A stretch of DNA of 64,000 bases from Candidatus Latescibacterota bacterium (GTDB lineage Bacteria; Krumholzibacteriota; Krumholzibacteriia; LZORAL124-64-63). The notes beneath the pieces are model-generated. The model had not been told where the DNA came from. It did not search any database and saw nothing but the letters and a program-made list of their open reading frames with translations. Positions 1 through 64,000 of the stretch are shown one piece after another (positions within the stretch are counted from its first letter, which is position 1; each line of letters opens with the position of its first letter). The stretch covers positions 42,954 to 106,953 of the forward strand of contig JAUSBL010000052.1 in the NCBI GenBank assembly GCA_030658975.1. Reading direction: 5' to 3'. Made by a program: the position numbers and the translations under genes.

Positions 1-916
1 TCTCGGTGGTGACGATGGGCCTGCCCAGCGACATGGCTTCCAGCAGCGAAATCGACAACCCCTCCCATAGGCTCGGCTGGGCGACGATGTCTGCGGCCAG
101 ATACAGGCTGCCCACATCCCCGCGATAGCCCAGCAACCGGAATCGCCCCGTCAGACCGGCTTCGACGATTCTGCGCTCCAGTCGACTCCGCAGCGGACCT
201 TCGCCGGCCACCAGGAATCGACAGGACGCTCCGAGGTCTCCGAGTTTGGCGGCGGCGTCGATCAGATGGCTGAACCCCTTCTGCGGCGCGAGCCGCCCGA
301 CGCCGACGACGAGCACGTCGCCTTCATCCACGCCCAAAGAGCGCCGGAACGTCGCCCTGTCGAAGCCGGGCGGGACCGCCGGCGCGTTGATCCCGTTGGG
401 GATGGCCACGATTTTGTCCGCTGCGGCGATGTGCAACCGCAACGCCCACTCGCGGTGGAATCGGCTGACGCACACGATCCGGTGGCACCAGCCCGCGGCG
501 ATGCGCTCCAGCGCCGCGATGACTTTCGTCGCCGTCCTGCCGCTTTCTTCGTGGAACGCAAAACCATGAACCGTGTGGACCACATGAGGAACCTTCGCCG
601 CCGTCGCCGCGAACCGGCCGATCATCCCGGCCTTCGTCGTGTGCGTGTGGACGAGATCGTATTTGGCCGCCTTGAAGTGTCTGTACAGCATAAACGCGCC
701 GCGCACGTCACGATACGGATTGACCGAACGCTCGATGCAGTCGAGCGGCACAACCCCGATGCCGGCCGCCGTGAGCTGCCGGATGAACTCACGGTCGGTC
801 GCGACTACGTGCACGCGCAGGCCTTCCGATGCCGCCTTTTTGGCCAGGGCGAGGACGATCATCGAGCCGCCGCCGAAGCTCGAGTTGCCGACGACGTGGC
901 AGATCTTCCCCTTCAT
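1..916 (-). CDS. Glycosyltransferase family 4 (partial; 3' end runs off window start)
   Basis: Not in ORF track (no stop inside window). Reverse translation from ATG at ~916 gives MKGKICHVVGNSSFGGGSMIVLALAKK... and at the window edge the GT4 C-terminal motif EGLSISLLEAMSLGRPIVTTE. ATGA overlap with stop of the next GT gene (913-916). Confidence 0.75.
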   Translation of the reverse strand, partial: MKGKICHVVGNSSFGGGSMIVLALAKKAASEGLRVHVVATDREFIRQLTAAGIGVVPLDCIERSVNPYRDVRGAFMLYRHFKAAKYDLVHTHTTKAGMIGRFAATAAKVPHVVHTVHGFAFHEESGRTATKVIAALERIAAGWCHRIVCVSRFHREWALRLHIAAADKIVAIPNGINAPAVPPGFDRATFRRSLGVDEGDVLVVGVGRLAPQKGFSHLIDAAAKLGDLGASCRFLVAGEGPLRSRLERRIVEAGLTGRFRLLGYRGDVGSLYLAADIVAQPSLWEGLSISLLEAMSLGRPIVTTE

Positions 917-2076
917 CGTCGCCACCGATCGAGCGCCGATTCGTAACCATCCAGGACCTGCGCCATTCCGAAGTTGTTGCGGACATGTCGCCGTCCCGCC
1001 TTCGCCAGCGAGCGGCGAAGGGGCTCGTCGATGATCAGCCGATCGATCGCCGCCGCCAGCATGGCAGTGTCCCCGGGGCGCACCAGCAGTCCGGTTGTTC
1101 CGTCGTTGACGAGTTCCGGTGTGCCGCCGACCTCCGTGGCGACGACGGGTAATCCCATGCCCATGGCCTCGACGAGGGCGACCGGCAATCCCTCCCAGAG
1201 CGAGGGCAACACGAAGAGATCACAGGCCGGCAGCATCGCCATCACGTCATCGACGGCGCCGGCGAACACGATTGTCTTCTCGATTCCCAGATCGTGCGCC
1301 GTAGCCTCCAGTTGCGATCTCAGTTCACCGTCGCCAAGGATCAGACACCGCAATGCCGGATGGCGACATGAAAGTGTCGCCAATGATTCCAAGAGCACAC
1401 TCAGCCCCTTCGGGGGCGCGAGTCTGGCAGCCGTGACCACAACCAGGGAATCTTCTGGAAAGGAGAATTGTTTCCTCAAATCAGAACGGGACAGCGCGGT
1501 TGCACCATCAGGGAATTCCACGCCGTTATGCACGACGATGACGCGTTCGCCATCAAGGATGCCCTTCTCGATCAGCATGCTGCGCACGGCGACGCTGACG
1601 GCGATCCTGCCCGCATTTCTCCTGGCCACTGCTTTGTCGATGAGGTTGTAGAACGATGAAGTCGTACGCCAGGCATCGATACTGTGCTCGACCCCAGCAC
1701 TGGGCACACCGGCGATGCCGGCGGCAATCGTCGCGAAGGCATTGACGCGGGCGCCATGAGAGAGGACAACATCGGGCCGCCACGTGCGAATCAGGCCGAT
1801 CATTCGGGGCAGCGCCACAAGTCCCCGCCATGTGGCCAGCGGAAGCTGTGAATAGGGCAACCCCCTAGCCGCCAGTTGGCCCTCAAGCCAGCCCTTTTCC
1901 CCGAGTACCGTCATAACCTCATGGCCGCGATCAACCAGACCACTGGTCAAACCCAGCAACATCGTCTCGGCGCCGCCCCGGCTGGCGCTGGTCTTGAATT
2001 GAAGTATTCTCAATTTTCGGACCCATGCCCCTTTCAAGTCCATCGCCTGACATCCGTCCATCGAACGTGATCTCAA
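913..2076 (-). CDS. Glycosyltransferase family 4
   Basis: 387 aa ORF. C-terminal GT4 signature EGLPVALVEAMGMGLPVVATEVGGTPELVNDGTTGLLVRPGD. 4-nt overlaps on both sides. Confidence 0.85.
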   Translation of the reverse strand: MRSRSMDGCQAMDLKGAWVRKLRILQFKTSASRGGAETMLLGLTSGLVDRGHEVMTVLGEKGWLEGQLAARGLPYSQLPLATWRGLVALPRMIGLIRTWRPDVVLSHGARVNAFATIAAGIAGVPSAGVEHSIDAWRTTSSFYNLIDKAVARRNAGRIAVSVAVRSMLIEKGILDGERVIVVHNGVEFPDGATALSRSDLRKQFSFPEDSLVVVTAARLAPPKGLSVLLESLATLSCRHPALRCLILGDGELRSQLEATAHDLGIEKTIVFAGAVDDVMAMLPACDLFVLPSLWEGLPVALVEAMGMGLPVVATEVGGTPELVNDGTTGLLVRPGDTAMLAAAIDRLIIDEPLRRSLAKAGRRHVRNNFGMAQVLDGYESALDRWRR

Positions 2077-3374
2077 GGTCCGGAAATATCACCGAGACAG
2101 CCTGCGATGATTTCCGCCTTGTGGCGCCAGGTCTGACTCTCTGCCATCTGGCGGGACGCAGCACAGCGATCGCGCCAGGTGGCTTGGTCCTCGCCCAGTA
2201 TCGTCAGGATGGCCGCCGCGAGGGACCGCGCATCGTCCGGCGGCACCATCAATCCCGCCCCCCCATCCTGGATCTGCCGGCCCATCTCGTCCATTTCGTT
2301 GGTCACTACGGGCCGCCCGGAGGCGAGATAGGTCAGTGTCTTCAGTGACGAGATGGTGCCCTGATCGCCTCTGTTGCCAGGAAAGGTGGCAATGCAGACC
2401 GTGGCGCAACCCAAGTACTCGTTGACTTCACCGTAGGGTTTTTGACCCACGAGCGACACCTTGCTTGCGAGACCATGCCGCTCGATCTCATCCCTCAACC
2501 GTCCCTCGGTGATGCCGCCGCCAACAACAACGAATTGAACAGCAGGACAGCCACCGGCGACGATATCGACGGCGTCGACCAGAACCGCGAGCCCCTGCCA
2601 CGCGGAGATGACGCCGGCCCATACCACCGTCGGCACATCCTCGCGGCCTTGCTTCGCCAGACACTCCAGCCGGTCAAGTGGCATGAAAACCGAGGCATTC
2701 ACCCCGAGCGGCGCTTCGATGCACTTGTCCGCAGGTACGCCGAAATGGTCCTGAACGAAACGGATATAGCCGACAGCCCCCAGGACCCTGTCGGCCCTGC
2801 TGTACATGGTCCTTTCCCAGATGCGGGTCAGACCGATCAGCGCCGCATTGTTCGGCCGGTAGAGACGAACGTCGGCGGTCGGCAACCCGTTGATTTCGAC
2901 GATCAGGGGGCGGCCGCTGATCAGAGACACCAATAGCCCCACGAAGATCCCGGGTTCCATTCGCGAATACACGACATCCGGGTTGTAGCGGCGCACAGCT
3001 GCAATCCCCGCGATGGTGCCGGTCACGTTCCAGCTGAGTTGGCGGAGAAACCTAATGGCGAAGACAGGGGCGCGGACTTCGCGCAACTCGCTGTCGGCTG
3101 GAGCCTTCGGCCCAGGGAGGTTCAACAGAATCGGCTCCACGCCCGCCTCGCGGAGCGCGAAGGCCAGCTCCCGCGCATGCAGGGAGTCGCCCCGGTCCTT
3201 CCAGAGCGACAAGGCGCCGACTTGCAGAATTCGGAACCTGCGCCGAGCATCCATTTCATCACCTGTATCCTGATGGATGTCATCCCCCGGCGACCTTCCG
3301 GCGTCCGGGTCACGATTGCAACCTGTTCCAACACCGGCAATCACCCGGTGCGCCGATCCGTGGATGATCGGCAC
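2073..3374 (-). CDS. Glycosyltransferase family 4
   Basis: 433 aa ORF. GT4-like C-terminal block ...SGRPVVTNEMDEMGRQIQDGGAGLMVPPDDARSLAAAI. 4-nt overlap with downstream GT. Confidence 0.8.
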   Translation of the reverse strand: MPIIHGSAHRVIAGVGTGCNRDPDAGRSPGDDIHQDTGDEMDARRRFRILQVGALSLWKDRGDSLHARELAFALREAGVEPILLNLPGPKAPADSELREVRAPVFAIRFLRQLSWNVTGTIAGIAAVRRYNPDVVYSRMEPGIFVGLLVSLISGRPLIVEINGLPTADVRLYRPNNAALIGLTRIWERTMYSRADRVLGAVGYIRFVQDHFGVPADKCIEAPLGVNASVFMPLDRLECLAKQGREDVPTVVWAGVISAWQGLAVLVDAVDIVAGGCPAVQFVVVGGGITEGRLRDEIERHGLASKVSLVGQKPYGEVNEYLGCATVCIATFPGNRGDQGTISSLKTLTYLASGRPVVTNEMDEMGRQIQDGGAGLMVPPDDARSLAAAILTILGEDQATWRDRCAASRQMAESQTWRHKAEIIAGCLGDISGP

Positions 3375-4654
3375 ACACCAGACAAGAGGTTATCCAATTG
3401 ACTGCCGAGAGATGCGAGGGAGAACTGCTGGATAAAATCCCAGTTTGGAGCGTATCTCGCGGACAGTCTTTCGGCGTCCACCGCAATTTCGCTGATGAAA
3501 CCTGTGATACCGTCGAGATCCTGATTGTCGAAAACGGCACCAAGGCCGGATTGCTGCAGAATATCCGCAGCCTCGCTCTTCACCGGCATGACTCCCAGGA
3601 TCGGCAATCCTCGACCAAGATACTGAAACAATTTACCGGGAATCTGTGATGAGTACTTGGGATCGGCGTACTTGACCAGGAGCAGGATCCCAGAACGCGA
3701 CATTCTGGCTAGAGCCTCGTTTCTGGGCTCTTCCGGCAGCAGGCGCACGATCCGGCCAATTCCCAGGTCCCTGGCGAGCCGTATGGCCTCCGCTCCACCA
3801 ACACCGGCACCCAGGAGGTCGAGCCCTAAACGCTCCTCGTATTCCGGATGTCGGGCAATCGCCTTGGCTAGGGCCTCGACGACGATCCTGACATTGCGGC
3901 CTTGGCCGCCGGCGAGCGCTCCCGCGTGCAGGATCACGGTGCTCCGACCGCTATCATCGGGCCGTACTGGGGGCTTCGCCTCATCATACGACATGTAGAC
4001 CGGCACGATCCGATCCCGGCTCACGGAATGCCGGACGGCAATGTCTTCAGCCATGCTTCGTGTGGTCGTCAGGATCAGGGCCGACGCCTGGACCGTCTGC
4101 TCCAATGCTGCGAGTTCGGCCGCATGGGTCTTCATTTCCAAAGAGGGACAGGGATCCTGGAATTCGAGCACCAACGGAGAAGCGAAGTGGTCGGCAATCC
4201 GACGGGCGGCGACTAGGCTCCCGACATGACCTGTTGTCATGCCGATCACCATATCAGGGCGTTCCGGACGATTGCCGGTATACCAATCCGATGCTCTGGC
4301 CGGCCATCCTCGTTCGGGATCCCGGACGCGATGACCCCGACCCGTCAATGACAGGTATTCACGGTACATCCAGCGCGGCAGGCGGCCCCGAAGGTATTGC
4401 GGGTAGATGCCGGAAAAGGGTGTCCGCACCACAGACCCGACGAATTCATTCTCCGGCGACACGCCTGGGGTTACCCGATCAGCAGCCCCCGCCAACAAGG
4501 TGCAATTCCAACCACGGCCTGAGAGCGCACGTGAAACATCCAAAATCCGGGATGTTGATCCTTGCCATGAATACCGAAATGCCGTTTCGAACACGATCAG
4601 AACTGATTTCACGGTGCGGCCTCCACAATCCGACCCCGATGACGTTGGTTCCAT
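3341..4654 (-). CDS. Glycosyltransferase (GT4-like)
   Basis: 437 aa ORF. N-terminal KSVLIVFETAF... and C-terminal GILLLVKYADPKYSSQIPGKLFQYLGRGLPILGV typical of GT-B glycosyltransferases. True start probably GTG near 4612. Confidence 0.6.
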   Translation of the reverse strand: MEPTSSGSDCGGRTVKSVLIVFETAFRYSWQGSTSRILDVSRALSGRGWNCTLLAGAADRVTPGVSPENEFVGSVVRTPFSGIYPQYLRGRLPRWMYREYLSLTGRGHRVRDPERGWPARASDWYTGNRPERPDMVIGMTTGHVGSLVAARRIADHFASPLVLEFQDPCPSLEMKTHAAELAALEQTVQASALILTTTRSMAEDIAVRHSVSRDRIVPVYMSYDEAKPPVRPDDSGRSTVILHAGALAGGQGRNVRIVVEALAKAIARHPEYEERLGLDLLGAGVGGAEAIRLARDLGIGRIVRLLPEEPRNEALARMSRSGILLLVKYADPKYSSQIPGKLFQYLGRGLPILGVMPVKSEAADILQQSGLGAVFDNQDLDGITGFISEIAVDAERLSARYAPNWDFIQQFSLASLGSQLDNLLSGVCRSSTDRRTG

Positions 4655-4704
4655 TCTTGAATTGTTGGCCGCAAGGGTATTCGTTGTCTCCCCACTTCCG
4701 GAAG

Positions 4705-6285
4705 CTATCGGCGGCCATTACCGGGTGCAACCCCGCCGCCTCGTCTCAGGTACGACTTGAATCGGCCGGCGATCTGCTGAAATACCTCGCGATCGTTCTT
4801 TTCGAATCCAAGGACCCAACAAAGGACAATCCACAACATGACCGTGAGGGACACACACAACACCAGCGCGAAGAGGGATGTGGAATTCACCACATGATCA
4901 AGACCGAGAGCCGCCAATACCAATACCATGGCCACAACCAACGGGCGCCGGTAGGAAGCCCGGAAGTATTCCTGGCTGGTTAGGCCGCAGGCCTTCGCGG
5001 TGTAGAGTGCGGTCACCGGCCGTCTGATGGCCGTGATGATCACCGTCGGCACGATCACGCCCACGACTCCGAGTTGTGAGTACCGCACCAACAGGACCGA
5101 CCCGACGACGTTAAGAACGGCGAGGGGGACCTCCAGCCTGACGAGGAATCGCAGCCGATTCGTGCCCAGGAGAGTCGGGTAATGGACGCCGCCCGCATAA
5201 TTGAAAAAGTCGATCACCGACCACAGGATCAACATCCTGGCCACCGTGGCCACGTCGGCTCCCAGTGTTGTTCCCAGCCAGGCGGTGCATATCCTGTCAG
5301 CAAAAGCCGCCAAGATCGTACAAACGGGAATCCCCATCAACAGCGTGTAGCGCGTTCCCCTCAGCAGCAGTTCCTGGAGGTGCCGCGTGTCTCCCCTGAC
5401 GTGATATCCGGTTGCCAGCGGCGAGAATTGATGCGAAAGCGTCTCCACCAGCGGATGGAAGGCATTGGCAAGAGAGGCGGCCGGGGCGTAAAGCGTCACA
5501 GCCGCGGTTCCGAGCAGAGCAGTCAGGATGATCGGATCGACCCGAATCCCGATCAATGCCGTCAACTGCAAGGCGAAAACATATCCGCCCAGAGACAGCA
5601 GTGCCACGACGGCCTTGCGGTTAACCAAGGACAAGCGCAGACGCAATCCCGGCGTGATGCGCCAAGCAGTGAATCCCAGCAGCAGAAGGTTCACGATCAG
5701 GGCCATGGACATAGCCAAGGCCCAACCGGTGATGCCCCAATCGGATAAGTTGATGACGCCGACGATCAGAGCGCCCCTCAACAGCCCCACACCGGTCTGG
5801 ATATTGTTGATCAGGTCGAATCGGTTGCTGCTGGCGATCATCGTCTCGAACGCCGCAACAAGGAAAGTCAGCAGGATTCCGGGGGATCCGTACCAGCGGA
5901 TGATGAACTGCGCTTCGCGCGTGAGCTGATCGGGAATTTTCAGGGCCGCGACGATATCGGCCGACAGGACAAAAAAGGTCGAAGCCAGCGTGACTCCCAT
6001 CAACAGATAGATCAATAACGCGCTGCTGGCCTGCTCGTTGAATCGCTTCACGTTCTGCAATGCGGCGTGCTCAGAGAGAAATCGCCCCAGGGATCCACGC
6101 AGGCCCAAATCCGCCACCGTGCACATCCCAACCATGGCGACGACGAGCGAAACGAGTCCATAACCGTCACGAGCGTAATGGCCGATCATATACGGCACCA
6201 GCATCAGGCCTACCGCAGCATTGGCGAGCGTCGCAAGACCCCGACTGGCGGCATTGATGACAATTCGTGTCGAAGTCAGCAATCG
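4705..6285 (-). CDS. Wzx-type polysaccharide flippase (MOP/oligosaccharide flippase family)
   Basis: Multi-TM protein, about 12 predicted helices, RIVINAASRGLATLANAAVGLMLVPYMIGH N-terminus typical of polysaccharide biosynthesis flippases. ORF-track start 6405 is an upstream extension overlapping the ligase gene. Start here is approximate. Confidence 0.65.
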   Translation of the reverse strand, partial: RLLTSTRIVINAASRGLATLANAAVGLMLVPYMIGHYARDGYGLVSLVVAMVGMCTVADLGLRGSLGRFLSEHAALQNVKRFNEQASSALLIYLLMGVTLASTFFVLSADIVAALKIPDQLTREAQFIIRWYGSPGILLTFLVAAFETMIASSNRFDLINNIQTGVGLLRGALIVGVINLSDWGITGWALAMSMALIVNLLLLGFTAWRITPGLRLRLSLVNRKAVVALLSLGGYVFALQLTALIGIRVDPIILTALLGTAAVTLYAPAASLANAFHPLVETLSHQFSPLATGYHVRGDTRHLQELLLRGTRYTLLMGIPVCTILAAFADRICTAWLGTTLGADVATVARMLILWSVIDFFNYAGGVHYPTLLGTNRLRFLVRLEVPLAVLNVVGSVLLVRYSQLGVVGVIVPTVIITAIRRPVTALYTAKACGLTSQEYFRASYRRPLVVAMVLVLAALGLDHVVNSTSLFALVLCVSLTVMLWIVLCWVLGFEKNDREVFQQIAGRFKSYLRRGGGVAPGNGRR

Positions 6286-7517
6286 TCGCCTCGATTGCGA
6301 GGGGTTGCTCGCGTCGTTCCGCTGCCGCTGAAAGTGACGACCAGAAGTGCCTGTGACACCCAAACAAGGTAGTTCGTTGTGAGATCGCCACTCACCATGG
6401 CGCACACCACGGCGAACACGAAAAGTCCTGCGGCCCCCTGACGGAGGAGCTTCGGCTCGTACCGGTTCTCCACGCTTCTGCGCAATCCTCGCCAGCCGGC
6501 GATGAAGTAAGTGCTGAAGATCATGAGCCCGACCACTCCGGTCTCGATCAACACTTCGCCCACTAGGTTATGCACGAACTGACGCGTGCCCAGCGGTCCC
6601 TCGTTGTACCTGAAATGACCGGTGCCGATGCCCCAAATCGGGGAGGACTGGAGTTCCACCCATCCCTGTCTTGCGATGGCCATCCTGTATTCTTCATGTT
6701 CGCTGTTCGAGCGCTGAATGAAGAGAAAGGTCAACGCGGCGACTCCGAATACGATGACGGTCGCCGTGCCGGCAAGTTGGATCTTTCGCTTGCTGCGGGG
6801 AGAGTCCCTGTCGTTGAGCAGCGGCCGGATTAAAACGACTAGTCCGCAGATGAGCGCCAGCAAGGGCCCGCGTTCCCCCACCACGATTTGCCCGATAACT
6901 AGCACGATCAAGTACAGCAACAGCAGTACGGCATTCCATCGGCGCGCCAACATGGCCATCGTCAAAGCGATCAGGCCGCCGACTCCCAGGGATCGGCTGA
7001 TGCCGATGATGTCATAATCGAGATGTAGCAGCAGCCACCTCACTGATGCCGTACCGGAAGCCTGTTGCAGCAGCAGCGGCAGGAACAGGGGAACGACGGA
7101 CAGAATCAGCAAACATTTGTAGAGGAGAAGAGTGCAGGCCGGGCGATTCCTGTGGTTCCACAGGATCGCCATCGAAGGCATGACTGCGTAGAGGATGAAG
7201 CCCTGCGTCTTCCAGACACCATAGGGCGAGGGCTCGAAACGCAACATGGACAGGAACAACACGAGGACCGCAGCCAGCAGGCACAACGACATGAAAATCG
7301 TGCGCCGTGATGCCCGCAAACCCGACCTGGCCGCCACCGCGAGATTGAGCGCAGCCGCCACCGCGCCGACGATCAGACTCCTGGATCCGGAAAGCGCACC
7401 CGGAAGCACGAACTGCCAGATCAGCATGCCCTGCAGCAATACCGCCAGGCTGACGACGGCCGCCGCCTCCAGAATCGAACATCTCGCACGGGATTCCTCA
7501 GCTGCCGCGCCGCTCAC
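6276..7517 (-). CDS. O-antigen ligase / Wzy_C-domain polymerase-like membrane protein
   Basis: 413 aa, polytopic membrane protein with a large periplasmic loop. GTG start at 7517, 1 nt after the Wzz-like stop. Confidence 0.6.
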   Translation of the reverse strand: MSGAAAEESRARCSILEAAAVVSLAVLLQGMLIWQFVLPGALSGSRSLIVGAVAAALNLAVAARSGLRASRRTIFMSLCLLAAVLVLFLSMLRFEPSPYGVWKTQGFILYAVMPSMAILWNHRNRPACTLLLYKCLLILSVVPLFLPLLLQQASGTASVRWLLLHLDYDIIGISRSLGVGGLIALTMAMLARRWNAVLLLLYLIVLVIGQIVVGERGPLLALICGLVVLIRPLLNDRDSPRSKRKIQLAGTATVIVFGVAALTFLFIQRSNSEHEEYRMAIARQGWVELQSSPIWGIGTGHFRYNEGPLGTRQFVHNLVGEVLIETGVVGLMIFSTYFIAGWRGLRRSVENRYEPKLLRQGAAGLFVFAVVCAMVSGDLTTNYLVWVSQALLVVTFSGSGTTRATPRNRGDDC

Positions 7518-7518
7518 C

Positions 7519-8511
7519 TCAGTTCCCCGAAGTCGCAGGGCGCCCGCGGACCAGAACCCAACCGCATGCCAGCACGAATCCGAGCGCGGCTCCGCCCAGG
7601 GCGATCAGCGATCGGCTCGGGGCAGAGCGGACGAAGGGTACCGTCGCTGAATCAAGCACCTCGATCGCGATCACATCCTTGTTTTCGTCGATCTTGGCAA
7701 TTTCGAGCTGCCTTTTCAATTCGATCCAAACCGCTGTCTGGACCTGCAGGTCGCGGGTCAATTCCGTATGGCGTCGGTTAAGTAACGGAGAGGTTGCGAA
7801 GGACCGGTTCTGCGATTCGAAGTCCGCCAGGCTGGATGCGGCCGCATCGAGTTCGATCCGGATTTCATCGAGCCGATCCGAGATGAAGCGTCTTTGCTCC
7901 GAGGCCCTGCCCCGCGACATCTCCTGGAGGTAGGCGTCGAGTTCGCCGGCGAGCGCATTTGCCAATTCCGCCGCGAGTTCGGGCCACCGGGGAAGGCTGA
8001 CGCTGATCTGCATGTAGCCCGTTGCGGCGCGGCGCTCGAAGGAAATGACCTGCCGCCTGAGGTTGCTCTTGAAGCGCTCCCGCTCGGCCCATGTCTTGAC
8101 CGGAGCGTCGGGGTGCTTGCGCGACCCGAGCAGCTCCATCAACGGCCTGGGATCGTCTCCGGCATATCTGCTCCACTGTTCGTCGAGTATCCGGTCCAGC
8201 ACCCTGTTGGAAGTGATGATCTGGCCATAAAGGTCTTCGTAGGTGGGCCCGTTGCCGAGTTGCATGTTCGTCAGGGACGCGAGTTGACCCAGTAAATTCT
8301 GTTGGGTGCCCTGGTCGCGCGGCAAGAGCGATACCCGGGCCGTATAGATCGGCGGCAACAGCAGAGAGATCACGGCGGCGATGACGCCGCAGATCAGGAT
8401 CACTGCGGCGATCAGGCGTCGGCTCCTCCACATCAACCTGGTCAATTGCACGACACCGATCTCGTCGTCGCCCGTCGATGCCGGCATTTCGTCGTACGTC
8501 CGTGTCATCAC
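7519..8511 (-). CDS. Wzz/GumC-like polysaccharide chain-length determinant (no kinase domain)
   Basis: 330 aa. N-terminal TM then LLPPIYTARVSLLPRDQG (Wzz motif), coiled-coil region, C-terminal TM. No Walker A/B BY-kinase domain. Confidence 0.7.
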   Translation of the reverse strand: MMTRTYDEMPASTGDDEIGVVQLTRLMWRSRRLIAAVILICGVIAAVISLLLPPIYTARVSLLPRDQGTQQNLLGQLASLTNMQLGNGPTYEDLYGQIITSNRVLDRILDEQWSRYAGDDPRPLMELLGSRKHPDAPVKTWAERERFKSNLRRQVISFERRAATGYMQISVSLPRWPELAAELANALAGELDAYLQEMSRGRASEQRRFISDRLDEIRIELDAAASSLADFESQNRSFATSPLLNRRHTELTRDLQVQTAVWIELKRQLEIAKIDENKDVIAIEVLDSATVPFVRSAPSRSLIALGGAALGFVLACGWVLVRGRPATSGN

Positions 8512-10851
8512 TGTGTCCTATCGATCACCAAATAGATCGTGGCCGCACTGGCCAGGATGCTGGCGATCTCCTTCAGCGTCTCCATGCTGCCCGGACCCGT
8601 CTCGGGCTGCTTCTCCGGCACCACGATCGTCGATCCCGGCATGACGTCCGGGTCCCCCCAGACCCGCCGGATCTGCTTGGACATCCCGTTGGGATAGACG
8701 ACGTGCGTCTTCCACTTGTCGGCCTGGTGGGCGTAGCCGCCGGCGCGGGAGATGTAGTCGCCGAGGCTGTGGCCCTTCTCGTAGACGATGCTCGTGGGGA
8801 AGCCGACCGCGCCGGTGACCTTCACGGTGTAGGGGCGCGCCGGGATGCGGATGTCGTCGCCCTGCTCGAGGATGGCGTCCTGCTCGCTGCCGGGCTTATC
8901 CAGCGCCCGGTCGAGGTCGAGGGCCATGTTGCCGATGTCGTCCTTGCCGCGCACGATGCGGGCGGCGGGCGCGTAGGCCGTCGGCTTCAGGCCGCCGGCG
9001 CGGGCGATCACCGAGGAGAGCCGCTCGTCGGGACGCTCCAGCGCGTAGGTCCCGGGGTAGTACACCTCGCCCTGGAGGGTGACGATGCGCGGCAGTTCCC
9101 ACCAGGGCAGGCGCCGCACGGCGACGCGATCATGCGGTTCCAGGACGAACACGCCGCCCGACCGCAGCCAGTCCTCGCCCAGATCGACTTCGATGACCTC
9201 CACGGTGCTCGCCGGCGGCGCCGCGATGTCGCGGCTCTCGACGGCGGCGCGGCGCAGGCGCGAGACCTCGGCGTGCAGCACGTCGGCCGATTCGCGCAGG
9301 CCGCCGGCCAGCAGGATCAGGTCGCCCAGGGTCATCCCCTCGCGGAAGTCGAACTCGCCGGGCTTGCGCACTTCACCGGACATGCTCACGCGGTAGCGGT
9401 CCTGAAGGTCCCAGCGCGAGAAGACGCGCAGCTTGTCCCGGGACTGCAGCGGCGTCGGCGGCGACGCGCCCGACATGGCGTCGGCCAGGGGCACCTCGAT
9501 CGTGCGGTAGGTGAGGTCGGGATCGAGCCGCTCGATCAGGGCCCGCTCGGGCAGCGTATCGGCCCACAGGCCGCCCGCCTGGCGGACCAGGTCGGCGACC
9601 GTCATCCCCTCGCGGAACTGGTAGCGGCCGGGGTTCTTCACGTTGCCCTGGGCCTCGACCCAGTTCTCCAGGCGCTCGGGGATGCGGTCCACGCTCACGA
9701 CGTCGGCGTCGCGCAGCAGGTGCCTCATCTTCAGCAGCAGGTTCAGGTCGGACTGCACCCGGTCGGGCTGCTCGGGCCGGCGCTCGGGGAGCGGCACGAT
9801 CCGCGTGACGTGCACGACGTCGGCCACCGCCTCGGCCGTGAAGCCGCCGGCGTAGCGGATCAGGTCCAGGACGTCCTCGCCGTCCAGCAGCTCGTAGGCC
9901 TGGGGGCGGCGCACCTCCCCCTCGATGCGCACCGTGATCGTGCGGGCGGGGATCAGCACCGTGTCGCCGTCGCGCAGGACGGGGTCGTCGCCGCGGCGGC
10001 CCTCCAGCAGGTAGCGGTAGAAGTCGATCTCGGCCAGGACCTGGTTGCCGCGCAGCACCTGGATCCGCCGCAGGCTGCCCTGGGCGTTGGGGCCGCCGGC
10101 CGCGTAGACGGCCGTGAAGGCGGTCGACAGGCTGGTCAGTTCGTAGGCGCCCGGCTGGCGGGCCTCGCCCACCACGAACACGCGGATGGCGCGCAGGGCG
10201 CCCAGGCTGACGTCCACGAACGTGGTGCCCCCCTCGCCCGACGGGTCGATCCCCGAGTAGGAGCCGGCCAGCTTCTCGCGCACCGCGCGGGTCACCTGCT
10301 CCAGCGTGCGGCCGGCGCAGAGTACCTTGCCGCCCTTGGGCAGGATGATGCCGCCGTCGCGATCCACCACGCGCTCGAGGCGGAACTCGACCTCGCCGAA
10401 CACATCCACGCTGACCTGGTCCCCGGGTCCGAGCACGTAGTCGGGCGGCACGGGGCCGAAGGCCGGCGGGGCGAACACGCCCGGATCGAGGCGGAAGAAG
10501 TCGGAGCCGAACAGTGCGCCCTCGGCGGTCAGCAGCGTCTCGGCGGCGGCGGCGACGGGAACCGCGGCCATTTCCAGGTCGAAAGGCAGGATCACGCGGG
10601 GGCCGGGCGGCAGCGCGGTGCGTCCAGGCGGCAGGGTCGTGTCGACCGCCGTCGCGCCCTGCTCCTGCAGGCGCTGCCTCAGCTCCTGCTGCGTGAGGCC
10701 CGTGCGTCGCATCGCCTGCTCGAGGAGTTCGGGCGGGACGTCCTGGGCGGAGGCAGGACCGGCGAGGGCGGCCAGCACCGCCCACGCGGCCAGCAGCGAC
10801 AGCAGCGCCGGCAGGCGGCGTCGACGGAAACTCTGATGACCGAACGGCATC
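8508..10851 (-). CDS. Wza-like polysaccharide export protein with multiple SLBB (beta-grasp) repeats
   Basis: ORF 8508..10943 trimmed to ATG 10851 (MPFGHQSFRRRRLPALLSLLAAWAVLAALAGPASAQ signal peptide, GGAGAG SD 6 nt upstream). Repeated PGDxVxV...G.V..PG blocks typical of Wza/GumB SLBB domains. Confidence 0.8.
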
Positions 10852-11080
10852 GTGGTCTCTCCGTGGCGTGACAGGGGTGGCAGCCTGGTGAGGATCCGGC
10901 CGGCGGGACGAGCAGGGACCGGACACGGCTCTGGGAGTCCCACCGGGTCAGATTAGCATCTCAGGCGGGCACGGCAAGTCTCAAGTCTCGACGCGGCGCC
11001 GGACCGAGGTTCCGTTATCGCTGACAGCCGCGGCCATGCTAGGATCCCGGCTCTCTGGTGGTCTTCGAAGGGGCATCCAA

Positions 11081-13036
11081 GTGTGCGGTCTGGCAGGCAT
11101 CCTGACACGGAACCCCGGTCCCGACGACGAGGTCGGGCTGGAGCGGATGACCGCGACGCTCGCCCACCGCGGCCCCGACGGCTCCGGTCTCTGGCGGGAC
11201 GCCGAAGCGGGCATCCACCTGGGACACCGCCGTTTGGCCGTCATCGACCTCACCGAGGAGGGCCGCCAGCCGATGATCTCGGCCGGCGGCCGTTACGTGA
11301 TCGTCTTCAACGGCGAGATCTACAACCACCCGGAGCTGGGCCGCGAGCTCGCTGATCTCGGGCACGCCTTCCGCGGCACCTCGGACACCGAGATCCTGCT
11401 GGCGGCCATGGATCAGTGGGGGCTCGACGCGACGCTGGCCCGCTGCGTGGGGATGTTCGCCTTCGCCCTGTGGGACCGGCGCGAGCGCGTCCTCGCCCTG
11501 GCGCGCGACCGCCTCGGCGAGAAGCCGCTCTACTACGGCTGGACGGGTTCCTCATTCCTGTTCGGCTCGGAACTGAAGGCGCTGCGGGCGCATCCCGCCT
11601 GGCGCGGCGAGATCGACCGCGACGCCCTGGCCGGCTTCATGCGCTACAGCGCCGTGCCCGCGCCGGCTTCGATCTACCGCAACGTCCGCCGGCTGCTGCC
11701 CGGCTCGTACCTCACCGTCGACGAGAAGACGGCTCCCGGCACGCTCCCGGATCCCGTTATCTACTGGTCGGTCGGCGGGGCGACCGCCGCCGGCCGCGCC
11801 GCGCCGTTCGCGGGCGGGGAGCCCGAGGCCGCAGAGCAGCTGGACGACCTGCTGCGCCGCGCGATCCGGGGCCAGATGCTCGCCGACGTGCCGATCGGCT
11901 CCTTCCTGTCCGGCGGCATCGACTCCTCGGCGATCACCGCCATCATGCAGTCGCTGAGCCCGCGGCCCGTGCGCACGTTCTGCGTCGGCTACCAGGAGGC
12001 CGGCTATGACGAGTCGGCGTCGGCGACCGCCGTGGCCCGCCACCTCGGCACCGACCACCTCAACCTGATGGTGACGCCGCAGGAAGCCCGCGAGGTCATC
12101 CCCGACCTGCCGCGGATCTGGGACGAGCCCTTCGCCGACTCCTCGCAGATCCCGACCTACCTGGTGTCGCGCCTGACCCGCGCGCACGTCACCGTGGGCC
12201 TGACCGGCGACGGCGGCGACGAGGTCTTCGGCGGCTACAACCGCCACCTCTGGGGCCGACGGATCTGGCGCCGCATGTCGCGCTACCGGCTGCCCGTGCG
12301 CCGGGCGGCCGCCGCCGTCCTGGGCGGACCGTCGCCCCGCGCCTGGAACGCCCTGTTCAGCGCCGGCGGCACAGTGCTGCCGCCCTCGCTGCGGCTGCGC
12401 CTGCCGGGCGAGAAGATCCACAAGCTCGCCGGCGTCCTGGACGCCGACGGCTACCAGGACATGTACCAGCGGCTCATCGCGACCTGGCGCCACCCGGCCG
12501 AGGTCGTGATCGGCAGCCGCTTCGCGGACCTGCCGTCGATCATCCCGGCGGCCGACCCGGCCATGGACATCGCCGAGTACATGATGGTCAACGACATGCG
12601 GACCTACCTGGCGAACGACATCCTGGTGAAGCTCGACCGCGCGGGCATGGCCGTGAGCCTGGAGACCCGCACACCCTACCTCGACCATCGCGTGATCGAG
12701 TTCGCCCTGTCGCTGCCTTTGCCGATGAAGATCCGGGACGATGTCGGCAAGCGGATCCTGCGGCAGGTGCTGCACCGCTACGTGCCCGACGAACTCGTGA
12801 ACCGTCCCAAGATGGGCTTCGGGGTCCCCATCGACGACTGGCTGCGCGGTCCGCTGCGTCCCTGGGCCGAGGACCTGCTGTCGGAATCGCGATTGCGCGC
12901 CGATGGTTACCTCGACCCGGCCCCGATCCGCGCGCTGTGGCAGGAGCACCTCTCGCGTCGCAAGAACCGGCACCACTGCCTCTGGAACGTGCTGATGTTC
13001 CAGGCCTGGCTCGACCACTGGCACCGAAAGGCCTGA
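11081..13036 (+). CDS. asnB: Asparagine synthetase (glutamine-hydrolysing) family amidotransferase
   Basis: GTG start gives M-C-G-L-A-G-I (class II glutamine amidotransferase, Cys2 nucleophile). PP-loop SGGIDSS present. 651 aa. Divergent from the Wza gene. Confidence 0.9.
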   Translation: MCGLAGILTRNPGPDDEVGLERMTATLAHRGPDGSGLWRDAEAGIHLGHRRLAVIDLTEEGRQPMISAGGRYVIVFNGEIYNHPELGRELADLGHAFRGTSDTEILLAAMDQWGLDATLARCVGMFAFALWDRRERVLALARDRLGEKPLYYGWTGSSFLFGSELKALRAHPAWRGEIDRDALAGFMRYSAVPAPASIYRNVRRLLPGSYLTVDEKTAPGTLPDPVIYWSVGGATAAGRAAPFAGGEPEAAEQLDDLLRRAIRGQMLADVPIGSFLSGGIDSSAITAIMQSLSPRPVRTFCVGYQEAGYDESASATAVARHLGTDHLNLMVTPQEAREVIPDLPRIWDEPFADSSQIPTYLVSRLTRAHVTVGLTGDGGDEVFGGYNRHLWGRRIWRRMSRYRLPVRRAAAAVLGGPSPRAWNALFSAGGTVLPPSLRLRLPGEKIHKLAGVLDADGYQDMYQRLIATWRHPAEVVIGSRFADLPSIIPAADPAMDIAEYMMVNDMRTYLANDILVKLDRAGMAVSLETRTPYLDHRVIEFALSLPLPMKIRDDVGKRILRQVLHRYVPDELVNRPKMGFGVPIDDWLRGPLRPWAEDLLSESRLRADGYLDPAPIRALWQEHLSRRKNRHHCLWNVLMFQAWLDHWHRKA

Positions 13037-13042
13037 CGAGCG

Positions 13043-14101
13043 ATGCACCCCGTCCTACCCGCGCTCCTGCTTTCAGCAGCGGCCGGCCTCGTGTTCACGC
13101 CGTGGCTCGTCGGCCAGTTGCGACGCGCCAGCGTGATGGACGTCCCCAACGAGCGCAGCAGCCACGCGCGGCCGGTGCCGGTCGGCGGCGGCATCGGCAT
13201 CCTGGTCCCCTGGCTGCTGGGCATGGGCGTCGCCGCCGTTGCGGGCGTGTTCCCCGCTCCCGGATTCCCGGCGGCGCTGGTCGCGGGTGCGATCGTCCTG
13301 GCCGTGCTCGGCTTCGCGGACGATCTGCGGGGCTTGCCGCCCCTGCAGCGGCTGGCGGTCGAGTCGGTGGTGGCGGCGGTCTGCCTGAAAGCCGGCGGAT
13401 TGCCGGTCGTCACGATCGCGTTGCCTGGCCTCGCCCCGGTGGCCGCCGGCGCGTTCGGCTGGTTCGTGGCTTGGGTGTTCGTCGTGGGCTTCACGAACAT
13501 GTTCAACTTCATGGACGGCATCGACGGTCTGGCGGGCTTCCAGGCCCTGCTGGGCGCCGGCGCGCTGGCGATCTGGGCGGCGCTGGCCGGCGATACCACC
13601 CTGGCGGTCTCGGCGGCCCTGCTCGCCGGCGCCGCGGTGGGCTTCCTGCGGGCGAACTACCCGCGGGCGCGGGTCTTCATGGGCGATGTCGGCAGCCTGC
13701 CGCTGGGCTTCCTGCTGGCCATGGGCGTGCTGCGGGTCCACGCGGGCGCCGACCGCACGGGCCCCACGCCGCTGTGGCTGCCGCTGCTGTTCATCTGGCC
13801 CTTCCTGAGCGACGCGACCTACACGCTGTTCAACCGCGCCATCCACGGGCGCAACCCGTTCCGCCCGCACCGCAGCCACGTCTACCAGCGGCTGGTGGTC
13901 GCGGGGCAGAGCCACGCGCGCGTCACGCTGCTCTACGCGGCGGCCATGGCCGTCTGCATCGCGGCCGCCTTCGCCTGCCGGGCGAACCCCGGTCTCGGCC
14001 CGTTCGTGTTCTGGGGAATCGCCGCGTTGACGCTGGTGCTGTTCGTCGCGATCGTCAGCAGGGTGCGGGCCGCCACGACGCGACGCGCCGACGACAGCTG
14101 A
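13043..14101 (+). CDS. Polyprenyl-phosphate N-acetylhexosamine-1-phosphate transferase (WecA/MraY family, Glycos_transf_4)
   Basis: FTNMFNFMDGIDGLAG and MGDVGSLPLGF motifs of MraY/WecA. About 10 TM. Starts 6 nt after asnB. Confidence 0.85.
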   Translation: MHPVLPALLLSAAAGLVFTPWLVGQLRRASVMDVPNERSSHARPVPVGGGIGILVPWLLGMGVAAVAGVFPAPGFPAALVAGAIVLAVLGFADDLRGLPPLQRLAVESVVAAVCLKAGGLPVVTIALPGLAPVAAGAFGWFVAWVFVVGFTNMFNFMDGIDGLAGFQALLGAGALAIWAALAGDTTLAVSAALLAGAAVGFLRANYPRARVFMGDVGSLPLGFLLAMGVLRVHAGADRTGPTPLWLPLLFIWPFLSDATYTLFNRAIHGRNPFRPHRSHVYQRLVVAGQSHARVTLLYAAAMAVCIAAAFACRANPGLGPFVFWGIAALTLVLFVAIVSRVRAATTRRADDS

Positions 14102-14102
14102 A

Positions 14103-15092
14103 CTAGCCGATCTGCGGGCGGCCGCCCGTGTCCCGATACCACCGGCCCATCCTCGCCAACCCCTCGGCCGCCGTCACCGGCGGCGTCCAGCCCAGGACCT
14201 CGCGCACCGTCGTGGAATCGACCTGCAGCGAACCGGTGAGTCGGTCCAGGGCCGCGCTCCGGCCGAGCGGCGACGCCAGGGTGCGCAGCAGGCCGTGAGG
14301 CGCCGGCACCAGGAGCGCCGGTCGGCCCAGGCCCGCCGCGAGGGCGCGGATCAGTTGCGCGGTCGAGAGATCCTCGCCGTCGCCGGCTGTGAAGGTCCGG
14401 CCCGCCGCCGCCGGATGCGCGGCGCACAGAGCCAGCAGATCCGCCAGGTTGTCCGCCGCGATCAGGGTGCGCCGGTTGCGCACGCCGGCGAAGGGCAGGG
14501 GAACGCCGCGATTCACCAACCTCAACAGCCGCAACAGGTTGCCGCCGACGCCGGGTCCGTGCACCAGGGGCGGCCGCACCGCGACCGTCTCCAGTCCCGC
14601 GCCCGCGCCCACCGCGGCCAGGACCTGTTCGGCCTCCCATTTCGAGACGCCGTAGGCGTCGCGCGGATCGGGCGCGTCGCGCTCGCAGAACGGCGCGCGG
14701 CCGGTCGTGCTCTCGCCGTTCACCTTGATGGAGCTGACGAAGACCAGGCGCCGCACGCCGCTCGCGACCGCCGCCTCCGCCAGCCTTCGCGTGCCGCGGA
14801 CGTTGACCTCGCGGAACGCCTCCAGCGGATCGGCGGCCTTCTCGTCCATGACGTGGACGCGAGCGGCCAGGTGGATCACGGCCTCGGCCCCGGCCAGGGC
14901 CGCGGACCAGTCCGTCGCCGGCCCGATGTCGCCGACGACGACCGGCGGCAGCGTCCCGCGGATCAGCTCGCGGGCTCGCACTGCGCAGGCTTCGTCGCGC
15001 GCCGCCGGCCGCACCTCGCAGCCGCGGGCGCGCAGGGCGCGGCAGACGTGCCTGCCGACGAATCCGTCGGCCCCGGTGACCGCGACGAGCAT
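14103..15092 (-). CDS. NAD-dependent epimerase/dehydratase (SDR; UDP-sugar epimerase-like)
   Basis: MLVAVTGADGFVGRHV Rossmann GxxGxxG, 329 aa. Stop only 1 nt from convergent WecA-like stop. Confidence 0.8.
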   Translation of the reverse strand: MLVAVTGADGFVGRHVCRALRARGCEVRPAARDEACAVRARELIRGTLPPVVVGDIGPATDWSAALAGAEAVIHLAARVHVMDEKAADPLEAFREVNVRGTRRLAEAAVASGVRRLVFVSSIKVNGESTTGRAPFCERDAPDPRDAYGVSKWEAEQVLAAVGAGAGLETVAVRPPLVHGPGVGGNLLRLLRLVNRGVPLPFAGVRNRRTLIAADNLADLLALCAAHPAAAGRTFTAGDGEDLSTAQLIRALAAGLGRPALLVPAPHGLLRTLASPLGRSAALDRLTGSLQVDSTTVREVLGWTPPVTAAEGLARMGRWYRDTGGRPQIG

Positions 15093-16240
15093 CAGGCGTC
15101 CTTCCCGAGCAGTTCGGCGTAGAGCGCCATGGTGGCCGCGACGACGATCTCCTCGGCGAACTCGTCCACCGCCAGGCGGCGCGAGGCGGCGCCCATGGCG
15201 CGGCGCAGCGCGGGGTCGTCGGCCAGGCGCTCGATCGCCGCCGCGATCGGCGCCGCGCTGCGCGCCGGCACGAGCAGCCCGTTCACGCCGTCGCGGCAGA
15301 TCTCGCGGCAGCCCGGCACGTCGGCGGCGACGATCGGCAGGCCGCAGGCCGCCGCCTCGAGCAGCGATTTAGGCAACCCCTCGCGGTAGGAAGGCAACAG
15401 CGCGACGTGGCACGAGCGCAGCAGGGCCGTCACGTCCTGCACGTGGCCGAGCACCTCCACGACGCCCTCGGCCGCCCAGGCGTCCAGCTGCTCCTGCGCG
15501 ATGGCGGCGGGATTCTCGGGGTCGCCGCGCCCGGCCAGCAAAATCCTGATGTCGTCGCGACGTGCGCGCAGCAGGCGGGCCGCGGCGACGGTCTCGTGGA
15601 TCCCCTTGTCGGCCAGCATGCGCGCCACGAGCACGACCCGCAGCGGCCCCGCGGGTTCCGTCGCCGCGGGAGTGAGGGCGCTCACGTCGACGCCCGCGCC
15701 GCGGATCGTCGCCACCGCTGCGGCGGGCACGCCGATGCGGTCGCGGAAGAAGGCCGCGTCGTCGGCGTTCTGGACGATCAGCCGCGTGCGCCGGCCGCGC
15801 AGCAGGACACGCAGGGCCAGGGTGATGGGGCCGCTCAGCAGGCGCGCCTTCGCGCTCGACGACGTGAAGACGAAACCCAGGCCTGCCATCGCGTTCACGA
15901 CGCAGGGCACGCGGGCCGCGCGGGCCGCGAGCGTGCCGAAGATCACGGACTTGGGCGTGACGTGGTGGACGAGGTCGGGACGCAGGCGGCGGTAGACGCC
16001 GATCAGCTCACGCAGTCCCGCGAGTTCCTGGAGCGGGCCGCGGAAGCCGCGCCGCTGCTTGATGGGGACGAGCTCGGCGCCCGTCGCCAGGATGGGCCCG
16101 GCGTGATCGGCCACCCGCGTCGCGACGATGACCTCGTGGCCCGCCGCCGCCGCTCCCCGCAGCAGCGGCAGGCGGTGCGAGCAGACGTACCAGTCCTCAG
16201 GGATGAGGAAGAGGATCCGCGCGCGCCTCGGCTCACTCAT
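15092..16240 (-). CDS. Glycosyltransferase family 4
   Basis: ORF 15092..16393 trimmed to ATG 16240 (MSEPRRARILFLIPEDW...). EGLPKSLLEAAACGLPIVAADVPGCREI GT4 motif. TGATG overlap with epimerase start. Confidence 0.85.
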   Translation of the reverse strand: MSEPRRARILFLIPEDWYVCSHRLPLLRGAAAAGHEVIVATRVADHAGPILATGAELVPIKQRRGFRGPLQELAGLRELIGVYRRLRPDLVHHVTPKSVIFGTLAARAARVPCVVNAMAGLGFVFTSSSAKARLLSGPITLALRVLLRGRRTRLIVQNADDAAFFRDRIGVPAAAVATIRGAGVDVSALTPAATEPAGPLRVVLVARMLADKGIHETVAAARLLRARRDDIRILLAGRGDPENPAAIAQEQLDAWAAEGVVEVLGHVQDVTALLRSCHVALLPSYREGLPKSLLEAAACGLPIVAADVPGCREICRDGVNGLLVPARSAAPIAAAIERLADDPALRRAMGAASRRLAVDEFAEEIVVAATMALYAELLGKDA

Positions 16241-17426
16241 GCACACCACCGTGTCGGCCACCGCCGGGACGACCACCGCCGGCCATGGCTTCGCGGCACA
16301 GTTCCTCCCAGCGGTCGAGCACCGCCTCGACGCCGTGACGGCGCCGCATCCGCGCCCGCGCGCGTTCACCCATGGTCCGCCGCGCCGCCGCATCCAGTCC
16401 CATCACCTGCGCCATGGCCCCCGCGAGCGCCGCGGCGTCGCGGGCCGGGACCATGAGGCCGCAGTCGCCCTCGCCCAGCAGCTCGGCCATGCCGCCGACG
16501 TTCGTGGCGACGATGGGCAGGGCCGCCGCCATGGCCTCGATGACCGTGTTGGGCATGCCCTCGATGACCGACGACAGCACGTACGCGTCGCACGCCTGCA
16601 GGAGATCCATGACGTCCGTGCGCTTGCCGAGCACCCGGATGCGGTCCGCGGCCGGGCTGGTCCGCGCCAGTTCCCGGACCTCGGCGTCCAGCGAGCCGTA
16701 GCCGACCAGCACCAGCTTCGCCTCCGGATGCCGGGCCGCCAGTTCGCCGAAGGCCGCGAACAGGTTCGGGTAGTCCTTCTGGCTCTCGAAACGGCCGACC
16801 GCCAACCAGAGCAGATCCTGCTCCCCGCCGCCCATCTCGGCGCGCAGCGCCGCGCGCCGCGCCGGCCCGATCGTCTCGCCGGGGACGAGGGCCGCGTTGA
16901 GCACCACGCGCAGCCGCTCCCGCGGCACGATGCCGCGCCGCACGAGGCTCTCCCCGACGAGTTCCGAATTCGTGGAGGTGATGGGCGCTAGGGGCGCCGT
17001 CGCGGCCTCGAGACGCTCCCGCAGGCGGCCGCCGAAAAACTCCGTGCCGATCGACGGCACGATCGCCTTCACGCCGGCGAGGCGGCCCACGATCTTGGCC
17101 AGCACGTTGGCGTGGTAGTTGAACGCGACCAGGACACCAGGCCGGTGCCGGCGCAGCTCGCGGTAGAGGCGGACGACGGCGGACGGCAGCGTCGCCCATC
17201 CCCGCAGCCCGAGGTCGAGCACGGGGATGCCGGCCGCGGCGAGTTCGCGGCCGAAGGCGCGCGGCGGCAGCAGCGACAGCATGCGCACGCGCCGGCCGCG
17301 CTCCGCGAGCCCCATCGCCATGCGGACCGCCTGGACCTCGGCGCCGCCGAGGTCGAGGTTCGTGATCAGCACGGTGACGGACCGCTGCGGTCGCCGGTTG
17401 TCCTCAACGCCTGCCACGGGCCACAT
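16233..17426 (-). CDS. Glycosyltransferase family 4
   Basis: VTVLITNLDLGGAEVQAVRMA N-terminus and IEGMPNTVIEAMAAALPIVATNVGGMAELL GT4 motif. Confidence 0.85.
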   Translation of the reverse strand: MWPVAGVEDNRRPQRSVTVLITNLDLGGAEVQAVRMAMGLAERGRRVRMLSLLPPRAFGRELAAAGIPVLDLGLRGWATLPSAVVRLYRELRRHRPGVLVAFNYHANVLAKIVGRLAGVKAIVPSIGTEFFGGRLRERLEAATAPLAPITSTNSELVGESLVRRGIVPRERLRVVLNAALVPGETIGPARRAALRAEMGGGEQDLLWLAVGRFESQKDYPNLFAAFGELAARHPEAKLVLVGYGSLDAEVRELARTSPAADRIRVLGKRTDVMDLLQACDAYVLSSVIEGMPNTVIEAMAAALPIVATNVGGMAELLGEGDCGLMVPARDAAALAGAMAQVMGLDAAARRTMGERARARMRRRHGVEAVLDRWEELCREAMAGGGRPGGGRHGGVHE

Positions 17427-18450
17427 CCTCCAGCAGTCCGGCCAGCCGCGGCGCCAGCGCGGCCACGCTGTAGCCGGCCGTCACCAGATCGGTTCCGGCG
17501 CGCCCCATGCGCCGCCTGAGTGCCGCATCGTCGACTAGGGTGATCAGGGCGTCGGCCCACGCCTCGTCCGTCGCCGCCCCGTAACCCACCTCGGCCTGGG
17601 CGAGGACCTGCGCGTTCATGCCCACGGGCGACACCACGACCGGCGCGCCGCAGGCGAGGTAGAGCAGCATCTTGTACGAACACTTGCCCCGCGTCCAGTC
17701 GTCGTCGGTCAGCGGCATGAGACCCACGTCCAGGCGCTGGAAGAAGCCGACCTCCGTCGCGGGCCGCCAGGGTTCGTAATCGACGCGATCGGCCGGCACG
17801 ACGACGAAGCGCGGCGGGGCGTCGGAACAGACGGCCAGACGGCAGCGCGGGCGCTCCCGCAGCACGCGCGCCAGCGCCCCCTCGATCCCCGTCAGAAACG
17901 CCAGGTTCGACGAGGTGCCGCTCCACCCGATGACGACAGGCCCGTCATCGTCCGCGGCGCCGGCGACTTCGCGGGGCCGGAAGCGATCCGTGTCGACGGC
18001 GGTCGGCAGCACCTCCACGCGCCGGGCGTGGGGCGCGAACCAGTCGGCGACATGGTCGTTGCCCGCGATCACCAGCTCGCACGCGCGCGCGATCCGGGCC
18101 GCGAAACCGCCGCCCCGCCGCATCCAGATGGCGTCGTCCACGTCGAGCACCCGCGGCCGGCGCGTGAGCCCCTCCAGGGTGGCCAGGGTGGAGACCAGTT
18201 CGCGCTGCAGCAGGGTCACGTCCGCCGTCCAGGTCGCCGCCAGCGACGGCAGGCGGGCGGCCGCCGTGGCCGGCAGCCAGAGCGGGCGCAGGACCGGGCT
18301 GCGCGGCGGGTAGTTGGAGATCGGCGCCGGCAGCCAGCGCAGGTCCACTCCCAGCGCGCGCAGCGGCGCGACGAACTGCCCGACCCGGAAGCGCGCGCTC
18401 GGCACGCGGACGTCGCCGGTCAGGGCCGACACGCGCAGCGGGTCACGCAC
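17404..18450 (-). CDS. Glycosyltransferase (GT-B fold, family uncertain)
   Basis: 348 aa, position and size consistent with a GT. Weaker motif match. Confidence 0.55.
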   Translation of the reverse strand: MRDPLRVSALTGDVRVPSARFRVGQFVAPLRALGVDLRWLPAPISNYPPRSPVLRPLWLPATAAARLPSLAATWTADVTLLQRELVSTLATLEGLTRRPRVLDVDDAIWMRRGGGFAARIARACELVIAGNDHVADWFAPHARRVEVLPTAVDTDRFRPREVAGAADDDGPVVIGWSGTSSNLAFLTGIEGALARVLRERPRCRLAVCSDAPPRFVVVPADRVDYEPWRPATEVGFFQRLDVGLMPLTDDDWTRGKCSYKMLLYLACGAPVVVSPVGMNAQVLAQAEVGYGAATDEAWADALITLVDDAALRRRMGRAGTDLVTAGYSVAALAPRLAGLLEDVARGRR

Positions 18451-19683
18451 GGCGCCTCCGATCGACGAAGACGCCGCCGCGCAGCGCGAAGAAACCCAGG
18501 CCGTAGGCGTAGGTCATCATCAGCACGAAGTTGAAGGTGTAGAAGTACGCGAACTGGGACATGAACACGCCGTAGCCGACAAGCGCGTAGACCAGCAGGT
18601 GGCCCCAGTACGCCGCCGTGCGCGCCCGGACATACGCGAGCGTGGAGACGAAGCCGAGCAGCGCGCTCATCAGGAGCGCCGCCCAGGGGCCGGCGTCCCA
18701 GTAGACTTCGCCCACGAACGAGTAGACGTTGAACTCCGTGACCCCGATGTTCGCGAACGGGAGCGGCGTGGGCAGGGCGGGCGCCGCCCCCAGGGCGCTC
18801 AGCAGCTTCCAACCGGGCTGCAGCAGGACGTGACCGGGGCGCGGCGGCGGCTCCACGTCTCCGGCCGCGACTGCCGAAAGCGCGGGCCAGCTGCCGACGA
18901 TGTAGAGATACGGCCGCTGCAGGGGAGCGACCATGCCCGCCCCGCCCTCGGCGTCGTAGCCCTCCTGGCTGTAGATGTCGATCTTCTGGGTGTAGATCAC
19001 AAAGAAGCCCAGCAGCACCGCCAGCACCACCAGCATGTGCCCGGCCCGGAAGCGGTCCGGACGGCACACGCTCCAGGCCAGGATCGCCGCCACGACGCTG
19101 ATCGTGATGTACGCCTTGATGCCGGCGAGCAGCAGCCCGAGCAGGCACGCGACGAGGATCACCTCGTCCAGGCGGCGGCGCGCGCCGAAAGCCCGTTTGA
19201 TCACGTAGGTCGGCGCGACCAGGATGCCGATCAGGTTCAGGTTGCCGATGAACTGCATCTGGAACTCGTCCTGCAATCTCCAGATGCTGGCGAGCAGGCC
19301 GCCCAGGCCATGGCGGGACACGAGGATCGCCAGCGCCAGCCCCCAGCCCAGGGTCGCGATCGCCGCCGTGATGTAGTAGAAGGCCGCGAGGTGCGCCACG
19401 TCGCGCCGGCGGGTCGCCGCATCGGCGAAGCGGACCGACCGGCCGCCGACCGCGCCGAGCGCCCCGACGGCGAACATGGCGATCGACCCCAACGCCAGCG
19501 TGTAGGTCTCGCCCGAGAGCCGGATCAGATCCAGGATCCGCAGATGGTACAGCGCCAGCGACCCGCAGTTCACACCCGTGTAGATGCTCAGCGGCGTGAA
19601 CCAGTGTCCGAAGAACTGCCGCGAGGCGGCCAGCCCCACCAGCGAGACGGCGGCGAAGGCCAGGATCCAGAGCGCGTCAAACA
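18443..19683 (-). CDS. Wzy-like oligosaccharide repeat-unit polymerase, paralog 1
   Basis: ORF trimmed to ATG 19683 (MFDALWILAFAAVSLVGLAASRQFFGHWFTPLSIYTGVN...), GGAGG SD 5 nt upstream. About 10-12 TM. Paralogous to next gene. Confidence 0.6.
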
Positions 19684-20937
19684 TGGCGCCTCCGGTCGAC
19701 GAGGACGCCCCCGCGCAGCAGCACGAACCCGATGGCATAGACGTAGAGCAGCTGGACGATCAGGTTGAACCGGTAGTAGTACATGAACGGCGACAGGAAG
19801 ATCCCGTAGCCGAACAGCGCATACACCAGCACATTCCCCCAGTACGGCGCCGTCAGCGCCCGCAGATGCAGCCTCGCCGAGACGAATCCGTACACGAGGC
19901 TGGCGAATAGGGCGCCGGTCCAATCCCAATCCCAGTACATCTCGCCGACGAACGCGTACACGTTGAATTCCGTGATCCCGATATTCGTGAACGGCAGCGC
20001 GAGCGGCAGCGGCTCCACGAGATGCAGACCGTCGCCGAGGATCTTCCACAACGCATCGAAGGTGATCGAACCGGGCTTGGGCAAGGAGTTCATCTCGCCC
20101 GCCACCAGGGATTCCGTTGCCGGCCAACTCCCCACGAAATAGATATAGGGGCGGTCCAGGATCGATAGGCTCGATCCCGCATGCGCCTCGTCGACCGCTT
20201 CCGGCTCGAACACGTCGATGTGACGGTTGTAGACCAGGAAGAAGCCCAGCAGGATCAGCACGCCGAGGACCAGGTTCTGGGGGCGGAAGCGCCCGGGGCG
20301 GCAGATCCCCCAGGCCAACAGCGCACCGATGACCGAGACCATGATATAGGTCTTGATCCCGGCCAACAGCAGGCCCACCACCGTCAAGCCGGCCAGGAAC
20401 GCATCCCTGGGACGCGCCCGCCCCAGCCCGTGCTTGATGGCGTAGGTCGGCAACACCACGATCCCGATCATGTTGAGGTAGCCGATGAACTGCATCTGGA
20501 ACTCGAGCTGCAGCACCCAGATGTTCTGCAGCAACCCGACCAGGCCGTAGCGTCCCACGAGGATCGTCGCCGACAGCATCCAGCCGAAGGTCGCCAACAC
20601 GGCCGTCACATTGAAAAACGTGTCGAGATGGCGGGCATCGCGGATCCGGGCGTAGGCCGGCCGCAAGTCCGGCGAGCGCCCCCCGATCGCCAGCAACGCT
20701 CCGATCTGGAACAGCGCCATCGAAGACAGAAGCAGCAGGTGCGTCGTCAGGGAGACGTCGTTCAGCGGCACGAGCCTCAGGTGGTAGAACGCCATCGAAA
20801 GCGAGTTCATGCCGAGATACATGCTCGCCGGCGTGAGCCACTGGCCGTACACGTGCATCGAGAACGCAATCGACGCGGCTGCGATCAGCAGGAAGAAAGC
20901 CAGCCAGAAAGCGTCGCCTGCGCTCACGCAGTTCCTC
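19677..20937 (-). CDS. Wzy-like oligosaccharide repeat-unit polymerase, paralog 2
   Basis: Extracted from 818-aa ORF artefact. GTG at 20937 preceded by GGGAGGAA SD. N-terminus DAFWLAFFLLIAAASIAFSMHVYGQWLTPASMYLGMN aligns residue-for-residue with paralog 1. Confidence 0.6.
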
Positions 20938-22210
20938 CCGCTTTCGCGACCGCACCCGCGCGCATCCGCCCGATCCCCCGCACCACCACCGCGCCATAAG
21001 CCAGCGTCACCCACGCCGACCCGGCCAGCACCGTCCAGGCCGCGCCCGTCATGCCGTGCGCCGGGATCAGCCAGCGGCCCAGCGCCACCAGCAGCACGGC
21101 GTTCAGGGCGTGGATCACGAGCTGGGGTCGGAACGCCTGCATGGCCGTGGCCGGCGCCCCGAGCAGGCTGCCGAGGTTCATGATGCCGCCGCCGGCCATG
21201 ATCAGCACGAAGAGGTCCGCGCGCACCGCGTACTCGGCGTCGTAGACCAGGGTGAGCAGGGGGCCGCCCCACCACTGCGCGACCGCCACGCCGGCCAGGC
21301 CGAGCGCCACGCCCACGGCCATGAGCTTGGCCACGGTGGAGCGGAAGGCGCTCGCTTCCCCGTCGGCGTAGTTGCGGGCCAGCCGCGCGATGCTGGACTG
21401 GGACAGGGCCATCACCACCGTGTTGGAGACGAGCACCAGGTAGGCCATGGCCGAGAAGATGCCGAGCGCCTCCTCGCCCTGGGCGCTCTCGAGCATGGTG
21501 CGGGGCACCGTGTTGCGCAGCTGGATCAGCAGCATGACGACGCCCAGCGGCAGCGCCGTCCAGATGATCGCCTTGATCGCCGCGGGTCGCCAGCGCGGGG
21601 CCAGCGTGCCGCCGTCGCCGTCGTCCGTCGCGCGCACCAGGGCGCGGCAGCGCGGGAGGTCGAAGAGCAGCAGCGGCGCCGCCCAGGCCACCGGCCAGGC
21701 CACCAGCGCCGCGTTGAGGCTCCCCGTCCAGCGGTAGACGACGGCGAACAGGACCAGCGAGACCAGGCCGCGGATCATCAGCGAGCGGGCCATCAGGTCC
21801 ATGCGCTCGCGCTTCTGCTCCAGGCCGTAGAACACGTCGCCCACGCCGTCGATCACGCGGCCGATCCCGTACAGGACGATCGCCGTGACCTGGGCCCCGC
21901 TGTAGCCGGCCAGGCCGACGCCGACCACCGCGACCAGCGCCAGGGGCGCCAGCAGCAGCTGCACGCCCAGGTAGTCGCGGAACGGGAAGCGGCCCTGCGC
22001 GTCGCTGACGAAGACGGACCTCAGCTGGAGGTTGGCGAAGACCACCAGCGGCGTCGCCACGGTCGTGGCCAGCGAGAGGCGGCCCACCTCCGCGGCCGAG
22101 CCCAGCTTGGTCAGCACGACCAGGATGCCCCACTGGCTGGCGGCGAAGACCACGTTGCCGAGGAAGGTCCAGGTGAAGTTGCGCCGCAGGGAGGGTGGGG
22201 AGGCCGCCAT
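20924..22210 (-). CDS. Wzx-type polysaccharide flippase (second copy)
   Basis: Extracted from 1036-aa ORF artefact. ATG 22210 (MAASPPSLRRNFTWTFLGNVVFAASQWGILVVLTKLGSAAEVGRL...), classic flippase N-terminus, 12 TM. TAATG overlap with WbpM-like stop. Confidence 0.7.
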   Translation of the reverse strand: MAASPPSLRRNFTWTFLGNVVFAASQWGILVVLTKLGSAAEVGRLSLATTVATPLVVFANLQLRSVFVSDAQGRFPFRDYLGVQLLLAPLALVAVVGVGLAGYSGAQVTAIVLYGIGRVIDGVGDVFYGLEQKRERMDLMARSLMIRGLVSLVLFAVVYRWTGSLNAALVAWPVAWAAPLLLFDLPRCRALVRATDDGDGGTLAPRWRPAAIKAIIWTALPLGVVMLLIQLRNTVPRTMLESAQGEEALGIFSAMAYLVLVSNTVVMALSQSSIARLARNYADGEASAFRSTVAKLMAVGVALGLAGVAVAQWWGGPLLTLVYDAEYAVRADLFVLIMAGGGIMNLGSLLGAPATAMQAFRPQLVIHALNAVLLVALGRWLIPAHGMTGAAWTVLAGSAWVTLAYGAVVVRGIGRMRAGAVAKAGGTA

Positions 22211-24165
22211 TACGCGGTCGGCCCGGTCGGGGCGGCGGTCGGCGGCATTTCCGCGGCCTCGCGCGTCTGGCCCTGGAAGTCGGGCACCAGTTCCAGCAGC
22301 TGTTCCCAGCACTCGCGCATGTTGCCGGCGGCGGCCGATGTGAGCAGCGCGTCCACGCGGGCGTCGAGGTCCGGCACGCCGCCGGTGCGGCGGGCCACGC
22401 GGATGCCCGGGTTGCTGGTGGGCTCCGGCTTCTCCTCGGGCGTCCACAGCTCCTCGTAGAGCTTCTCGCCCGGCCGCAGGCCGGTGTAGACGATGGGCAC
22501 GTCGATCTCGGGCGTCAGCCCCGACAGCTGGATCATCTGCCGCGCCAGGGCGTCGATCCGCACCGGCGCGCCCATGTCCAGGATGAAGATCTCGTCGCCC
22601 GTGCCCATGCCCGCCGCGTAGAGCACCAGGTGCACGGCCTCGGCGATGGTCATGAAGTAGCGCTCGATGCGCGGGTCGGTGACCGTCACCGGGCCGCCCT
22701 TGCGGATCTGCTCCAGGAACAGCTCCACGACGCTGCCCGCCGACCCCAGCACGTTCCCGAAGCGGATGGTCGAGAAGCTCGTGCCGCCCTGGTCTCCGGC
22801 GCCCAGGTGCTGGATCACGCGCTCGGCGATCTGCTTGGTCGCGCCCATGACGCTGGTGGGCCGCACGGCCTTGTCGGTGCTGATCTTCACGAAGCGCTCG
22901 ACGCCGTAGCGCTGGGACAGTCGCGCCATCGTGCGCGTGCCGCCCACGTTGTTGCGGATCGCCTCGACGGGATGGAACTGCAGGATGGGCACGTGCTTGT
23001 AGGCCGCGGCGTGGAACACGATCTGCGGCTTCCAGCGCGAGAACAGGGCGTCCATGCGCCCCTCGTCCTTGACGTCCCCGAGGAAGAAGGCGAGCGCGGC
23101 GTCGGGCCGGCGCCGCCGCAGCTCCTGCTCGAGACGGAACAACCCGTTCTCGTCCTTGTCCAGGCAGACCAGCCGCAGGGCCCCCTGGTCGACGATCTGC
23201 CGGCACAGCTCCGAACCGATGCTGCCCGCCGCCCCGGTCACCAGCACGATGCGCCCCTCCAGCAGCCGGCGGATCTCCGGCACGTCCGAACGCACGACGC
23301 GCCGGTTGAGCAGGTCGTCGAGCGAGAAGTCCTGGATGCGGGTGACCGCCTCGCTGCTCTGCAGCACCTGCCAGATGTCGGGGGTGGTCTTCAGCGGCAG
23401 GCCGGTCTCGCGGCACAGCTTCACGACGCGGTACAGCTGCGCCGTGGTGGCCGCCGGCATCGCCAGGATGATCGCCTCGGCCCTCGTGCGCCGCGCCACC
23501 TCGCCGATGACGTCGATCGGCGTGGCGACGCCCACGCCGTGGATCGTGATGCCCTGCTTGAGCGGGTCGTCGTCGACGATGGCCACCGGCCGGTAGGCGT
23601 TCAGCCTGGCCGTGTTCATGGCTTCCAGCACCAGGTTGCAGGCCCTGCCCGCGCCCACGATGACCACGCGCGTGCGCGGGCCGGCGTCGATGCCCCGCGA
23701 GAGGTGGTCCAGGATGCGGTACGCGTAGCGGCCGACCACGGCCAGCGCCATGCACAGGACGGTGTCGATGATCAGCACCGAGCGGGGGAAGGCCCCCTGG
23801 TAGGCCCACAGCAGGATCGCGGCGTCGAACGCCGATCCGACCAGGATCGCGTTGATCATCGGCGGCACGTCCCGCAGACCGGCGAACCGCCACGAGACCC
23901 GGTGCAGCCCGAAGGCGGCGAACACAACCAGTCGCACCGGCACGGCCACCAGCAGCATCGACTGCCACCACTCGGGCCACTTGGGCACCTTGCGCAGCCA
24001 GGACCACTCGAAGCGGATGAGAAAGGACAGGCACACCGACAGGGCGGCGATCGCGCCGAAGAAGGCGAAGAAGAAGAGCAGACGGTGGCGCCGGACCATG
24101 AGGCTCAGGGGTCCGGACGTCGGCGGGCGCAGAACGCCGAGGGTCTTGCGGATGCGTTCGACCAT
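22210..24165 (-). CDS. WbpM/PglF/CapD-type membrane UDP-N-acetylglucosamine 4,6-dehydratase
   Basis: 651 aa. N-terminal TM helices. LVTGAAGSIGSELCRQIVDQG and second Rossmann block. Family hallmark two-domain architecture. Confidence 0.85.
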   Translation of the reverse strand: MVERIRKTLGVLRPPTSGPLSLMVRRHRLLFFFAFFGAIAALSVCLSFLIRFEWSWLRKVPKWPEWWQSMLLVAVPVRLVVFAAFGLHRVSWRFAGLRDVPPMINAILVGSAFDAAILLWAYQGAFPRSVLIIDTVLCMALAVVGRYAYRILDHLSRGIDAGPRTRVVIVGAGRACNLVLEAMNTARLNAYRPVAIVDDDPLKQGITIHGVGVATPIDVIGEVARRTRAEAIILAMPAATTAQLYRVVKLCRETGLPLKTTPDIWQVLQSSEAVTRIQDFSLDDLLNRRVVRSDVPEIRRLLEGRIVLVTGAAGSIGSELCRQIVDQGALRLVCLDKDENGLFRLEQELRRRRPDAALAFFLGDVKDEGRMDALFSRWKPQIVFHAAAYKHVPILQFHPVEAIRNNVGGTRTMARLSQRYGVERFVKISTDKAVRPTSVMGATKQIAERVIQHLGAGDQGGTSFSTIRFGNVLGSAGSVVELFLEQIRKGGPVTVTDPRIERYFMTIAEAVHLVLYAAGMGTGDEIFILDMGAPVRIDALARQMIQLSGLTPEIDVPIVYTGLRPGEKLYEELWTPEEKPEPTSNPGIRVARRTGGVPDLDARVDALLTSAAAGNMRECWEQLLELVPDFQGQTREAAEMPPTAAPTGPTA

Positions 24166-24271
24166 GGGTTGGAACGCGGCCTCCGTACCGCGGGATCGCA
24201 GGCCGGAGGATAAGGCGCAGGCCTGGGAAAATCCAGCGGGGATAAATCCGTCGGGAGTCCGGAGGCCCGCC

Positions 24272-24970
24272 CTACCAGCTGCGGACGGGGCCAGTGTCCA
24301 GGTGAATGAAGCGCGAACCGGGGTAGTAGCCGACGCCGCCGGACTTCAGGTCGCGGGCGGCGCGGCGCAGCTGTGCGAGCTGGACGCCGGGCAGGCTCAC
24401 GTCGACGGCGCGGCCGTTGATGTGGTAGCTGTGCTTGGCCACGCCGGCGCCGCGGCGGCGCATGGCCGCGTTGGTGGCCGGGGACCGGTACCCGCAGACG
24501 ACCTGGAAAGGCTCGGACGAGTCGAGCTTGGCGGTCACGTCGTGCAGCAGGTCCAGCAACTGGGGGTCGATGGGCTTGACCTCATCGTTGCGGTGGTCCC
24601 GCAGCAGTCGATCGAGGGCAGCCGTCGCATCTGGCACGAGGATGCCCTTCTCCCGGTAGGCGCAGGACAGCCGCTCGCCGGTATTGACGTTCAGCAGCGA
24701 AATCAGGTGTGCGTCCGGGACGCCGGGGATCCCCGTCGGCGCCGGGGGCGGCGGAGCGCCGAGGACGTCGCTCCCGGTCACCGCAGCGGCCAGGGGCAGG
24801 GGCGCCAGGCAGGCCAGTGCCACGCCTCCGAAGATCCGCAGGAAGCGCCGCCGGTCGACGGCGTCGTTGTCGATCTGGTTGGTCAAACAGGATGTCCCTT
24901 CACGATGCCGATGTCCTCGCGGACGCTCCGACCGGCGGCTACCTGACTCTTCCTGGAGGAAGACGGGCAA
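24272..24970 (-). CDS. DUF882/peptidase M15A-like protein with twin-arginine signal
   Basis: DRRRFLRIFGGVALACLAPLPLAAAV Tat motif. C-terminal HSYHINGRAVDV and HLD motifs of YcbK/M15A family. Start uncertain (ATG 24970 or TTG 24886). Confidence 0.6.
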   Translation of the reverse strand: MPVFLQEESGSRRSERPRGHRHREGTSCLTNQIDNDAVDRRRFLRIFGGVALACLAPLPLAAAVTGSDVLGAPPPPAPTGIPGVPDAHLISLLNVNTGERLSCAYREKGILVPDATAALDRLLRDHRNDEVKPIDPQLLDLLHDVTAKLDSSEPFQVVCGYRSPATNAAMRRRGAGVAKHSYHINGRAVDVSLPGVQLAQLRRAARDLKSGGVGYYPGSRFIHLDTGPVRSW

Positions 24971-25139
24971 CGCACAAAATGGAGCGCGGGTTCCCGAAAG
25001 GGGAGTCCTGTTTTTTGCTTAATGGTAATATTCAACGCCATCCGGCGATCTCCCAGCACCTTGACAGCGGGCGTTCCCCCTGCGATTGATGGGATGATAC
25101 GCTCCATCAGCCCGATTCCTGCCTTCCCGGGGGTCCCCG

Positions 25140-26999
25140 ATGGCGTCCCCTCGCCAGCACCGCAACTTTAACATCATGCCGCTCTTGATGTTACTGCTCT
25201 TGGTGCTGGCCGCCGCCGCCGGCTGGCGCTGGCAGGCCTGGTCGCGGGCGATCAACCTCATGCTGCCCGAAGGCTCCCGGCCCGCCCGCATGACCTTCGC
25301 CGTCGAGGAACACGACCGCGACGGCTTCGAACTGGTCGCCAGGAGCCTGGACCTCGAGTTCCGGCGCAACTTCGACCACGTGGACCGCTTCCGCGAAGCC
25401 GGCATCCGCTCCTACCGCGGCCCCGAGACCTGCCTGGTCTGCCACCGGGAGATCGAGTTCGTGAACACCTACGGATTGCCCCGCCGCGAGGATCTCATGA
25501 AGAACCTCACCGGTTCGGTGCACTACCGCTTGTTCAGCTCGGACCACAAGAATGTCCGCGGCTTCAGCGGCCGCTCGGCCGACGGCCTGCCCATGGGCAT
25601 GATCGACCGCCCCTGCCCCAAGCCGGGCTCATTCGCGATGACCGCCTGGGCCGAGTGGGTCGTCAACACGCGGGGCGACACCCTCAGCGAGGGCTGCGGC
25701 CAGTGCCACATCGGCGGCCAGGCGCAGGCCCCCCTCGGCGAGATCATGCCCCACTACAGGACGCTGCCCGAGGAGCGCGACGCCATCGACTGCCTCATCT
25801 GCCACGCCGCGGCCTACGACTTGAACCGCAGGCAGGTGGTCCGCGACGCCAACGGCCGCCTGCGCTGGGACCAGGACCGCAGCCTGCGCGCCGCCCTCTC
25901 GGTGGAGACGCCGTCGTCGCAGTCCTGCCTGCGCTGCCACCAGCACAACATGGGCGGCGACGTCTACGTCGACCCGAAGGATCCCTCCTTCACACCCTCG
26001 TCGCGCGCACGCGGCGACCGCTACCCGCGCGTGATGCACCCCGGCTCCAAGCGCGGCACCCCCTACTCGCCGTCCTGGGACGTGCACGCCGCCGCCGGCC
26101 TGGCCTGCCTCGACTGCCACCCCACCGAGGGCCACCGCATCGCCAAGGGCACGCACACCACCACGATGATGGCCAACGACCTGCCGGACGTCGAGGTGGC
26201 CTGCGAGCGCTGCCACACCGACGCACCCCACGAGGACAACACGCGCACCGCCCGCATCCTGAACGAGCACGGCACCTGGATCGCCTGCGTCACCTGCCAC
26301 ATCCCCAGCCTCCACCCCGACAACGTCACCCGCCGCGATTTCTCGCAGACGGTCCTGGAGACGGAGCAGGGCATCCACATCTACGATGATGTGGAGAAGC
26401 TGACCGGCCCGGGCGAGGGCCTTGCCTACGTCTGGTGGAACGGGGACGCCACCTTCCTCGGCAACCCGATCGGCGACAACCCCGACGGCACGTGGCGCGC
26501 CTACACGGCGCCGCACCGCTGGCCCGAGTGGGAGCAGTACGACTACGACGCCTGGTACGAGCGCGTGATGCGCCCGCTGGCGGCCGCGGGCCGCCCCAGC
26601 AAGCTGTACGCGATGAAGCGCTTCAACGGCCGCCAGCACATCGACCTGCAGAACGCCGGTCCCTTCGGCGGCATGTTCGTGCCCTACAACCTGCCCCTGT
26701 ACTACCGCGACGGCGACCCCGACGCCGCCGCCCGCGCCGAGATGGAAAAGCCCATGATGAAAATGATGTACGGCCGCATGTTCCAGATCTACCTCATGAA
26801 CCGATTCATCAGCTACATGGATGTCCCCGGCTGGAACACCCAGGCCTACGAAGACGTCCGCGCCGGCCGCCAGGTCGAGCCCCGCTGGCTGCCCGAAGAC
26901 GCCATGCTCGAGGTCAGCCACGGGGTGCGCCTGAAAGGGGCGCTGAATTGCCGCGACTGCCATGCCCCCGACGGCAGCATGGCGCCCTTCCTTCCTTAG
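25140..26999 (+). CDS. Membrane-anchored octaheme c-type cytochrome
   Basis: N-terminal TM (MPLLMLLLLVLAAAAGW) and eight CxxCH motifs: CLVCH, CGQCH, CLICH, CLRCH, CLDCH, CERCH, CVTCH, CRDCH. Confidence 0.8.
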   Translation: MASPRQHRNFNIMPLLMLLLLVLAAAAGWRWQAWSRAINLMLPEGSRPARMTFAVEEHDRDGFELVARSLDLEFRRNFDHVDRFREAGIRSYRGPETCLVCHREIEFVNTYGLPRREDLMKNLTGSVHYRLFSSDHKNVRGFSGRSADGLPMGMIDRPCPKPGSFAMTAWAEWVVNTRGDTLSEGCGQCHIGGQAQAPLGEIMPHYRTLPEERDAIDCLICHAAAYDLNRRQVVRDANGRLRWDQDRSLRAALSVETPSSQSCLRCHQHNMGGDVYVDPKDPSFTPSSRARGDRYPRVMHPGSKRGTPYSPSWDVHAAAGLACLDCHPTEGHRIAKGTHTTTMMANDLPDVEVACERCHTDAPHEDNTRTARILNEHGTWIACVTCHIPSLHPDNVTRRDFSQTVLETEQGIHIYDDVEKLTGPGEGLAYVWWNGDATFLGNPIGDNPDGTWRAYTAPHRWPEWEQYDYDAWYERVMRPLAAAGRPSKLYAMKRFNGRQHIDLQNAGPFGGMFVPYNLPLYYRDGDPDAAARAEMEKPMMKMMYGRMFQIYLMNRFISYMDVPGWNTQAYEDVRAGRQVEPRWLPEDAMLEVSHGVRLKGALNCRDCHAPDGSMAPFLP

Positions 27000-27036
27000 A
27001 TCCTGTAGTTACGATGCCCCTCAGTCAGCCCTTACA

Positions 27037-27080
27037 TGTATAGATATGTATCAATTCATGGATATATCGTACCCTATACA
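27037..27080. repeat. AT-rich palindromic motif in convergent intergenic region (cytochrome / dsrC)
   Basis: TGTATAGATATGTATCAATTCATGGATATATCG followed by CTATACA (inverted copy of TGTATAG). Related to motif at 46390..46410. Confidence 0.4.
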
Positions 27081-27406
27081 CATCCATCTGGTTTTGGAAG
27101 ACCAGCGTATTTGCAGGCGCCGTGGGCGGGCCCCTTGGGAAACAGCTCGTAGATCCGGCTCAGCTTGAAGCCGGTCTCCTGGCAGAGGAGGCGGACCATC
27201 GGGGCGCGGTCGAGGCGGGACCAGTACGCGCGCAGGAACTCCAGGACCCGCCAGTGCTCGGCGGTGAGTTCGGGCAGACCGTCGGCGGCGGCCAGGGCGG
27301 TGGCGATCGCGGGGGTCCAGTCGTCGGGGTGGACCATGAAGCCATCGTGATCGACGGTCAGGCGCACGCCGTCGTACTGGAAGAGTCTGGGATCCCCGCT
27401 CGCCAT
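27074..27406 (-). CDS. dsrC: DsrC/TusE-family sulfur-relay protein with both conserved C-terminal cysteines
   Basis: ORF trimmed to ATG 27406 (GGAGGG SD). C-terminus ...HGACKYAGLPKPDGCV, i.e. Cys-X10-Cys-Val-COOH, the DsrC signature. Confidence 0.8.
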   Translation of the reverse strand: MASGDPRLFQYDGVRLTVDHDGFMVHPDDWTPAIATALAAADGLPELTAEHWRVLEFLRAYWSRLDRAPMVRLLCQETGFKLSRIYELFPKGPAHGACKYAGLPKPDGCV

Positions 27407-27485
27407 GCCTTCCCTCCGGTGCCGATGATCAGCGAACGTTAGCGCACCCAGGGGAGGGAGGCAAGTCATGGGCGGGCCCTTCAAC

Positions 27486-27509
27486 GAGAGACCCGGCTCG
27501 CGCCGGGTC
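27486..27509 (-). terminator. GC-rich hairpin between secreted-protein gene and dsrC (possible intrinsic terminator/attenuator)
   Basis: GAGACCCGGC-tcgc-GCCGGGTCTC, perfect 10-bp stem, followed on the minus strand by TCGTTG (poor U-tail). Confidence 0.35.
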
Positions 27510-27541
27510 TCCCGTGGTCATCGGATTCCGGGTTCTGCGGA

Positions 27542-28327
27542 TTACCGATACAGCGTCTTGACCGTGCCCCAGGTCATGTCCTCGTTGGCGACGGTGCCCA
27601 GGTCCTGGAACGTGATGTTCGCCCAGTCGACCTGGACGTAGCCGTTCAGGTCGCCCTGCTGCAGGAACTGCAGGAAGTCGCCGCCGACCTGGGCGTTGTC
27701 GAGCATGCCCCAGGTCCCGTAGGGCTCGGCGGGGTTGCCCATGTCGAAGGCCAGCGCGCCGCTGGTGTACGGCGTGCCGCCGATGGTGACCTTGTACTCG
27801 ATCGTCGCCGGGGAGCCCGCGTTGAGGCTGTTGGGCATGTACACGACTTCGGCGTGCACGGTCTCGCCCTTCACGTAGTGCAGGCCCTGCGAGGCGGTGA
27901 AGCTGTAGAAGGGCAGCCGGCCGCCGAAGCAGGCGATCTCGCCGTCGTTGGTGCGGAAGTTGAAGGCTCCGCCCACGGCCTGGGACCACCACGGGGCGAT
28001 GGCCAGCGTGGCCTCGGCCTCGCCGGTGCCGCTGATGGTCAGGTCGCAGCTGTAGCTGAACCCGTCGCCGTTGGCGAAGTTCTGGGCGACGCCGCCGTCG
28101 GCGAAGCGCCAGTTGTGGCGGCTGCCCCAGCCCGCGCCGCACATGACCTTCTGCTCGTGGATGGAGACCAGGGCGCTGTAGTTGTTGGTGCTGGTGACGG
28201 TGCCCAGGGGGCAGTCGTTCCAGATCCGCTCGGTGATTACGGCGCCGTTGGGCACGTTGGTGGCCAGGGCCACCGACGAGATGGCCAGCAGCAGCGCCAG
28301 CAGCATCAGCTTATGAGTCGTCTTCAT
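27542..28327 (-). CDS. Secreted hypothetical protein (signal peptide, 4 Cys)
   Basis: MKTTHKLMLLALLLAISSVALA signal peptide. No recognisable family. Within the T9SS/TBDR operon. Confidence 0.6.
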   Translation of the reverse strand: MKTTHKLMLLALLLAISSVALATNVPNGAVITERIWNDCPLGTVTSTNNYSALVSIHEQKVMCGAGWGSRHNWRFADGGVAQNFANGDGFSYSCDLTISGTGEAEATLAIAPWWSQAVGGAFNFRTNDGEIACFGGRLPFYSFTASQGLHYVKGETVHAEVVYMPNSLNAGSPATIEYKVTIGGTPYTSGALAFDMGNPAEPYGTWGMLDNAQVGGDFLQFLQQGDLNGYVQVDWANITFQDLGTVANEDMTWGTVKTLYR

Positions 28328-28435
28328 GTTGAGTCTCCCTGTGTTGTTGATCGTTCGTTCGCTCGGATCAGGATCCCGTTCCGTTTCTTGCTGACTCGCC
28401 TCCTCTCTTCTCGCTTCCCGTGCGTGTCTTCCCTC

Positions 28436-30059
28436 TCAGCGCACCAGGATGCAGCGTTTCCAGACCTTCTCCCGGTCGGACTCCAGGGAGTAGAAATAGG
28501 CACCGCTGGGCAGGCCCTCGAAGTCGAGGGTGACCTGGTGCCCCCCTTTGTCCTGCGATTCGTCGACGTAATTGCGGACCATCCTGCCGCGGGCGTCGTA
28601 CACGCTGAGCGTGACGCGGCCCGGCTGCGCCAGGCTGTAGGCGACGGTCGTGATGCCGTTGCAGGGGTTCGGCGAGTTCTGGCCGAGTACGAGGCCGGAC
28701 GCGGCCGCGTCCCCGGCCGCCACGGTCGTCGCGGCCGTGAAGCCGGCCAGTTCCAGGCCGCGGCAGACGTCGGGGTTGCCGCCGAAGCGCTCCCAGACCG
28801 ACCCGGTGCGGTAGTTCTCGATCATCATGATGATGGGGCCCTGGTCGATGCCCAGGTAGTCCTGCGCCCACCAGAAGCGCGTCAGGTTGAACGCGTCCTT
28901 GAAGCCGTACTCGCCCCACAGGGCCAGGCGGAAGGAGTCCCAGAACTTGTGCAGCGTGGGGATGACGATCTCCGGCGCGAAGGCGATCGAACCGCCCGCC
29001 GCCGTCGGGGAGATCGTGCCGTTGTCGTTCTGGCCCGGGGGCGCGCCGTGGGCCACGTAGCCGTCGGGATCGATCGACGCCGTCAGCCCCCACACGTCCC
29101 CCGCGTAGCCGACCCAGCCGCGCGGGTTGGCGATGCAGTACTCGCGGGCGGCGAGCGTCGCCCGGCGGGAGTTCTCGTGGTAGGTGATGCCCCGGTTGCG
29201 CATGTAGGCGTCCTGGATGTGACGGAAATCGATCCAGCAGTGGCTGTACTGGTGGCCGAAGAGGGGGGGGAAGATCACGTACGTCTGCCCGTACTGGGTT
29301 CCCCACCAGTAGCCGAGCGTCCAATTATACCACGTCCAGGCGGGCACCGGATGGGTCGGCGAGCCGATGGCCAGGATGTAGAGGATCATGGCCTCGTTGT
29401 AGCCGGTCCAGTCGCCGAAGCCGGAAAAGCCCGTTCCGGGCTTCCAGCCCATGCGGATGCCGTTGCCGCCGTTGCGCATGAAATCCCAGTCCACGCGGTA
29501 GTAGATGGAGTCGGAGAGGGCGCGCAGGTGGGTTTCGCGGTCGCCGGGGCCGTCGAAGTACTCCTTGGCGTCGAGGATGCCGGCGATCAGCAGCGCCGTG
29601 TCGATCGACGACAATTCGCAGTCCCAGGTGCGGACGCCCGTATTCAGGTCCAGGAAGTGGTAGAAGAACCCCTTGTAGCCGTTGACGTTGACCGCTTCGG
29701 GGCCCTGGGGCACGCTCCACAGCTTCTCCAGCCCGCGGATGATGCGCTCGCGCGCCACGTCGCGGGCGACCCAGCCGTGATCGACGGCGATGCAGTAGGC
29801 GGAGTAGCCGAAGCCCTGCGCGGCGATGCTGCAGACCGACCAGTCCTGGCTGCCGTCCTTGATCAGGCCGGAGCCGACGCTGGCCTCCTCCCAGAAGTAG
29901 TCGAACGCGGTGTGCTGCAGGGTGTCCAGCAGAGCCTCGGTGGTCAGGGCCCGGGCGCTGGGGACCGGAGCGAACAGGGCCGCGGCGACCAGCGCGACGA
30001 AGAGCGCAACCGACAGGGACCGCCGACGGCCGGGTTCGCGCTGCTGGGTGGTCGACATG
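28436..30059 (-). CDS. Six-hairpin glycoside hydrolase-like protein (GH144/DUF3131-like, putative endo-beta-1,2-glucanase) with T9SS C-terminal sorting domain
   Basis: ORF trimmed to ATG ~30059 (MSTTQQ..., GGAGG SD), signal peptide. GFFYHFLD, FGHQYSHCWIDFRHIQDAYM blocks shared with gene at 54117..55616. C-terminus LGQNSPNPCNGITTVAYSL...LSVYDARGRMV...GAYFYSL is a Por_Secre_tail-type CTD. Confidence 0.7.
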
Positions 30060-30081
30060 TCGGTGCCTCCGGTTTGCGGGA

Positions 30082-31101
30082 CTAGAACCTGATCAGGAAC
30101 GAGAGCCGGTGCGTCGCCTCGAGGTAGTCGTGGCTCGCCCACGCGTAGTCGAACTGGTAGCGGTTCGCGCCGAGATCGCCGCCGACGCCGAAACCGCCGG
30201 TCAGGCCCTGCTCCGAATCCTCCTGGAACAGCGTCTGGTAGCCGAGGCGCAGCGCGAACAGCTCGCGCCAGGCCCACTCGGCGCCCAGGTTCACGCTTTC
30301 GGTGTTGTCGTTCGGGTGCAGGGCGTCGCAGACGAACAGCAGCTGGTTGTCGTCGTCGAGGCAGTACGGGACGCTGACTCCCAGGCGGAACTGGATCGGC
30401 ACCGGGAAGCGGTCGGTGGACTGCTCGCCGGGCAGGGCGCTGTTGTCGCCGTGGATGTCGGGGTCCTCGTCGTACTGGATGGCGAGGTCGCGGCCCGAGT
30501 AGCGGCCCTGCGTGCCGATGTTCGTCAGGCAGAAGCCCAGGCTGATCCCGTCGTCGGTCAGCCGGTAGTGCGTGCCCGCGTTGAAGGTCAGCACGTTGGT
30601 CGACGTGTGCCAGACGCGCTCGTTCACGTAGTTCAGCTGGATGCCGGCGGTGAACCGGCTGGTGACGCGGCGGCCGTAGCCCAGGCCGAGCGCGGCGTTG
30701 CCGACGTTGAACTTCTCGCCCGTGCCGAGGGGCTCGTCGACGGTGCGCACGTCGATGTCGCCGGACTTCAGCGAGGTGATGCTGGCGAACAGGTTGCCGC
30801 CGCCGACCGGCAGCAGCGCCGCCGCGTAGTCGTAGCTGATGTCCGCGAACCAGAAGCTGTGCGTGAACTGGATCTCGGCCGACTCCGGCAGGCCGATGGC
30901 GCCGGTGTTGAAGTAGACCGCTTCGACGCCGCCGGCCAGGCCGACGCCGGCGTTGCCCATGCCGGCGTGGCGGGCCCCGGGCTCGATGCGCAGGAACTGG
31001 CCGATGGTCGTGCCGACCTTCGACTGGGCCATGGCCTGGCCGCTCAGGAGCACCGTCAGCAGTACAAGCGCCGCTCGCTTCATGTCTCTCCTCGCGCTCA
31101 T
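30082..31101 (-). CDS. PorV/PorQ-family T9SS outer-membrane beta-barrel protein
   Basis: Extracted from 1195-aa artefact. ATG 31101 overlaps upstream stop (ATGA). Signal peptide. GARHAGMGNAGVGLAGGVEAVYFNTGAIGL matches the PorV/LptO N-terminal motif. Ends ...SFLIRF (C-terminal Phe). Confidence 0.7.
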   Translation of the reverse strand: MSARRDMKRAALVLLTVLLSGQAMAQSKVGTTIGQFLRIEPGARHAGMGNAGVGLAGGVEAVYFNTGAIGLPESAEIQFTHSFWFADISYDYAAALLPVGGGNLFASITSLKSGDIDVRTVDEPLGTGEKFNVGNAALGLGYGRRVTSRFTAGIQLNYVNERVWHTSTNVLTFNAGTHYRLTDDGISLGFCLTNIGTQGRYSGRDLAIQYDEDPDIHGDNSALPGEQSTDRFPVPIQFRLGVSVPYCLDDDNQLLFVCDALHPNDNTESVNLGAEWAWRELFALRLGYQTLFQEDSEQGLTGGFGVGGDLGANRYQFDYAWASHDYLEATHRLSFLIRF

Positions 31102-34100
31102 TTGATGACCGCGAATTTGCCCGTGTATTCCTGCGCGTCGTCGGTGCGGACGTGGTAGATGTACAGGCCCGGCGCGACGTCGAGGTTGTCCTTGGTCCGC
31201 AGGTTCCACGCCACGTAGCCGTCCAGAGAATCCTCGTTGCGCAGCGTGTCGACCAGCTCGCCGCGGACGTTGTAGATCCGGATCGTGCAGCTGGACGTCA
31301 GGCCGCGGAACTCGAGGCGGCGCTCGCCGCGGCCCGAGACCGCGTAGCGCTCCGGCTCGAAGCTCGCCGAGCCGATGTAGGGGTTCGGCACGACGTACGG
31401 CGCGAAGCCGACGCGCGCGGCCGCCTCGTCGATGCGCGAGCCCGTCGTCGTGAAGACGAAGACGTCGTCGGCCGCGAAGGGGCGGTTCAGGCGCAGCGTG
31501 TATTCGTCGCCGGCGCCCGGGGGGGACGCGGGGGCCGGCGTGTCGGCCGCGTTCAGCTGGAAGCGCCAGGTCACGACCGGCGTGGTCGGCTGTTCGGGCA
31601 GGTACGTCACCACGTCGATGATGTCGTTGACGTGGCTCAGGGTGCCGTCGCCGTCGATGTCGCGGAAGCGGAAGTCGAGCGGGATCTCGCCGTCGCGCGC
31701 CAGCGCCGCGACCGTGAACTTCGCGGGGCGCGCCGGCCAGAACGGCATGGCGATGGAGTTGCCCTCGGCCACGTCGCTGAAGCGGATCACGATGTCGTCC
31801 GGGAAGCCCGGCCGCAGGCGGTTGATCGGCAGCACGATCTGGTAGAGGACGGCCAGTTCGGCGTCGGTGTCGCCCGTCGCGGAGAATCCCGAAGCGGCCT
31901 CGTCCACGCTGACGGCCCGGGCCGAACTGATCAGGGGCATCATGCCGGCGCCGACCTGGCCGACGCCCAGGGCGTCGAAGTCCGAGCCGCTGGTGAACAG
32001 GATCTCGCCGGTGGTGCTGTCGACCAGGGCGTAGGACGTGGCGCGCAGGCTGTCCGCCGACGGGGTCGCGAAGCGGATCTTGAACAGGTGCCCGTCGGGG
32101 ACGATGTCCGAGTTCAGGATCGCGACGGAGATGGAGCCGAAGCCGCGCCCGGCCACCTGAGTGGCCGTGTCCGCTGTCGCGGGCACGTACCCCAGTGCGC
32201 GTGGATTGGGCCGCACGTCCACCACGTTGGGCGGCAACACGAGCCCTCCCCGCGGGGTCCGCGAGGGAGCGATGGCGTTCTCGGAAGGGTAGAATTCGAA
32301 CGCCTCGGAACCGTAGTCGTAGGCCGTGACCGCGTAATAGTAGCGCTGCCCGTTGGTCACGCTGTAGTCGGTCCAGGTGTGGGTGAGGCCGCTGTCGGTG
32401 CCGAGGTAGTAGGCCACGCCGTCCACGATCTGGGTCGAGAAGCCGCTGCGGCCGTTGTCGAGGTCGAACTGGGCGATGGGCCGGCCGTTGCCGAGGGGAC
32501 CGCTGCCGGTGCCCGTGGTGATCACCTGGGGATCGACGAAGTCCGGATCGGTGGAGCGGTAGATGCGGTAGCCCTCGAAGTCGAACTCGCCCGTCACGGG
32601 GTCGGCGCTGTTTTCGGCGACGTCGTTCCAGGCCAGGCGCACGAAGCCGTCGCCGGCCTCCGCCGTCAGGGTCGGCAGCGGCGGCGGCACGGCGAAGCGG
32701 TAGTTGGCGTCGTAGATGCGCTGCACGGTGCGGACGCCGCGGCGCAGCTCCTCCAGGTCGGCGCCGTAGGCCAGGGCCAGGCTGAAGCGCTCGGTCTGGC
32801 CGGCGCGCAGCTTGAAGGGACCCGACGCGAAGAAGAAGCCGATGTTGTAGTTGGAGGCCAGCGGCTCGCCGAAGCGCACCTCCGGGTCGGGATCGGTGAA
32901 CTGCTCGTACAGGCGCCGCGGCCAGTCGTCGCTGTTGGTGAAGAAGACGATGCCGTCGGTCGTCTGGTCGGGGTTGCCCTGCCCGGCGCGGATGCGGTTG
33001 ATCCGGAAACCGGTCAGGCCGATCTGGTCGGACTCGTTGAGGTCGGTGCCGTCGAAGTTGGGCTCGCCCTCGGTCGGGATGCCGTCGCGCTCGCCCTCGT
33101 CGCCGGTGTCGTCGAGGCCGTCGGCGCCGATGTCGTGGTTGGCGGCGACCCAGTCCAGGTCCTCGTCGCCGGTCCACCACAGGCCCTCGACGTAGGCGGG
33201 CATCTCCGCGAGCGGACCGTAGGTGATCTCGAAGCGGGCCAGGTCGTAGTTCGCCGCGACGTGGGCGGCGATGGCGTCCTGGCCGACGATCAGCGCGCCG
33301 GGGCCGCCGTCGCGCCGCTCGTCGACGAAGCCGTCCTCGTCGTTGTCGATGAGGTCCAGGGCGTTGCCCGGCGTCTCCATGAAGGCGTAGCCCAGGTAGC
33401 CGGTGCGGGCGCAGGCGCTGCTGAGGTCGCGGCCGTGGCCGTAGCGGTCCCAGGTGTAGACCAGGTTCAGGATCTGGTCGTCGAAGGTGCGGTCGAAGTA
33501 GGCGTTGTCGTCGTCGGACTCGTAGATGCCGTCGCAGGACAGGGCCGAGCCGCCCACGCCGGAGTCCATGTAGAGGCCGAACACGACGTTGTCGTCGTAG
33601 TCGGTGGTGCCCTCGTTCGTGATGTCGTAGTGCCAGAAGATCACGTTGCGGGCCTGCGGGTTGGCCCACTGGAAGCCGCGGACCTCGAGGCGCAGGCCCA
33701 GGCCGTTGCGCGTGGAGTCGCGGGAGTCGGGGAAGAAGTACCAGGCGTCGTAGTAGTCGTCGTCCAGGACCACGTAGCTCTCCTGGTCGGCGACGATCTG
33801 CTTGCCGAAGTAGCCGTTCCAGGCGCCGGGCCAGCCCGGGTCGGCGGGGTCGTCGAGCCGGTCGGGCCAGGAGGGGGGCCAGGTCCGCGGGTCGTTGCTG
33901 ATGGCCGGCGAGAGCCCGGAGTTGAGCGCGGGGTCCGCCTGCAGGTAGCCCGGGCGCGGTTCGAAACGCATCATGCGGTTGGTGTAGGGGCTGATGCCCT
34001 GCCGCTCGCGGAAGCCGGTCTCCATGATGTACGACTCGACGCCGTTGCCCTGCACGATCTTCGTCAGCACGAACGGCGTGATGCCGTCGCTGTAGTTCAT

Positions 34101-34388
34101 GCCGCTGCCCTTGGGCACCTCGACCGAGTGGAAGACGCTCAGGTCCACGTTGGACGGGTTCGGGGGGTAGTCGCCCACCATGCCGTAGTTCCAGAAGATG
34201 GTGCGGATGTTGTTGGCGTCGTGCTGGCCCGAGCGCTCCAGCGTGTGCCGGCCCCGCTGCTCGGGCGGCACGGGCGTGGGCACGTCGGCGGACGCCGTCA
34301 GGGCGAGCGCCACGGTCATCAGCGCTGTCAGGGCAGCCAGGGCCGCGTTCTCTGGTCTGTACATCCTGCGGGGCCTCCGTTCGCGCAT
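31098..34388 (-). CDS. Large T9SS cargo protein (~1096 aa) with Asp-rich Ca-binding (TSP3-like) repeats, Fn3-like region and C-terminal T9SS sorting domain
   Basis: Extracted from 1654-aa artefact. Start ATG 34388 (ATGA overlap with TBDR stop) or ATG 34364 (GGAGG SD). Repeats DNDEDGFVDE, DGLDDTGDEGERDGIPTEGEPNFDGTDLNESD. CTD ...VVPNPYIGSA...IRIYNVRGELV...GLYIYHV...GKFAVIK. Confidence 0.7.
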   Translation of the reverse strand: MRERRPRRMYRPENAALAALTALMTVALALTASADVPTPVPPEQRGRHTLERSGQHDANNIRTIFWNYGMVGDYPPNPSNVDLSVFHSVEVPKGSGMNYSDGITPFVLTKIVQGNGVESYIMETGFRERQGISPYTNRMMRFEPRPGYLQADPALNSGLSPAISNDPRTWPPSWPDRLDDPADPGWPGAWNGYFGKQIVADQESYVVLDDDYYDAWYFFPDSRDSTRNGLGLRLEVRGFQWANPQARNVIFWHYDITNEGTTDYDDNVVFGLYMDSGVGGSALSCDGIYESDDDNAYFDRTFDDQILNLVYTWDRYGHGRDLSSACARTGYLGYAFMETPGNALDLIDNDEDGFVDERRDGGPGALIVGQDAIAAHVAANYDLARFEITYGPLAEMPAYVEGLWWTGDEDLDWVAANHDIGADGLDDTGDEGERDGIPTEGEPNFDGTDLNESDQIGLTGFRINRIRAGQGNPDQTTDGIVFFTNSDDWPRRLYEQFTDPDPEVRFGEPLASNYNIGFFFASGPFKLRAGQTERFSLALAYGADLEELRRGVRTVQRIYDANYRFAVPPPLPTLTAEAGDGFVRLAWNDVAENSADPVTGEFDFEGYRIYRSTDPDFVDPQVITTGTGSGPLGNGRPIAQFDLDNGRSGFSTQIVDGVAYYLGTDSGLTHTWTDYSVTNGQRYYYAVTAYDYGSEAFEFYPSENAIAPSRTPRGGLVLPPNVVDVRPNPRALGYVPATADTATQVAGRGFGSISVAILNSDIVPDGHLFKIRFATPSADSLRATSYALVDSTTGEILFTSGSDFDALGVGQVGAGMMPLISSARAVSVDEAASGFSATGDTDAELAVLYQIVLPINRLRPGFPDDIVIRFSDVAEGNSIAMPFWPARPAKFTVAALARDGEIPLDFRFRDIDGDGTLSHVNDIIDVVTYLPEQPTTPVVTWRFQLNAADTPAPASPPGAGDEYTLRLNRPFAADDVFVFTTTGSRIDEAAARVGFAPYVVPNPYIGSASFEPERYAVSGRGERRLEFRGLTSSCTIRIYNVRGELVDTLRNEDSLDGYVAWNLRTKDNLDVAPGLYIYHVRTDDAQEYTGKFAVIK

Positions 34389-37054
34389 CACAGCAGACCT
34401 CCGGTGATCCTGACGCCGATCTCGATGCGCCGCGGCGGGTAGAACCGCGTCGGATCCGCGAGGATGGCGCGGTCCAGGTCGGAGAAACGCGAGTAGTAGG
34501 GGCTGCCGGTGTCGGCGAAGATCGAACCGTTGAAGTACCGGCTGTCGAACGCGTTGAAGACGCGCAGGAAGGCGCTGGCCCCGGCGCCGAGGCGCCTCTC
34601 CGCGCGCAGGTCCACGAGCATGCCGGCCGGCTTGGTGGCGGAATTGGTGTCCAGGCCGCTGCCGTGTCCGCGCTCGATGACCGGCGTGTAGGGCTGGCCG
34701 CTGACCAGGCGCACGACGGCGCTCACGTCGAGATCCTCGGCCGCGGCCACCGCGGCCGTCAGGTTCAGCGTGTGGCGCTGGTCCCAGTTGAAGGGCACCA
34801 GCCGGGGGTTGGCGTCCTCGCCGTTGGTCGCCCGCGTGAAGGTCTCGTAGGGGTCGCTGGAGTTGCCCATCGCCCGCTGCCAGGTGTAGTCGAGCGAGAC
34901 GCTGGCCGGACCGAGGCGGCGGTGGTCGAGGCTGACGGTCACGCCGAAGACGTTGCCGAAGTCGACGTTGGTCAGCCGGGCGTAGGGCACGCCCATGTAG
35001 GTGTCGACGAACTCCACGCCCAGCAGGTCGCGGACGTCCTTGTAGAAGGTCGTCACCGTGAAGCCGAAGTCCTGGTTGACCGCGTGCTTGTAGCCGATCT
35101 CGTACTGGACGGTCGTTTCGGGCCGCACGTCGGGGTTGCCCAGCACGCCGATGCGCGACTCGTCGCCAGCCTGCAGGTTGGCCACGACGTCGTAGTTCGC
35201 GTTGTTGAACATGGTGCCGATGGCCGGGAACTGCCGGAAGTGGCCGTACGCGAAGTGGATGGCCGCGTAGTCCTCGATGGGGTAGGCGACGCCGATGCGC
35301 GGGGAGACGGACATCTTGACGGTCGTGTCCTGCGGGTGCGAGAGCGGGGCCCCCTCGATCGCGTTCGCCGGGTTGGCGAGGTCGCTGGGGATGGTCGAGT
35401 TCGCGTCGAAGTACTCCAGGCGCAGACCCACGCGCACCTTGATGTCGGGGTACTCGGCCTGGTCCTGCAGGAAGATGGCCCCCATGCGCGGGTGGTAGGT
35501 CTGCACGGGCAGGAAGGTCGGCGGCCGGTTGAGGTAGCGGGTCAGCTGCTCGACGACCTCGCCGTCGACGCTCTCGCTGGTGAAGACCAGGTGGCCGGGC
35601 GTGCCGTACTGGACCTTCGGCGCGCTGACCTCGAAGCCCGTCTTGAGCTGGTGCTCCTGCGAGACCTGGCTGACCAGCGCGCTCTTGATCACCCAGTCGT
35701 CGGTCTTCTGGTAGAAGCGCGTGAAGTCGTAGCCCTCCACCACGGCGCCGTACTCGTAGTTGACGGTGCCCTCGGCGCCGCCGCCCGCGTCGTAGCGCGG
35801 GTCGTAGACGTCGGCGAAGGCGAAGTCCTCGTACTCGACGAAGTTCTCGCGGATGCTCAGGTCGAGGTACGTGGCGTCGCCGAAGGTGCGGGTCAGATCC
35901 AGGCCGTGGGTGATGGAGAAGCGGTCCTGCTTCGAGAGCCCGTCGGGATTGAAGCGGTAGGCCCAGCTGGTGCGGCGGCTCTCGTTCCAGCCGACCAGGG
36001 CCTGGTAGTTGAGCTTCAGGCCCGCGAAGGCGGTGTTGGTCAGCTTGACGACGCCGCTCCACTCCCGGTTGTAGCCCAGCGGGACCGACTCGTTGTCGCC
36101 GGAGGGGTTGAACTCCATCCGCGCGAAGTCGTTGTCGTCGGTGGGCAGGAAGCGCCGCGTGGCGTAGATGTAGTCGTTGAAGATCGAGCGGCGGGCGCTG
36201 GCCAGGAACACCGTGTCGCGCAGCGGTGTCGGCCCGCTGGCCGACGCCTGGAAGTTCAGGATGCCCGTGGGATGGATCGTCTCGTCGGCGCGGCGGTCGG
36301 CGCCGCGGCCGGGGAAGACGAAGCCGCCGGTGGAGGCCTCGCCGCTCCAGGCGAACTCCGAGGTCCCCTGCTTCAGCACGGCGTTCACGACGCCGCTCAT
36401 GGCCTGGCCGTACTCGGCGTCGAAAGTGCCGCTGATGACCTGCACTTCCTGCAGGAGCGAGCGGTCGACCGAGACGATGGACTTGTTGTCGAAGGCGTTG
36501 TTCACGCTGACGCCGTCGACCTGGTACTGGACCTCGCCCGTGCGCCCGCCGCGGAAGTGCCCGTCGACGACGCCCGCCTGCAGGTTCACGACGTCGTTCA
36601 GCTCCTGCACCGGCAGGGCCTCGATGTCCTCGCTGGTCAGCGTGGTCTGGGAGCTCGTCATGGCGAGCTCCACCGGCGGCCGCTCGGCGGTGATCACGAC
36701 TTCGGCCGCGCGGAGCGTCGTCTCGCCGAGCTTGACGTCCTGGCGGGTCGTGTTGTCCGAGGACACGGTCACGTTGCGGATCGTCAGCGGGTCGAAGCCG
36801 AGGCGCGTGATCTTCAGGTCGTAGGCGCCCGGCGCCACGTTGAGGATGCTGTACTGCCCCTCGGCGTCCGTGTAGGCGCCGAGGCGCGTGCCGACCACCA
36901 CGACGGTGGCGGCCGCCACGGGCTTGCCGTCGGCGTCGAGGATGCGGCCGGCGATGCGGCCGGTGGTGCCGCCCCGCACCTGCGTGGCCGCGGCGAGCAG
37001 CAGCAGGATCGCGAGCGTCAGAAGGATCGGTTTCGCCCCGGCGGTACGGCTCAC
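34388..37054 (-). CDS. TonB-dependent receptor with N-terminal carboxypeptidase-regulatory-like domain
   Basis: 888 aa. Signal peptide, GRIAGRILDADGKPVAAATVVVVG...YSILNVAPGAYDLKITRLGF (CarbopepD_reg), then plug (TonB-box region, EALPVQELNDVVNLQAGV) and long beta-barrel region. Confidence 0.8.
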   Translation of the reverse strand: MSRTAGAKPILLTLAILLLLAAATQVRGGTTGRIAGRILDADGKPVAAATVVVVGTRLGAYTDAEGQYSILNVAPGAYDLKITRLGFDPLTIRNVTVSSDNTTRQDVKLGETTLRAAEVVITAERPPVELAMTSSQTTLTSEDIEALPVQELNDVVNLQAGVVDGHFRGGRTGEVQYQVDGVSVNNAFDNKSIVSVDRSLLQEVQVISGTFDAEYGQAMSGVVNAVLKQGTSEFAWSGEASTGGFVFPGRGADRRADETIHPTGILNFQASASGPTPLRDTVFLASARRSIFNDYIYATRRFLPTDDNDFARMEFNPSGDNESVPLGYNREWSGVVKLTNTAFAGLKLNYQALVGWNESRRTSWAYRFNPDGLSKQDRFSITHGLDLTRTFGDATYLDLSIRENFVEYEDFAFADVYDPRYDAGGGAEGTVNYEYGAVVEGYDFTRFYQKTDDWVIKSALVSQVSQEHQLKTGFEVSAPKVQYGTPGHLVFTSESVDGEVVEQLTRYLNRPPTFLPVQTYHPRMGAIFLQDQAEYPDIKVRVGLRLEYFDANSTIPSDLANPANAIEGAPLSHPQDTTVKMSVSPRIGVAYPIEDYAAIHFAYGHFRQFPAIGTMFNNANYDVVANLQAGDESRIGVLGNPDVRPETTVQYEIGYKHAVNQDFGFTVTTFYKDVRDLLGVEFVDTYMGVPYARLTNVDFGNVFGVTVSLDHRRLGPASVSLDYTWQRAMGNSSDPYETFTRATNGEDANPRLVPFNWDQRHTLNLTAAVAAAEDLDVSAVVRLVSGQPYTPVIERGHGSGLDTNSATKPAGMLVDLRAERRLGAGASAFLRVFNAFDSRYFNGSIFADTGSPYYSRFSDLDRAILADPTRFYPPRRIEIGVRITGGLL

Positions 37055-37118
37055 GTCAGGTCATCCTCCGTGGTTGCGCGGCGGCGGCGCCGATGTCGGT
37101 CGGCGCCGCCGCTCGGGG

Positions 37119-39004
37119 TCACTTCAGGTAGAGCGTCTTGCCGCGCAGGGTCTCGCGCTCCGCGCCGGTCTCCGGATCCACCATCTGCAGGCGGTACAGG
37201 TACACGCCCGCGGCATGGTCGCCGCCCTCGAACAGCGGGACCGCGTGTTCGCCGCCGCCCTGGACGCCGAGCCGGCGGCGCTCGATCGACCGGCCCATGA
37301 CGTCGTAGACCTCGAACGTCACCTGGCTGCTCTGCGGCATGGAGTACATGATCACCGGACGGGACGTGGCGTTCATCGCCTGCCGCGCCGAGGCGTAGCC
37401 CCCGTCCTGCCCGCCGTCGTTCACGCCCGTCGTGCCCCCGGCGAGGTGCGCCCAGGCGGCGCAGCAGGTGCCCTCGTACTCGCGGTACCACCAGGTGCGC
37501 GTGCCGTAGCTGTCGGTGGCGGGGAGGAACGAGTCGCCGTCGAGCACGGTGAGGCCCGGGAAGAACGCGCGGTCGCCCAGACCGCTGGGGTAGCCCAGGG
37601 CCGTGAGGTCGATCGCGAGCTCGGCCGTGTAGCCGGTGTCGGGCTCGAGGCCGAGCGTGTCGACCGTCGTGCCGGCCATCAGGGACACGGCGACCTGGGC
37701 GGTCGTCTCGGCCACCATGCTGGCCAGGTAGTCCTGAGGCACCGCGGCGCCATTGGCGCCGACCTGGAACGCCAGGCGCCGCCCGATGAGGTTGTTGTCG
37801 CCGCCGCGGTTGTCGCGGTCGTTGATCGTGAGCAGCAGGCCGTCCCAGCGGTTGAACTCGGGGTGGTACTGGACCACCATGTCGCGGGCTTCGAGGCCCA
37901 CGTAGAGCATGTCGCCCTTGACGTACATCTTGACCGTGGCGTCGGCGGGATCCAGCACGAAGGCCGTGCCGCCGTTCACCGGCGGCTGGTACTCGCCGGC
38001 GCGGGCGGACGCGACGCCGGGATAGCTCTCGCGCAGCGCGTCGTCGCCGTGGCGGATGTCGACCGAGAAGATGCCGGCATCGCTCCAGGCGGCCTCGTTC
38101 AGGACGCCGTCGATCGTCGGGGTGGCGTTGATCTCGCTGATGACGAACTCGGGCTCGATGACCGGCACGGGGCCCGACGCGGTCGTCACGTCGGGGCTCG
38201 CGTGGATGCGGACCTCGTTGTACCACGCGGTGTTGCCCCAGGGGCCCTGCCACCAGACGCGGGCGGCGCTGAAGCGCAGCGGGTCGATCGGCCAGAACCA
38301 GTCGCAGTCGTAGACCGAGACGTTCCACTCCACGATGTCGCCGCCGGGCTGCGTCACGTCGTAGCCCATGACGGCCAGGTCGAAGCGCATCTCGACGGTG
38401 TAGCCCGTGTCGTCGACCGTGTCGCTGTTCTTGATCCCGTGGACGACGGTGACGGCGTCCCAGGCCGCGATCTGCTCCGGCGTGCGGGGCACGGCGGGAT
38501 CGAAGCTGCCCCAGCGGCCGTAGAACCTCGGCTGCTGCGTGGACGGCTGCGGGTCGGGGGCGCCGCCGAGGTTCCAGAAGGCGTACACGTATTCGGCGAC
38601 GGGTTTGTAGGTGCCCAGGACGGCGTGGTCCTTGAGGCCCATGATGAAGCCGTCGAAACGGTTGAACTCCACCGAGCCGCCCACGGACTTGTCCTGCACC
38701 TCGAAGCCGACGTAGAGCTGGTTGCCGTTGACCAGGAACTTCATGTTCGCGACGGTGACGTCGACGGGCGGCCAGCCGGCCTCCATCTTCCAGCCGCTGC
38801 CGGGGACGCCGGCGTCGAGGCCGAACTCGATCGTCTTGGACTCGGCGGCGGCCCAGGCGGCCTCGTTCAGCACGCCGTCGAGCGTGATCGGAGCGGACGT
38901 GGTCCGGGCCCAGATGACGTCCTCGCGGACGGCCTGCGCCTGGACGGCGGCGGCGGACAGGCACGCCGCGGCCACCAGCAACAACATGGTCATGCGTTTC
39001 ACGG
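37119..39004 (-). CDS. CBM9-like carbohydrate-binding protein with T9SS C-terminal sorting domain
   Basis: GTG 39004 (GGAGG 8 nt upstream) giving MKRMTMLLLVAAACLSAAAVQAQA signal. Two ITLDGVLNEAAW / PTIDGVLNEAAW modules typical of CBM9/DOMON-like binding domains. CTD ...VTFEVYDVMGRSI...GVYLYRLQMVD...TLYLK. Confidence 0.7.
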
Positions 39005-39049
39005 TAGGTACCTCCAGGGTGTCGGCGACGTTGGCGTGACGATTGGGGA

Positions 39050-40102
39050 TCATCGCTGTTGGTTCGTTTCGGGTCCGGCCGGGGTGTTCGTCGCCACCGC
39101 CGGGCGGGCCCCGCAGGAGCTGCGCACTTTCAAGATAACATCGATCGTCTGGACCGTAACTTTTCCGCCCTCGGGATCGGCCAGGGTGTCGAGCATGAGC
39201 CGCACGGCCTTCTGGCCGAGGGCGTAGGCGTCGACGTGGACGGTGGTCAGGGGGGGGCGCATGTACTGGGCCATCGTGATGTTGTCGAAGCCGACGACCG
39301 CCACGTCGTGCGGCACCGACAGCCCGGCGTTGCCCAGGGCGCTCATCAGGCCGATGGCCATGCAGTCGTTGGCCGCGAAGACGGCGGTCGGCCGCGGCCG
39401 CCGGTCCAGCAGGGCCGCGGCGGCGGCATAGCCGGAGGATTCCCGGAAATCGCCCTGGACCACGAATTCGTCGCGGGGCTGGATCCCGGCCTCCAGCAGG
39501 CCGCGGCGGTAGCCGCGCAGGCGCTCCTCGGCGTCGACGTTGCCCGCCGGCCCGGCGACCATCGCGATCTCGCGGTGTCCGAGCCCGACCAGGTGGGCCA
39601 CGGCGGCGCGGGCGCCCGAGAAGCTGGCGATGGACACGGAACTGCAGCCGTCGACGGCAAACGGCGGGCTGATCAGCACCACCGGCAGGCGGCGGCGGAT
39701 CCTGGCGACCGATTCGACGGTGATGCTGTCGGGGGCCATCATGACCAGGCCGTCGATGCGGCCGCGCATGGCGCGCGTGGCCGCCAGGACGTCCTCGACG
39801 CTGGCGTGGGAGCCGGAGACCAGGGTCTGGTACTTCTCGCGCTTGGCGAGCTGGTCGATGCCGCGGATGACTTCGGAGAAGAAATCCCCGTAGAGGTCGG
39901 GGAGCAGGACGCCGAGAGTGCTGGTGCGGTTGGTGGTCAGGCTGCGGGCGGCGCCGTTGGGCCAGTAATCGAGGGCCGAAGCCGCCGCCCAGACCTGCAG
40001 CGCGGTGTCCTCATTGACGGCGGTGTTGCCGTTGAAGACACGCGATACGGTGGCGATCGACACTCCGGCTGTCTTGGCGACATCTCGGATCGTGGCCATC
40101 AA
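39050..40102 (-). CDS. LacI-family transcriptional regulator
   Basis: MATIRDVAKTAGVSIATVSRVFNG HTH, periplasmic-binding-protein-like sugar-binding core. First gene of the long minus-strand operon, divergent from GH94 operon. Confidence 0.9.
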   Translation of the reverse strand: MMATIRDVAKTAGVSIATVSRVFNGNTAVNEDTALQVWAAASALDYWPNGAARSLTTNRTSTLGVLLPDLYGDFFSEVIRGIDQLAKREKYQTLVSGSHASVEDVLAATRAMRGRIDGLVMMAPDSITVESVARIRRRLPVVLISPPFAVDGCSSVSIASFSGARAAVAHLVGLGHREIAMVAGPAGNVDAEERLRGYRRGLLEAGIQPRDEFVVQGDFRESSGYAAAAALLDRRPRPTAVFAANDCMAIGLMSALGNAGLSVPHDVAVVGFDNITMAQYMRPPLTTVHVDAYALGQKAVRLMLDTLADPEGGKVTVQTIDVILKVRSSCGARPAVATNTPAGPETNQQR

Positions 40103-40202
40103 TCTTCTCCCGCCAACGCCTCCTGCATTGCGTCCGCACGCGCTCCCTCTCTGGCGTGCGCCCTGGCGATCCGCGCACAGGATGTGGTTTCCGTGTGCGC
40201 CA

Positions 40203-40216
40203 TGTAAACGGTTTCA
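40203..40216. promoter_or_regulatory. Candidate LacI-family operator (TGTAAACGGTTTCA)
   Basis: 14-bp imperfect palindrome with the AANCGNTT core typical of LacI-family operators. Lies in the lacI / GH94 divergent intergenic region. Confidence 0.35.
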
Positions 40217-40244
40217 TAAATTCAACCACGTGTCAACCCCCCAA

Positions 40245-40273
40245 TTGACAAATGGGCTGAAATCACCTAATCG
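40245..40273 (+). promoter_or_regulatory. Candidate sigma70-type promoter for the GH94-GH1-esterase operon
   Basis: TTGACA (40245-40250), 17-nt spacer, TAATCG. TTGACA is also half of an inverted repeat TGTCAAccccccAATTGACA. Confidence 0.3.
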
Positions 40274-40340
40274 TTGCCATGGATCCGAGGGGACCAGGAC
40301 CGATCCGCCTCGCCGTACCCCGCACAGAGAGAAGCCGCAG

Positions 40341-43300
40341 ATGGCCGAAGGTCGGTTGCCCCGAATTCCGGACCCCCGCCGGCCCACCCCGCCCGCCGCT
40401 CTGCTGGCCGCCGCCGGCACGACCACCCTGATCACGGCCCACGGGACCGGTTTCACGGCCCGAAATGGTGTGAATCTGACTCTTTGGCGGGGCGATCACG
40501 TCACCGATCGTGATGGATGGTTCTTCTATATCAGGGATCGTGAGACTTTCGACCACTGGATCCTGGGCATACCCGGGCCGTACGGGTCGTTATCGGTCCG
40601 GCGGGCCATCCGCGAGCCGGGTGTCTTCACGATCGAGCACGAGCAGGCCGGAGTCGCCGCCCGCCTGGAGGTCTGCATCGCTCCGGACGGCTGCGAGGTC
40701 CGGCGCGTCACGCTGACCAACCGTTCCGGTCAGCGCCGCTGGCTGGACCTGACCACCGCCGCCGAGGTCGTCCTGGCGCCCGCGGCGGCCCACGCCTCGC
40801 ACCCCGTCTTTTCCAACCTGTTCCTGCAGACGGAGTTCGACGCGGAGTCGCGATCCCTGCTGGTCCGTCGCCGACCCCGGGGAGCGGACGAGATCCCGCC
40901 CTGGCTGGTCCTGGCCGACCTGGGGGACGACCTGCCCGAGTACGAGACGGACCGCCACCGCTTCCTCGGCCGCGGCCGCAACCTGTTGCAGCCGGCGGCG
41001 TTGAACACCTCCGGACCGCTTTCCGGCACGACGGGCAACGTGCTGGACCCCGTGATCGCGCTACGGCGGACACTGACCCTCGACCCCGACGAGAGCGTCA
41101 GCTGCAGCTTCCTGCTGGGCGCCGCCCGGGACCGCGACGCGGCTCTGGCCCTGGTCGTCGATCGGGCCGGCCGGCGCAGCGCGGCGACCACTTTCGCCGG
41201 CGCCCGGGAACAGGCGCGCCTGGACCTGCGGTCGGCCGGACTGACGACGGCGGAAGCCTCTTACCTGCAGGATCTGGCCGGTGCGATGCTGTACGGGGAC
41301 CCGCGGTTGCGGGCCGCGCCGGAAGCCCTCGCGCGCGCCACCGCCGGGCCTGAGGATCTCGACCGGCTCGGGCTGGACGGCGATCCGCTCGGGGTCGTGC
41401 TGGACGCGCGGTCCGGCGTGGACCCGGTCCTGCGGGCGAAGCTGCGCGCGGCGGTCCGCTACTGGCGGACCCTCGGCCTGGAGACGACGCTGATCGAACT
41501 GGCTGCCGGAGGGACCGCCGACGGCGACGTGGACGGCGTCAGGACGATCCCCCCCGGCGATCTGAGCTCCGGCGACCTCGACCTCGTCCTGGCCCGCGCC
41601 CGCCTGGTGGTGCGCGACCGGCTGCCCGATCTCGCCGTGGCCCCGGCCGAGCCCGCCGCCGTCGCGGCCTGGCCCCGCGCCGCGACGACCCACGCCGCGC
41701 CGCCGCCGCTGCCGGATGCCGCCGCCTCGCTGAAGTACTGGAACGGCTTCGGCGGCTTCGCGCCGGACGGGCGCGAGTACGTGATCCGGCTCGTCCGCGG
41801 ACGCGACGGCCGCCTGGTCCTGCCGCCCCAACCCTGGGTCAACGTGGTGGCGAACGAGGCGTTCGGTTTCCTGGTCGGCGAGACCGGCGCCGGCGCCGTC
41901 TGGAGCGTCAACAGCCGCCAGCGCCGGCTGACGCCCTGGGCGAACGATCCGGTCGGCGATCCCCACGACGAATCGTTCTTCGTGCGCGACGAGGACGACG
42001 GCGTCTTCTGGTCCTGCCTGCCTGGACCCCGGCCCGGCGAGGGCGACTACGAGATGCGCCACGGCTTCGGATACAGCCGCTGCCTCCACGAGAGCCGCGG
42101 TCTGGCCCTCGACACGCTGCTGTTCGTAGCGCGCGACAAGCCGGTGCGCTTCGTCCGCGTCGGCGTGACCAACCGCGGCCCGTCGCTGCGCCGGCTGTCC
42201 GTCTTCGCCCACAGCCGCCTGGTCCTGGGCGACCGCCCCGCGTCCGACGGCCGCCAGGTGGTGACCGGGCGCGGCGACACCGACGGCCTGCTGTTCGCGC
42301 GCAACCGCCAGGCCGGCGCGCACGCGCAGCGGACGGTGTTCGGCGCCGTCATCGCCGGCGAGACCGCGCATCTGCGCGCCTGCGGCGACCGCGCCTCCTT
42401 CCTGGGCGACGGCGGCGCTCCCTCCGACCCGGAGGTCCTGCGCCGCGGCGATCTCGAGGGCCGGGTCGGCGCGGGCCTCGACGCCTGCTTCACGCACCAG
42501 GCCACCTTCGAACTGAAGCCCGGCGAAAGCCTCGACGTCGTGGTGCTGTTGGGAGACGCCGCGGACGCCGACGGCGCGCGCGACCTGGCCGCCGCGATGG
42601 CCGCCGACGGCGCCTGGCGCCGCGAATTCGCCGCCGTCGACGGCTTCTGGCGCGGGCTGCTGTCCGCCGTGCAGGTCTCGACCCCCGCGCCGGCGCTGGA
42701 CCTGATGGTCAACGGCTGGCTGCCTTACCAGACGCTGTCGTGCCGGATCTGGGGCCGCACGGCGCTGTACCAGTCCGGCGGCGCCTTCGGCTTCCGCGAC
42801 CAGTTGCAGGACGCCTCGTCGCTGGCGCCGCTGTGGCCCGCGGCGCTGCGCGGACAGATCCTGCTGCACGCCGGTCACCAGTTCCGCGAAGGCGACGTGC
42901 TGCACTGGTGGCACACCCCCGACGACCGCGGGCTGCGCACCCGCTTCGCCGACGACCTGCTGTGGCTGCCCCTGCTGGCCGCCGACTACGTGCGCGCCAC
43001 CGGGGACCGCGGCGTGATGGCCGCGGTCGCGCCGTTCCTCGACGCGCCGGCGCTGGACCCCGGCGAGGACGAGCGCTTCGTGAAGGCCGTGCCGTCCGGC
43101 GAGAGCGCCGACCTCTACGACCACTGCTGCCGCGCCCTGGATCGCTCCCTGGCCGTCGGCGCGCACGGCCTGCCGCTGTTCGGCTGCGGCGACTGGAACG
43201 ACGGCATGAACCGCGTCGGCCGCGAGGGCCGCGGCGAGAGCGTGTGGATGGCGTTCTTCCTCTGCGCGGTCATCGAGGCGTTCGCGCCGTTCTGCGACGA

Positions 43301-44195
43301 GCGCGGAGACGACGTCCGCGCCCGCCGCTACCGCGATCACGCCGCGCGCCTGCGCGAGTCCGTCGAGCACGACGGCTGGGACGGCGCCTGGTACCGCCGC
43401 GGCTACTACGACGACGGCGCGCCGCTCGGCACCGCCGGCGACAGCGAGTGCCGCATCGACGCCCTGGCCCAGTCCTGGTCGGTGCTCTCCGGCGCCGCGC
43501 GCCCCGATCGCGCCGCCGCCGCGCTCGACGCGGTGGAGCGGCACCTCGTGGACGAGGAGCATGGCCTGATCCGCCTGCTCGCGCCGCCCTTCGTCGACAC
43601 GCCCCACGACCCCGGCTACATCAAGGGCTACGTCGCGGGCGTGCGCGAGAACGGCGGCCAGTACACGCACGCCGCCCTGTGGTACGTGCGCGCCGTGGCC
43701 GAGGCCGGCCGCAACAACCGCGCCCTGGCCCTGCTGGAGGCGATCAACCCGGTCAACTTGTCCGACACCGCGGCCCGCGTCGCCGTCTACCAGGTCGAAC
43801 CCTACGTCGTCGCCGCGGACGTCTACGGCGCGGCGCCTCACGTCGGCCGCGGCGGCTGGACCTGGTACACCGGCTCCTCGGGCTGGATGCACCGCACCGC
43901 CCTGGAGTCGATCCTGGGCTTCCGGCTCGCGGGCGGCGACGCGTTCGAGCTGCGCCCGTGCGTGCCCGACGACTGGCCGCGCTACGGGATCGCCTGGCGC
44001 GCGCCGGATGGCGCGACGACCTACGACATCGAGGTGCTCAATCCCGACGGCCGCGCCCGCGGCGTGGTCGCCGCCACGCTCGACGGCGCGCCGCTGGCCT
44101 GCACGAACGGCGGCGTCCGCGTGCCGGTCGCGTGCGACGGTCGCGCCCACCGCGTCGAGGCGATCCTCGGCGACGTCCCCGGGAGCGCGTCGTGA
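40341..44195 (+). CDS. GH94 glycoside phosphorylase (beta-1,2-oligoglucan phosphorylase / cyclic-glucan-synthase C-terminal domain-like)
   Basis: Trimmed from 1396-aa ORF to ATG 40341. About 1284 aa. Catalytic-region motif LPLFGCGDWNDGMNRVG (GH94 GDWND) and FRDQLQD. Size matches long GH94 members rather than about 800-aa cellobiose phosphorylases. Confidence 0.75.
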   Translation: MAEGRLPRIPDPRRPTPPAALLAAAGTTTLITAHGTGFTARNGVNLTLWRGDHVTDRDGWFFYIRDRETFDHWILGIPGPYGSLSVRRAIREPGVFTIEHEQAGVAARLEVCIAPDGCEVRRVTLTNRSGQRRWLDLTTAAEVVLAPAAAHASHPVFSNLFLQTEFDAESRSLLVRRRPRGADEIPPWLVLADLGDDLPEYETDRHRFLGRGRNLLQPAALNTSGPLSGTTGNVLDPVIALRRTLTLDPDESVSCSFLLGAARDRDAALALVVDRAGRRSAATTFAGAREQARLDLRSAGLTTAEASYLQDLAGAMLYGDPRLRAAPEALARATAGPEDLDRLGLDGDPLGVVLDARSGVDPVLRAKLRAAVRYWRTLGLETTLIELAAGGTADGDVDGVRTIPPGDLSSGDLDLVLARARLVVRDRLPDLAVAPAEPAAVAAWPRAATTHAAPPPLPDAAASLKYWNGFGGFAPDGREYVIRLVRGRDGRLVLPPQPWVNVVANEAFGFLVGETGAGAVWSVNSRQRRLTPWANDPVGDPHDESFFVRDEDDGVFWSCLPGPRPGEGDYEMRHGFGYSRCLHESRGLALDTLLFVARDKPVRFVRVGVTNRGPSLRRLSVFAHSRLVLGDRPASDGRQVVTGRGDTDGLLFARNRQAGAHAQRTVFGAVIAGETAHLRACGDRASFLGDGGAPSDPEVLRRGDLEGRVGAGLDACFTHQATFELKPGESLDVVVLLGDAADADGARDLAAAMAADGAWRREFAAVDGFWRGLLSAVQVSTPAPALDLMVNGWLPYQTLSCRIWGRTALYQSGGAFGFRDQLQDASSLAPLWPAALRGQILLHAGHQFREGDVLHWWHTPDDRGLRTRFADDLLWLPLLAADYVRATGDRGVMAAVAPFLDAPALDPGEDERFVKAVPSGESADLYDHCCRALDRSLAVGAHGLPLFGCGDWNDGMNRVGREGRGESVWMAFFLCAVIEAFAPFCDERGDDVRARRYRDHAARLRESVEHDGWDGAWYRRGYYDDGAPLGTAGDSECRIDALAQSWSVLSGAARPDRAAAALDAVERHLVDEEHGLIRLLAPPFVDTPHDPGYIKGYVAGVRENGGQYTHAALWYVRAVAEAGRNNRALALLEAINPVNLSDTAARVAVYQVEPYVVAADVYGAAPHVGRGGWTWYTGSSGWMHRTALESILGFRLAGGDAFELRPCVPDDWPRYGIAWRAPDGATTYDIEVLNPDGRARGVVAATLDGAPLACTNGGVRVPVACDGRAHRVEAILGDVPGSAS

Positions 44196-45562
44196 CGCCC
44201 GGGAATGGTTTCCCCGCCGGCTTCCTGTGGGGCGCGGCCACCTCGGCCTACCAGATCGAGGGCTCGCCGCTGGCCGACGGCGCCGGCCCGAGCAACTGGC
44301 ACGTCTTCTCGCACACGCCCGGCTGCACCCACGACGGCGACACCGGCGACGTCGCCTGCGACCACTACCGCCTCTGGCGGCAGGACCTGGACCTGATGGC
44401 CGGGATGGGCCTGAACGCCTACCGCTTCAGCGTCGCCTGGAGCCGCGTGCAGCCCGACGGCCGCGGTGCGGTCAATCCCGCCGGCCTCGCCTTCTACGAC
44501 CGGCTCGTCGACGCCCTGCTCGAGCGCAGCCTGGCGCCGAACCTGACGCTGTACCACTGGGACCTGCCGGCGGCGCTCGAGGAAGCCGGCGGCTGGACGA
44601 ACCCGGAGATCGTGGACCGCTTCGCGCAGTACGCGCGCATCCTCGCCCGCGCGCTCGGCGACCGCGTGGCCATGTGGTCGACGCTGAACGAGCCGTGGGT
44701 CGTGGTCAACGCCGGCTACCTGCACGGTGTCCACGCGCCCGGCCGCCGCGACCCCGCCGCGGCCATGCGCGCCGCGCACCACCTGCTGCTGGGCCACGGC
44801 GCCGCGGTGCGCGCAGTGCGCGATGAGTCGCCGCGCGCCAGGGTCGGCATCGTCGTCAACATCGAGCCGAAGTACCCCGCCAGCACCGATCCGGCCGACG
44901 TGGCCGCGACCGCCCGCGCGGACGCCGCCATGAACCGCCTGTACCTCGATCCGCTGCTGCTCGGGCGTTACCCCGAGGAGATGCCCGCGATCTACGGCGA
45001 CGCCTGGCCCGATCACCCGGCGGGCGACTTCGCCCTGATCCGCGAGCCGCTCGACTTCCTGGGCGTCAACTACTACACCCGCGCCGTGGTGCGCCACGAC
45101 GACGACGTGCCCTTCCTGCGCGCCGCGCCCGTGCCCCAGCCGGATGTCGAGCACACGGACCTGGCCTGGGAGGTCCACCCCGCGAGCCTGACCCGCACGC
45201 TGCTCTGGCTCCGGGAACGTTACGGGAGCATCCCCCTGTACATCACCGAGAACGGCGCGGCCTTTCCCGACCCGGACACGTCCCCCCCCGAAGGGCTGGA
45301 CGACCGGCGCCGGGTCGCCTACTTCCGGGGTCACCTGCGCGCGCTGCGCGAGGCGATCGCCCACGGCTCCGACGTGCGCGGCTACTTCGCCTGGTCGCTG
45401 CTGGACAACTTCGAGTGGGCCTGCGGCTACGCCAAGCGCTTCGGCATCGTCCACGTGGACTTCGCCACGCAGATGCGCACGCCCAAGGCCAGCGCGCGCT
45501 ACTACGCCGAGGTGGTCCGCACCAACGGCGCCGAGTTCGACGCACCGGAGGTGCCGCAATGA
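44192..45562 (+). CDS. GH1 beta-glucosidase
   Basis: GTG 44192 overlapping GH94 stop (GTGA), GGGAG SD. FLWGAATSAYQIEG N-terminal signature, acid/base TLNEPW, nucleophile YITENGAAF. Confidence 0.9.
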   Translation: MTPGNGFPAGFLWGAATSAYQIEGSPLADGAGPSNWHVFSHTPGCTHDGDTGDVACDHYRLWRQDLDLMAGMGLNAYRFSVAWSRVQPDGRGAVNPAGLAFYDRLVDALLERSLAPNLTLYHWDLPAALEEAGGWTNPEIVDRFAQYARILARALGDRVAMWSTLNEPWVVVNAGYLHGVHAPGRRDPAAAMRAAHHLLLGHGAAVRAVRDESPRARVGIVVNIEPKYPASTDPADVAATARADAAMNRLYLDPLLLGRYPEEMPAIYGDAWPDHPAGDFALIREPLDFLGVNYYTRAVVRHDDDVPFLRAAPVPQPDVEHTDLAWEVHPASLTRTLLWLRERYGSIPLYITENGAAFPDPDTSPPEGLDDRRRVAYFRGHLRALREAIAHGSDVRGYFAWSLLDNFEWACGYAKRFGIVHVDFATQMRTPKASARYYAEVVRTNGAEFDAPEVPQ

Positions 45563-46353
45563 AACGCTGGCTGCTGGCGGGAGGCCTGATCATGACGCTG
45601 TTCAACGCCGCGCTCACGGCGGCCGGCGGCCACGCCACCGGTTTCCTCGACCGCACCCTGACGCGGGACGGACGGGCCCACCGCTACCAGGTGTTCGTGC
45701 CGGCGGATTTCACGCCGGACCGCGCCTGGCCCGTGATCCTGTTCCTGCACGGCAGCGGCGAGCGCGGCGACGACGGAATGCGCCAGACGCAGGTCGGCCT
45801 TCCGGCGGCGATCCGCTGGAGCCGCGAGCGCTTCGAGGCGATCGTGGTGCTGCCCCAGCTGCCGGCCGACCGCACCTGGACCGGGGACATGGCGTCGCTG
45901 GCCCTGGCGACGCTCGACGCGGCCGTCGCCGAATTCCACGGCGATGAGGACCGGCTCTACCTGACCGGGCTGTCGCTCGGCGGCTACGGCACGTGGCTGC
46001 TGGCGGCCGAGCATCCCGGAAGGTTCGCGGCGATCGCGCCGGTGTGCGGGGGCATCGTGCCGCCGCCGGACAGGGTCTCCTCGGTGACGCAGCTGCCGCT
46101 GACCGTGGGTGCGGCCGATCCGTACGCGACGGCGGCGGCGCTGATCGGCGAGACGCCGACCTGGATCTTCCACGGGGCCGACGACACGGTGATCCCGCCG
46201 TCGGAGTCGCGGCGGATGGCCGAGGCGCTGAAGGCGACGGGCAACGAGGCACGGTTCACTGAGTTCCCGGGCGTGGGGCACGGGGCGTGGGATCCGGCTT
46301 ATGGGAGCGCGGAGCTTTGGGCTTGGATGTTCGCGCAGCAGCGGGGAGACTGA
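45559..46353 (+). CDS. Secreted alpha/beta-hydrolase esterase (phospholipase/carboxylesterase / PHB-depolymerase-like)
   Basis: ATG 45559 overlapping GH1 stop (ATGA), GGAGG SD. Signal peptide. LHGSGERGDDG and nucleophile elbow GLSLGGYG. 264 aa. Confidence 0.75.
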   Translation: MKRWLLAGGLIMTLFNAALTAAGGHATGFLDRTLTRDGRAHRYQVFVPADFTPDRAWPVILFLHGSGERGDDGMRQTQVGLPAAIRWSRERFEAIVVLPQLPADRTWTGDMASLALATLDAAVAEFHGDEDRLYLTGLSLGGYGTWLLAAEHPGRFAAIAPVCGGIVPPPDRVSSVTQLPLTVGAADPYATAAALIGETPTWIFHGADDTVIPPSESRRMAEALKATGNEARFTEFPGVGHGAWDPAYGSAELWAWMFAQQRGD

Positions 46354-46389
46354 CCCAAGGCACCTCATATGGCTAATATTGTATAGATT

Positions 46390-46410
46390 TCAAGATATCG
46401 CTGACTTTAT
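46390..46410. repeat. AT-rich motif TGTATAGATTTCAAGATATCG in convergent intergenic region (esterase / membrane protein)
   Basis: Shares TGTATAGAT...TTCA...GATAT(AT)CG with 27037..27069. Contains EcoRV-type GATATC palindrome. Confidence 0.4.
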
Positions 46411-46434
46411 GACGACGCGTTGGGTCCGACGCCG

Positions 46435-47082
46435 TCAACCGCGGGCTGCCAGGAAGCTCACGGCTTCGGCGACCGCCACCGCCGCCAGCAAACTCGCCAG
46501 CGTCCCCACCAGGAAATATTCCGCGAAATTGGAATCGTCGAACCGCTTGTGCCGCGCCAGCGCTTTCGCGGCGATGATGAAAGCCATGGCGGTGTATTCG
46601 CCTCTGGTGACGACGGCGTAGACCATCCAGCGCTCGAGGATGCCGATCGCTTCCCCCCGCCCCCCGGGCTCCGGACCGGCCGGCGGCGGCGTTCCCAGCC
46701 GCCTCAGCAATCCTCGCAAGATGCGCGTGGCGGGCTCCGCCAGAGCCAGGATCGCCGCAGTTGAGATCCACATCCTGTGCGGCGACGAACCTCCTGCGGA
46801 CAGCAGCGCGACGATTCCGGCTCCGCACGACGCGACGACGATCCAACCGAGGAGGCACCGACGCGCTTCGTCGCACATCACCAACGGACGCCAGACCACG
46901 ACGACAAGGGCGGCGAGCCCGACTGCCGGGATGAATCGCCACCACGTCGGGACCGACAACCAGCCCACGGCTGCCGCCGACACCAACACGATCACCAGGC
47001 CCGAAGCGACAGCAAGGCCGCGGCCCTGAAGTCGGACGAGATTGACGCCGAGCAACGTCGCCACCAGGGTCGGCCACAGGAT
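46435..47082 (-). CDS. Multipass membrane protein (possibly SatE/DUF3307-like), co-operonic with cyclase-HTH protein
   Basis: 4-5 hydrophobic helices (LVATLLGVNLV, VIVLVSAAAVGWL, AVGLAALVVVVW, WIVVASCGAGIVALL, FLVGTLASLLAAVAVA). Start abuts upstream gene stop. Track ORF 46435..47382 over-extended. Confidence 0.5.
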   Translation of the reverse strand: MLWPTLVATLLGVNLVRLQGRGLAVASGLVIVLVSAAAVGWLSVPTWWRFIPAVGLAALVVVVWRPLVMCDEARRCLLGWIVVASCGAGIVALLSAGGSSPHRMWISTAAILALAEPATRILRGLLRRLGTPPPAGPEPGGRGEAIGILERWMVYAVVTRGEYTAMAFIIAAKALARHKRFDDSNFAEYFLVGTLASLLAAVAVAEAVSFLAARG

Positions 47083-47768
47083 CAAGGTGTCACCTCGCGA
47101 TCGATGTCCAGGGAAGTCGGCGCGATCATCCCGATCAGCCCTCGCTCCAGCGACGACCATGCCGTCCGGTAGATCGACCACCCGGCTGCCTGCTGACGCA
47201 GGCTGACGGCTCCCGGGCTGACGCCGAGCGCCTCGGCCACCTTGTTCCAGGCTCCCAGTTCCTGGAACAGAGAGATGGCCTCCCGTTGGGGCTCGGTCCA
47301 GTCGTGGCGCTGGCGCAGGGCATAGGACGCCAGCGTGCTCCAGAGCACCTCCACGTCGCAGCCTTCGAACACGAGCTGGCAAGGCAGGTCGCTGGCGCGC
47401 GTCCGCTGCAGGGCTTCGCGTGCGCGGTGGAAGCAGGGGCCGTCCATGCCCAACGTCTGCTCCCGCAGCGCGGTGGTGAGTCGGCCGACGCCGATGCCGA
47501 AACGGACCGAGGTAGGCCTCGCCAGATCCAGCACGTCCGTGATCAGTCCCAGCAAGCGGCGGACTCCGGCCGGATCGGCGGGGAACAGGGCCTGGAACTC
47601 GTCGCCCAGCGTGACCAGCGGCCGGGCGGCAATACCGGCCGACGCATCGGAGCGGACCGCGTCCAGGTACGCCGTCAGCCTGTCCTGCAGTTCATGGCGG
47701 GCGATCTCGGGCATCGCTCGCGATGCGACGAGATCCCCGATGAGGGCGATGTTCATGTGGTTGCTCAT
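47082..47768 (-). CDS. Minimal class-III nucleotidyl-cyclase-like (palm) domain fused to C-terminal HTH (possibly SatD-family)
   Basis: 228 aa. IALIGDLVASR (metal Asp 1), TLGDEFQALF (metal Asp 2), VRFGIGVGRLTT (cyclase RxGxHxG-like) in the first about 150 aa. C-terminal EAISLFQELGAWNKVAEALGVSPGAVSLR sigma70-r4/LuxR-like HTH. Confidence 0.5.
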   Translation of the reverse strand: MSNHMNIALIGDLVASRAMPEIARHELQDRLTAYLDAVRSDASAGIAARPLVTLGDEFQALFPADPAGVRRLLGLITDVLDLARPTSVRFGIGVGRLTTALREQTLGMDGPCFHRAREALQRTRASDLPCQLVFEGCDVEVLWSTLASYALRQRHDWTEPQREAISLFQELGAWNKVAEALGVSPGAVSLRQQAAGWSIYRTAWSSLERGLIGMIAPTSLDIDREVTP

Positions 47769-47769
47769 G

Positions 47770-47900
47770 ACACCTACTATTAAGCCTCAAGCATTAATAT
47801 TGTCAAGTTAATTGTTTATACTAAACATTTGAAACATTTGATCCAAATAGATCAATTATTAATTATTTAGCTAAATTAATCAACTCGCGCATGGCGTTGC
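47770..47900. other. AT-rich island (about 25-30% GC in a 70% GC genome) with short direct repeats and AT palindromes
   Basis: aaacatttg x2 tandem, TTAGCTAA, ATTAAT, ATCAATT. Lies between the six-hairpin lipoprotein stop and the cyclase-HTH start. Confidence 0.6.
47779..47808 (-). promoter_or_regulatory. Candidate promoter of the cyclase-HTH/membrane operon (near-leaderless)
   Basis: On minus strand TTGACA (47808-47803), about 18-nt spacer, TTAATA (47784-47779), only about 9 nt before the ATG. Confidence 0.3.
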
Positions 47901-47947
47901 AGAATATGGAGTTTGATGGTTGACGCACGCTCTGCCAACATCAGATG

Positions 47948-50900
47948 TCAGCGTTCCCGCCAGATGACGGTCGACGGCAAGGCCGTCAGGAGAATGTCGC
48001 CAGTGAATGTCGATCGCCGTCCATTCACTTCGACACCGGCGACCTCCCTCATCGGCGGCATCCGCAGCACGACCCCGCCCGCCGGCACCTTCAACCCGCC
48101 ACCGACGACCGCCGTCACCACCTCGCCGTCACGCCGCAGCGTGAAGTCGAGCGGTCCGTACTCGGTCGCCAGCCCCTTCACGCTCACGCCACCCTCCTGC
48201 AGCCACGCCGCCGGCACCCCCGCGCCGATCACCAGTGAGCCGTTCTCCTCATCGGCGTAAGCGAACATATCCAGAACCGACCGCACGAAGTCCGTGCCGA
48301 CCCAGGTGTGGGGCATGTCGCCGAGGTAGCGCGGCACGCGCTCCTCGCGGGCGACGACCTCTCCCCACTCGCGCCAGCCGGCCGGCCGGCGCAGCGACAG
48401 GAAATAGTCGACCAGCTCGTGCGCGCGGTCGCGCCAGCCCAGGCGCACGAAGGTGCCGATCGTGCGCGTCTCGTACGGCGTCATCGCGTCCCACTGGCCG
48501 CCGTCGCGGCGGTCGACGAAGAACTCCCAGTACTTCTCGAAGGTGCGCTCGATCGCGCCCGGGGGCGCCAGCGCGGCGCCGCCGGTCGGGGTCAGGGCGA
48601 TCGTCGTCGAGGTGGCGTCGAAGTCGCCCAGGTCGGCGCAGCCCGGCACGTAGTCGATGCCGTGCCTCGCCATGGCCGCGGCGATCGACGCGCGCAGGTC
48701 GGCGGCGAACTCGTCGTGGATCGCGGTCATCCGCGCCCGCTCGTCGTCCAGGTCCAGGTCGGCGGCCAGGGCCGCGGCGTCGCGGAAGCCGCGCAGGGCG
48801 AAGAAGTCGTCCCAGTAGGAGTGCATGGGCTTGGCGGAGTAGCCCTCGTGGCTGATCGAGGGCGGCAGCAGGCCGAAGAACTCGCGCTTGTCCGGTGTTC
48901 GCCACTCGGCGGTGCGGCGCTGCCGGCGCAGGCCGTCCAGGTAGTCGGCAGCGGCGGCGACGCGCGGCCACATCCGCTGCAGCAGTTCGCGGTCGCCGGT
49001 GTGGCGCCAGACCTCGGTGACCAGGAAGATGAACTGGCCGCTGCTGTCGTGCTCGGGCACCGGGTCGGCGCCGCGACGGTCCACGACGCAGGGGATCTTG
49101 CCGTCGGCGTACTGGTGCGACGCGTACCACTCCAGGAAGTCGACGGCCGGCGCGGTCAGGCCCATCTGCAGCAGGGCCCAGCCCGTCAGCGAGCCGTCGC
49201 GGATCCAGGAGCGGTTGTAGCTGCGCGTGCCGGGTTGGATGCCCGCGCCCGCGCGGTTGACCAGCACGTAGCCGAGCTGCGCGCGCATCGTTTCGAGGAC
49301 CTCGCGCGCCGCGGGCGGTCCGGCGATGACGGCGCCGTCGAGGCGCGCGTGCCAGTCGCGGCGGCCGGCCTCGTGAGCGGCGGCGGCGAAGCTCGTGGCC
49401 TCGCCGGCCGACAGCGGCGGCGGCGGCGGCGCGTCCGGATCGGGGTCGACGAGGAGCACGACCTCGGCCGAGTCGCCGGGCGCCAAATCGAAGGGCCACG
49501 ACAGCACGCCCGACGCGCCGCCGATGTCGCAGGTCACCGAGCGCGCCGCCGGCAGCCGGCCGTGGCGCAGGTGGTCGGCGACGACGTCGCCGCCGTGGAA
49601 GTTGACGGCGCCGAAGCGGCCGCCCGGCGTCAGCGCGATCGCCGCGGGCGCGCCGTCGAGGAACACCACGCCGCCCGACTGCGCCAGGGTGCGGATCGGC
49701 GCCGCGCCGCCCGGCCGGTTGAGCGTCTGCGAGGGCGGGTTGACCTGGAAGGGGCGGATCGCCAGGTCGAGATCGACCCGGCGCGGGACGGCCCCGCGGT
49801 TGAGCACGCGGTAGCGCGCGACGACGCCCCGCAGCCCGGGCTCTTCCGAGACGAAGGCCGCGACCGTCAGGTCCAGGTCGCCGGTGCGCCGGCGCACCGA
49901 AGGCATCGGCAGGAAACCGTCGACCAGCTCGTGCGAGGTCTCGGCGTCGGCCCAGGTCAGCAGGCGGCCGTCGGTGCGCAGGAAGGGCTCCACCGCGCCG
50001 CGGTAGGGGCCCGTCTCGAGTCCGCCGTCCTCGTCGAAGAGCACCTCGCGCGGGTCGGCGTCGCGGCCGACGACGGTCCAGTAGACCTGCTCGCCGGAGA
50101 TGCCGCGCGGGTAGCTGCCGCGGGGCGATTCGGCCGCGATCGCCGCGTGGAAGGCCTCGCGCGAACGCGACCACGCCAGGGGCATGACCCGGATCGCGGC
50201 GAGTTCGGGCGGGAACTTGGTGGACGAGCGCAGCAGCAGCACGCGCAGGCGGCGGGCTTCGCCCTCGGGCAGGTAGAGGTGGTCGCGCCCGCCGTCGCTG
50301 CCCGAGACGATCATCAGCTGGCGCCACGATTCTCCGTCGTCCGAAGCCTCGACGACGTAGTCGAGGGCGTGCCGGTCGGGCCGCCAGTCCAGCTGCAGGC
50401 CGCCGAACTCGCGCGAGCCGCCGAAGTCCAGGTCCAGGGCGGGACTGCGGTCCGTCAGGTCCGGGGTCCAGGACGTCGTCGCGTCGTCGTCCAGGGCGGC
50501 GGCCGCCTCGCCGGTGGTCGCCGTCGCGACGGGCGCCGCATCCACGGCGGTCGGCGGCGGCAGTTCCCGCAGCGTCAGGTCGTCGATCCAGACGCTGCCG
50601 AAGCCCCCCTCGGCCGCGGTCACGACGATTTCGACGGCCGAGATCCCGCGCAGCGGCGCGCCGCCGCCGGGCCCCCAGGCGAACTCGAGCTGGCGCTTCT
50701 TGATCGTGACGGTCCGCCACTGCGCCGGGAACTCGATCGCGCGCTCGACGCGCCACCAGACGTTCTCGCCGGTCTCGTCCACCAGCTTGAACTCCAGCGT
50801 GTTGACCGGGCACGCCCCGCGCAGACGGAACGAGAAGGCGTAGTTCTCCGGCAGCGCGACGTCCACCTCGCGCCGCGCGATGGCGTAACCGCCCCCCGTG

Positions 50901-51121
50901 AACCCGAAATCCAGCCGCAGCGCCCCGTCGTCGTCCGCGAGCGCCATCGTCACGCCGTCGGCCGGCAGCGCGCTCCAGTCCTTCGAGGTCCCGTCGGAGA
51001 TCACCAGCGGCGCCCCGGCCGGCGTGATCGGATCGCTGTTCGCCGCGGGACCGCGGCATCCCCCGGCGAAGACGAGCCCGCAGACCATTATCCCGGCCGT
51101 CAATAGCTTCGCGATGACCAT
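47948..51121 (-). CDS. Lipoprotein with discoidin/F5-8-type-C-like domains and C-terminal (alpha/alpha)6 six-hairpin glycoside-hydrolase-like domain
   Basis: Lipobox LVFAGGC. ...DDDATTSWTP... discoidin-like. SYNRSWIRDGSLTGWALLQMG resembles the W-x-RD-S-[AG]-L motif of GH15/GH63-type six-hairpin enzymes. Last gene of ABC-transporter operon (ATG 51121, 1 nt after permease stop). Confidence 0.65.
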   Translation of the reverse strand: MVIAKLLTAGIMVCGLVFAGGCRGPAANSDPITPAGAPLVISDGTSKDWSALPADGVTMALADDDGALRLDFGFTGGGYAIARREVDVALPENYAFSFRLRGACPVNTLEFKLVDETGENVWWRVERAIEFPAQWRTVTIKKRQLEFAWGPGGGAPLRGISAVEIVVTAAEGGFGSVWIDDLTLRELPPPTAVDAAPVATATTGEAAAALDDDATTSWTPDLTDRSPALDLDFGGSREFGGLQLDWRPDRHALDYVVEASDDGESWRQLMIVSGSDGGRDHLYLPEGEARRLRVLLLRSSTKFPPELAAIRVMPLAWSRSREAFHAAIAAESPRGSYPRGISGEQVYWTVVGRDADPREVLFDEDGGLETGPYRGAVEPFLRTDGRLLTWADAETSHELVDGFLPMPSVRRRTGDLDLTVAAFVSEEPGLRGVVARYRVLNRGAVPRRVDLDLAIRPFQVNPPSQTLNRPGGAAPIRTLAQSGGVVFLDGAPAAIALTPGGRFGAVNFHGGDVVADHLRHGRLPAARSVTCDIGGASGVLSWPFDLAPGDSAEVVLLVDPDPDAPPPPPLSAGEATSFAAAAHEAGRRDWHARLDGAVIAGPPAAREVLETMRAQLGYVLVNRAGAGIQPGTRSYNRSWIRDGSLTGWALLQMGLTAPAVDFLEWYASHQYADGKIPCVVDRRGADPVPEHDSSGQFIFLVTEVWRHTGDRELLQRMWPRVAAAADYLDGLRRQRRTAEWRTPDKREFFGLLPPSISHEGYSAKPMHSYWDDFFALRGFRDAAALAADLDLDDERARMTAIHDEFAADLRASIAAAMARHGIDYVPGCADLGDFDATSTTIALTPTGGAALAPPGAIERTFEKYWEFFVDRRDGGQWDAMTPYETRTIGTFVRLGWRDRAHELVDYFLSLRRPAGWREWGEVVAREERVPRYLGDMPHTWVGTDFVRSVLDMFAYADEENGSLVIGAGVPAAWLQEGGVSVKGLATEYGPLDFTLRRDGEVVTAVVGGGLKVPAGGVVLRMPPMREVAGVEVNGRRSTFTGDILLTALPSTVIWRER

Positions 51122-51122
51122 G

Positions 51123-51947
51123 CTATCCCTTTACGCTGCCTGCGGTAATGCCACGAACGAAGAATCGCTGAAAGATCAGGAACACCACCAGCGCCGGCAG
51201 GATCGTGATCATCGACCCGGCCATCATCAGCTCGGTGTCCTGGACGTGCTCGCCGACCAGGCTGGCCAACGCCACGGGCAGCGTCGCCATGTGCCCGTCG
51301 CTGAGCACGATCAGCGGCCACATGAAGTCGTTCCAGGCGCTCAGGAAGGTGAAGGCCGCCAGCGTCGCCAGGATGGGCCGGATGACCGGCAGCACGATGA
51401 CCGCGAAGATGCGGAACTCGCCGGCGCCGTCCACGCGGGCGGCGTCGAGCAGGTCGTCCGAGACGCCCAGCGCGTACTGCCGCACCAGGAAGATGCCGAA
51501 GATGCTGGCCATGTAGGGGACCAGCACGCCGGCGTAGGTGTTGACCAGGCCCAGCTCGCGCAGCAGCAGGAACAGCGGCAGCATGCCCACCTGCGCGGGC
51601 ACCACCAGAGCCGACGCCAGCCGCCTGAACAGGCGGTCGCGCCCGGGGAAGGGCAGCTTGGCGAAGGCGTAGCCGGCCATGGCGTTGATGAAGACCGACA
51701 GGACCGTCGCCAGCACGGTGATCACCGCGCTGTTGAGGAAGGCCCGCGCCATGTCCAGGCGCGTGAACAGGGTCACGAAGTTCTGGAGCGTGGGATCGCG
51801 CGGCAGCAGGTGCGGCGGCAGCGCGTTGGCCTCGCCGGGCTGCATGAAGGCGGCCGCCGCCATCCAGCCCAGCGGCATCAGGCTGATCAGCGCCGTGCTG
51901 ACCAGGGCCGCGTGCAGCACCAGCGACTGCAGGCCGGGGCGCCTCAC
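51123..51947 (-). CDS. ABC sugar transporter permease (MalG/CUT1 family)
   Basis: Extracted from artefact. GTG 51947 overlapping upstream stop (GTGA). EAA-loop DAARVDGAGEFRIFAVIVLP. 6 TM. Confidence 0.8.
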   Translation of the reverse strand: MRRPGLQSLVLHAALVSTALISLMPLGWMAAAAFMQPGEANALPPHLLPRDPTLQNFVTLFTRLDMARAFLNSAVITVLATVLSVFINAMAGYAFAKLPFPGRDRLFRRLASALVVPAQVGMLPLFLLLRELGLVNTYAGVLVPYMASIFGIFLVRQYALGVSDDLLDAARVDGAGEFRIFAVIVLPVIRPILATLAAFTFLSAWNDFMWPLIVLSDGHMATLPVALASLVGEHVQDTELMMAGSMITILPALVVFLIFQRFFVRGITAGSVKG

Positions 51948-52852
51948 GTCCGATCCTTCTGCAGGCGGAACTGCAGCAGCGCGCCCGCCAGGGTGATCAG
52001 CAGCAGCACGACGGCCGTCGCGGACGCCGTCCCGATGCGCCACCAGCGGAAGCCCTCCTCGTACATGAACAGCACCACGCTGCGCGTGCTGCCCAGCGGG
52101 CCGCCCTGGGTCATCACGTAGGGCTCGGCGAAGACCTGGAAGTAGCCGATCATCGTGGTGACGCCGACGAACAGGAAGGTGGGCGCCAGACCCGGCAGCG
52201 TGATGTGGCGGAAGCGCTGCAGGCCGCTGGCGCCGTCGATGGCGGCGGCCTCGTAGAGCTCCGCGGGCACGGCCTGCAGGCCGGCCACGAAGATCAGCAT
52301 GTTGTAGCCGAAGTTCTTCCACACCGCGACCAGCACGATGGCGGGCATGGCCCAGTGCGGGTCGCCGAGCCAGTCGATCGGCCCCAGGCCGACCAGGCCC
52401 AGGATGTGGTTCAGCAGGCCGTAGCGCGGGTGGTAGAGGTAGCGCCAGATGATCGCCACCGAGACCAGCGTGGTCACCACCGGCGCGAAGTAGATGGTGC
52501 GGAACAGCGGGCGCAGGCGCGTCAGCTTGGCGTCGACCAGCATCGCCGCGCCCAGCGACACGGCCACCGACAGCGGGCCGCCCAGCGCGACGAAGAACAG
52601 GGTGTTGCCCAGCGACCGCCAGAAGACGTCGTTCGTGAGCAGGCGCGCGTAGTTCTCCAGGCCGACGAAGCGGGCGTTGCCCGGCGAGCCGATGGCGTAG
52701 ATGTCGAAGTCGGTCAGCCCGAGCAGCAGCCCGGCGATCACCGGCAGGAAGAAGAAGACCAGCAGCAGCAGCAGCGCCGGCGCCAGGAACCACAGCGCGG
52801 CCCGCAGCTGGCGCTTCTCGAGGGGCGATCTCTTCGTGAGCGGCGAACTCAT
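51944..52852 (-). CDS. ABC sugar transporter permease (MalF/CUT1 family)
   Basis: ATG 52852 overlapping SBP stop (ATGA). EAAAIDGASGLQRFRHITLP EAA motif. 6 TM. 302 aa. Confidence 0.8.
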   Translation of the reverse strand: MSSPLTKRSPLEKRQLRAALWFLAPALLLLLVFFFLPVIAGLLLGLTDFDIYAIGSPGNARFVGLENYARLLTNDVFWRSLGNTLFFVALGGPLSVAVSLGAAMLVDAKLTRLRPLFRTIYFAPVVTTLVSVAIIWRYLYHPRYGLLNHILGLVGLGPIDWLGDPHWAMPAIVLVAVWKNFGYNMLIFVAGLQAVPAELYEAAAIDGASGLQRFRHITLPGLAPTFLFVGVTTMIGYFQVFAEPYVMTQGGPLGSTRSVVLFMYEEGFRWWRIGTASATAVVLLLITLAGALLQFRLQKDRT

Positions 52853-54120
52853 GGGTGCCGCTCCCTCTGCGCCAGCCAGCGCCGCTTCTCCAGCATGCGC
52901 GCCACGTCGCGGTCGAGGGCCTCCAGGGCTTCCTGCGGCGCGGCCGCGTCGCGCACCGCCGTCTCCCCGCGCTCGTAGACGCGCGTGGCGATCTGCTCCC
53001 ACTCCGGCAGCTTGGGCGTCGACACCACGTGTTCGAGCTGCGTCCGGAAGGCGCGGGCGCGGGGATCGGTCGCGATGCCCGCCATCTCCCAGGCCTGCTT
53101 GTGGGCGGGCAGGTCGCCGGTCAGCTCGTAGAAGCGGGCCTGCTGCTGCGGGCGCGACAGGAATTCGATGAGCTCCCAGGCGGCGTCGGCGTGTGGTGAG
53201 CTCTTGAAGATCACGAGGCTCGAGCCGCCGGCCAGCGAGACGCCGGGGACGCCGGGCTCGGGGCCCGGCAACGGCGCCGTCGCCCACGCGTCCTGCAGCT
53301 CGTCGGGCAGGCGCCGCTGGAACTCGCCCAGGTTCCAGGGGCCGGTGATGTACATGACGAAGGTGCCGCGGGCGAACTCCTGGTAGAGGTTCGCGATCTC
53401 GTTGTTGGAGACCGGCGGCGCCAGGCCGTCGCGGAACAGGCTCAGGTAGAAGTCGAAGGCGCGGCGGAACTCGGGTCCGGCGAAAACGCCGTAGCCGCGC
53501 TCGACGTCCACCAGCGGGGAGCCGGCCTGCAGCCCGAGGATCACCGTCGGCGGCCACTCGTTCAGCGGCAGCAGGATCCCGTAGCGGCGCACGCCGCCGG
53601 CGGCGGCGACCACGTCGCGCATCGCGGCGCGCCACTCTTCCCAGTCGGCCGGAGGTTCGGGGTGACCGGCTTCGGCCAGCAGGTCGCTGCGGTAGAACAG
53701 CACGCGCGTGTCCACGTACCAGGGCACGCCGTAGAGCCGGCCCTCGAGCACGTTCGTGTCCCAGATCCCGGGGAAGTGGTCGGCCTCGTCGACGACCCCG
53801 CCGGCGGCGATGCGCGCGTCCAGCGGCTCGATCGCGTCCAGCGCGACGAACTCCGACAGCCAGGTGTTGCCCAGCTGGGCGATGTCGGGCGTGGCCTCCC
53901 CGACGTGGGCCGTCAGCAGCTTCTCGTGGGCGGCGGTCCAGGGGATCTGCTGGACCTCGACGCGCACGCCGGGATTCTCGCGCTCGAACTCGGGCATCAG
54001 CTCGCGCACGACCTCGCCCTCGCGGCCCATGGCCCAGAAGCGCAGCGTGGTGCGGCCGTCGTCGTCGCCGCAGCCGCAGCAGAGCGCCAGCAGGACGGCG
54101 ATGCCGGCGGCTCGGCTCAC
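52849..54120 (-). CDS. ABC transporter extracellular solute-binding lipoprotein (family 1, sugar)
   Basis: Extracted from 846-aa artefact. GTG 54120 overlapping upstream stop (GTGA). Lipobox LLALCCGCG. 423 aa, SBP_bac_1-like. Confidence 0.8.
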   Translation of the reverse strand: MSRAAGIAVLLALCCGCGDDDGRTTLRFWAMGREGEVVRELMPEFERENPGVRVEVQQIPWTAAHEKLLTAHVGEATPDIAQLGNTWLSEFVALDAIEPLDARIAAGGVVDEADHFPGIWDTNVLEGRLYGVPWYVDTRVLFYRSDLLAEAGHPEPPADWEEWRAAMRDVVAAAGGVRRYGILLPLNEWPPTVILGLQAGSPLVDVERGYGVFAGPEFRRAFDFYLSLFRDGLAPPVSNNEIANLYQEFARGTFVMYITGPWNLGEFQRRLPDELQDAWATAPLPGPEPGVPGVSLAGGSSLVIFKSSPHADAAWELIEFLSRPQQQARFYELTGDLPAHKQAWEMAGIATDPRARAFRTQLEHVVSTPKLPEWEQIATRVYERGETAVRDAAAPQEALEALDRDVARMLEKRRWLAQRERHP

Positions 54121-55616
54121 GAATCGCCCTGCGCCGCGTCGAGCCAGCCGCCGGTGAATCCCGCCGCCCGCAGGCCGCGCACGATGTGCGGGTTGCCGCG
54201 CAGGCAGCGCCAGACCAGGCCGCTGCGGTGGTTCTCGATCATCAGCAGGATCGGACCCTGGTCGATGCCGAGGTAGTCGGTGTCGTACCAGCCCCGTCCG
54301 GGCACGACGCGCCCGTGCTGCACGGGGACCGCCAGGTCGAAGGTGGGGTTCAGCGCGTCGAGGAACCCGTACGGCCCGAACAGCAGGTCGCCGTGGTCGG
54401 CGCGCATCGCCAGCAGCGTCGGCAGGACGAGTTCCGGGGCGAAGGGCAGGGACGAGGCCGCGGCCGAGGGGCAGACCGTGCCGTCGTCGTTCGCGTCGGT
54501 GAACGAGGCGCCGCGCGCCCAGTAGGTCTCGAAGTGCCGCGTCCGGCCGTCGATGACGAACTGCCCATGGACCGGGCCGTCGCAGGCGGTCAGACCCCAG
54601 AGGCGCTCGCCGTAGCCGCGCCAGTCGCCGGGGTTGTCCAGCGCATAGGCGTACTGCGACCGCGTCGCCCGGCGCGAGTTCTCGAAGTAGTCGAGCCCGC
54701 GTTCCTGCATGTAAGCGTCCCGGATCCCGCGCAGGTCGATCCAGCAGTGGGTGTACTGGTGCCCGAAGAGCGGACCGAAGCCCAGCTGCTCCTCGCCCTG
54801 GAACTCGCCCCAGCGGTAGCCGGCGGTCCAGGCGGACCAGGCTTCGGGGTCGACCGGATACGTCGGCGAGCCGAGGGCCAGCAGGTAGAGGATCATGCCC
54901 TCGCTGTAGCCGCGCCAGTCGTACGGCAGGTGGCCGCTCTCGGGCGTCCAGCCGTGGCCGATGGTGGGCGGCCGGACCTGGGCCCACTGCCAGTCGACCC
55001 GGAAGTAGAGGGAGTCGGCCAGGGCCCGGATCTGCGCTTCGTCTTCGTCGGCGCGGTCGAAGTAGGACTGGCAGCACAGGGCGCCGGCCAGCAGCAGGGC
55101 AGTGTCCACGGTGGACAGTTCGACGTCGGCGAAGCGGGTCCCGGTGTCGGGATCCAGGAAGTGGTAGAAGAAACCGCGGTAGCCGGCCGCTCCGCTGGCT
55201 GTGGTGTCCTGGGGGGCGGTCCACAGGAAGCGCAGGGTGGTCAGGACGCGGTCGGCGGCCGCGGCGCGCGTGACGTAGCCGCGTTCGGCCCCGATGGGGT
55301 AAGCCGTTAAAGCAAAACCTGTTGCTGCAGAACTGGCGAAGGAGCGCGTCGGGGCGCGGTCCGGGGCGAGACCCGTTTGGGGGTTGCACAGGTCCCAGAA
55401 ATATTGGAAAGTCCGCTCTTGCAGAGTGTCGATGAAAGCGGTTTCATGGGCTGGCCCAAAAGAAACCGACTCTTCGATTTCGGCGCGGCGCTCCTGGATC
55501 CCGGCACGGTGCTGGCAGCCGGCGACGAGCCCGCAGATCAGGACGGCGCCCGCGGCCGTCAGCAGACCGCGGCGGCCGGGGCCGGCGGCGCGGAGATCGT
55601 GGCGCGACGTTTCCAT
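54117..55616 (-). CDS. GH144/DUF3131-like six-hairpin glycoside hydrolase lipoprotein (putative endo-beta-1,2-glucanase), paralog of 28436..30059
   Basis: METSRH... lipobox LICGLVAGC. GFFYHFLD, VELSTVDTALLLAGAL, FGHQYTHCWIDLRGIRDAYM blocks shared with the T9SS-linked paralog. Confidence 0.7.
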   Translation of the reverse strand: METSRHDLRAAGPGRRGLLTAAGAVLICGLVAGCQHRAGIQERRAEIEESVSFGPAHETAFIDTLQERTFQYFWDLCNPQTGLAPDRAPTRSFASSAATGFALTAYPIGAERGYVTRAAAADRVLTTLRFLWTAPQDTTASGAAGYRGFFYHFLDPDTGTRFADVELSTVDTALLLAGALCCQSYFDRADEDEAQIRALADSLYFRVDWQWAQVRPPTIGHGWTPESGHLPYDWRGYSEGMILYLLALGSPTYPVDPEAWSAWTAGYRWGEFQGEEQLGFGPLFGHQYTHCWIDLRGIRDAYMQERGLDYFENSRRATRSQYAYALDNPGDWRGYGERLWGLTACDGPVHGQFVIDGRTRHFETYWARGASFTDANDDGTVCPSAAASSLPFAPELVLPTLLAMRADHGDLLFGPYGFLDALNPTFDLAVPVQHGRVVPGRGWYDTDYLGIDQGPILLMIENHRSGLVWRCLRGNPHIVRGLRAAGFTGGWLDAAQGDS

Positions 55617-55707
55617 GGTCCAGCTCCTGGCCCGGAGGATCGGTGCGGGGGCCGTCGGGCCGAGACTACAGGCCGCCGGGGGGCCTGCGCAACCGAAAAC
55701 GAGGCGC

Positions 55708-56638
55708 CATGGCGTCCCGCCGCAGAACCTGGTTCCTCATCCGGCTGGCGATCTACATCGCGGTCGTCGCGACGCTCGCCCTGGTGCGGGACGGCGTGGG
55801 CTGGCGGCGCATCGCCGGTGCGCTGAGCACCGACCACGGCCATCCCGCGCTCGTCATCGCGGGCCGCGATCTCGCGCCGGATCTCGTGGACGCCCTGGTT
55901 TCAAAGTACCGGCTGGACTATCCTGACCTGGAGGTGACGGTCCGCGGCGGCGGCACCAACCAGGCGCTCCAGGACCTGATCAACGGCCGCGCCGACGTGG
56001 CCCTGCTCTACCGGATGCCGGGCGACGACGAGCGGCGGCTGTTCCGGGCCGCCGACGGCGATACGGCCATCGTGGTGCCGGTGGCCCTGGGCGGGATCGC
56101 ATTGCTGGCGCCCCTGACCGGCGACACGGCCGCGCTCGCGCTGCCGGAACTGGACGCCTTCCTGGCGGGAAGACCGTCGACGCTGCGGCCGCCTCTGTAC
56201 GCCACCGACCCCAACGACGGCCTCTGGCAGGCCTTCCGCGGCGATCCACAACCCGCGGCGACGGCGCGCGTCGTCCTGCTCGCCGACGCGGGCGCCGTCC
56301 TGGCCGCCGCGCGCGACGGGGGCGGCTCCTTGGGTCTGGCTTCGACGCTGACCCTGCCGGCCGAACTGGCCGCGGCCGGCGTCCGCACGGTGTCCGTGGC
56401 CGCGCACGCGGATTCCGCGCACGCGGCGCCGACCCTCGAGAATCTCGCCGCGGGCCGCTACCCCCTGCGGCACCGGCTGTACGCGGCCTGCCGGGCGACG
56501 GGCGGCATCGAGGCTGCGAAGTTCCTGACCCACCTCGCCGGGGGCCGGGGGCAGCGCCAGGTCGAAAGGGCGGGATACCTGCCCGACAGTCGCGTGTTGA
56601 GGGACATCATCCTGACCCGGCATCCGGTCGGCGATTGA
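55708..56638 (+). CDS. PstS-like (PBP-like 2) substrate-binding protein associated with TonB cluster
   Basis: N-terminal TM/signal, VRGGGTNQALQDLINGRADVALLYRMP resembles the phosphate-binding-protein family GSGTG...G.vDi motif. Start trimmed to ATG 55708. Confidence 0.55.
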
Positions 56639-56660
56639 CCCCCGCGCCCAAGGAGAATGT

Positions 56661-58494
56661 CGTGCCCCGTTCCCGACGCCTCCACCGACTGCTGCCGGCC
56701 GCGGCCCTGCTGCTGACCGTCGCGTGGGCGGGCCTCGCCGCCGCCGAACGCTCCCCCTACACGCTGGACACCGACCCCCTGCGCAAGGGCCTCAAGTCGC
56801 TCGAGGCCGGCCGGCTCCAGGAAGCCCGCGCCCACTTCGAGGAAGCCGTCGCCCACAACCACCAGGTGCCGCGCGCCCAGTTCGGCCTGGGCCGGATCGC
56901 CGACCTGGAGGGACACTACGAAGAGGCGGAGCGGGCTTACCGCCGGTCGCTGCAGTCCGGCGGCGACGACCAGGCCGCCGTCCGCGCGCGCCTGGGCCTG
57001 GTCCTGCTGCGCTCGGGCCGCGACCGCGAGGCCGCCGCGGAGTTCGACGCCGCGCTCGCCGCCGAACCCAAGCTCTGGGAAGCCCACTACGGCCGGGCCC
57101 GCCTGCTGCTGGCGCAGCAGCTCTGGGACGCGGCGCAGGACGAACTGGCGCGCGGCAAGGGCCGCAAGGGCGTGGCCGAGGGCGAAGACCTGTACCACCA
57201 CGGCCTCGCGCTGCTCCAGTTGGGCCGGGACGATCTGCCCGCGGCCGAACTTTCGGCGCTGCGCGCGCTGCACCTGAACCCCGCGGACCCGGAGTACGGC
57301 TCCCTGGTCGGCGACATCTACGAGCGGCGCGGCTCCCCCGCCCTGGCCATCGCCGCCTTCGAACAGGCGCTGGCTTCGCCGGGCATGACGCCGACGGCGC
57401 CGATGCTGCGCGGCCTCGGCGGCCTCTACCGCAAGGTCGGGCGCTACGACGAGGCCCGCGACAGCTACCTGCGCGCGGTGGCGGCCGACTCGACGTACAC
57501 GCCCGCGCTGCGCGACCTCGCCGACCTGCTGCTGGCGGCCAAGCGCTACGACCAGGCCGCCCGCACCTACCTGCGCTGCGCCATGCTCGACACCAGCGAT
57601 GTCGGAGCGCACCTGGGCGTGGCCATAAGCTGCCTGGAGCTGCGCAACTTCGGCCAGGCCGCGGCGAGCGCCGCCACCGCCCGCGCGCTCGCGCCTGAAC
57701 GCGAGGACGCCCGGTTCTACTACGCGCGCGCCGCCATCCACGGCGACGACGCCGCACGCGCCGCCGCCGCGGAGCTGATGACGGCGATGGCGGTCCCGCC
57801 CGCCGGCCTCGCCTGGTCGGTCGACGACTACGTGGCGCTGGCGGACTGGCAGTCGGGGCAGAAGCGGTACGACGAGGCTGCGGCGACCCTGGCGCGCGCC
57901 GCCGCCCTGGACCCGTCGGACGCGAACGTGCCCTTCCAGACCGGCATCGTGGCCCTGCGCCGCGGCGACGCCGCTGCGGCCGCCGCCGACTTCCGCGCGG
58001 CGATCGCCCTGAATCCCGACACGCCGGCCTTCCACCTGAACCTCGGCATCGCCCTGTACCAGTCGTCGCTCTTCGACGAGGCGATCCCGTCGTTCCGCCG
58101 CGCGCTCGAACTGAAGGAGGACCTGACAGCCGGCCGCCTGCTGTTGGCCCAGGTCCTCGCCGCGCGCGGCGACATCGCCGGCGCCGAGGTCGAGTACCGC
58201 CGCGTCCTGCAGGCCGAGCCCGAGAACGCCAAGGCGCAGCGCGGTCTCGGCTACTGCCTGCTGCGCGGCGCCGACTACGCGGGCGCCGCCGCGGCCTACC
58301 GCGCCGCGACGACGCTGGATCCCGACAACGCCGACGGCTGGGCCGGGCTCGGCAGCGCCGAGCTGGGCCGCGAACGCCTCGACGCCGCCGACGCCGCCTT
58401 CGGCCGCGCGCGGCGCCTCGATCCCGACAACGCCATGCTCAAGAAGGGGGCCGCGATCCTGGAACAGGCCCGCAACCAGGCCTCGGGAAGATGA
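56661..58494 (+). CDS. Tetratricopeptide-repeat protein (secreted)
   Basis: GTG 56661 with GGAGAA SD. Signal peptide. Numerous 34-aa TPR units (A..Y.RAL.L.P....A...LG). Confidence 0.75.
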
Positions 58495-58549
58495 CCGCCC
58501 CGCGCGGTCGCCCCCGCCGCCGTCCAACCCGGAAAGGAAGTTCCTCGCG

Positions 58550-59266
58550 ATGAAGAATTACGTCCTGGCCATCGTCTTCGCGCTCTCGCTGCTCGTGTCC
58601 TGGCTCATCTGGTCCAACACGCCCCCCTACATCAAGCAGGGCGGGCCGCTGCTGGTCCTGGGCCTGACCTTCTTCTTCCTGGCCCTGACCTTCGCCGTCG
58701 AGCGCTTCATCGTGCTGGGCCGGGCCGGCGGCCGGGGCAACGTGACGTCGTTCGTGCGCGCGCTGAAGGAATCGACCCAGGCGGGCAGGCTCGACGACGC
58801 CGTCGTCGCCTGCCGGCAGCAGGGCGGCTCCCTGGCCAACGTCATCGGCGCCGGCCTGGAGAGCTACCGCGACCGCAAGCCCCGGGCCGCCTCGAAGAAG
58901 GAGCTCATCGACGAGACGCGGCGCGCCCTGGCCGAGGCCAGCGCGCTGGAGACCCCGAACCTCGAGCAGAACCTGACGGCCCTGTCGACCATCGCTTCGA
59001 TCGCCACGCTGCTGGGCCTGCTCGGCACCACCGTCGGCATGATCCGCTCGTTCCAGGCCATGTCCCACGCCGGCGCGCCCGACGCCACGCAGCTGGCCCT
59101 GGGCATCTCCGAGGCCCTGGTCAACACGGCGCTGGGCCTGGTCACGGCCATCCTGGCGACGGTGCTCTACAACTACTTCACGACGAAGGTCGACAATTTC
59201 AACACGATGGTCGAGGAGACGTCCTACGAGGTGCTCCAGCTGCTGGAACACGCGAAGGAGTCCTGA
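58550..59266 (+). CDS. exbB: MotA/TolQ/ExbB proton-channel protein
   Basis: 3 TM, conserved C-terminal channel region ...LSTIASIATLLGLLGTTVGMIRSF... Confidence 0.9.
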   Translation: MKNYVLAIVFALSLLVSWLIWSNTPPYIKQGGPLLVLGLTFFFLALTFAVERFIVLGRAGGRGNVTSFVRALKESTQAGRLDDAVVACRQQGGSLANVIGAGLESYRDRKPRAASKKELIDETRRALAEASALETPNLEQNLTALSTIASIATLLGLLGTTVGMIRSFQAMSHAGAPDATQLALGISEALVNTALGLVTAILATVLYNYFTTKVDNFNTMVEETSYEVLQLLEHAKES

Positions 59267-59269
59267 GCC

Positions 59270-59704
59270 ATGGCCCGCCGCACGCGTGTCCGCATCGACA
59301 TGACGCCCATGGTGGACGTGGCGTTCCTGCTGCTGATCTTCTTCATGTCCACCACCCAGTTCAAGCCGCCGGAGCAGGTGGCCGTCCAGCTGCCCTACTC
59401 CTCCTCCGAGATCTTTATCCCGGAGACCAACACGATCATCCTGACCGTCAACCGCGAGGGCCGGATCTACATCTCGAGCGAGCGCGGCGTCGACGCCCAG
59501 GAACTGATGCCGACGGAGGCCCTGAAGGCCATCGTCGAATGGCGCAGCCGCAACCCGTCGGCCGTGGTCGTGCTCAAGGGCGACAAGGACGCGTCCTTCG
59601 GCGCCGTGGCCGACCTGATGGACTCCCTGGCGGCGGCCAAGACGCTGCGCTTCAACCTGATGACCGACCTCAAGAAGCGGACGCCGGCCGTGCCGGCGTC
59701 CTAG
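59270..59704 (+). CDS. exbD: ExbD/TolR biopolymer transport protein
   Basis: IDMTPMVDVAFLLLIFFM signature. Confidence 0.9.
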   Translation: MARRTRVRIDMTPMVDVAFLLLIFFMSTTQFKPPEQVAVQLPYSSSEIFIPETNTIILTVNREGRIYISSERGVDAQELMPTEALKAIVEWRSRNPSAVVVLKGDKDASFGAVADLMDSLAAAKTLRFNLMTDLKKRTPAVPAS

Positions 59705-59714
59705 AGGAGCACCG

Positions 59715-60218
59715 ATGGCAGAAGTCGCCGTCGCCGAGAGCGGCAAGAAGAAGCCACAGGACAGCAGTTCCGTGTTCCGGCCCAGGAAGCGGCGGGCGGG
59801 CATCCGCATCGACATGACGCCGATGGTGGACGTGGCCTTCCTGCTGCTGATCTTCTTCATGGTCACCACGGTGTTCCGCCGCCCGCTGGCCATGGAGGTG
59901 AACATGCCCGAGCCGGGCGCCAAGGTCGAGGTGCCCGAGTCCAACGTGATGACCGTCTTCGTCGACAAGGACGAGGCGCTGTACTTCAAGATGGGGACCG
60001 GCGCCCTGACGAAGGCGACCTGGGAGGAGTTGGCCGCGGACTTCCGCAGCTTCGGCGCCGCGAACCCCGAGCTGATCGTCCTGGTCAAGATCCACCGCGA
60101 AGCCCGCTACGAGCCCATGGTGGACATGATGGACACCCTCGAGGACGCCAACATGCAGCGCTTCAGCCTCGTGCCGATGCAGGAGGGCGAGGACGCCGTG
60201 CTGGAGGGAGTGCGATGA
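59715..60218 (+). CDS. exbD: ExbD/TolR biopolymer transport protein (second copy)
   Basis: IRIDMTPMVDVAFLLLIFFMVTT signature. Lys-rich N-terminal extension. Confidence 0.9.
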   Translation: MAEVAVAESGKKKPQDSSSVFRPRKRRAGIRIDMTPMVDVAFLLLIFFMVTTVFRRPLAMEVNMPEPGAKVEVPESNVMTVFVDKDEALYFKMGTGALTKATWEELAADFRSFGAANPELIVLVKIHREARYEPMVDMMDTLEDANMQRFSLVPMQEGEDAVLEGVR

Positions 60219-61018
60219 GCCGCAAGGAAACTGCACCGGGCGCCGCGTCCCACATCCCGACCGCCCACATACCTTGGGCCTTCAGCCTCGACGACGCGCC
60301 GCACCTGCCGCTGACCGGCGAAGACCACCCCCTGCGCCGCGAGCTGGGCCGCTGGCTGAGCTGGGCCAACGGCATCACGCTGCTGCTGGGCGCGCTGGTG
60401 TTCGCGGGCTGGTGGCTGTGGAGCCACCGCCAGGTCCCCGAGCCGCCGCCGCGGGAGATCCGCATCGTGCGCTACACGGACCTCGGCGTGCCGCCGTCGA
60501 TCTCGCGCCCGACCGCCCCGCAGATCAGCATCGCGCGGGCCGTAGCCGACCTCGCCGCGCCGCCGTCGATCGGCGTGCCCGAGCCGGTCGCCGACGAGCT
60601 GGCCACCTCGCAGACCATCGCCACGGTGACCGAGATGGCCGAAGCGCTGGCGCCGATCACCATGGAGGGCCTCGGGGGCGGCGAGGGCGAGGGCGGCCTG
60701 GTCGTGGACGTGGACATCGACGTCTCGCCGTCGCCGGACGACTTCATCGCCGTCGACGAGGAACCCGTGCGCATCTCCATCGACCCGCTGAACTACCCGC
60801 CCATGGCCCGCTCGGCCGAGGTGGAGGGCACGGTCCTGGTGCGCGTGCTGGTGGGCAAGAACGGCAAGGTCAAGGACGTCATCGTGATCGAGGGCGAGCA
60901 GATGCTGCGCGACGCGGCGATCGCGTGCGCGCGGACTTCCGTGTGGAAGCCGGCGCTGGTGGATCACAAGCCCATCGAAGTCTGGGTGCTGATGCCCCTC
61001 ACTTTCAAGCTGCGGTAA
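60215..61018 (+). CDS. tonB: Energy transducer TonB
   Basis: N-terminal TM, Pro-rich spacer, C-terminal TonB_C domain (YPPMARSAEVEGTVLVRVLVGKNGKV...VWKPAL). Confidence 0.85.
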   Translation: MSRKETAPGAASHIPTAHIPWAFSLDDAPHLPLTGEDHPLRRELGRWLSWANGITLLLGALVFAGWWLWSHRQVPEPPPREIRIVRYTDLGVPPSISRPTAPQISIARAVADLAAPPSIGVPEPVADELATSQTIATVTEMAEALAPITMEGLGGGEGEGGLVVDVDIDVSPSPDDFIAVDEEPVRISIDPLNYPPMARSAEVEGTVLVRVLVGKNGKVKDVIVIEGEQMLRDAAIACARTSVWKPALVDHKPIEVWVLMPLTFKLR

Positions 61019-61020
61019 CG

Positions 61021-61117
61021 GGTGAGCCCATCCCCTTGGCGGGGGACGCGCTCCGGTCACCTCCTGTGACCGGAGCGCTCGACTTTCGGGCTCCCCCGCC
61101 AAGCGGATAGGCTCACC
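61021..61117. repeat. Long imperfect palindromic element (REP-like) filling the tonB / 2TM-gene intergenic region
   Basis: Arms GGTGAGCC..TTGGCGGGGGA..GCGCTCCGGTCAC / GTGACCGGAGCGC..TCCCCCGCCAA..GGCTCACC (8+11+13 bp paired) around loop CTCCT. Confidence 0.55.
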
Positions 61118-61119
61118 AG

Positions 61120-61479
61120 GTGCAACAGCGGGTGGGTTGGGACGTAGTGCTGCTCACGAGACTGGGGAGCGGTTCCATCAACGGGGGGTTGGAAGTGTTC
61201 AAGGTGTTCAGCGACATCAAGTACCTGTTCACGGCGCCGTTGATCCTGGGCATGCTGTTCGTCATCAACCTGGCGACTTCGCCGGGCGACTGGTGGGTCC
61301 AGTGGGCGGCGCTGGGGATGGGCATCGCGTGGGTGGTCTGCCTGCTGCGGGTGATCCGCGCGGCCATCGTCGTCGGTGGGCTGGCGGCGCTGGGGGCCTG
61401 GCTGTGGAAGCGTGAGTCGGCGGGACGCAGCACCGGCACGACGCCTCCCCGGAGTACGGATTCCGTCGAGCAGGCCTGA
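61120..61479 (+). CDS. Small 2TM membrane protein
   Basis: 119 aa, two hydrophobic helices (FTAPLILGMLFVINLA, AALGMGIAWVVCLL). GTG start immediately after the palindromic element. Confidence 0.5.
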   Translation: MQQRVGWDVVLLTRLGSGSINGGLEVFKVFSDIKYLFTAPLILGMLFVINLATSPGDWWVQWAALGMGIAWVVCLLRVIRAAIVVGGLAALGAWLWKRESAGRSTGTTPPRSTDSVEQA

Positions 61480-61549
61480 GGATTCCCGGATCGTTCTGAA
61501 ACCATCGTCGTGGGACGGAGCCGGCGGGGCAGCGAACCTCGCCGGCTTT

Positions 61550-61682
61550 TATCCGCACATCCTGTGGTGACAGGGGTGTCCTGGAGGCCTTGGAGCCAGG
61601 ATGGCGGAAAGGCCGGAAGGCCAAGCGCTCCGGGCACACGAGGTGCCCGGAGCGCGTCCCCTGTCACCACAGGATGTGCGGA
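61550..61682. repeat. Nested palindromic element between convergent genes (likely bidirectional terminator). Inner stem related to element at 61021..61117
   Basis: Outer perfect 26-bp inverted repeat ATCCGCACATCCTGTGGTGACAGGGG (61550-61575) / CCCCTGTCACCACAGGATGTGCGGAT (61657-61682). Inner perfect 13-bp hairpin GCGCTCCGGGCAC-acgag-GTGCCCGGAGCGC (61624-61654). Confidence 0.55.
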
Positions 61683-61683
61683 T

Positions 61684-62214
61684 CTACATGCCCCAGAGGT
61701 GCATGGTGTTGACGTCCCGCCCCATCAGCTTCAGGTAGTAGAAGAGCTGGCTCTTGTGGACCGCCAGGTGCTCGGTCATGCACAGGAACTGGTGGCCCAG
61801 CGAACGCTCGGTCGGATCCCAGGGTGCGGCCACCATCTGGTTGGCCAGCTTCTGCTCGCCGGCCTGGGCGATCATGTCCAAGGCGACCTTCTTGTCGGCG
61901 GCCAGCAGGGCGCGGGCCTCCTTCACGCTGCCGACCGACGGCAGGGCTTCGGCCGGGGGCAGCATCGCGTCGGGGGGCGGCCCGTCCTTCGCGTTCTCGT
62001 CGCACGGGGGTGCGCCCCAGTCGCCGGTGGCGAAGCCGCGGCAGCAGAAGCCGCAGGCGCTGGTCAGGTGCATCAGCAGCTGGCCGGTGGTCATCCAGTT
62101 GCTGCCGGTGTCGGGCTTCCAGGCGAGATCCTTGTCCTGCACCAGAGCCATCAGGCCGTCGGTGGCCTTGTAGGTGTCTTCGACGGTGCACTTCAGCAGT
62201 TCGGTCCAGTTCAT
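61684..62214 (-). CDS. DinB/YfiT-like four-helix-bundle family protein (hypothetical)
   Basis: ATG 62214 with AAGGAG SD 6 nt upstream. 176 aa (MNWTELLKCTVEDTYKATDGLMALVQDKDLAWKP...). Family assignment tentative. Confidence 0.5.
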   Translation of the reverse strand: MNWTELLKCTVEDTYKATDGLMALVQDKDLAWKPDTGSNWMTTGQLLMHLTSACGFCCRGFATGDWGAPPCDENAKDGPPPDAMLPPAEALPSVGSVKEARALLAADKKVALDMIAQAGEQKLANQMVAAPWDPTERSLGHQFLCMTEHLAVHKSQLFYYLKLMGRDVNTMHLWGM

Positions 62215-62532
62215 GGGGCGCTCCTTGAGGGTGGTTGGTGGCCGGGGCTCACGGAAATCATCCGGACATGATCGTCGAAAATCGGTCTTGCGCATACCGG
62301 TCAGCAAAGAGGAATCGCCGACCGGGCCTCCGCGCCTGGTTCCGGGCCGGACGCCAACCCGATCCACGGCAGCGGTTTGGATCTTTGCCCCGACCGGGGC
62401 GCGCCGCCGGGACGGAGGCCTGTTGAAATGATTTGATGTTTTCATTATAGTGTTGGCCGTCACGGACGCACCATCTCATCAAGGAGTCGCGCATCCGCTC
62501 TGGGTTTTGGCCGCCAACAGGAGGTGCCATCC

Positions 62533-64000
62533 CATGAAACCACCGCCGAGAATCGTCCTGGTCCTCGTCCCTCTCACGCTGGTCCTCGCCGCCGCCGCCG
62601 CACCACTCCTCGCCAACGACGAACTCCTTCCCCGGACACCGGCCGCCGCGCCCGCGCCGCCCGCGCCCGACGACGGCCGCGCGATCGCCTGGCTCACGTG
62701 TCCGGACTGGCGGATGCAGGTCGACGACTACGGCTACTCCGACTACCTCGAATCCTACCGGCCCCGCTGGCCCGTCGCCTGGCCGTGGTCCTGGTCGTGG
62801 GGCTCGGACTTCTGGCTCTCGGGCGAGTGGGCGGCCGCGATCTCCTACGACCAGATCCCGTCGCCGGCGATCGCCCAGGGCCCCAACGCGGGCCTGCCGC
62901 AGACGATGTGGCTGGAGCCGAACTTCGTCGCGCCCGCCTGGAACACCAACAGCGGCTTCTGGGTGCTGGGGCCGGTCCAGAGCTGGAACCGCGGCCACCT
63001 CCCGCCGCCCTACCTCGACACGTCCGCCAGCACGATCACCAACGGCCAGGTCGTGATCAACATCAACTCGATCATCGTGGACAACCCGGCCGGCATGTCC
63101 CTGGGCCGCTGCTCGAGCTGGCCCTACCCGTGGAACTCCTATGTCGAGAGCGACCGCTACATCCTGCACGTGACGTACACGATCCGGAACGTCAGCGGGC
63201 AGGTCCTGACCAACGTGGAGTTCGCGCAGTTCCTGCACGGCCATCCCGGCGACCACAACGAGAACGCGATGATGGGCGACTGGGAGGTCTACGACCCATT
63301 CCGCAAGTGGCGCCCCATGGACGCCTACGACAACTTCCACTACGACATCACGCAGTGGGGCTCGCAGTACCTCAACACGTGGCCCTGGTACCAGCCCTAC
63401 TGGGGCAACTGGTCCACGCACTTCATCGGCTTCGCCGCCTCGGTGCCGCCGACCTCGCAGCGCTCGCCGTCTCCGTGGGGGCTCGGCGTCTACAACGGTC
63501 ACAACCCCGGCAAGCCGCCGCGCCCTGGCGTGCACTGGGACGTCGAGGAGCACAACCTCAACCCCGTCGGCCCGCCCTGCACGCTCTACCCGCCCGGCTA
63601 CCCGGTCTTCGGCCAGCAGGTGGCGGGCGCCGAGAACTGGTACCTCGACCCCGCGTTCGAGCCCAACGAGGTGCTGGTCCACGAGGTCGTGCTGGGCATG
63701 GCGATCAGGGCCCACCACGGCTGGCACTGGGCCAACGACTGGTGGTACTGGCACAACTACGACTGGCCGACGCCGATCCCGCAGTTCTCGTACGTGCTGC
63801 ACCCCAACGGCTGGCCGTACTACTACTACCGCGTCGCCTACCCGTACTGGTGGAACTGCTACTACTACCCGCGCCCGGCGGCGCCCATCTGGTTCGGCTT
63901 CGCCTGGCCGATCGGCGCCAAGGAGGAGGGCGCCAAGGTCGCCCGGGTCGTGGCGAAATCCCGCGACTCGGCCGGCCTCGAGGTCCGGCAGGAGTTCCTC
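62533..64000 (+). CDS. Trp/Tyr-rich secreted protein (partial, continues past window end)
   Basis: Not in ORF track (no stop in window). ATG 62533, signal peptide MKPPPRIVLVLVPLTLVLAAAAAPLLA. Frame stays open for 489 codons. Aromatic clusters WPWSWSWG, WHWANDWWYWHNYDWP, WPYYYYRVAYPYWWNCYYYPRP. Confidence 0.65.

Follow-up and report, generated by a model that had tools for sequence, protein, structure and literature searches.

A predicted membrane-anchored, Otr-like octaheme cytochrome c with methionine at the position of the Otr lysine heme ligand

The 619-aa octaheme c-type cytochrome encoded in the window, the 64-kb stretch of DNA analysed here, is identified by profile and fold comparisons as a full-length but remote homologue of the Shewanella cytochrome Otr (octaheme tetrathionate reductase, PDB 1sp3). 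Its subfamily, a widespread one of long-form proteins (about 625 aa), is unnamed and without a studied member. Taking all the evidence together, we favour the view that it is a long-form Otr-type octaheme cytochrome, anchored in the inner membrane and facing the periplasm, which most likely reduces a nitrogen or sulfur oxyanion. The features concerned are the following.

25140..26999, plus strand: octaheme c-type cytochrome gene, 619 aa, long-form Otr superfamily member
25164..25235, plus strand: N-terminal hydrophobic helix, aa 9-32, probable uncleaved signal-anchor
25431..25445, plus strand: heme 1 motif CLVCH, aa 98-102, family-invariant
25593..25631, plus strand: loop MGMIDRPCPKPGS, aa 152-164, aligned to the Otr loop with Lys56
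25599-25601, plus strand: Met154, codon ATG, aligned with the Lys that ligates heme 2 in Otr
25614-25616, plus strand: Cys159, the only free Cys, invariant in the family
25695..25709, plus strand: heme 2 motif CGQCH, aa 186-190, putative catalytic heme by homology to Otr C74-H78
25791..25805, plus strand: heme 3 motif CLICH, aa 218-222, aligned to Otr DCLICH
25926..25940, plus strand: heme 4 motif CLRCH, aa 263-267, from the motif scan
~aa 270-300 of the same protein: long-form-specific insertion after heme 4, with which the invariant H269 and H300 go
26106..26120, plus strand: heme 5 motif CLDCH, aa 323-327, from the motif scan and Otr profile alignment
26202..26216, plus strand: heme 6 motif CERCH, aa 355-359, from the motif scan and Otr profile alignment
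26286..26300, plus strand: heme 7 motif CVTCH, aa 383-387, from the motif scan and Otr profile alignment
26301..26948, plus strand: heme-free C-terminal domain, aa 388-603, beta-sheet plus helices, homologous to the Otr C-terminal domain
26949..26963, plus strand: heme 8 motif CRDCH, aa 604-608, from the motif scan and Otr profile alignment
27000..27073, no strand: AT-rich convergent spacer, 74 bp, 59% AT against 31% for the window
27074..27406, minus strand: DsrC/TusE-family gene with both C-terminal cysteines, tail CKYAGLPKPDGCV

The reading frame of the cytochrome carries a strong coding signal (codon-position GC 0.64/0.48/0.95, GC3 0.95), and it alone among all ORFs of the window contains at least two CxxCH motifs. 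Its start is ambiguous between M1, M13 and M17, near-identical NCBI proteins being called at 603 or 619 aa. Eight canonical CxxCH motifs are found at aa 98, 186, 218, 263, 323, 355, 383 and 604, with C159 as the sole Cys outside them. The length and the motif count agree with the first-pass annotation of this DNA, which had however placed six hemes in the first 390 aa; seven actually lie within the first 387 aa (aa 98-387), followed by a heme-free stretch of 216 aa and by heme 8. The same annotation had raised the matter of CX15CH-type sites, but the motif scan detected no CXXCK, CX3-4CH or CX11/15/17CH motif in the protein. Two long-form insertions lie within the heme-free domain, at ~aa 445-485 and ~aa 535-580. 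The LDWxxLGY tail that follows heme 8 in Otr and the rest of the family is absent in the clade of the window cytochrome, whose members end in ...DGSMAPFLP.

At the N-terminus, Kyte-Doolittle analysis (19-residue window, maximum 2.29) revealed a single hydrophobic segment at aa 8-32, and AlphaFold predicted a helix at aa 9-32, in line with the one N-terminal anchor annotated earlier. Because no consistent signal-peptidase motif occurs across the family, this helix is probably an uncleaved signal-anchor. Just after it comes a juxtamembrane motif, WSxxINxMxPxxSRP (aa 34-48), which is conserved across phyla in the family.

The relation to Otr emerged from both sequence profiles and predicted structure. 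When the family was compared by hhalign with an alignment of Otr and short forms, the probability was 100% and the E-value 8.4e-87 over 400 columns, with query positions 82-629 placed on template positions 36-444 of 447, that is, on the whole length of Otr. Searched against PDB sequences, the family profile matched 1sp3 with an E-value of 5.6e-19 over hemes 3-8 and the C-terminal tail. By sequence, no solved structure other than 1sp3 (19% identity to the cytochrome; phmmer, 3e-8) was a significant relative. The NCBIfam model for Otr, TIGR04315, scored 79.6 bits (E 2.3e-22), below its curated cut-off of 375 bits, with its best stretch covering only aa 312-398. Further Foldseek analysis of an AF2 model built from a more diverse alignment (pLDDT 92.8, pTM 0.91), which superseded an AlphaFold model from a shallow alignment (pLDDT 66.7, weak 1sp3 match), returned 1sp3 as the sole match in the PDB, with an E-value of 3.5e-15 over 559 columns and a TM-score of 0.42 normalised to the query and 0.58 normalised to Otr. 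Moreover, the eight heme motifs align one by one to those of Otr, in a layout of seven hemes, a long heme-free domain and one further heme. The earlier description of the protein as of unclear family or a new arrangement is therefore dropped, because 1sp3 is its sole sequence and fold relative and the profile match spans the whole of Otr; full-length homology to a characterised family, against which that description had been set, is found here, although it is remote, with low identity and a score below the TIGR04315 cut-off. The suggested membership of the HAO/Otr/Onr/MccA superfamily holds for the Otr branch but not for HAO, ONR or MccA, as the profile and structure searches proposed at that time point to Otr alone.

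Other multiheme families matched poorly. As the first-pass annotation had already judged, the protein is neither a NapC/NrfH (PF03264, E 0.68; TIGR03153, E 0.07 and 13 bits against a cut-off of 134) nor an MtrA-type decaheme of the MtrA/DmsE kind (TIGR03508, 34 bits against a cut-off of 192; eight hemes, not ten). The NrfA models also remained below threshold (PF02335, 15.2 versus 24.1 bits; TIGR03152, 8 versus 692 bits), the CXXCK motif of the NrfA catalytic heme is absent, no NrfA structure was matched by Foldseek, and NrfA chains came up only with E-values near 0.01-0.1, along a single stretch with a heme motif. HAO, ONR and MccA were undetected in the sequence, profile and Foldseek PDB searches. 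MccA, the octaheme sulfite reductase, was rejected in addition because the cytochrome has no CX15CH heme 8 motif and one free Cys only, versus the Cu-binding Cys pair of MccA. Published structural comparisons already set Otr as an outlier to the NrfA/ONR/HAO/MccA group (PMC9250108).

Reported proteins were also considered as relatives. The otr gene of Ca. Sulfomarinibacter, which is induced by tetrathionate (Flieder et al. 2021), was located via its qPCR primer in metagenome contigs and turned out to be of the short canonical Otr type; it is not a subfamily member, so its tetrathionate induction cannot be transferred to the window cytochrome. Beggiatoa BOGUAY_2386, a 582-aa protein with an N-terminal helix and with tetrathionate and nitrite reductase activity, was rejected as a characterised member because in the supplement of its paper it falls among Thioalkalivibrio TvNiR/ONR, and the sequence of Shewanella Otr is distant. 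MccSep, a pentaheme selenoprotein (Sci Adv 2026), is unrelated, the score of 19.6 bits for NF041198 (versus 275) being a weak, generic heme-motif match.

Long-form members stand out by their N-terminal membrane helix and some 180 additional residues. Across the FCB phyla and Acidobacteriota there are more than 669 homologues, 60-68% identical, and 338 long-form loci are present in GTDB species genomes; so wide a spread at this level of identity indicates strong purifying selection on the sequence. To follow up the genome context of homologues, as had been advised, the ORFs of 80 related loci and the window were clustered and Pfam domains were counted in the two nearest genes per side. No conserved redox partner or substrate-indicating gene was found beside the 80 loci, the top Pfam count being 7. 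The biggest neighbour cluster comprised 19 loci, mostly Krumholzibacteria; in 19 of the 80 loci, again mostly Krumholzibacteria, the cytochrome gene is immediately preceded, in the same orientation, by two to three genes in tandem that encode secreted Gly-rich repeat proteins. The gene context in the window points to the synthesis of exopolysaccharide and the utilisation of glucan, and not to respiration.

Downstream, the cytochrome gene is convergent with a dsrC gene on the minus strand, as previously noted. The likely start of the latter is the ATG at 27406 (110 aa), after GGAGGGAAGG, and its longest ORF reaches 27484. Its product matched PF04358 (111 bits) and TIGR03342 (102.7 bits versus a cut-off of 53.5), carries a C-x10-C-V tail and fell below the cut-off of the TusE equivalog (65.5 versus 191). 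Of 81 loci, only 7 have a DsrC gene no more than 8 kb away; these 7 come from related lineages, and in each the gene sits on the other strand, at a position that varies. This is a weak, lineage-restricted synteny, which we do not take as a functional link. The spacer between the two genes had been described as an AT-rich palindromic motif; it is AT-rich, but its only inverted repeat has 7-nt arms (27037-27043 / 27074-27080), the stop codon of dsrC overlapping with one arm, and the spacer contains no terminator-like site or Rfam match. Conservation of its AT-rich core does not reach beyond the closest relatives.

We then turn to the loop between hemes 1 and 2. The ligand segment of Otr, RGK56KNSINNFC64...C74TSC77H78, was recovered with a numbering that agrees with PMC3769277, and hhalign sets G153-M154 of the cytochrome on Otr G55-K56. 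By this alignment residue 154 would be the ligand of heme 2, the AlphaFold model being apo. Of 188 members of the family, 181 have Lys here and 7 have Met, and no other residue occurs; the window cytochrome, with Met154, thus departs from the Lys that defines Otr at this position, which the consensus of its own subfamily retains. The change from Lys to Met arose independently in L039 and P0129, and only F150L and Y452W co-vary with it, the protein being otherwise unchanged. Short Otr-like representatives show the K/M alternation at the same position too, and some members of the Otr superfamily have neither residue there. C159 lies 5 residues past the ligand position, against 8 for Cys64 of Otr, and alignment programs differ on whether the two are equivalent; a search of the available literature collection for a role of Cys64 found none. 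In addition, seven non-motif histidines are conserved superfamily-wide (H80, H128, H316, H332, H364, H377 and H594), which is the number required as distal ligands of seven bis-His electron-transfer hemes. A bolder proposal, which we regard as speculative and rather doubtful, is that the strict Lys/Met alternative is a natural axial-ligand switch that runs through the superfamily and separates two functional classes, the long-form homologues being widespread terminal reductases of FCB/Acidobacteriota anaerobes. If so, the classes might differ, for example, in substrate, or in being catalytic or electron-storing, and the clade of the window cytochrome would be Met-ligated with a remodelled C-terminus.

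In the account that we favour, the cytochrome would be tethered to the cytoplasmic membrane by its signal-anchor helix and would face the periplasm, receiving electrons from the quinol pool via a partner presumably encoded elsewhere than next to its gene. Hemes 1 and 3-8 would act as a wire feeding electrons to heme 2, which, as in Otr, would be ligated by residue 154 of the heme-1/heme-2 loop and not by the histidine of its own CxxCH motif. Such ligation would leave one face of heme 2 free for a small substrate, with the invariant Cys159 in the same loop. The protein may then most likely serve as a terminal or detoxifying reductase of a small inorganic nitrogen or sulfur oxyanion, with nitrite/hydroxylamine or tetrathionate/sulfite-like species as candidate substrates of the Otr type. 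Enzymes of the Otr type act in vitro on nitrite, hydroxylamine and tetrathionate as reductases, and no physiological role has been proven for Otr (PMC12949373). In the clade of the window cytochrome, Met154 would follow from a single AAG to ATG change and should give heme 2 another potential or coordination, with consequences for its substrate range or for whether it is catalytic at all.

With respect to the substrate, a sulfur-compound reductase, by analogy with Otr, is one tentative assignment, and an ammonia-forming nitrite/hydroxylamine reductase, with an NrfA-like function on an Otr scaffold, is possible on a similarly tentative footing. A Lys-ligated catalytic heme is a hallmark of NrfA, which favours nitrite for the family, but the window cytochrome lacks this Lys. 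Homologues are named 'hypothetical', 'cytochrome c3 family' and in some cases 'nitrite reductase' in NCBI; the last of these names is uncurated and without basis, however, and no NCBIfam or Pfam nitrite-reductase model passed. Although Otr performs better in vitro on nitrite and hydroxylamine than on tetrathionate (PMC12949373), no nap or nrf genes were found in the neighbourhoods of the 80 loci, and the invariant free Cys by the ligand, together with the occasional DsrC gene nearby, leans to sulfur chemistry. The protein might instead not be catalytic at all. Met is a classical sixth ligand of electron-transfer hemes c, and if Met154 and His190 made heme 2 six-coordinate, the cytochrome would be a pure electron-transfer module, a membrane-tethered wire or store between the quinol pool and soluble periplasmic partners. 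The exchange of Lys for Met in an otherwise nearly unchanged protein, the lack of adjacent catalytic or partner genes and the superfamily members with neither K nor M would all suit such a carrier. We nevertheless consider a carrier unlikely, as the great majority of the family retains the Lys that gives Otr its five-coordinate catalytic heme, the invariant Cys159, H136, H269, H300, H339 and H500 exceed the needs of ligation, and Met alone can ligate a five-coordinate heme, being the sole protein ligand of NrfH heme 1. Some function other than these is also unlikely.

The single N-terminal helix with its strongly conserved juxtamembrane motif, and a gene standing alone without a quinol-oxidising partner nearby, would also be expected of a quinol dehydrogenase that, like NapC/NrfH/CymA, is self-contained and oxidises menaquinol directly. 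This is improbable given the lack of NapC/NrfH homology; furthermore, short-form relatives with the same heme core are lipoproteins or soluble, so the anchor appears to be an add-on and not part of a quinol site. Least probable is a role in extracellular electron transfer or metal reduction, as a cytochrome resembling MtrC/OmcA/OcwA, or as the periplasmic component of a porin-cytochrome conduit. This direction is hinted at by a match to the Pfam domains II/IV of MtrC/MtrF, which stays below threshold (23.9 bits versus 30), and by the secreted repeat genes upstream, but the N-terminal anchor is of the inner-membrane type and not a lipoprotein or outer-membrane signal, no PDB fold match to MtrC, OmcA, OcwA or OmhA was found, no beta-barrel partner is conserved, and the repeat genes are confined to one lineage.

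Otr has a solved structure, and what it does physiologically has been a matter of dispute for 20 years. The long-form subfamily is more conserved across phyla than canonical Otr and occurs commonly in lineages from sediment, soil and wastewater, most of them uncultured. Recognising a distinct membrane-bound class of Otr type would improve the metabolic reconstruction of such MAGs, and the natural Lys/Met exchange at the predicted catalytic-heme ligand offers a concrete protein pair for probing the role of the ligand and the substrate of the family. Were the protein merely an electron carrier, the finding would be of routine interest.

Compared with known systems, the cytochrome is closest to Otr of Shewanella oneidensis (SO_4144; 1sp3; TIGR04315). 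Both have the same heme layout, the same set of conserved distal histidines and, by prediction, the same fold; the G-K loop of Otr, with Lys56 as the ligand of catalytic heme 2 and a free Cys, is aligned in the family, and the C-terminal tail is common to Otr and the family outside the clade of the window cytochrome. In contrast, Otr is soluble in the periplasm and measures about 50 kDa and about 440-470 aa, whereas the window cytochrome adds the N-terminal membrane helix and a ~60-aa helical extension, is enlarged by insertions behind heme 1, in the stretch from heme 4 to heme 5 and at two places in the C-terminal domain, and has Met for the Lys ligand and no C-terminal tail. The long-form family also carries extra invariant histidines relative to Otr (H136, H269, H300, H339 and H500), and it occurs in FCB phyla and Acidobacteriota, while Otr is found mainly in Gammaproteobacteria. 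Short Otr-like octahemes, such as that of Ca. Sulfomarinibacter, belong to the same superfamily and have the same heme core and GK...C loop (LGKMNTINDFC), but they carry a signal peptide or are lipoproteins, lack the long-form insertions and make up a separate subfamily. NrfA, ONR, HAO and MccA are likewise periplasmic multiheme enzymes in which bis-His hemes feed a single catalytic heme of open coordination, and NrfA has its Lys ligand in common with the Otr-type Lys position.

The open reading frame at 25140..26999 (+) encodes a 619-aa protein, and its GC content by codon position (0.64/0.48/0.95) is typical of coding DNA in a 69%-GC window, indicating that the frame is genuine. As the first-pass annotation had stated, the protein contains eight CxxCH motifs (aa 98, 186, 218, 263, 323, 355, 383 and 604) and a single N-terminal anchor; aa 8-32 form its only hydrophobic segment, and aa 9-32 were modelled by AlphaFold as one long helix. 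Six hemes had been placed in the first part of the protein, which was a miscount: hemes 1-7 lie within aa 98-387, followed by 216 heme-free residues (aa 388-603) and heme 8 at aa 604. Apart from the heme count, the earlier observation was essentially right. No variant heme motif (CXXCK, CX3-4CH or CX11/15/17CH, the CX15CH type having been raised in the annotation) was found in the protein, whose sole cysteine outside the heme motifs is C159. No other open reading frame of the 64-kb window contains at least two CxxCH motifs.

Searches against Pfam and NCBIfam returned matches that were generic or below threshold only, and the NCBIfam models beyond those listed below failed as well.

Matches of the window protein to curated models
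Pfam Cytochrome_C7, aa 314-387: passes (cut-off 24.8 bits)
NCBIfam TIGR04315, "tetrathionate reductase family octaheme", best hit: 79.6 bits, fails (cut-off 375 bits)
DmsE decaheme, TIGR03508: 34 bits, fails (cut-off 192.2 bits)
NrfH, TIGR03153: 13.1 bits, fails (cut-off 134.2 bits)
NrfA, TIGR03152: 8.1 bits, fails (cut-off 692.5 bits)
NapC/NirT, Pfam PF03264: 10.1 bits, fails (cut-off 24.1 bits)

The PF03264 and TIGR03153 scores, and that of TIGR03508, agree with the initial view that the protein is neither of the NapC/NrfH type nor an MtrA-type decaheme. Its family, initially called unclear, was settled as the Otr superfamily by PDB profile, profile-profile and fold matches. Otr, the octaheme tetrathionate reductase of Shewanella oneidensis (PDB 1sp3), was the only significant relative among all PDB sequences with a single-sequence query (3e-8), and the match rose to 5.6e-19 with a profile of 36 family members, whose alignment spans heme motifs 3-8 and the C-terminal LDWxxLGY tail. 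We reassembled the greater part of the Otr sequence from printed alignments and aligned it with short Otr-like proteins taken from the representative search. Comparison of the window's family with this alignment by hhalign gave a probability of 100% and an E-value of 8.4e-87 over 400 aligned columns (query 82-629; template 36-444 of 447). AlphaFold at first produced a poor model, based on a shallow alignment (pLDDT 66.7); a second model, based on a more diverse alignment, reached a pLDDT of 92.8 and a pTM of 0.91. With this second model, 1sp3 was the sole significant match in a PDB structure search (E 3.5e-15, TM 0.42/0.58, 559 columns); NrfA, HAO, ONR, MccA, OcwA and Mtr proteins were absent from the matches. 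These sequence and fold matches identify the 7+1 heme arrangement, with its long C-terminal domain free of heme, as the Otr layout. Otr itself is an outlier in the NrfA/HAO/MccA group by published structural comparison (PMC9250108). The window protein is a heme-rich protein of the Otr fold with an N-terminal hydrophobic helix, and belongs, within the Otr superfamily, to an uncharacterised subfamily of long-form proteins with a membrane anchor.

A search of a 5.8-billion-protein collection returned more than 669 homologues, the best of which, beyond the near-identical own clade, have a length of ~625 aa and an identity of 60-68%. In GTDB species-representative genomes 338 loci were found; the best 80 of these all come from MAGs, of Zixibacteria, Krumholzibacteria, Ignavibacteria, Calditrichia, Bacteroidota, KSB1, Marinimicrobia, Cloacimonetes, Gemmatimonadales, Aminicenantes and other Acidobacteriota, and a few other taxa. 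Public records name the homologues "hypothetical protein", "cytochrome c3 family protein" or "nitrite reductase", and our literature search found no paper on the subfamily. Three candidates were rejected: the "otr" that tetrathionate induces in Ca. Sulfomarinibacter (Flieder et al.) is of the short canonical Otr type, Beggiatoa BOGUAY_2386 is an ONR/TvNiR-type protein, and MccSep is unrelated. Some genomes carry two long-form paralogues, at loci L005 and L084 in MAG JADJYS01 and at L037 and L067 in MAG CAZAZQ01.

Seven histidines outside the motifs (H80, H128, H316, H332, H364, H377 and H594) are conserved superfamily-wide, as many as seven bis-His hemes would require. Heme 2 of Otr (C74-x-x-C77-H78) has the sequence-distant Lys56 as a ligand (Mowat et al. 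2004, cited in PMC3769277), and PMC9250108 describes it as the N-terminal module's penta-coordinated heme. The recovered Otr segment reads RGK56KNSINNFC64VAISSNEPRC74TSC77H78 and the family consensus at the aligned loop PMGK154INRPC159PKPGSF, with family G153-x154 falling on Otr G55-K56 in hhalign. Position 154 is occupied by Lys in 181 of 188 non-identical family sequences and by Met in the other seven. The Met forms comprise the window's clade (the window protein, homologue P0001 and loci L005, L006, L007 and L084; 88-95% identical) and L039, an independent case 61% identical to the window protein with K-type nearest relatives; Met is also found in P0129, a divergent long-form protein. Throughout the Otr superfamily, short forms included, the residue aligned with Lys56 mainly alternates between Met (P0129, P0165, P0169, P0185, P0198, P0207, P0223) and Lys (P0146, P0151, P0162, P0173, P0194 and others), with F, E, V or L in a few members; a description of this alternation was not found in the literature searched. 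Strict Lys/Met occupancy of a position that ligates heme in the solved homologue is the pattern expected of an axial ligand, and we infer from the alignments that position 154 is one. C159 is invariant in the family five residues past position 154, whereas Otr Cys64 lies eight past Lys56; their equivalence is ambiguous because the superfamily has two loop types, GK-x4-C-x-x-PGS and GK-x4-NDFC.

The window protein is an unusual family member in that Met replaces the heme-2 Lys ligand and the C-terminus is changed. Its codon 154 is ATG (25599-25601), one base from AAG, and only F150L and Y452W covary with Met154 in its clade. Otr and essentially all other complete family members, the independent Met form L039 included, keep the [LMI][DN][WF]xxLGY tail; the window's clade lacks these ~20 aa and ends in CH-x-x-DG-[SG]-[ML]-[AS]-x-FLP (aa 604-619, 26949-26999; compared in L005, L006, L007, L084 and P0001). 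Met is present in both JADJYS01 paralogues, which share 94% and 90% identity with the window protein.

Features around the cytochrome gene
Upstream, opposite strand: DUF882/peptidase M15 gene and CapD-type polysaccharide gene
24988-25017 (+): GC-rich hairpin then T-run, GGGTTCCCGAAAGGGGAGTCC TGTTTTTTGC, divergent intergenic, ~120 bp before the cytochrome start
Downstream, convergent, likely start ATG at 27406: dsrC
27542-28327 (-): predicted secreted protein, 261 aa, no Pfam or NCBIfam match
Immediate neighbour: T9SS-tailed glycoamylase-like gene
28436-30277 (-), 34388-37054 (-), 39050-40102 (-), 40005-44195 (+), 54117-55616 (-): glucan-utilisation locus genes

Convergence with dsrC was borne out, the neighbour being of the DsrC family (PF04358 111 bits, TIGR03342 passed, tail CKYAGLPKPDGCV). 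Of the AT-rich palindrome described between the genes, the AT-richness held (74 bp, 59% AT), and the palindrome amounts to a 7-nt inverted repeat, with no terminator-like site or Rfam match in the spacer. Synteny is identical in a 95%-identical relative; no respiratory genes occur among the nearer or more distant neighbours in the window, and the genome context of homologues, suggested as a check, revealed no broadly conserved neighbour in 80 related loci. DsrC is found no more than 8 kb away in 7 of 81 loci, which all belong to related lineages; its position varies among them, and its strand is always the opposite one. Because DsrC is a cytoplasmic protein and the cytochrome would be periplasmic, the linkage hints weakly, at most, at a sulfur connection. 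Of JADJYS01's paralogues, L005 alone keeps the dsrC neighbour.

In the close relatives L001-L004, the 261-aa protein is likewise encoded between dsrC and the glycoamylase-like gene. No + strand gene precedes the hairpin, and it may well be a chance match (two overlapping sites vs 1.0 ± 1.1 expected). At 19 of 80 loci, most of them from Krumholzibacteria (L016:4179-7914, L026:3979-7824, L013:3331-7823, L017:3929-7877 and 15 further loci), the cytochrome gene is immediately preceded on its own strand by two or three tandem genes, which encode secreted Gly-rich repeat proteins of ~290 aa (GIGIGGxGxGG...) whose sole matches, to the VC2662 and LA_2272 surface-repeat models, are weak. A full-length OvoA (ovothiol biosynthesis; TIGR04344 707 bits, TIGR04345 339 bits) lies just downstream on the same strand at L035:9912-12086, genes of equal size take this position at five other Krumholzibacteria-type loci (L019:9998-12106, L027:5000-7111, L042:10003-12111, L026:12891-14999 and L038:12829-14937), and six downstream neighbours have EgtB/OvoA-type DinB_2 and FGE-sulfatase domains; this adjacency may reflect lineage synteny or a thiol-redox link. 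In the wider window, an exopolysaccharide cluster (~1-24 kb; Wzy, Wzz and glycosyltransferase genes) includes a segment at 2001-8000 with GC of 0.59-0.61 vs ~0.70 elsewhere, possibly acquired horizontally. The glucan-utilisation locus (~28-55 kb) contains two PF10091 "glycoamylase" genes, a TonB-dependent receptor, a LacI regulator and a 1396-aa GH94 phosphorylase. One of the glycoamylases has a T9SS C-terminal sorting domain, a sign of an FCB-group organism.

Otr-type enzymes have in vitro reductase activity on nitrite, hydroxylamine and tetrathionate, and a sulfite role has also been suggested, with no physiological role established (PMC12949373). The window protein would be exported by the Sec pathway, receive its hemes in the periplasm and stay tethered to the cytoplasmic membrane, where a putative quinol-oxidising partner could supply electrons that seven bis-His hemes would relay to heme 2. 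There, the open face near the 152-164 loop with C159 may reduce a small nitrogen or sulfur oxyanion, and Met154 may retune this catalytic heme. The main rival reading is that Met154 joins His190 as a ligand, making heme 2 a six-coordinate electron-transfer heme. The window protein offers a natural ligand switch that is open to testing, and draws attention to a widespread respiratory cytochrome that is mis-annotated in public records.

Long-form proteins differ from Otr and the short forms (~440-470 aa) in having the N-terminal helix, together with ~60 helical residues and a conserved WSxLINxMLPxDSRP juxtamembrane motif, as well as inserts after heme 1, between hemes 4 and 5 and at two places in the C-terminal domain. 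Several short forms have lipoprotein-type signals (e.g. ...VVAGC, ...FLAGC), indicating that membrane association by other means is common in the superfamily.

Follow-up and report, generated by a model that had tools for sequence, protein, structure and literature searches.

The small gene that stands between a beta-1,2-glucan locus and an octahaem cytochrome gene in the 64 kb of DNA analysed here (the whole stretch is called the window below) is, judging from its sequence, a genuine and functional dsrC, coding for a cytoplasmic protein with two cysteines that is a new member of a known family. We tentatively favour an ordinary DsrC with dsrAB and dsrMK encoded elsewhere in the genome, a reading that leads the others and falls a little short of probable. 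The genes on both sides (the T9SS/beta-1,2-glucan locus and the periplasmic cytochrome) are best explained as not being partners of dsrC. The features on which the analysis turns are collected in Table 1.

Table 1. Positions in the window of dsrC, of the elements in and around it, and of the flanking genes and regions.
Feature	Position	Strand	Remark
Exopolysaccharide/O-antigen cluster	1-24165		CapD-like gene first
CapD/PglF-like gene, first gene of the exopolysaccharide cluster	22210..24165	-	Co-directional with and downstream of dsrC
MepK-type peptidase	24272-24970		
Octahaem c-type cytochrome, 619 aa, N-terminal signal/anchor	25140..26999	+	Convergent with dsrC; not judged a partner
AT-rich spacer separating the stop codons of dsrC and the convergent cytochrome gene	27000..27073	.	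74 nt, GC 0.30-0.50
dsrC CDS	27074..27406	-	110 aa + stop
Last 12 codons of dsrC, C-terminal arm KYAGLPKPDGCV	27077..27112	-	AT-ending codons almost throughout; peptide conserved
CysA of dsrC, residue 109	27080-27082	-	
CysB of dsrC, residue 98	27113-27115	-	
Shine-Dalgarno sequence GGAGGG	27412..27417	-	5 nt before the ATG; kept in four relatives
Motif GCGCTAACGTTCGC in the dsrC leader	27432..27445	-	Conserved; candidate promoter or operator
Perfect 14-bp G+C-rich hairpin	27484..27515	-	Starts 27 nt past the stop of the 261-aa gene
Secreted 261-aa protein, no family match	27542..28327	-	End gene of the beta-1,2-glucan/T9SS locus; not judged a partner
Mostly beta-1,2-glucan utilisation genes	27542-55616		
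ExbBD/TonB	58550-61018		

The protein and its family

The translation of the gene (MASGDPRLFQ...GPAHGACKYAGLPKPDGCV*, 110 aa) ends in GACKYAGLPKPDGCV, with both cysteines in place, and a longer C-terminal stretch reads ...FPKGPAHGACKYAGLPKPDGCV. Ten residues separate Cys98 from Cys109 and the terminal pair is Cys-Val. The Pfam profile of DsrC (PF04358) matched the protein with 112 bits over profile positions 2-107 of 107 and the family profile TIGR03342 (DsrC/TusE/DsvC) with 103.7 bits, for a cut-off of 53.5, while the TusE equivalog NF008562 gave 66.5 bits, under its cut-off of 191. The comparison with the PDB went in the same direction, with 119 bits for the DsrC of P. aerophilum (1ji8), 99-109 bits for the DsrC chains of Desulfovibrio-type DsrAB complexes, 92 bits for the Allochromatium DsrC and only 29 bits for a TusE-like sulfurtransferase chain; the DsrCs that are proven partners of DsrAB (1ji8 and D. 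vulgaris 2v4j_C) scored 98-119 bits. The protein has 47% identity with the DsrCs of Pyrobaculum and D. vulgaris, and 32% with E. coli TusE (sequence taken from the MG1655 record). Three marks of a DsrC sensu stricto are found here, a full-length domain, CysB-X10-CysA on the arm and a greater closeness to characterised DsrCs than to TusE. DiSCo accepts as DsrC a protein that has two cysteines or departs from AGLPKPTGC at one position at most (PMC8477390), and the window protein, whose C-terminal motif is complete, is of this kind.

Both cysteines are present in all 120 of the top homologues (the best 120 of 2306 matches), and in a neighbour-joining tree the window protein falls inside the two-cysteine DsrC set. 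Among four close genomes the dN/dS of dsrC is 0.12-0.25, comparable to that of the neighbouring genes. The constancy of the two cysteines and these ratios together indicate that dsrC is under purifying selection and that its match to the family is not due to chance; the same ratios led us to drop the idea of a pseudogene or decaying remnant. No signal sequence was detected on the protein. The sequence-only reading of this DNA had called the product a two-cysteine DsrC-type protein as opposed to TusE, and on this point profile scores, PDB scores, identities, cysteines and the tree that it had asked for all agree with it. An RspA identity was dropped, as proteins of that type have lost the C-terminal cysteines and both are kept here.

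The likeness to the DsrCs of P. aerophilum (1JI8) and D. vulgaris (2V4J) extends to the length, the full-length Pfam and TIGRFAM matches, the ca. 47% identity and the arm, GPAxGACKxAGLPKPxGCV, with its CysB-X10-CysA-Val ending. A small difference from the dissimilatory proteins is the ending PDGCV in place of PTGCV, and PDGCV is common to many database homologues. TusE (E. coli YccK) belongs to the same family, TIGR03342, and shares the penultimate cysteine and the PKP..C ending, but it has Thr at the position of CysB. Given these shared traits one could imagine a TusE-like role, in which CysA would by itself hand persulfide sulfur on to an enzyme that makes tRNA 2-thiouridine or another thio-cofactor. 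CysA and the ending PKPxGC[VI] are indeed common to TusE, and several databases name close homologues "tRNA 2-thiouridine synthesizing protein E", although these names are automatic. However, we consider this role very improbable. The window protein is far under the equivalog cut-off, its identity to E. coli TusE is low (for these two reasons we dropped the TusE identity), CysB is universal among the 120 top homologues and neither tusBCD nor mnmA is found in the 64-kb window; moreover, TusBCDE is, to our knowledge, essentially gammaproteobacterial. A single-cysteine DsrC/TusE-like protein from Bellilinea caldifistulae (L018) provides a useful comparison, being a member of the same family with 43% identity to the window protein, but with CysB missing and a sulfur-trafficking context, neither of which is true of the window dsrC. 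In that locus (7976-10838) the gene has an SQR-like flavoprotein/DUF1641 pair on one side and a DsrE-like gene on the other.

As to its distribution, the exact window protein is on record solely on one 20-kb Logan contig. The scan of species-representative genomes retrieved relatives with 82-85% identity as the nearest ones (best 85%), stemming from activated sludge and from a "SOY" sample, and then, at 59-63% identity, one "Candidatus Krumholzibacteriia" MAG together with several MAGs labelled Fibrobacteraceae. Outside this lineage, the closest DsrCs with a readable gene context (L024, L028 and L029, from Aminicenantales and related MAGs) have ca. 60% identity and the same arm; in the neighbour-joining tree P0019/P0021 and a Bacteroidales/Zixibacteria group are nearer to the window protein than these three.

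Transcription unit and local divergence

The true start of dsrC is the ATG at 27406, kept in four relatives. Further 5' the alignment contains indels that are not multiples of three and break the frame, so that a longer open reading frame beginning with TTG at 27484 was dropped, the upstream alignment being non-coding. The leader motif GCGCTAACGTTCGC was found once in the whole window. The hairpin next to the 261-aa gene was spotted by eye as well as by folding; for the 76-nt segment around it, the minimum free energy is -35.2 kcal/mol (z = -2.75), and the structure is kept in four relatives, where the substitutions preserve pairing via G-U. A scan of positions 26900-28500 for consensus promoters and terminators found nothing, and the hairpin was not called as a terminator because it lacks a T-run. 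Still, it is likely to act as a terminator or stabiliser that parts dsrC from the upstream operon, from which dsrC is also separated by a 135-nt spacer. On the other side of dsrC, folding of the spacer between it and the cytochrome stop revealed no significant secondary structure.

Taking together the hairpin, the leader motif, the Shine-Dalgarno sequence of its own and the convergent gene downstream, dsrC looks like a one-gene transcription unit. It had been described as the tail of a T9SS/TBDR operon, a description that we could not sustain, as the conserved hairpin, the 135-nt spacer and the motif and ribosome-binding site of dsrC intervene and as relatives with 59-64% identity are without that locus and have other genes upstream. 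The linkage of dsrC to the T9SS/beta-1,2-glucan locus is in fact confined to relatives with at least 80% identity.

The 3' end of the gene is peculiar in its codon usage. GC3 drops to 0.08 in the last 12 codons, versus 0.93 in the remainder of dsrC, and among 12,718 windows of twelve codons, taken from 27 other genes, none had a value as low as this. The AT-rich patch extends from the arm codons through the spacer (27000-27110), and a BLAST search for its donor gave no match among all the loci fetched. The relatives write the same KYAGLPKPDGCV arm with GC-ending codons; in other words, the residues of the arm are the same as in the close relatives save for one K/R change, and the codons have been recoded synonymously almost wholly. 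That the arm has been kept despite this recoding shows that its sequence is held by selection. Divergence at synonymous sites is also high over the gene, with a dS of 0.40-0.55 for all pairs among the four close genomes (the window genome, L010, L002 and L005) but L010/L005 (0.13), above the 0.03-0.29 of six flanking genes. The gene is a local hot spot of divergence, perhaps through allele exchange.

Neighbours in the window and in related genomes

Pfam and NCBIfam scans covered all the sizeable ORFs of the 64-kb window, and among them there was no Dsr gene beside dsrC itself and no Hdr, Tus, DsrE or rhodanese gene; mnmA was not found in the window either. The earlier statement that sulfite reductase, Hdr-like and Tus genes are missing from the window is borne out by these scans, and its picture of the surroundings, secreted and T9SS proteins and a convergent octahaem cytochrome, was correct as well. 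The GC content of the window is ca. 69%, and Krumholzibacteriota MAGs with 69-71% GC have been described (PMC10936416). This GC content, the T9SS genes and the names of the related MAGs suggest an uncultured, Krumholzibacteriota-like lineage of the FCB group. Positions 1-8000 hold the distal genes of the exopolysaccharide cluster (GT4 glycosyltransferases, Wzy and Wzz) and have 59-64% GC versus ca. 70% elsewhere, a low value that is typical of horizontally exchanged surface-polysaccharide genes. The large beta-1,2-glucan region comprises two GH144 endo-glucanases (one of them T9SS-tailed), GH94, GH1, an ABC sugar transporter, a LacI regulator, a TonB-dependent receptor, a PorV/PorQ-family protein and a T9SS-tailed protein of 1088 aa.

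The close relatives share the gene order of the window, with the exception of L002, in which an 840-aa T9SS gene sits between dsrC and the cytochrome gene. In the relatives at 59-64% identity, dsrC is embedded in what we predict to be sugar-nucleotide/exopolysaccharide operons, with apparent translational coupling to a UDP-GlcNAc 2-epimerase gene. It follows this gene with stop and start overlapping or abutting in L008, L012, L020, L044, L058 and L085, and stands behind SatD-DUF3307 in L026 and L030; in L032 the preceding gene is cut by the contig end. Examples of dsrC abutting or overlapping the 2-epimerase or DUF3307 gene can be seen in L008 (8908-10330), L012 (3754-4957), L020 (8908-10336) and L030 (1020-2111). 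A co-directional CapD-like gene is found 0.1-4.3 kb past dsrC in each of the eight arrangement classes that make up the core lineage. In the sister clade L035, dsrC is present but exopolysaccharide genes are not, and no CapD-like gene is downstream. Within ca. 10 kb of dsrC, neither these eight arrangement classes nor L035 have dsrAB, dsrMK, hdr or asr.

The constant position of dsrC ahead of the CapD-like gene, and the contact of its start with the 2-epimerase or DUF3307 gene in several arrangements, could be read as the sign that DsrC senses redox state and regulates or assists exopolysaccharide synthesis, with the helix-turn-helix-like part of its fold combined with the cysteine arm as sensor; the DsrC of A. 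vinosum reportedly binds DNA. We regard this as highly improbable. The synteny can be explained by shared ancestry, as the genomes compared are fairly close (their CapD proteins are 68-77% identical), L035 keeps dsrC with no exopolysaccharide genes, two unrelated genes stand between dsrC and the CapD-like gene in the window, and such a role has no precedent.

The other neighbour, the cytochrome, has eight CXXCH sites and an N-terminal signal/anchor, and this anchor together with c-type haem attachment sites places it outside the cytoplasm, in the periplasm. Its family is uncharacterised, with seven haem sites in the first 390 aa, a haem-free part of ca. 215 aa and the eighth site at the extreme C-terminus, and it weakly resembles octahaem tetrathionate reductase (1sp3, 35 bits). 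In five arrangement classes, roughly one half of the classes with sufficient readable flank, orthologues with 65-66% identity and the same eight haem sites are found 0.2-5 kb from dsrC, and in L035 the two genes are divergent and 175 bp apart. These proximities speak for the proposal that electrons or sulfur travel from the periplasmic octahaem cytochrome through a membrane module and arrive in the cytoplasm at DsrC. There is a model for such a path in the Tmc and Hmc complexes of sulfate reducers, where a periplasmic multihaem cytochrome connects by way of cytochrome b and a CCG protein to DsrC.

However, most of what we found points the other way. Periplasm and cytoplasm would keep the two proteins apart, and neither the window nor any of the related loci has a membrane or CCG subunit. 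In all the related loci dsrC and the cytochrome gene are on opposite strands, the 840-aa gene intervenes in L002, and this cytochrome gene is missing within 10 kb of dsrC in L008 and from the 10 kb upstream in L026 (just 1.8 kb of sequence is available upstream of dsrC in L030). Seen from the cytochrome, the association is weaker still. In a sample of 70 metagenome loci of the family (L037-L106, 57-90% identity), 27 have an upstream flank of 5 kb or more, and 2 of these carry dsrC on that side; the downstream flank is as long in 28, none of which has dsrC there. Of the 12 loci with at least 9 kb on either side, one has dsrC. Clustering of the neighbours at 60 loci gave no conserved neighbour of the cytochrome. 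The contigs carrying these loci have from 30 to 70% GC, a sign of the wide distribution of the family, which is also unusually conserved. On the two flank counts we dropped the idea that cytochrome and DsrC genes form a general pair, and our best reading of the proximity is a synteny inherited within one lineage. The persulfide or trisulfide carrier linked to the adjacent cytochrome, as had been suggested from the window, is thus left largely unsupported by compartments, strands, the intervening gene of L002 and the flank counts, and the path from the cytochrome to DsrC is in our opinion improbable.

Partners and possible role of DsrC

If neither neighbour is a partner, there are two main ways of accounting for this gene. 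The favoured one is the ordinary DsrC already mentioned, for which we infer the existence and identity of DsrAB and DsrMK in the window genome. DsrC is a sulfur and redox shuttle in microbes that respire sulfite. Its flexible C-terminal arm would insert CysA into the sirohaem sulfite reductase DsrAB, a CysA-S-CysB trisulfide would then form on DsrC, and a CCG-domain reductase (of the DsrK/HmcF/TmcB type) would return the trisulfide to the dithiol with release of sulfide. The genes for DsrAB and the CCG reductase would be located at other sites of the genome, a frequent situation with dsrC. Many sulfate reducers, Desulfovibrio among them, have dsrC as a separate transcription unit, unlinked to the others, which fits this reading. 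Like dissimilatory dsrC genes, that of the window is small and stands by itself, away from other dsr genes; unlike them, it sits at the edge of polysaccharide loci, with dsrAB and dsrMK not seen in the window. As dsrC is commonly unlinked from dsrAB, a lack of dsrAB in 64 kb is uninformative.

The protein itself argues for an ordinary DsrC, being closer to proven partners of DsrAB than to TusE and having the full C-terminal motif, an arm under strong constraint at the protein level and low dN/dS. In complete genomes, a DiSCo-positive DsrC without DsrAB was found in just four cases (PMC8477390), and DsrABCMK is treated as a minimal set (PMC10504309). Nor is the phylum devoid of dsrAB, as the Krumholzibacteriota MAG GCA_011772205.1 (order WVZY01) is among 415 DsrAB sequences (PMC12948486 Table S1) and one Krumholzibacteriota "SRB MAG" has been reported (PMC10580873). 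On the other hand, no dsrAB, dsrMK or hdr was found in the 64-kb window or in the ca. 10 kb around dsrC in the relatives, a survey of 950 genomes with dsrAB names no Krumholzibacteriota in its text or available supplement (PMC10591310) and those of Zodletone were credited with Asr/Hdr only (PMC9040765). The coupling to a UDP-GlcNAc 2-epimerase in exopolysaccharide operons is, besides, atypical for a respiratory gene, and the nearest relatives are MAGs of activated sludge and soil.

The main rival, which we find possible although rather unlikely, is a DsrC that is independent of DsrAB, a general two-cysteine persulfide/disulfide shuttle or "bacterial heterodisulfide" working with no sulfite reductase. 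It would be loaded by a sulfurtransferase (e.g., a cysteine desulfurase) or oxidised by a redox partner, and re-reduced by an HmcEF/TmcBC/DsrMK-like or Hdr-type CCG reductase encoded elsewhere. What suggests it is the context of the three outside-lineage DsrCs described above, whose two-cysteine dsrC clusters (L024 7902-11495, L028 8001-11480 and L029 6596-11786) include an HmcE/TmcC-like cytochrome b, an HmcF/TmcB/DsrK-like CCG protein (all below equivalog cut-offs) and a TIGR01977 cysteine desulfurase, with no dsrAB within 8-10 kb of dsrC. The lack of dsr genes near dsrC anywhere in the lineage of the window points in the same direction, as does the absence of Krumholzibacteriota from the portions of the 950-genome survey cited above. 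Along similar lines, D. vulgaris DsrC also works with FlxABCD-HdrABC (cited in PMC10504309), and DsrC matches at the BLAST level exist in 50-90 genomes without DsrAB (PMC8477390). However, the cluster of HmcEF-like and desulfurase genes is missing around the window dsrC and all its lineage relatives, so that no CCG reductase or desulfurase is near dsrC in this lineage, the MAG cited above shows that one member of the phylum does carry DsrAB (PMC12948486), and the hallmarks of the window sequence are indistinguishable from those of DsrCs that are partners of DsrAB. A more specific version would be that high-GC, Krumholzibacteriota-like polysaccharide degraders without DsrAB keep DsrC as a thiol/persulfide shuttle independent of sulfite reductase, co-transcribed with the sugar-nucleotide genes that head exopolysaccharide clusters and recycled by a distant CCG-type reductase; we would put this forward as a conceivable scenario, against which we would sooner bet.

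Returning to the ordinary DsrC with distant partners, the location of dsrC between unrelated genes is a normal arrangement and says little about the rest of the pathway. To deduce from the neighbourhood that dsrC is an orphan and that it is linked to the cytochrome is to over-read a normal gene arrangement. The question matters since metagenome surveys rely on dsrC to recognise dissimilatory sulfur metabolism. If the lineage is without dsrAB, a two-cysteine DsrC alone would be an unreliable marker, and the protein would have a "bacterial heterodisulfide" role outside sulfite reduction; such a shuttle use would extend to the large group of DsrCs of uncultured lineages that are clustered with HmcEF-like genes and cysteine desulfurase. 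If, instead, the lineage has dsrAB, this dsrC would flag another poorly known group of the FCB superphylum (Fibrobacterota-Chlorobiota-Bacteroidota) that has the potential to reduce sulfite and occurs in sludge, soil and lake water.

Follow-up and report, generated by a model that had tools for sequence, protein, structure and literature searches.

Does one locus of an uncultured FCB-superphylum bacterium suffice to bring extracellular beta-1,2-glucan into the cytoplasm, as an earlier note proposed for a 64,000-nt stretch of DNA (hereafter the window)? We find that the gene cluster at positions 27542 to 55616 is real and evolutionarily conserved, that it most likely serves to capture, import and degrade bacterial beta-1,2-glucans, and that it is quite likely a utilisation locus for such glucans, whether linear or cyclic, under LacI repression. 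The computed results are the family assignments, the retained catalytic residues, the sorting signals, the synteny and the operator motifs; the core of the LacI-controlled outside-to-cytoplasm pathway was borne out by homology, catalytic and clan residues, synteny and a shared operator-like palindrome. The substrate and the direction of flux, which we infer, are weighed below against other readings.

Gene map and degradative enzymes

The gene map agrees across GC3 frame analysis, Pfam and NCBIfam scans and an independent public gene call on an identical contig, and these place genes, domains and signal peptides as the earlier note had, with only small coordinate slips such as the end of GH144a, which moves from 30059 to 30058. 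A first minus-strand operon (27542-40099) comprises genes for LacI, a CBM9-like protein, a TonB-dependent receptor, a 1088-aa protein, a PorV/PorQ-like barrel, GH144a and a 261-aa protein, with intergenic gaps of 14-108 nt; a divergent plus-strand operon (40341-46353) encodes GH94, GH1 and an esterase; and a second minus-strand operon (47948-55616) encodes GH144b, a binding protein, two permeases and a 1057-aa lipoprotein. GH144 genes therefore occur in two of the three operons, not in all three as had been stated. Neighbouring genes share a 4-nt start/stop overlap at most junctions of the locus, and co-transcription is presumed. The segment 46373-47768 (a SatD-family gene and an Arg-rich ORF) was considered as a member of the system and rejected as a variable insert. 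Signal peptides and sorting signals are consistent with the compartments proposed for each protein.

GH144a (28436..30058, minus strand), a predicted surface endo-beta-1,2-glucanase that would cleave the polymer outside the cell, has a signal peptide, a PF10091 domain (E=1.5e-80) and a T9SS type-A C-terminal sorting domain (PF18962, E=2.5e-10; TIGR04183, 31.2 bits against a cut-off of 23). GH144b (54117..55616, minus strand; PF10091, E=3.6e-80), the first gene of the ABC operon, encodes a periplasmic lipoprotein homologue of these enzymes, with a Tat-like RR motif and an LVAGC lipobox at its N-terminus. The paralogs are 45% identical, both keep the equivalents of the SGL-clan residues E239, F286 and Y367, and the closest solved relative of each is the characterised endo-beta-1,2-glucanase XcSGL of Xanthomonas campestris (XCC2207, 8XUL; 357 bits for GH144a and 549 bits for GH144b), which hydrolyses beta-1,2-glucan; GH144a scores 213 bits against CpSGL. 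On these grounds the proposed assignment of both paralogs to GH144 stands.

The 1284-aa GH94 protein (40341..44195, plus strand; PF06165 in two stretches, PF17167) lacks a detectable signal peptide and would phosphorolyse sophoro-oligosaccharides in the cytoplasm to glucose 1-phosphate. It had been taken for a Lin1839-type sophoro-oligosaccharide phosphorylase (SOGP), and the proposed test set that identity against cellobiose and laminaribiose phosphorylases. When the comparison was run, a third option emerged that this either/or framing had overlooked: the protein matches the cyclic-glucan synthase Cgs (8RF9/8RF0) at 803 bits, spanning Cgs residues ~1531-2790, and LpSOGP at only 22.5 bits, with chitobiose and cellobiose phosphorylases as its nearest GH94 relatives after Cgs. 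The catalytic Asp (RrCGS D2528), within the GDWND motif, is conserved. Judged by sequence, this GH94 is of the Cgs C-terminal type, a lineage distinct from SOGP. The argument from size fails as well, because the solved SOGP (5H3Z chain) has 1122 residues. To our knowledge, no stand-alone Cgs-type GH94 protein has been characterised. Of 80 homologue loci inspected, at least 73 show no GH144 within 10 kb, so the GH94 family overall is not linked to a beta-1,2-glucan pathway. In a neighbour-joining tree of 81 sequences the protein falls into a subclade of seven. Of the six other members, five carry GH144, the 1057-aa gene or both at a distance of at most 10 kb, and the remaining one is on a contig of 5 kb.

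The GH1 beta-glucosidase (44192..45562, plus strand; PF00232, E=9.7e-158), translationally coupled to GH94 by a 4-nt gene overlap (GTGA), reaches the NCBIfam BGL equivalog model (TIGR03356, 591 bits against a cut-off of 478) and would hydrolyse the remaining oligosaccharide to glucose. A secreted alpha/beta-hydrolase esterase resembling PHB depolymerases and CE1 enzymes follows (45559..46353, plus strand; multiple esterase and hydrolase matches, signal peptide). It may strip acyl substituents as an accessory; among the orthologous loci it is present in L081, absent from L082 and was not found in L022.

Capture and uptake

The TonB-dependent receptor (34388..37054, minus strand), which would take oligosaccharides into the periplasm, contains PF00593 (E=4.4e-24), a Plug domain and an N-terminal CarboxypepD_reg domain (PF13620, E=6e-20). 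It was said to lack a SusD partner, and Pfam scans indeed found the SusD family in no protein of the locus. Its energiser is probably the adjacent conserved operon for PBP_like_2, TPR, ExbB, ExbD, ExbD and TonB proteins (55709..61018, plus strand; Pfam matches), which also flanks GH144b in L081, L082 and L083.

Beside the receptor, two proteins with putative T9SS tails probably hold the glycan. The CBM9-like protein (37119..39053, alternative start 38993, minus strand) contains a module in two copies, both bearing an IDGVLNEAAW-type motif, and reaches CBM9_1 (26.7 bits against a cut-off of 23.4); no PDB relatives were found for it, and in the public gene call it begins at the 644-aa start, which overlaps the LacI stop codon. 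The 1088-aa secreted protein (31098..34364, minus strand), the "giant" cargo protein of the earlier note, has no detectable Pfam domain, and its C-terminal 70-99 residues weakly match the PorZ CTD, Por_Secre_tail and CHU_C models (E 1e-4 to 5e-3). As regards the claim that both proteins carry T9SS tails, CTD models do match (E 0.003-0.02) but stay below their thresholds, and the tail of the CBM9-like protein matches FlgD_ig at only E=0.024. The core genes of the T9SS are located outside the window. Orthologues of the 1088-aa protein are 66-94% identical, and its family comprises 3226 clusters at 50% identity, with Reg_prop propeller repeats in some distant members; PorZ, too, consists of beta-propeller domains. 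AF2 models residues 560-1088 alone with confidence, as beta-sandwich domains, and a fold search was uninformative.

The 1088-aa protein may sit on the PorV/PorQ-family outer-membrane barrel encoded within the operon (30082..31083, minus strand; signal peptide; NF033709, 167 bits against a cut-off of 90), which misses the PorV and PorQ equivalog models (64 vs 250 and 73 vs 220 bits). An orthologue of the barrel gene follows the 1088-aa gene in L004, L022, L084 and L085. The last gene of the operon encodes a 261-aa secreted protein (27542..28327, minus strand; signal peptide) with no Pfam or NCBIfam match; a homologue follows the T9SS GH144 gene in L084 and, as three tandem copies, in L085, and the gene is also called in L086.

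In the periplasm, GH144b and the 1057-aa lipoprotein ("big6H"; 47948..51121, minus strand) would trim the incoming oligosaccharides. The latter is a confidently folded, glycosidase-like protein that matches no known family, made up of a beta-sandwich, a CBM32 (discoidin) domain, a supersandwich, an (alpha/alpha)6 barrel and a C-terminal beta-sandwich, and it is a candidate for a new glycosidase family. Both the 1057-aa and the 1088-aa proteins, large, conserved and of unknown family, are worth testing.

Import of sophoro-oligosaccharides would then depend on a lipoprotein solute-binding protein (52849..54120, minus strand; SBP_bac_1, E=2.6e-42; LCCGC lipobox) and two CUT1-type permeases on the same strand, at 51123..51947 (PF00528, E=5.6e-15; best NCBIfam models UgpE and MalG, below cut-offs) and 51944..52852 (PF00528, E=6.1e-20; UgpA and MalF, likewise below). 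An ABC ATPase gene is absent from the locus. The closest solved relative of the binding protein is 3UOR (443 bits), labelled in the search output merely as an ABC transporter sugar-binding protein, with no ligand given, and which we take to be a Xanthomonas protein, from Xanthomonas citri. Lin1841 (5YSB), which binds Sop3-5, follows at 218 bits and the next match at 116 bits, so that after 3UOR the protein is, by sequence comparison, much nearer Lin1841, a sophoro-oligosaccharide binder, than other sugar-binding proteins.

Operators, conservation and alternative readings

The LacI-family repressor (39050..40099, minus strand; PF00356, E=2.7e-15; Peripla_BP_3, E=3.8e-39) would bind two operator-like palindromes and be released by an oligosaccharide effector. 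A search for the LacI-type pattern TGNAANCGNTTNCA gave two occurrences in the window against 0.01 expected: O1 (TGTAAACGGTTTCA, 40203..40216) in the divergent region between LacI and GH94, upstream of the minus-strand CBM9/receptor/1088-aa/PorV-like operon, and O2 (TGAAAGCGGTTTCA, 55433..55446) inside the 5' coding part of GH144b. O1 recurs at the matching intergenic position in L002, L022, L081, L082, L083, L084 and L085, and the position of O2 (about +150 to +170) is kept in L081, L082 and L083, with one mismatch in L022; the palindrome occurs almost nowhere else among 85 loci. O2 uses three codons ending in A or T, in a genome whose GC3 is about 0.9, and an orthologue of 54% identity shares 16 identical nt. 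Part of this conservation could reflect coding constraint, since O2 overlaps a conserved peptide (ETAF).

At least five distinct loci from related MAGs, at about 54-91% identity, repeat the composite arrangement, which is kept in L022, L081, L082/L083, L084 and L085; in L004, L001 and L002 its modules are found recombined. The ABC/GH94 module is also found in cultured Pseudoduganella and Massilia. The source MAG is labelled Latescibacteria and its relatives Krumholzibacteria, Gemmatimonas and Eisenbacteria.

Turnover or remodelling of endogenous beta-1,2-glucan in the periplasm (osmoregulated or cyclic), rather than scavenging of external glucan, would suit a periplasmic lipoprotein GH144b and a GH94 whose nearest characterised relative is the chain-length-adjusting domain of a synthase, and Xanthomonas, the genus from which XcSGL comes, makes an alpha-1,6-cyclized beta-1,2-glucan. 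We regard it as improbable, given that GT2/GT84 synthase and GH189 cyclase domains are absent from the locus and its orthologues and that a surface-sorted GH144, a TonB-dependent receptor, an ABC importer and LacI are hallmarks of uptake and catabolism. Just as improbable is a different substrate, such as laminarin, a cellodextrin, a sophoroside glycolipid or another beta-glucoside or mixed glycan, so that the call of beta-1,2-glucan would over-read family names. In its favour, GH1 as a beta-glucosidase family is generic, no specificity can be assigned to the 1057-aa or the 1088-aa protein, and chitobiose and cellobiose phosphorylases rank next after Cgs; but three independent components (the two GH144s, the Lin1841-like binding protein and the Cgs-type GH94) indicate one glycan and co-occur across phyla, and the GH144 activities described in the sources consulted (PMC8861115 and PMC12369401 among them), of endo-glucanases and a sophorose-releasing exo-type enzyme, all act on beta-1,2-glucosidic chains.

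A reading in which common descent alone explains why the three operons are adjacent, with the CBM9-like, 1088-aa and PorV-like genes serving an unrelated surface function such as adhesion or general T9SS biogenesis, seems very improbable. The sole demonstrated carbohydrate link of these three proteins is the weak CBM9 match, and neither the AF2 model nor the fold search for the 1088-aa protein was informative, but in the orthologues their genes always lie between LacI and the T9SS GH144, L004 retains the order 1088-aa, PorV-like, GH144, GH94 despite its different arrangement, and the short gaps inside the operon and the O1 site upstream of it also speak against this reading.

Comparison with known systems

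Seen against known systems, the locus for beta-1,2-glucan utilisation that we favour is not new in outline. The earlier note read it as an analogue of a Bacteroidetes polysaccharide utilization locus (PUL) in a non-Bacteroidetes lineage; the general outside-to-cytoplasm layout was already proposed in 2022 for Ignavibacterium album, another FCB-group host outside Bacteroidota. Its cluster IALB_1177-1187 is a predicted pathway of which the GH35 transglycosylase IaSGT is the sole characterised member, with an extracellular GH144, a TonB-dependent transporter, a periplasmic GH144, an ABC system that includes a homologue of Lin1841, and a GH94 with homology to the C-terminal domain of Cgs (Kobayashi et al. 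2022, PMC8861115). Relative to that published gene content, the window has GH1 in place of the GH35 and GH3 components and adds LacI with its conserved operators, the CBM9-like, 1088-aa CTD-bearing and 261-aa proteins, the PorV/PorQ-like barrel and the 1057-aa lipoprotein.

Listeria innocua lin1839-1841 (SOGP GH94, GH3 beta-glucosidase, Sopn-binding protein) shares the logic of ABC import, cytoplasmic phosphorolysis and beta-glucosidase (PMC8861115, PMC12369401), and its binding protein is homologous, whereas the window has a GH94 from another lineage and GH1 in place of GH3; because its host has two membranes, the locus also includes outer-membrane and surface steps. Streptomyces griseus SGR_2422-2427 (PMC12369401) likewise combines an esterase, an ABC transporter with a Lin1841-like binding protein, a GH1 beta-1,2-glucosidase and a beta-1,2-glucanase, the last being GH193 rather than GH144, in a Gram-positive host and without GH94. 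Bacteroidota SusC/SusD PULs, including the B. thetaiotaomicron SGL cluster (BT_3567), share the sequence from surface enzyme or binder to TonB-dependent receptor, periplasmic trimming and a dedicated regulator. In the window, by contrast, there is no SusD gene, the receptor falls below the SusC/RagA model (TIGR04056, 64.5 bits against a cut-off of 368), T9SS CTDs take the place of lipoprotein anchors on the surface proteins, and inner-membrane uptake is by an ABC system. Xanthomonas, home of XcSGL, differs as a proteobacterium without T9SS. Finally, the gene for a CTD-bearing surface protein adjoining that for a PorV/PorQ-family barrel recalls PorZ-PorQ of Porphyromonas gingivalis, and the best NCBIfam match of the 1088-aa CTD is the PorZ C-terminus (E=1e-4); with equivalog scores far under threshold, an unrelated or unknown N-terminal half and genes set within a catabolic operon, this is resemblance rather than membership.

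Predicted beta-1,2-glucan route and its enzymes

Because raw lists of open reading frames were noisy in a window of approximately 70% G+C, genes were called with frame plots and GC at the third codon position; start codons, lipoboxes and signal peptides were judged by eye, and the gene map was compared with the public gene call for the identical contig. Pfam and NCBIfam scans recovered every component named in the earlier note, which had read the locus as an outside-to-cytoplasm pathway for beta-1,2-glucan. The first minus-strand operon encodes a LacI regulator, a CBM9-like protein, a TonB-dependent receptor with a CarboxypepD_reg N-terminus, a 1088-aa protein (31098-34364), a PorV/PorQ-family barrel, a GH144 paralog with a T9SS sorting domain (28436-30058) and a 261-aa secreted protein. 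On the plus strand, the divergent operon encodes a GH94 protein of 1284 aa, a GH1 beta-glucosidase (TIGR03356, 591 bits) and an esterase; the esterase has a signal peptide and the GH94 protein none. The second minus-strand operon encodes a GH144 lipoprotein (54117-55616), a binding protein that is also a lipoprotein, a pair of permeases and, at 47948-51121, a discoidin-domain lipoprotein of 1057 aa. Most gene junctions are 4-nt overlaps or gaps of less than 110 nt. Scans for sigma-70 promoters and intrinsic terminators over both halves of the locus found fewer sites than in shuffled sequence, so such scans were of no help in defining operons; Rfam and tRNA scans over the whole window gave no matches, and no rRNA was found either. 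GH144 genes occur in only two of the three operons, not in all three as had been claimed, and the first paralog, itself correctly identified, ends at 30058 rather than 30059.

The main interpretation, a predicted route of beta-1,2-glucan use from the cell exterior to the cytoplasm, has good support from homology, residue conservation, synteny and an operator-like palindrome shared between operons, although the GH94 type had to be corrected and the claim of novelty for the locus toned down. For the two GH144 paralogs, PF10091 scored 270 and 269 bits (cut-off 27), and the best solved relative of both was XcSGL (XCC2207, 8XUL; 357 bits for the T9SS paralog and 549 bits for the lipoprotein), followed by CpSGL (213 and 164 bits); the paralogs are 45% identical to each other. 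XcSGL is a GH144 enzyme with demonstrated beta-1,2-glucan hydrolysis (PMC12102758). In HMMER alignments to 8XUL, both paralogs keep E, F and Y at the columns of XcSGL E239 (the acid), F286 and Y367; the deposited chain is an E239Q mutant, which fixed the offset of its numbering at 14. Given the above-threshold Pfam scores, the homology to both characterised enzymes and the presence of the SGL-clan residues, the proposed GH144 membership holds, and both paralogs are assigned to the endo-beta-1,2-glucanase family with predicted beta-1,2-glucan hydrolysis.

The GH94 protein (PF06165, 391 bits, and PF17167, 381 bits, for the supersandwich and catalytic domains) had been likened by its size to 1,2-beta-oligoglucan phosphorylases (SOGP), to be weighed against cellobiose or laminaribiose phosphorylases, but neither type proved to be the nearest. 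A SOGP of the Lin1839/LpSOGP type was ruled out, as LpSOGP (5H3Z) matched at only 22.5 bits (E=1.5e-4), below chitobiose, cellobiose, laminaribiose and cellodextrin phosphorylases, with the chitobiose and cellobiose enzymes at 247-262 bits. The closest characterised relative is instead cyclic-glucan synthase, Cgs (8RF9/8RF0, 803 bits), in which residues ~1531-2790 align with the whole of the window's protein. The catalytic aspartate of the synthase's phosphorolytic domain is D2528 of RrCGS (PMC11842490); counted in the 8RF0 numbering, it aligns with the second D in the GDWND motif of the window's protein, CGDWNDGMNRV aligning to GGDWNDGMNRV. From this whole-length match and the conserved D2528, the GH94 protein is predicted to be a free-standing copy of the chain-trimming module of the synthase, an assignment that still points to beta-1,2-glucan, through a lineage other than that of Lin1839.

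Free-standing homologues of the Cgs C-terminal GH94 region, approximately 1280 aa long, were found at no fewer than 598 genome loci across many bacterial phyla, and also in Methanothrix and Methanospirillum MAGs. In a neighbour-joining tree, the window's GH94 fell in a seven-member subclade, and five of its six other members have a GH144 gene, the 1057-aa gene or both nearby. Outside the subclade, GH144 was found near GH94 at one locus (L044) among the other 74, and most of the fetched homologue loci L001-L080 have no GH144 within 10 kb of the GH94 homologue.

For uptake into the cytoplasm, the binding protein scored 443 bits against 3UOR, a sugar-binding protein from Xanthomonas, and 218 bits against the Listeria sophoro-oligosaccharide binder Lin1841, with the next unrelated binder at 116 bits; by these scores it is a predicted Lin1841-type homologue of a CUT1 ABC system. 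A search for the gene context of the 3UOR protein returned nothing useful. The binding-protein and permease genes (51123-54120) are not accompanied by an ATPase gene; ATPase sharing is common among CUT1 systems, and the ATPase is presumably encoded elsewhere and shared.

Candidate LacI operators

The regulator combines an HTH_LacI domain with a periplasmic-binding-protein fold. In the divergent region between LacI and GH94 lies a palindrome, TGTAAACGGTTTCA (O1, 40203-40216), with a second copy, TGAAAGCGGTTTCA (O2, 55433-55446), about 170 nt into the gene of the GH144 lipoprotein. Across the 64 kb there are exactly two matches to the degenerate pattern TGNAANCGNTTNCA, compared with 0.01 expected, and among the 85 fetched loci the pattern is almost confined to the orthologous ones: the intergenic position of O1 is kept in L002, L022 and L081-L085, and the intragenic position of O2 in L081-L083, with one mismatch in L022. 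The palindromes support shared LacI control of all three operons and are predicted to be its operators.

O2 overlaps the conserved ETAF peptide of the GH144 lipoprotein, and the region 55431-55448 reads CAT GAA ACC GCT TTC, rare codons of which three end in A or T, in a gene and a genome with GC3 of ~0.9. Sixteen nucleotides are identical in an orthologue with 54% identity, which looks like a regulatory site that constrains codon choice.

Predicted surface proteins and two large conserved families

The claim of T9SS sorting domains was sound for the first GH144 paralog, in which a type-A domain scored above both cut-offs (PF18962, 41 bits versus 27, E=2.5e-10; TIGR04183, 31.2 versus 23), but the other two proteins gave sub-threshold matches only: FlgD_ig (E=0.024) for the tail of the CBM9-like protein, and Por_Secre_tail (E=0.0035), CHU_C (E=0.0052) and the PorZ C-terminus (E=1e-4) for the C-terminus of the 1088-aa protein. 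Searched by phmmer with the CBM9-like protein, the PDB gave no match at E<=10. The barrel reached the subfamily model NF033709 (167 bits versus a cut-off of 90) and fell below the equivalog cut-offs for PorV (64 versus 250), PorQ (73 versus 220) and PorV2 (39 versus 325). Of T9SS-related genes, the 64-kb window has this PorV/PorQ-family gene only, and genes for the core machinery (SprA/Sov, PorK/L/M/N, PorU) would lie beyond it. The homologues of the barrel returned by our search were exclusively its orthologues, at 57-97% identity. In L085, the T9SS GH144 gene is followed by three tandem homologues of the 261-aa secreted protein (16229-19110).

That the TonB-dependent receptor lacks a SusD partner was confirmed, with no match to the SusD family at E<=0.01 in any locus protein. 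The receptor itself scored 64.5 bits against the SusC/RagA model TIGR04056 (cut-off 368), through its N-terminal domain only, and on both counts the locus is not of the Bacteroidota SusC/SusD type. Divergent from the GH144 lipoprotein gene, and beyond the coordinates of the earlier note, an operon at 55709-61018 (plus strand) encodes PBP_like_2, a TPR protein, ExbB, two ExbD proteins and TonB_C. These genes, from PBP_like_2 to TonB, flank the locus in L081, L082 and L083, that is, wherever the fetched sequence extends to them, making this energising system a conserved neighbour.

Two large proteins of the locus have relatives well beyond it. More than 1000 homologues, none of them named, were found for the 1057-aa lipoprotein, and its gene travels with GH144, ABC and GH94 genes in at least three phyla. 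An AlphaFold model built from 50 homologues was confident (pLDDT 90.9), with a predicted order of N-terminal beta-sandwich, CBM32, supersandwich, (alpha/alpha)6 barrel and C-terminal beta-sandwich; our searches placed the protein in no curated GH family and linked it to no enzyme of solved structure. Conservation of the 1088-aa protein, at 66-94% identity among the matches listed, exceeds that of the enzymes, and its family comprises 3226 clusters at 50% identity. Pfam scans of this protein and seven distant relatives gave only weak T9SS CTD or propeller-repeat matches, so no annotation could be transferred from the relatives. Built from a shallow alignment (65-94% identity), the AF2 model of the 1088-aa protein was poor overall (mean pLDDT 58): only the C-terminal beta-sandwich half was good, and the first 560 residues stayed below 50. 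Foldseek with this model returned generic Fn3/Ig matches only (TM <0.1), PorZ and PorU included, and these were not counted as evidence. Many invariant Asp/Gly motifs (DNDEDGITDE, GDEDMDW, GEGDG..PT.GEPNFD) in the N-terminal half resemble calcium-binding loops. As their genes sit among beta-1,2-glucan genes, both large proteins are prime candidates for new families of enzymes or binding proteins.

A bolder two-part proposal, which we hold tentatively and rate as rather unlikely, is that the receptor, the 1088-aa CTD protein and the barrel form a dedicated T9SS-assembled surface complex that captures glycans without SusD, and that the 1057-aa lipoprotein founds a new GH family acting on beta-1,2-glucans. 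PorQ holds PorZ, and by analogy the barrel would retain the uncleaved CTD of its 1088-aa partner, whose family would then be a generic component of the capture complex; the 1057-aa lipoprotein may, for example, open cyclic or substituted beta-1,2-glucans. If real, such a capture complex would give FCB phyla other than Bacteroidota a second architectural answer to the SusCD problem.

The T9SS/TonB part offers a concrete example of a possible glycan-capture organisation in FCB lineages without SusD, and a PorV/PorQ-family barrel within a substrate-specific operon could shed light on how the surface keeps hold of T9SS cargo.

Known clusters, conservation and flanking genes

Beta-1,2-glucans are bacterial polymers of symbiosis, virulence and osmoprotection, and the enzymes that degrade them have been found mostly through mining of such gene clusters, which are also present in Listeria and Bacteroides. 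For Ignavibacterium album IALB_1177-1187, a route was proposed in 2022 that starts at an extracellular GH144, passes a TonB-dependent transporter, a GH144 in the periplasm and an ABC importer that includes a Lin1841 homologue, and ends at a GH94 of the Cgs type (PMC8861115). In Streptomyces griseus, a GH1 beta-1,2-glucosidase and a glucanase are clustered with an esterase and an ABC system (PMC12369401). The novelty of the locus was therefore overstated, its overall route having already been proposed. Compared with the known clusters, the window's own features are the T9SS-linked set of CBM9-like protein, 1088-aa protein and operon-embedded PorV/PorQ-family barrel, together with the (alpha/alpha)6 lipoprotein of 1057 aa, the conserved operators and the adjoining TonB system. 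For Krumholzibacteriota, Latescibacteria and Gemmatimonadota, a literature search turned up no account of such an architecture. Most of the interest attaches to the two large conserved proteins and the operon-embedded PorV/PorQ-like barrel, within a well-delimited, widely conserved cluster in which the two large proteins have no assigned family.

The composite arrangement is found again in full, at 54-91% identity, in L022, L081, L082/L083, L084 and L085. A 1088-aa protein of identical sequence is on record for a MAG that bears the label Candidatus Latescibacteria, and close relatives carry the labels Gemmatimonas, Krumholzibacteria and Eisenbacteria, all FCB-group lineages. Modules of the arrangement also occur in other combinations: L004 has the 1088-aa, PorV-like, GH144 and GH94 genes in that order, the 1057-aa gene is linked to GH94 in L025, and GH94 is linked to GH144 in L044. 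In the cultured Pseudoduganella flava (L001), the genes run GH144, binding protein, permease(s), 1057-aa gene, GH1, GH94, and Massilia mucilaginosa (L002) has the same set minus GH1 and plus a LacI gene. With the ABC/GH94 module, including the 1057-aa gene, present in these cultured species, the role of this module is directly testable.

Between the GH94 and ABC operons, a segment of lower GC (0.65) at 46373-47768 (minus strand) carries a SatD-family gene and an Arg-rich ORF. The slot is occupied by an AAA_14/DUF4143 gene in L081 and by an LVIVD/FlgD_ig protein in L082, and we rejected the segment as a component of the system, treating it as a variable junction. To the left of the locus are genes of polysaccharide synthesis and export, namely Poly_export/SLBB (8508-10943), GT4 (13037-14101), DUF6337 (18443-19759) and Polysacc_synt_2 (22210-24165), followed by a multihaem cytochrome (25140-26999) and a DsrC/TusE protein (27074-27484). 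GC is also lower, at 0.59-0.64, in the first 8 kb of the window.

Follow-up and report, generated by a model that had tools for sequence, protein, structure and literature searches.

A lineage-specific family of branched palindromic repeats at gene ends in uncultured Krumholzibacteria-like bacteria

Two long palindromic elements (E1 and E2) found in a 64-kb stretch of DNA from a Candidatus Latescibacterota bacterium (hereafter the window) belong to a family of dispersed, branched palindromic repeats that has not been described before. The family is lineage-specific, being found in a group of uncultured Krumholzibacteria-like bacteria, and a further 59 copies were found in related genomes and metagenomes (61 in total with the window's two). 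Like the REP and ERIC repeats of enterobacteria, the copies most likely act as gene-end RNA hairpins. The whole explanation favoured here, which combines a gene-end hairpin family with a function at mRNA 3' ends, MITE-like spread and maintenance of the arms at the DNA level, is put forward with evenly divided confidence that all of its parts hold together.

The initial annotation of the window described two related palindromes sharing a 31-nt core, in which a T-to-G change in one arm was matched by A-to-C in the other. This core was borne out, the pattern GCGCTCCGGNCAC-N5-GTGNCCGGAGCGC having exactly two matches in the window, at 61048-61078 and 61625-61655 (the E2 position had been given one base too low), and 0.00 matches in 100 shuffles, even with 3 mismatches allowed. 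The swap is also as described, stem position 10 being a U-A pair in E1 and a G-C pair in E2. The two elements are the top two among the longest local inverted repeats of the window, and both are predicted to fold much more stably than shuffled sequences (MFE -89.1 and z = -8.3 for E1; MFE -107.7 and z = -11.5 for E2). Their kinship is real but not confined to the 31-nt core: the homology is about 65 nt long and the elements are in inverted orientation to each other, the family model scoring E1 higher on the plus strand (77.3 bits versus 40.8) and E2 higher on the minus strand (153.8 bits versus 50). Although palindromic as reported, both are three-way junctions rather than nested simple hairpins, the plan common to the two consisting of an outer stem (P0), a core hairpin (P1) and a second hairpin (P2).

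E1 (61021-61117, plus strand; best Rfam-independent model match at 61020-61118) is a sense copy of the T/A core subtype lying behind the TonB gene (60215-61018, plus strand; Pfam TonB_C), which closes an ExbB-ExbD-ExbD-TonB operon. The element begins 2 nt after the TonB stop codon (TAA, 61016-61018). Its P0 5' arm (61021-61046; GGTGAGCC / CATCC / CTTGGCGGGGGA) pairs with the 3' arm (61092-61117), enclosing P1 (61048-61078; 13-bp stem, loop CTCCT) and a P2 remnant (61079-61092; TCGACTTTCGGGCT), all on the plus strand. P2 measures 48 nt in typical copies and 34 model positions are deleted in E1, which is a variant with most of P2 lost and has copy L001 as its closest relative. E2 (61551-61683, minus strand) is a typical full-core copy, sense to a DinB-family gene (61684-62214, minus strand; Pfam DinB_2) whose stop codon (TAG, 61684-61686) it abuts at 0 nt. 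In the element's own orientation, it is composed of the P0 5' arm (61658-61683; ATCCGCACATCCTGTGGTGACAGGGG), P1 (61625-61655; 13-bp stem, minus-strand loop CTCGT), a class A P2 of 48 nt (61577-61624; UCC/UCC internal loops and the apical hairpin GCC-AUCCU-GGC) and the P0 3' arm (61551-61576), all on the minus strand. These P0 arms correspond to the perfect 26-bp outer inverted repeat already noted for E2, with 81 nt between them. The window showed no match to Rfam 15 at gathering thresholds, and at E <= 10 it gave only generic long-hairpin matches, mostly microRNA precursors, far below threshold.

The sole gene between the two copies encodes a small protein with two transmembrane segments (2TM; 61196-61479, plus strand), with a likely GTG start at 61196 (94 aa), gene callers also giving 61120. 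It has its own simple gene-end hairpin (61519-61552, plus strand; AGCCGGCGGGG-N7-CCTCGCCGGCT, then TTTTAT), which shares the first 2 nt of E2. The 2TM protein has 1585 homologues, the close ones being 94 aa long, and no Pfam match, while the DinB-family protein is 100% identical to an NCBI MAG protein.

Of the 56 loci returned by a genome scan, 42 contain members of the family, 45 copies in all from five closely related MAGs, or 47 when E1 and E2 are counted; additional copies came from a covariance model (R1) and from a core-independent metagenome scan. Copies with the exact core number at least 14 and 16 per genome in two long-read MAGs and, because about half of the copies sampled without reference to the core have variant cores, the true copy number is perhaps 30-40 per genome. 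The host MAGs form a tight cluster, some of them being mislabelled as Fibrobacter or Gemmatimonas. Single pattern matches in Streptomyces, Micromonospora, Amycolatopsis, Hyphomicrobiales, Hydrogenedentota and other groups, as well as a Thermoflexales tandem repeat, were rejected as family members because all they have in common with the family is a palindrome like the core, and the family model does not match them. Neither the core pattern nor E2 had a match in viral contigs or in plasmid and phage records, and literature searches on the MAG names or on Krumholzibacteria repeats retrieved nothing relevant.

The core unit spans about 100-155 nt, which the arms lengthen to about 270-290 nt in many copies. 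The P0 arms (12-37 bp, perfect or nearly so; about 100 nt per side in many copies) enclose a conserved asymmetric core made of P1 and P2, the latter with a fixed length of 48 nt. In the family alignment 98.1% of the cells are paired, compensated cells amount to 233 (compared with 48 after shuffling and 28-52 when partners are slid) and double changes occur in 27 of 50 pairs. The covariation originally seen at one core position extends to these 27 pairs and to six more compensated core pairs; among the copies found without reference to P1, four of nine have variant cores, with 6 compensated pairs and 2 G-U pairs. The apical loops of P1 and P2 are conserved as NUCSU (variants CUCGU/CUCCU and AUCCU/CUCCU, with one common motif), as are the junction bases. 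Of the broader claims in the initial annotation, that of a REP-like or structured family, with further copies to be sought, is supported by the 59 additional members and the covariation. That of a selected secondary structure stands in what concerns stem-preserving covariation, which is strong, but covariation does not settle whether the RNA or the DNA level is concerned, because there is no enrichment of wobble pairs and the arms seem to have been homogenised as DNA. Indeed, alignment mismatches of the G-U type (14) and of the A-C type (12) are roughly equal, and the sense strand folds better in 29 copies versus 17 for the antisense strand (p = 0.054), a weak trend.

The elements were also rightly judged not to be simple terminators, as they form a multi-copy family with a conserved branched core and lack a U-tract. 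This lack applies to E1, E2 and all 47 family copies checked, none of which has >= 4 T in the 8 nt after P0. The sequence following P1 (UUGRCCUU) is only a weak U-tract, a terminator scan called nothing at E1 or E2, and the simple gene-end hairpins of this lineage are also devoid of conserved U-tracts.

The position of the copies relative to genes is equally characteristic. A sense-strand gene ends at the 5' edge in 51 of 61 copies (range -45 to +100 nt); among the 49 pattern-found copies the sense gene ends lie within -10 to +65 nt, and 29 of these 41 are within 10 nt. Sense-only copies outnumber antisense-only copies by 25 to 6. Nearly all copies are extragenic or overlap just the last codons of a gene, the exception being L052, where the extended hairpin reaches over a gene's final ~40 nt. 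At convergent gene pairs each gene often has a copy of its own (L006/L032, L016, L052), the two opposite copies being 67-115 nt apart, which argues against an orientation bias driven by replication. The upstream genes are unrelated housekeeping genes, encoding PrpD, aldehyde dehydrogenase, aconitase, isocitrate dehydrogenase, MacB/FtsX, an NtrC-type regulator and an aldo-keto reductase. Copies are also maintained at orthologous sites, as E2 is behind DinB in L084 and L085, and gains or losses have occurred as well.

In the favoured explanation, a copy would form the 3' untranslated part of the transcript of its upstream gene, and the RNA junction, being very stable, would define and protect the mRNA 3' end. 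It could do so as a terminator or insulator without U-tract, or as a barrier to 3' exonucleases, and it may additionally be a substrate of RNase III, in the way of REP, ERIC and Correia elements. An RNA-level function, either termination without a U-tract or 3' protection, is what we infer for the family. At the E1 locus no promoter is predicted between the element and the 2TM gene, which a strong terminator would silence, favouring a barrier or processing role over termination. The family would have spread in a MITE-like manner, with arm complementarity being kept by template switching within the palindrome or by conversion between copies, and not through base-by-base selection on RNA. Other observations also speak against this explanation: a generic hairpin role leaves the conservation of P1/P2 sequence and loops unexplained; a clear sense-strand wobble excess is absent and the sense fold advantage is slight; and in 10 of the 61 copies the 5' edge lacks a sense gene.

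Several known repeat systems offer parallels. The REP, BIME and REPIN sequences of enterobacteria and pseudomonads are dispersed extragenic palindromes (Bertels & Rainey 2011, PMC3116915; PMC3337134). Like the family, REPs are often found between convergent genes, close behind stop codons, and persist at orthologous sites, and their mRNA hairpins block 3' exonucleases, a role similar to that proposed above. A REP, however, is a single imperfect palindrome of 20-40 nt with a conserved 5' tetranucleotide (GTAG-like), and a REPIN consists of two inverted copies of the same REP present in hundreds per genome, whereas the family unit is a three-way junction of 97-155 nt (to ~290 nt) with P1 and P2 of different sequences, no conserved GTAG at its 5' end and tens of copies. 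REP/REPIN systems also have a single-copy RAYT (Y1 transposase) flanked by repeats, and none was seen in the fetched family loci. REPs lying less than ~15 nt from a stop codon reportedly also affect translation termination.

Other parallels are the ERIC elements (IRU) of enterobacteria and yersiniae and the Correia elements (NEMIS) of Neisseria. Both resemble the family in being imperfect palindromes of ~100-150 nt with long terminal inverted repeats. They lie in transcribed intergenic regions and give rise to long hairpins in the RNA, which undergo RNase E or RNase III processing and alter the stability of upstream mRNA in an orientation-dependent way. There is no sequence relationship with the family, and Correia elements present a TA target duplication, an IHF site and promoter activity; neither ERIC nor Correia elements are known to have a conserved branched core, wholly different arms between copies or such tight abutment to stop codons. 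BOX elements of Streptococcus pneumoniae are likewise modular multi-hairpin intergenic repeats with fixed order and stable predicted RNA, but they follow a boxA-boxB(n)-boxC logic, are AT-rich and are not known to obey any sense gene-end rule. Finally, terminators devoid of U-tails have reportedly been found in high-GC actinomycetes and their phages. These are also long, GC-rich, perfect gene-end hairpins without a U-run, some of them bidirectional between convergent genes, but they are individual unrelated hairpins, not known to form a sequence family with a conserved asymmetric core, and their orientation is irrelevant.

The behaviour of the arms bears on how the family is maintained and spread. 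The two long-read MAGs differ by 3.4% mismatches in the core but by 11-13% in their distal arms, against 5.3% pooled in flanking coding sequences (~2% by hand minus one non-orthologous pair), the core thus changing at about one third of the arm rate. Distal P0 is hypervariable between copies yet almost perfectly paired, without G-U excess, which points to arm correction at the DNA level. Arms have been exchanged between copies and L028 has hybrid arms, the orthologous loci L005 and L031 differ by an inversion of the core, and long arms (34 to ~100 nt) are common to non-orthologous copies, implying recent spread as a unit. Longer 3' arms seemed to be in excess, in part because the consensus used was of the 3' type, and only about five loci are counted as real. 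A test of whether unusual arms were copied from nearby DNA gave no third copy within 8 kb. Two hallmarks of MITEs are observed, namely terminal inverted repeats (the P0 arms) and insertion polymorphism: L085/L086 lack E1 in their orthologous TonB-2TM spacer and L071 lacks both elements, in addition to the L005/L031 inversion. The L085 empty site (GATCCCGGATGC) resembles the ends of E1 (CATCCC, 69 nt, CGGATAGG), which hints that E1 may have inserted into the centre of a small native palindrome, the alignment for the insertion point being ambiguous. No consistent direct repeat flanks the copies; at L065, CTGATCAAG occurs on both sides and is itself partly palindromic. About 0.55 Mb of fetched loci contained no transposase, solo arm or terminal repeat, or transposase-bracketing arm. 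The mode of spread is a conjecture, given that these loci yielded neither a transposase nor a clear target-site duplication nor a donor element.

These features could also be read as those of a purely selfish miniature mobile DNA without host function, an alternative that we regard as rather unlikely. Position and orientation would then reflect a preference for inserting at gene-end hairpins or stop-proximal DNA, together with the purging of harmful insertions, and the P1/P2 core would be recognised by a transposase, perhaps as a single-stranded DNA fold of the kind used by IS200/IS605 or RAYT systems. The long arms of non-orthologous copies, the lack of E1 in L085/L086 and of both elements in L071, the core inversion and hybrid arms, the strictly Watson-Crick pairing and the hint from the empty site all agree with this possibility. 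Against it stand the retention of copies at orthologous sites across species, the slower change of the core, the opposite copies at convergent genes, the lack in the fetched loci of a transposase, solo terminal repeat or clear target duplication, and the low copy number.

A protein-binding platform, in which the NUCSU pentaloops of P1 and P2, set on a rigid junction, are read by a dedicated factor, is an unlikely option. Such a factor, binding RNA or single-stranded DNA, would join scattered genes into one post-transcriptional circuit. This would suit the conservation of loops, junction bases and P1 while the distal stem varies freely, the motif common to both apical loops and the fixed length of P2. 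The carrier genes, however, have no functional theme and no candidate partner gene is linked to the copies; moreover, P1 stem bases vary with compensation, meaning that their identity is not being read, and the conservation could equally reflect transposase recognition. It is similarly doubtful that the copies represent a new class of gene-end-homing hairpins, in which a folded single-stranded core is recognised and placed just after stop codons, at native gene-end palindromes or in their centre, the arms being rebuilt or rewritten by fold-back synthesis. Such a class would be neither REPIN nor classical MITE and, if real, would explain how arms can differ wholly and outpace coding DNA, yet remain perfectly paired. 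An alternative to this class, no less novel, would be an RNA-protein system dedicated to forming 3' ends in a phylum without U-tract terminators.

It is very improbable that P1, with two 13-bp half-sites, serves in double-stranded form as an operator bound by a dimeric regulator or as a roadblock to transcription. P1 is indeed a near-perfect 31-bp palindrome with a 5-bp spacer and a highly conserved sequence, but in variants the half-sites have changed symmetrically at seven positions, keeping the pairing and not the bases that would be read. In addition, the elements have strongly asymmetric flanks and a strict orientation with respect to genes, and copies are found at gene ends rather than at promoters.

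Hardly credible is the notion that E1 and E2 act as inverted terminal repeats or attC-like sites mobilising the 2TM gene as a cassette. The elements are mutually inverted and bracket this gene, and in L071 the TonB and DinB genes are directly convergent, 64 nt apart, with both elements and the 2TM gene missing. Integron attC sites also resemble the family in being structured imperfect palindromes (57-141 nt) directly 3' of an ORF, with fixed orientation, structure kept more than sequence and a variable terminal structure that may branch. Synteny in relatives nevertheless largely refutes the cassette reading: the order TonB-2TM-DinB is found in L084 and TonB-2TM in L085, where the 2TM gene-end hairpin is kept in both (the T-run is not), and an orthologous E2 lies behind DinB in both, a site thus kept in at least 3 genomes, L085 having E2 without E1. 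No 2TM homologue was found next to any other family copy, other convergent copy pairs enclose just a 67-115 nt spacer, and the family shows no RYYYAAC/GTTRRRY attC core sites, cassette array or integrase. Its P0 ends vary, and its carriers, as opposed to attC cassettes, are core metabolic genes scattered over the chromosome, with copies single or in convergent pairs. The 2TM gene is therefore a conserved resident, neither cargo nor part of the repeat. Its bracketing, as initially reported, is real but incidental, because E1 is the 3' element of TonB and E2 that of DinB, and relatives have the 2TM gene without E1. As for two unrelated one-off terminators alike by chance, their location at gene ends and the abundance of GC-rich hairpins in a genome of 70% G+C do not outweigh a pattern never seen in shuffles and 59 more copies with a common 130-nt architecture; the copy census refutes this reading, whose probability is negligible.

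To our knowledge, there is no cultured model for Krumholzibacteriota and their relatives, and no description of their gene ends and repeats. The covariance model R1 provides a searchable marker for a lineage widespread in wastewater, soil and saline water. In practical terms, the elements break short-read assemblies exactly at gene ends, and covariation alone could pass them off as structured non-coding RNAs. They also offer a natural case of a long palindrome that stays perfectly complementary while its sequence turns over faster than the adjoining genes, a point relevant to the tolerance and upkeep of long palindromes in bacteria. Under the favoured explanation of gene-end RNA hairpins, the family is a likely handle on how mRNA 3' ends are formed without U-tracts in a high-GC phylum.

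The 31-nt core GCGCTCCGGNCAC-N5-GTGNCCGGAGCGC was found by pattern search at two places in the window (61048-61078 and 61625-61655), with no third occurrence at up to three mismatches and none in 100 shuffles. The longest two local inverted repeats of the 64-kb window are the elements E1 (61021-61117, + strand), starting 2 nt past the stop codon of a TonB gene, and E2 (61551-61683, - strand), starting 0 nt past that of a DinB-family gene; between them lie a gene for a small two-transmembrane protein (2TM gene, 61196-61479, + strand) and the simple hairpin of this gene (61519-61552). The initial annotation had described the two elements correctly, including the perfect 26-bp outer inverted repeat of E2 (61551-61576/61658-61683), except that its coordinates for the E2 core were off by one base. 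Single-strand folding gave -89 kcal/mol (z -8.3) for E1 and -108 kcal/mol (z -11.5) for E2. The similarity between the two, which are oppositely oriented, spans about 65 nt and not 31. Read in the same sense, they follow a common plan, with the 5' arm of an outer stem (P0) terminating in GGGGAC, a core hairpin (P1) with a 13-bp stem and a CUCSU loop, a second hairpin (P2) and the 3' arm of P0, an architecture predicted to be a three-way junction. P2 is mostly lost in E1 (14 nt kept vs 48). The E1 sequence CACCUCCU is identical to the anti-Shine-Dalgarno end of 16S rRNA.

When the exact core was searched in one genome per species, 56 loci were recovered, 42 of which have the whole architecture in common (45 copies). 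The latter come from five MAGs, namely two from Danish wastewater (labelled "bacterium", with 14 and 16 exact-core copies), one from soil, one "Fibrobacter" and one "Gemmatimonas". The five are mutually very close (91-100% identity of flanking coding DNA, a value that applies among the five MAGs; no genes are common to the window and their fetched loci). The genus labels of "Fibrobacter sp. IMS_BF" and "Gemmatimonas sp. SW.020" (L001, L020 and other loci) are probably wrong, because these MAGs carry the same repeat family and genes 93-98% identical to those of unclassified wastewater/soil MAGs. The DinB protein of the window is identical to a protein of a MAG labelled Candidatus Latescibacteria, close relatives being labelled Krumholzibacteria. 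A covariance model trained on the family copies matches only E2 (153.8 bits, - strand) and E1 (77.3 bits, + strand) in the window; three additional copies with altered cores were found with it in the fetched loci, and a scan of metagenome contigs with P1 left free, and therefore independent of the core, added nine more. Viral contigs, plasmids, phages and Rfam gave no matches. The remaining single matches to the core, in actinomycetes and others, consist of the palindrome only, do not match the model and are not members. The model also failed to match a series of at least three tandem 54-nt units in a Thermoflexales MAG (DAORUN010000041, locus L050, 4429-4567), which were rejected as family copies; each of these contains the core-like palindrome GCGCTCCGGTCACTGYGAGTGGCCGGAGCGC, in which one strand has a U-G pair. 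The initial reading of the two elements as REP-like or members of a structured family was essentially right, and it is almost certain that they represent a so far undescribed repeat family whose structure is maintained.

Across 44 aligned copies, 98.1% of cells in the three-way junction are paired, and 27 of its 50 pairs have undergone compensated double changes; compensated cells number 233, compared with 48 after shuffling of columns and 28-52 after sliding the partners by 1-3 columns. P1 is invariant in this alignment because the search pattern fixed it. Among the nine copies sampled with P1 free, five have the canonical core; in the other four, compensated pair changes occur six times, spread over five positions of the stem, along with two G-U pairs. 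The copies found with the model contribute two further compensated P1 positions, and stem position 10 occurs as G-C, U-A and A-U. Covariation of the kind initially noticed at position 10 is therefore general in the family.

The junction-proximal 10 bp of P0 (GTGACAGGGG) are conserved. Its distal portion is wholly different between many copies, yet it is perfect or has 1-2 mismatches across 12-37 bp. In orthologous copies, with flanking genes 91-100% identical, up to half of the distal-stem positions differ, both arms having changed together. Between the two long-read MAGs, mismatch amounts to 11-13% in the distal arms, 3.4% in the core and 5.3% in pooled flanking coding DNA (about 2% by hand, without a pair having non-orthologous upstream genes). 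Base-by-base selection on the RNA could not keep P0 perfect, as a single mismatch would barely be felt by so long a stem; pairing departures of wobble type (14) are no commoner than those of A-C type (12). This insufficiency, together with compensated transversions between near-identical genomes, leads us to infer DNA-level copying between arms, which would proceed by template switching within the palindrome or by conversion from other copies. A third copy of the distal arms was not found in nearby DNA. Direct traces of DNA-level events exist: in L028 the 5' arm resembles the orthologue and the 3' arm the family consensus, and between the orthologous copies L005 1013-1144 and L031 4687-4818, from closely related MAGs, the element with its core is inverted while the flanks are collinear, consistent with recombination between perfect arms. 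In the commonest subfamily, many copies have much longer common arms; the resulting hairpins measure about 270-290 nt, fold at -260 to -300 kcal/mol and contain an asymmetric internal loop. The hairpin at L052 200-460 (about 260 nt, -230 kcal/mol) includes in its 5' arm the final ~40 nt, with the stop codon, of a gene that by eye resembles a short-chain dehydrogenase, and in its 3' arm an inverted copy of the same gene end. Logan short-read assemblies of the window's genome stop at E2, one inside it (L057) and another 31 nt beyond the stop codon of DinB (L083), and the L085 contig likewise ends within its own E2 copy; the palindromes of the family fragment assemblies at gene ends.

The position relative to genes was determined for 49 copies from the pattern search, of which 47 are confirmed family members. 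In 41 of the 49 the stop codon of the sense gene lies -10 to +65 nt from the 5' edge, and within 10 nt in 29 of these 41. Including 12 later copies, 25 have a sense gene only, 6 an antisense gene only, 26 both and 4 neither, which becomes about 14-16 sense vs 3 antisense after collapsing orthologues. At convergent genes, the usual distance is 0-8 nt to the sense stop and 50-70 nt to the stop of the opposite gene; in long-armed copies the stop codon lies at the outer tip of the long arm, and in two copies the reading frame enters the 5' arm and stops at the conserved TGA of GTGACAGGGG. The carriers are unrelated housekeeping genes. At each of three independent convergent gene pairs, two copies lie 67-115 nt apart, each following its own gene in sense; this speaks for an orientation tied to the upstream gene and against one dictated by the direction of replication. 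The layout in the window is the same, the 2TM gene happening to separate the copies.

The 2TM protein is one of a large conserved family; close homologues have 94 aa, which puts its start at 61196. In related loci the gene lies between TonB and DinB (L084) or after TonB (L085), and E2 copies are present in both (148 bits in L084, directly after the DinB stop codon, and 106 bits in L085), with E1 absent from the 105-nt TonB-2TM spacer of L085 and L086. In L071, TonB and DinB are directly convergent across a plain 64-nt spacer bearing a hairpin. By this comparison of loci, E2 is an old element retained at an orthologous site and E1 is a lineage-specific gain, or was lost elsewhere. The 2TM gene as cargo is ruled out by its neighbourhood in L084 and L085 and by the lack of a 2TM homologue next to any other family copy. 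Three small genes without Pfam match (L084 825-2054, - strand) separate TonB and the 2TM gene in L084, vs only E1 and 78 nt in the window. Elsewhere in the window, the best sigma-70-like promoter match of the last 20 kb (62423-62451, + strand, TTGAAA-17-TATAGT) falls in the gap that precedes the DinB-family gene, on the strand opposite to that gene. Positions 1-8000 have a G+C content of 59-64% (67-76% in the rest) and a different AT skew, and may represent foreign DNA or a segment distinct in some other way.

The family belongs to the general kind of dispersed intergenic palindromic repeats and, by analogy, may work in the manner of the REP/BIME, ERIC and Correia families. Having neither a REP-type unit nor REPIN symmetry, it is distinct from REP and REPIN, and it belongs to neither ERIC nor Correia; no clear target duplication was found at its copies. 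Integron attC sites are dismissed by the lack of attC core sites. What marks the family as new is the combination of a branched conserved core, hypervariable but perfect arms and tight abutment of the sense-strand stop codon.

The element is conserved, oriented, structured, multi-copy and situated at gene ends. It would be transcribed as part of the upstream mRNA, at its tail, and the very stable junction formed there would define or protect the 3' end; a strand test (folding energy, G-U counts) leans weakly to the sense strand. A canonical terminator is rejected because none of the 47 family copies checked has a U-tract, a lack that had been noted initially for the elements of the window. Hairpins without U-tail terminate transcription in high-GC actinomycetes, while REP, ERIC and Correia elements lead to stabilisation or processing of the upstream mRNA. 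No promoter was predicted between E1 and the 2TM gene, and thus E1, at least, fits better as a barrier or processing site than as a full terminator. With 22-37 bp or more, the P0 stems are predicted to be ideal RNase III substrates. The apical loops of P1 and P2 are both NUCSU in all copies (CUCGU/CUCCU and AUCCU/CUCCU, e.g., window 61061-61065 and 61598-61602), which together with the junction suggests that the core is read by a protein, candidates being a host RNA-binding factor or an enzyme responsible for moving the element. Read from the other strand, the loops would be of AGGA type, resembling CsrA sites. Canonical hairpin plus U-tract terminators are not enriched in this genome. The simple hairpin of the 2TM gene is kept in relatives with compensated changes (window 61519-61552, L084 2826-2870, L085 2815-2868) and the T-run that follows it (TTTTAT in the window) is not, suggesting that gene-end hairpins of this lineage may generally function without a U-tract. 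That the family itself acts as a gene-end RNA hairpin is a reading held with moderate confidence.
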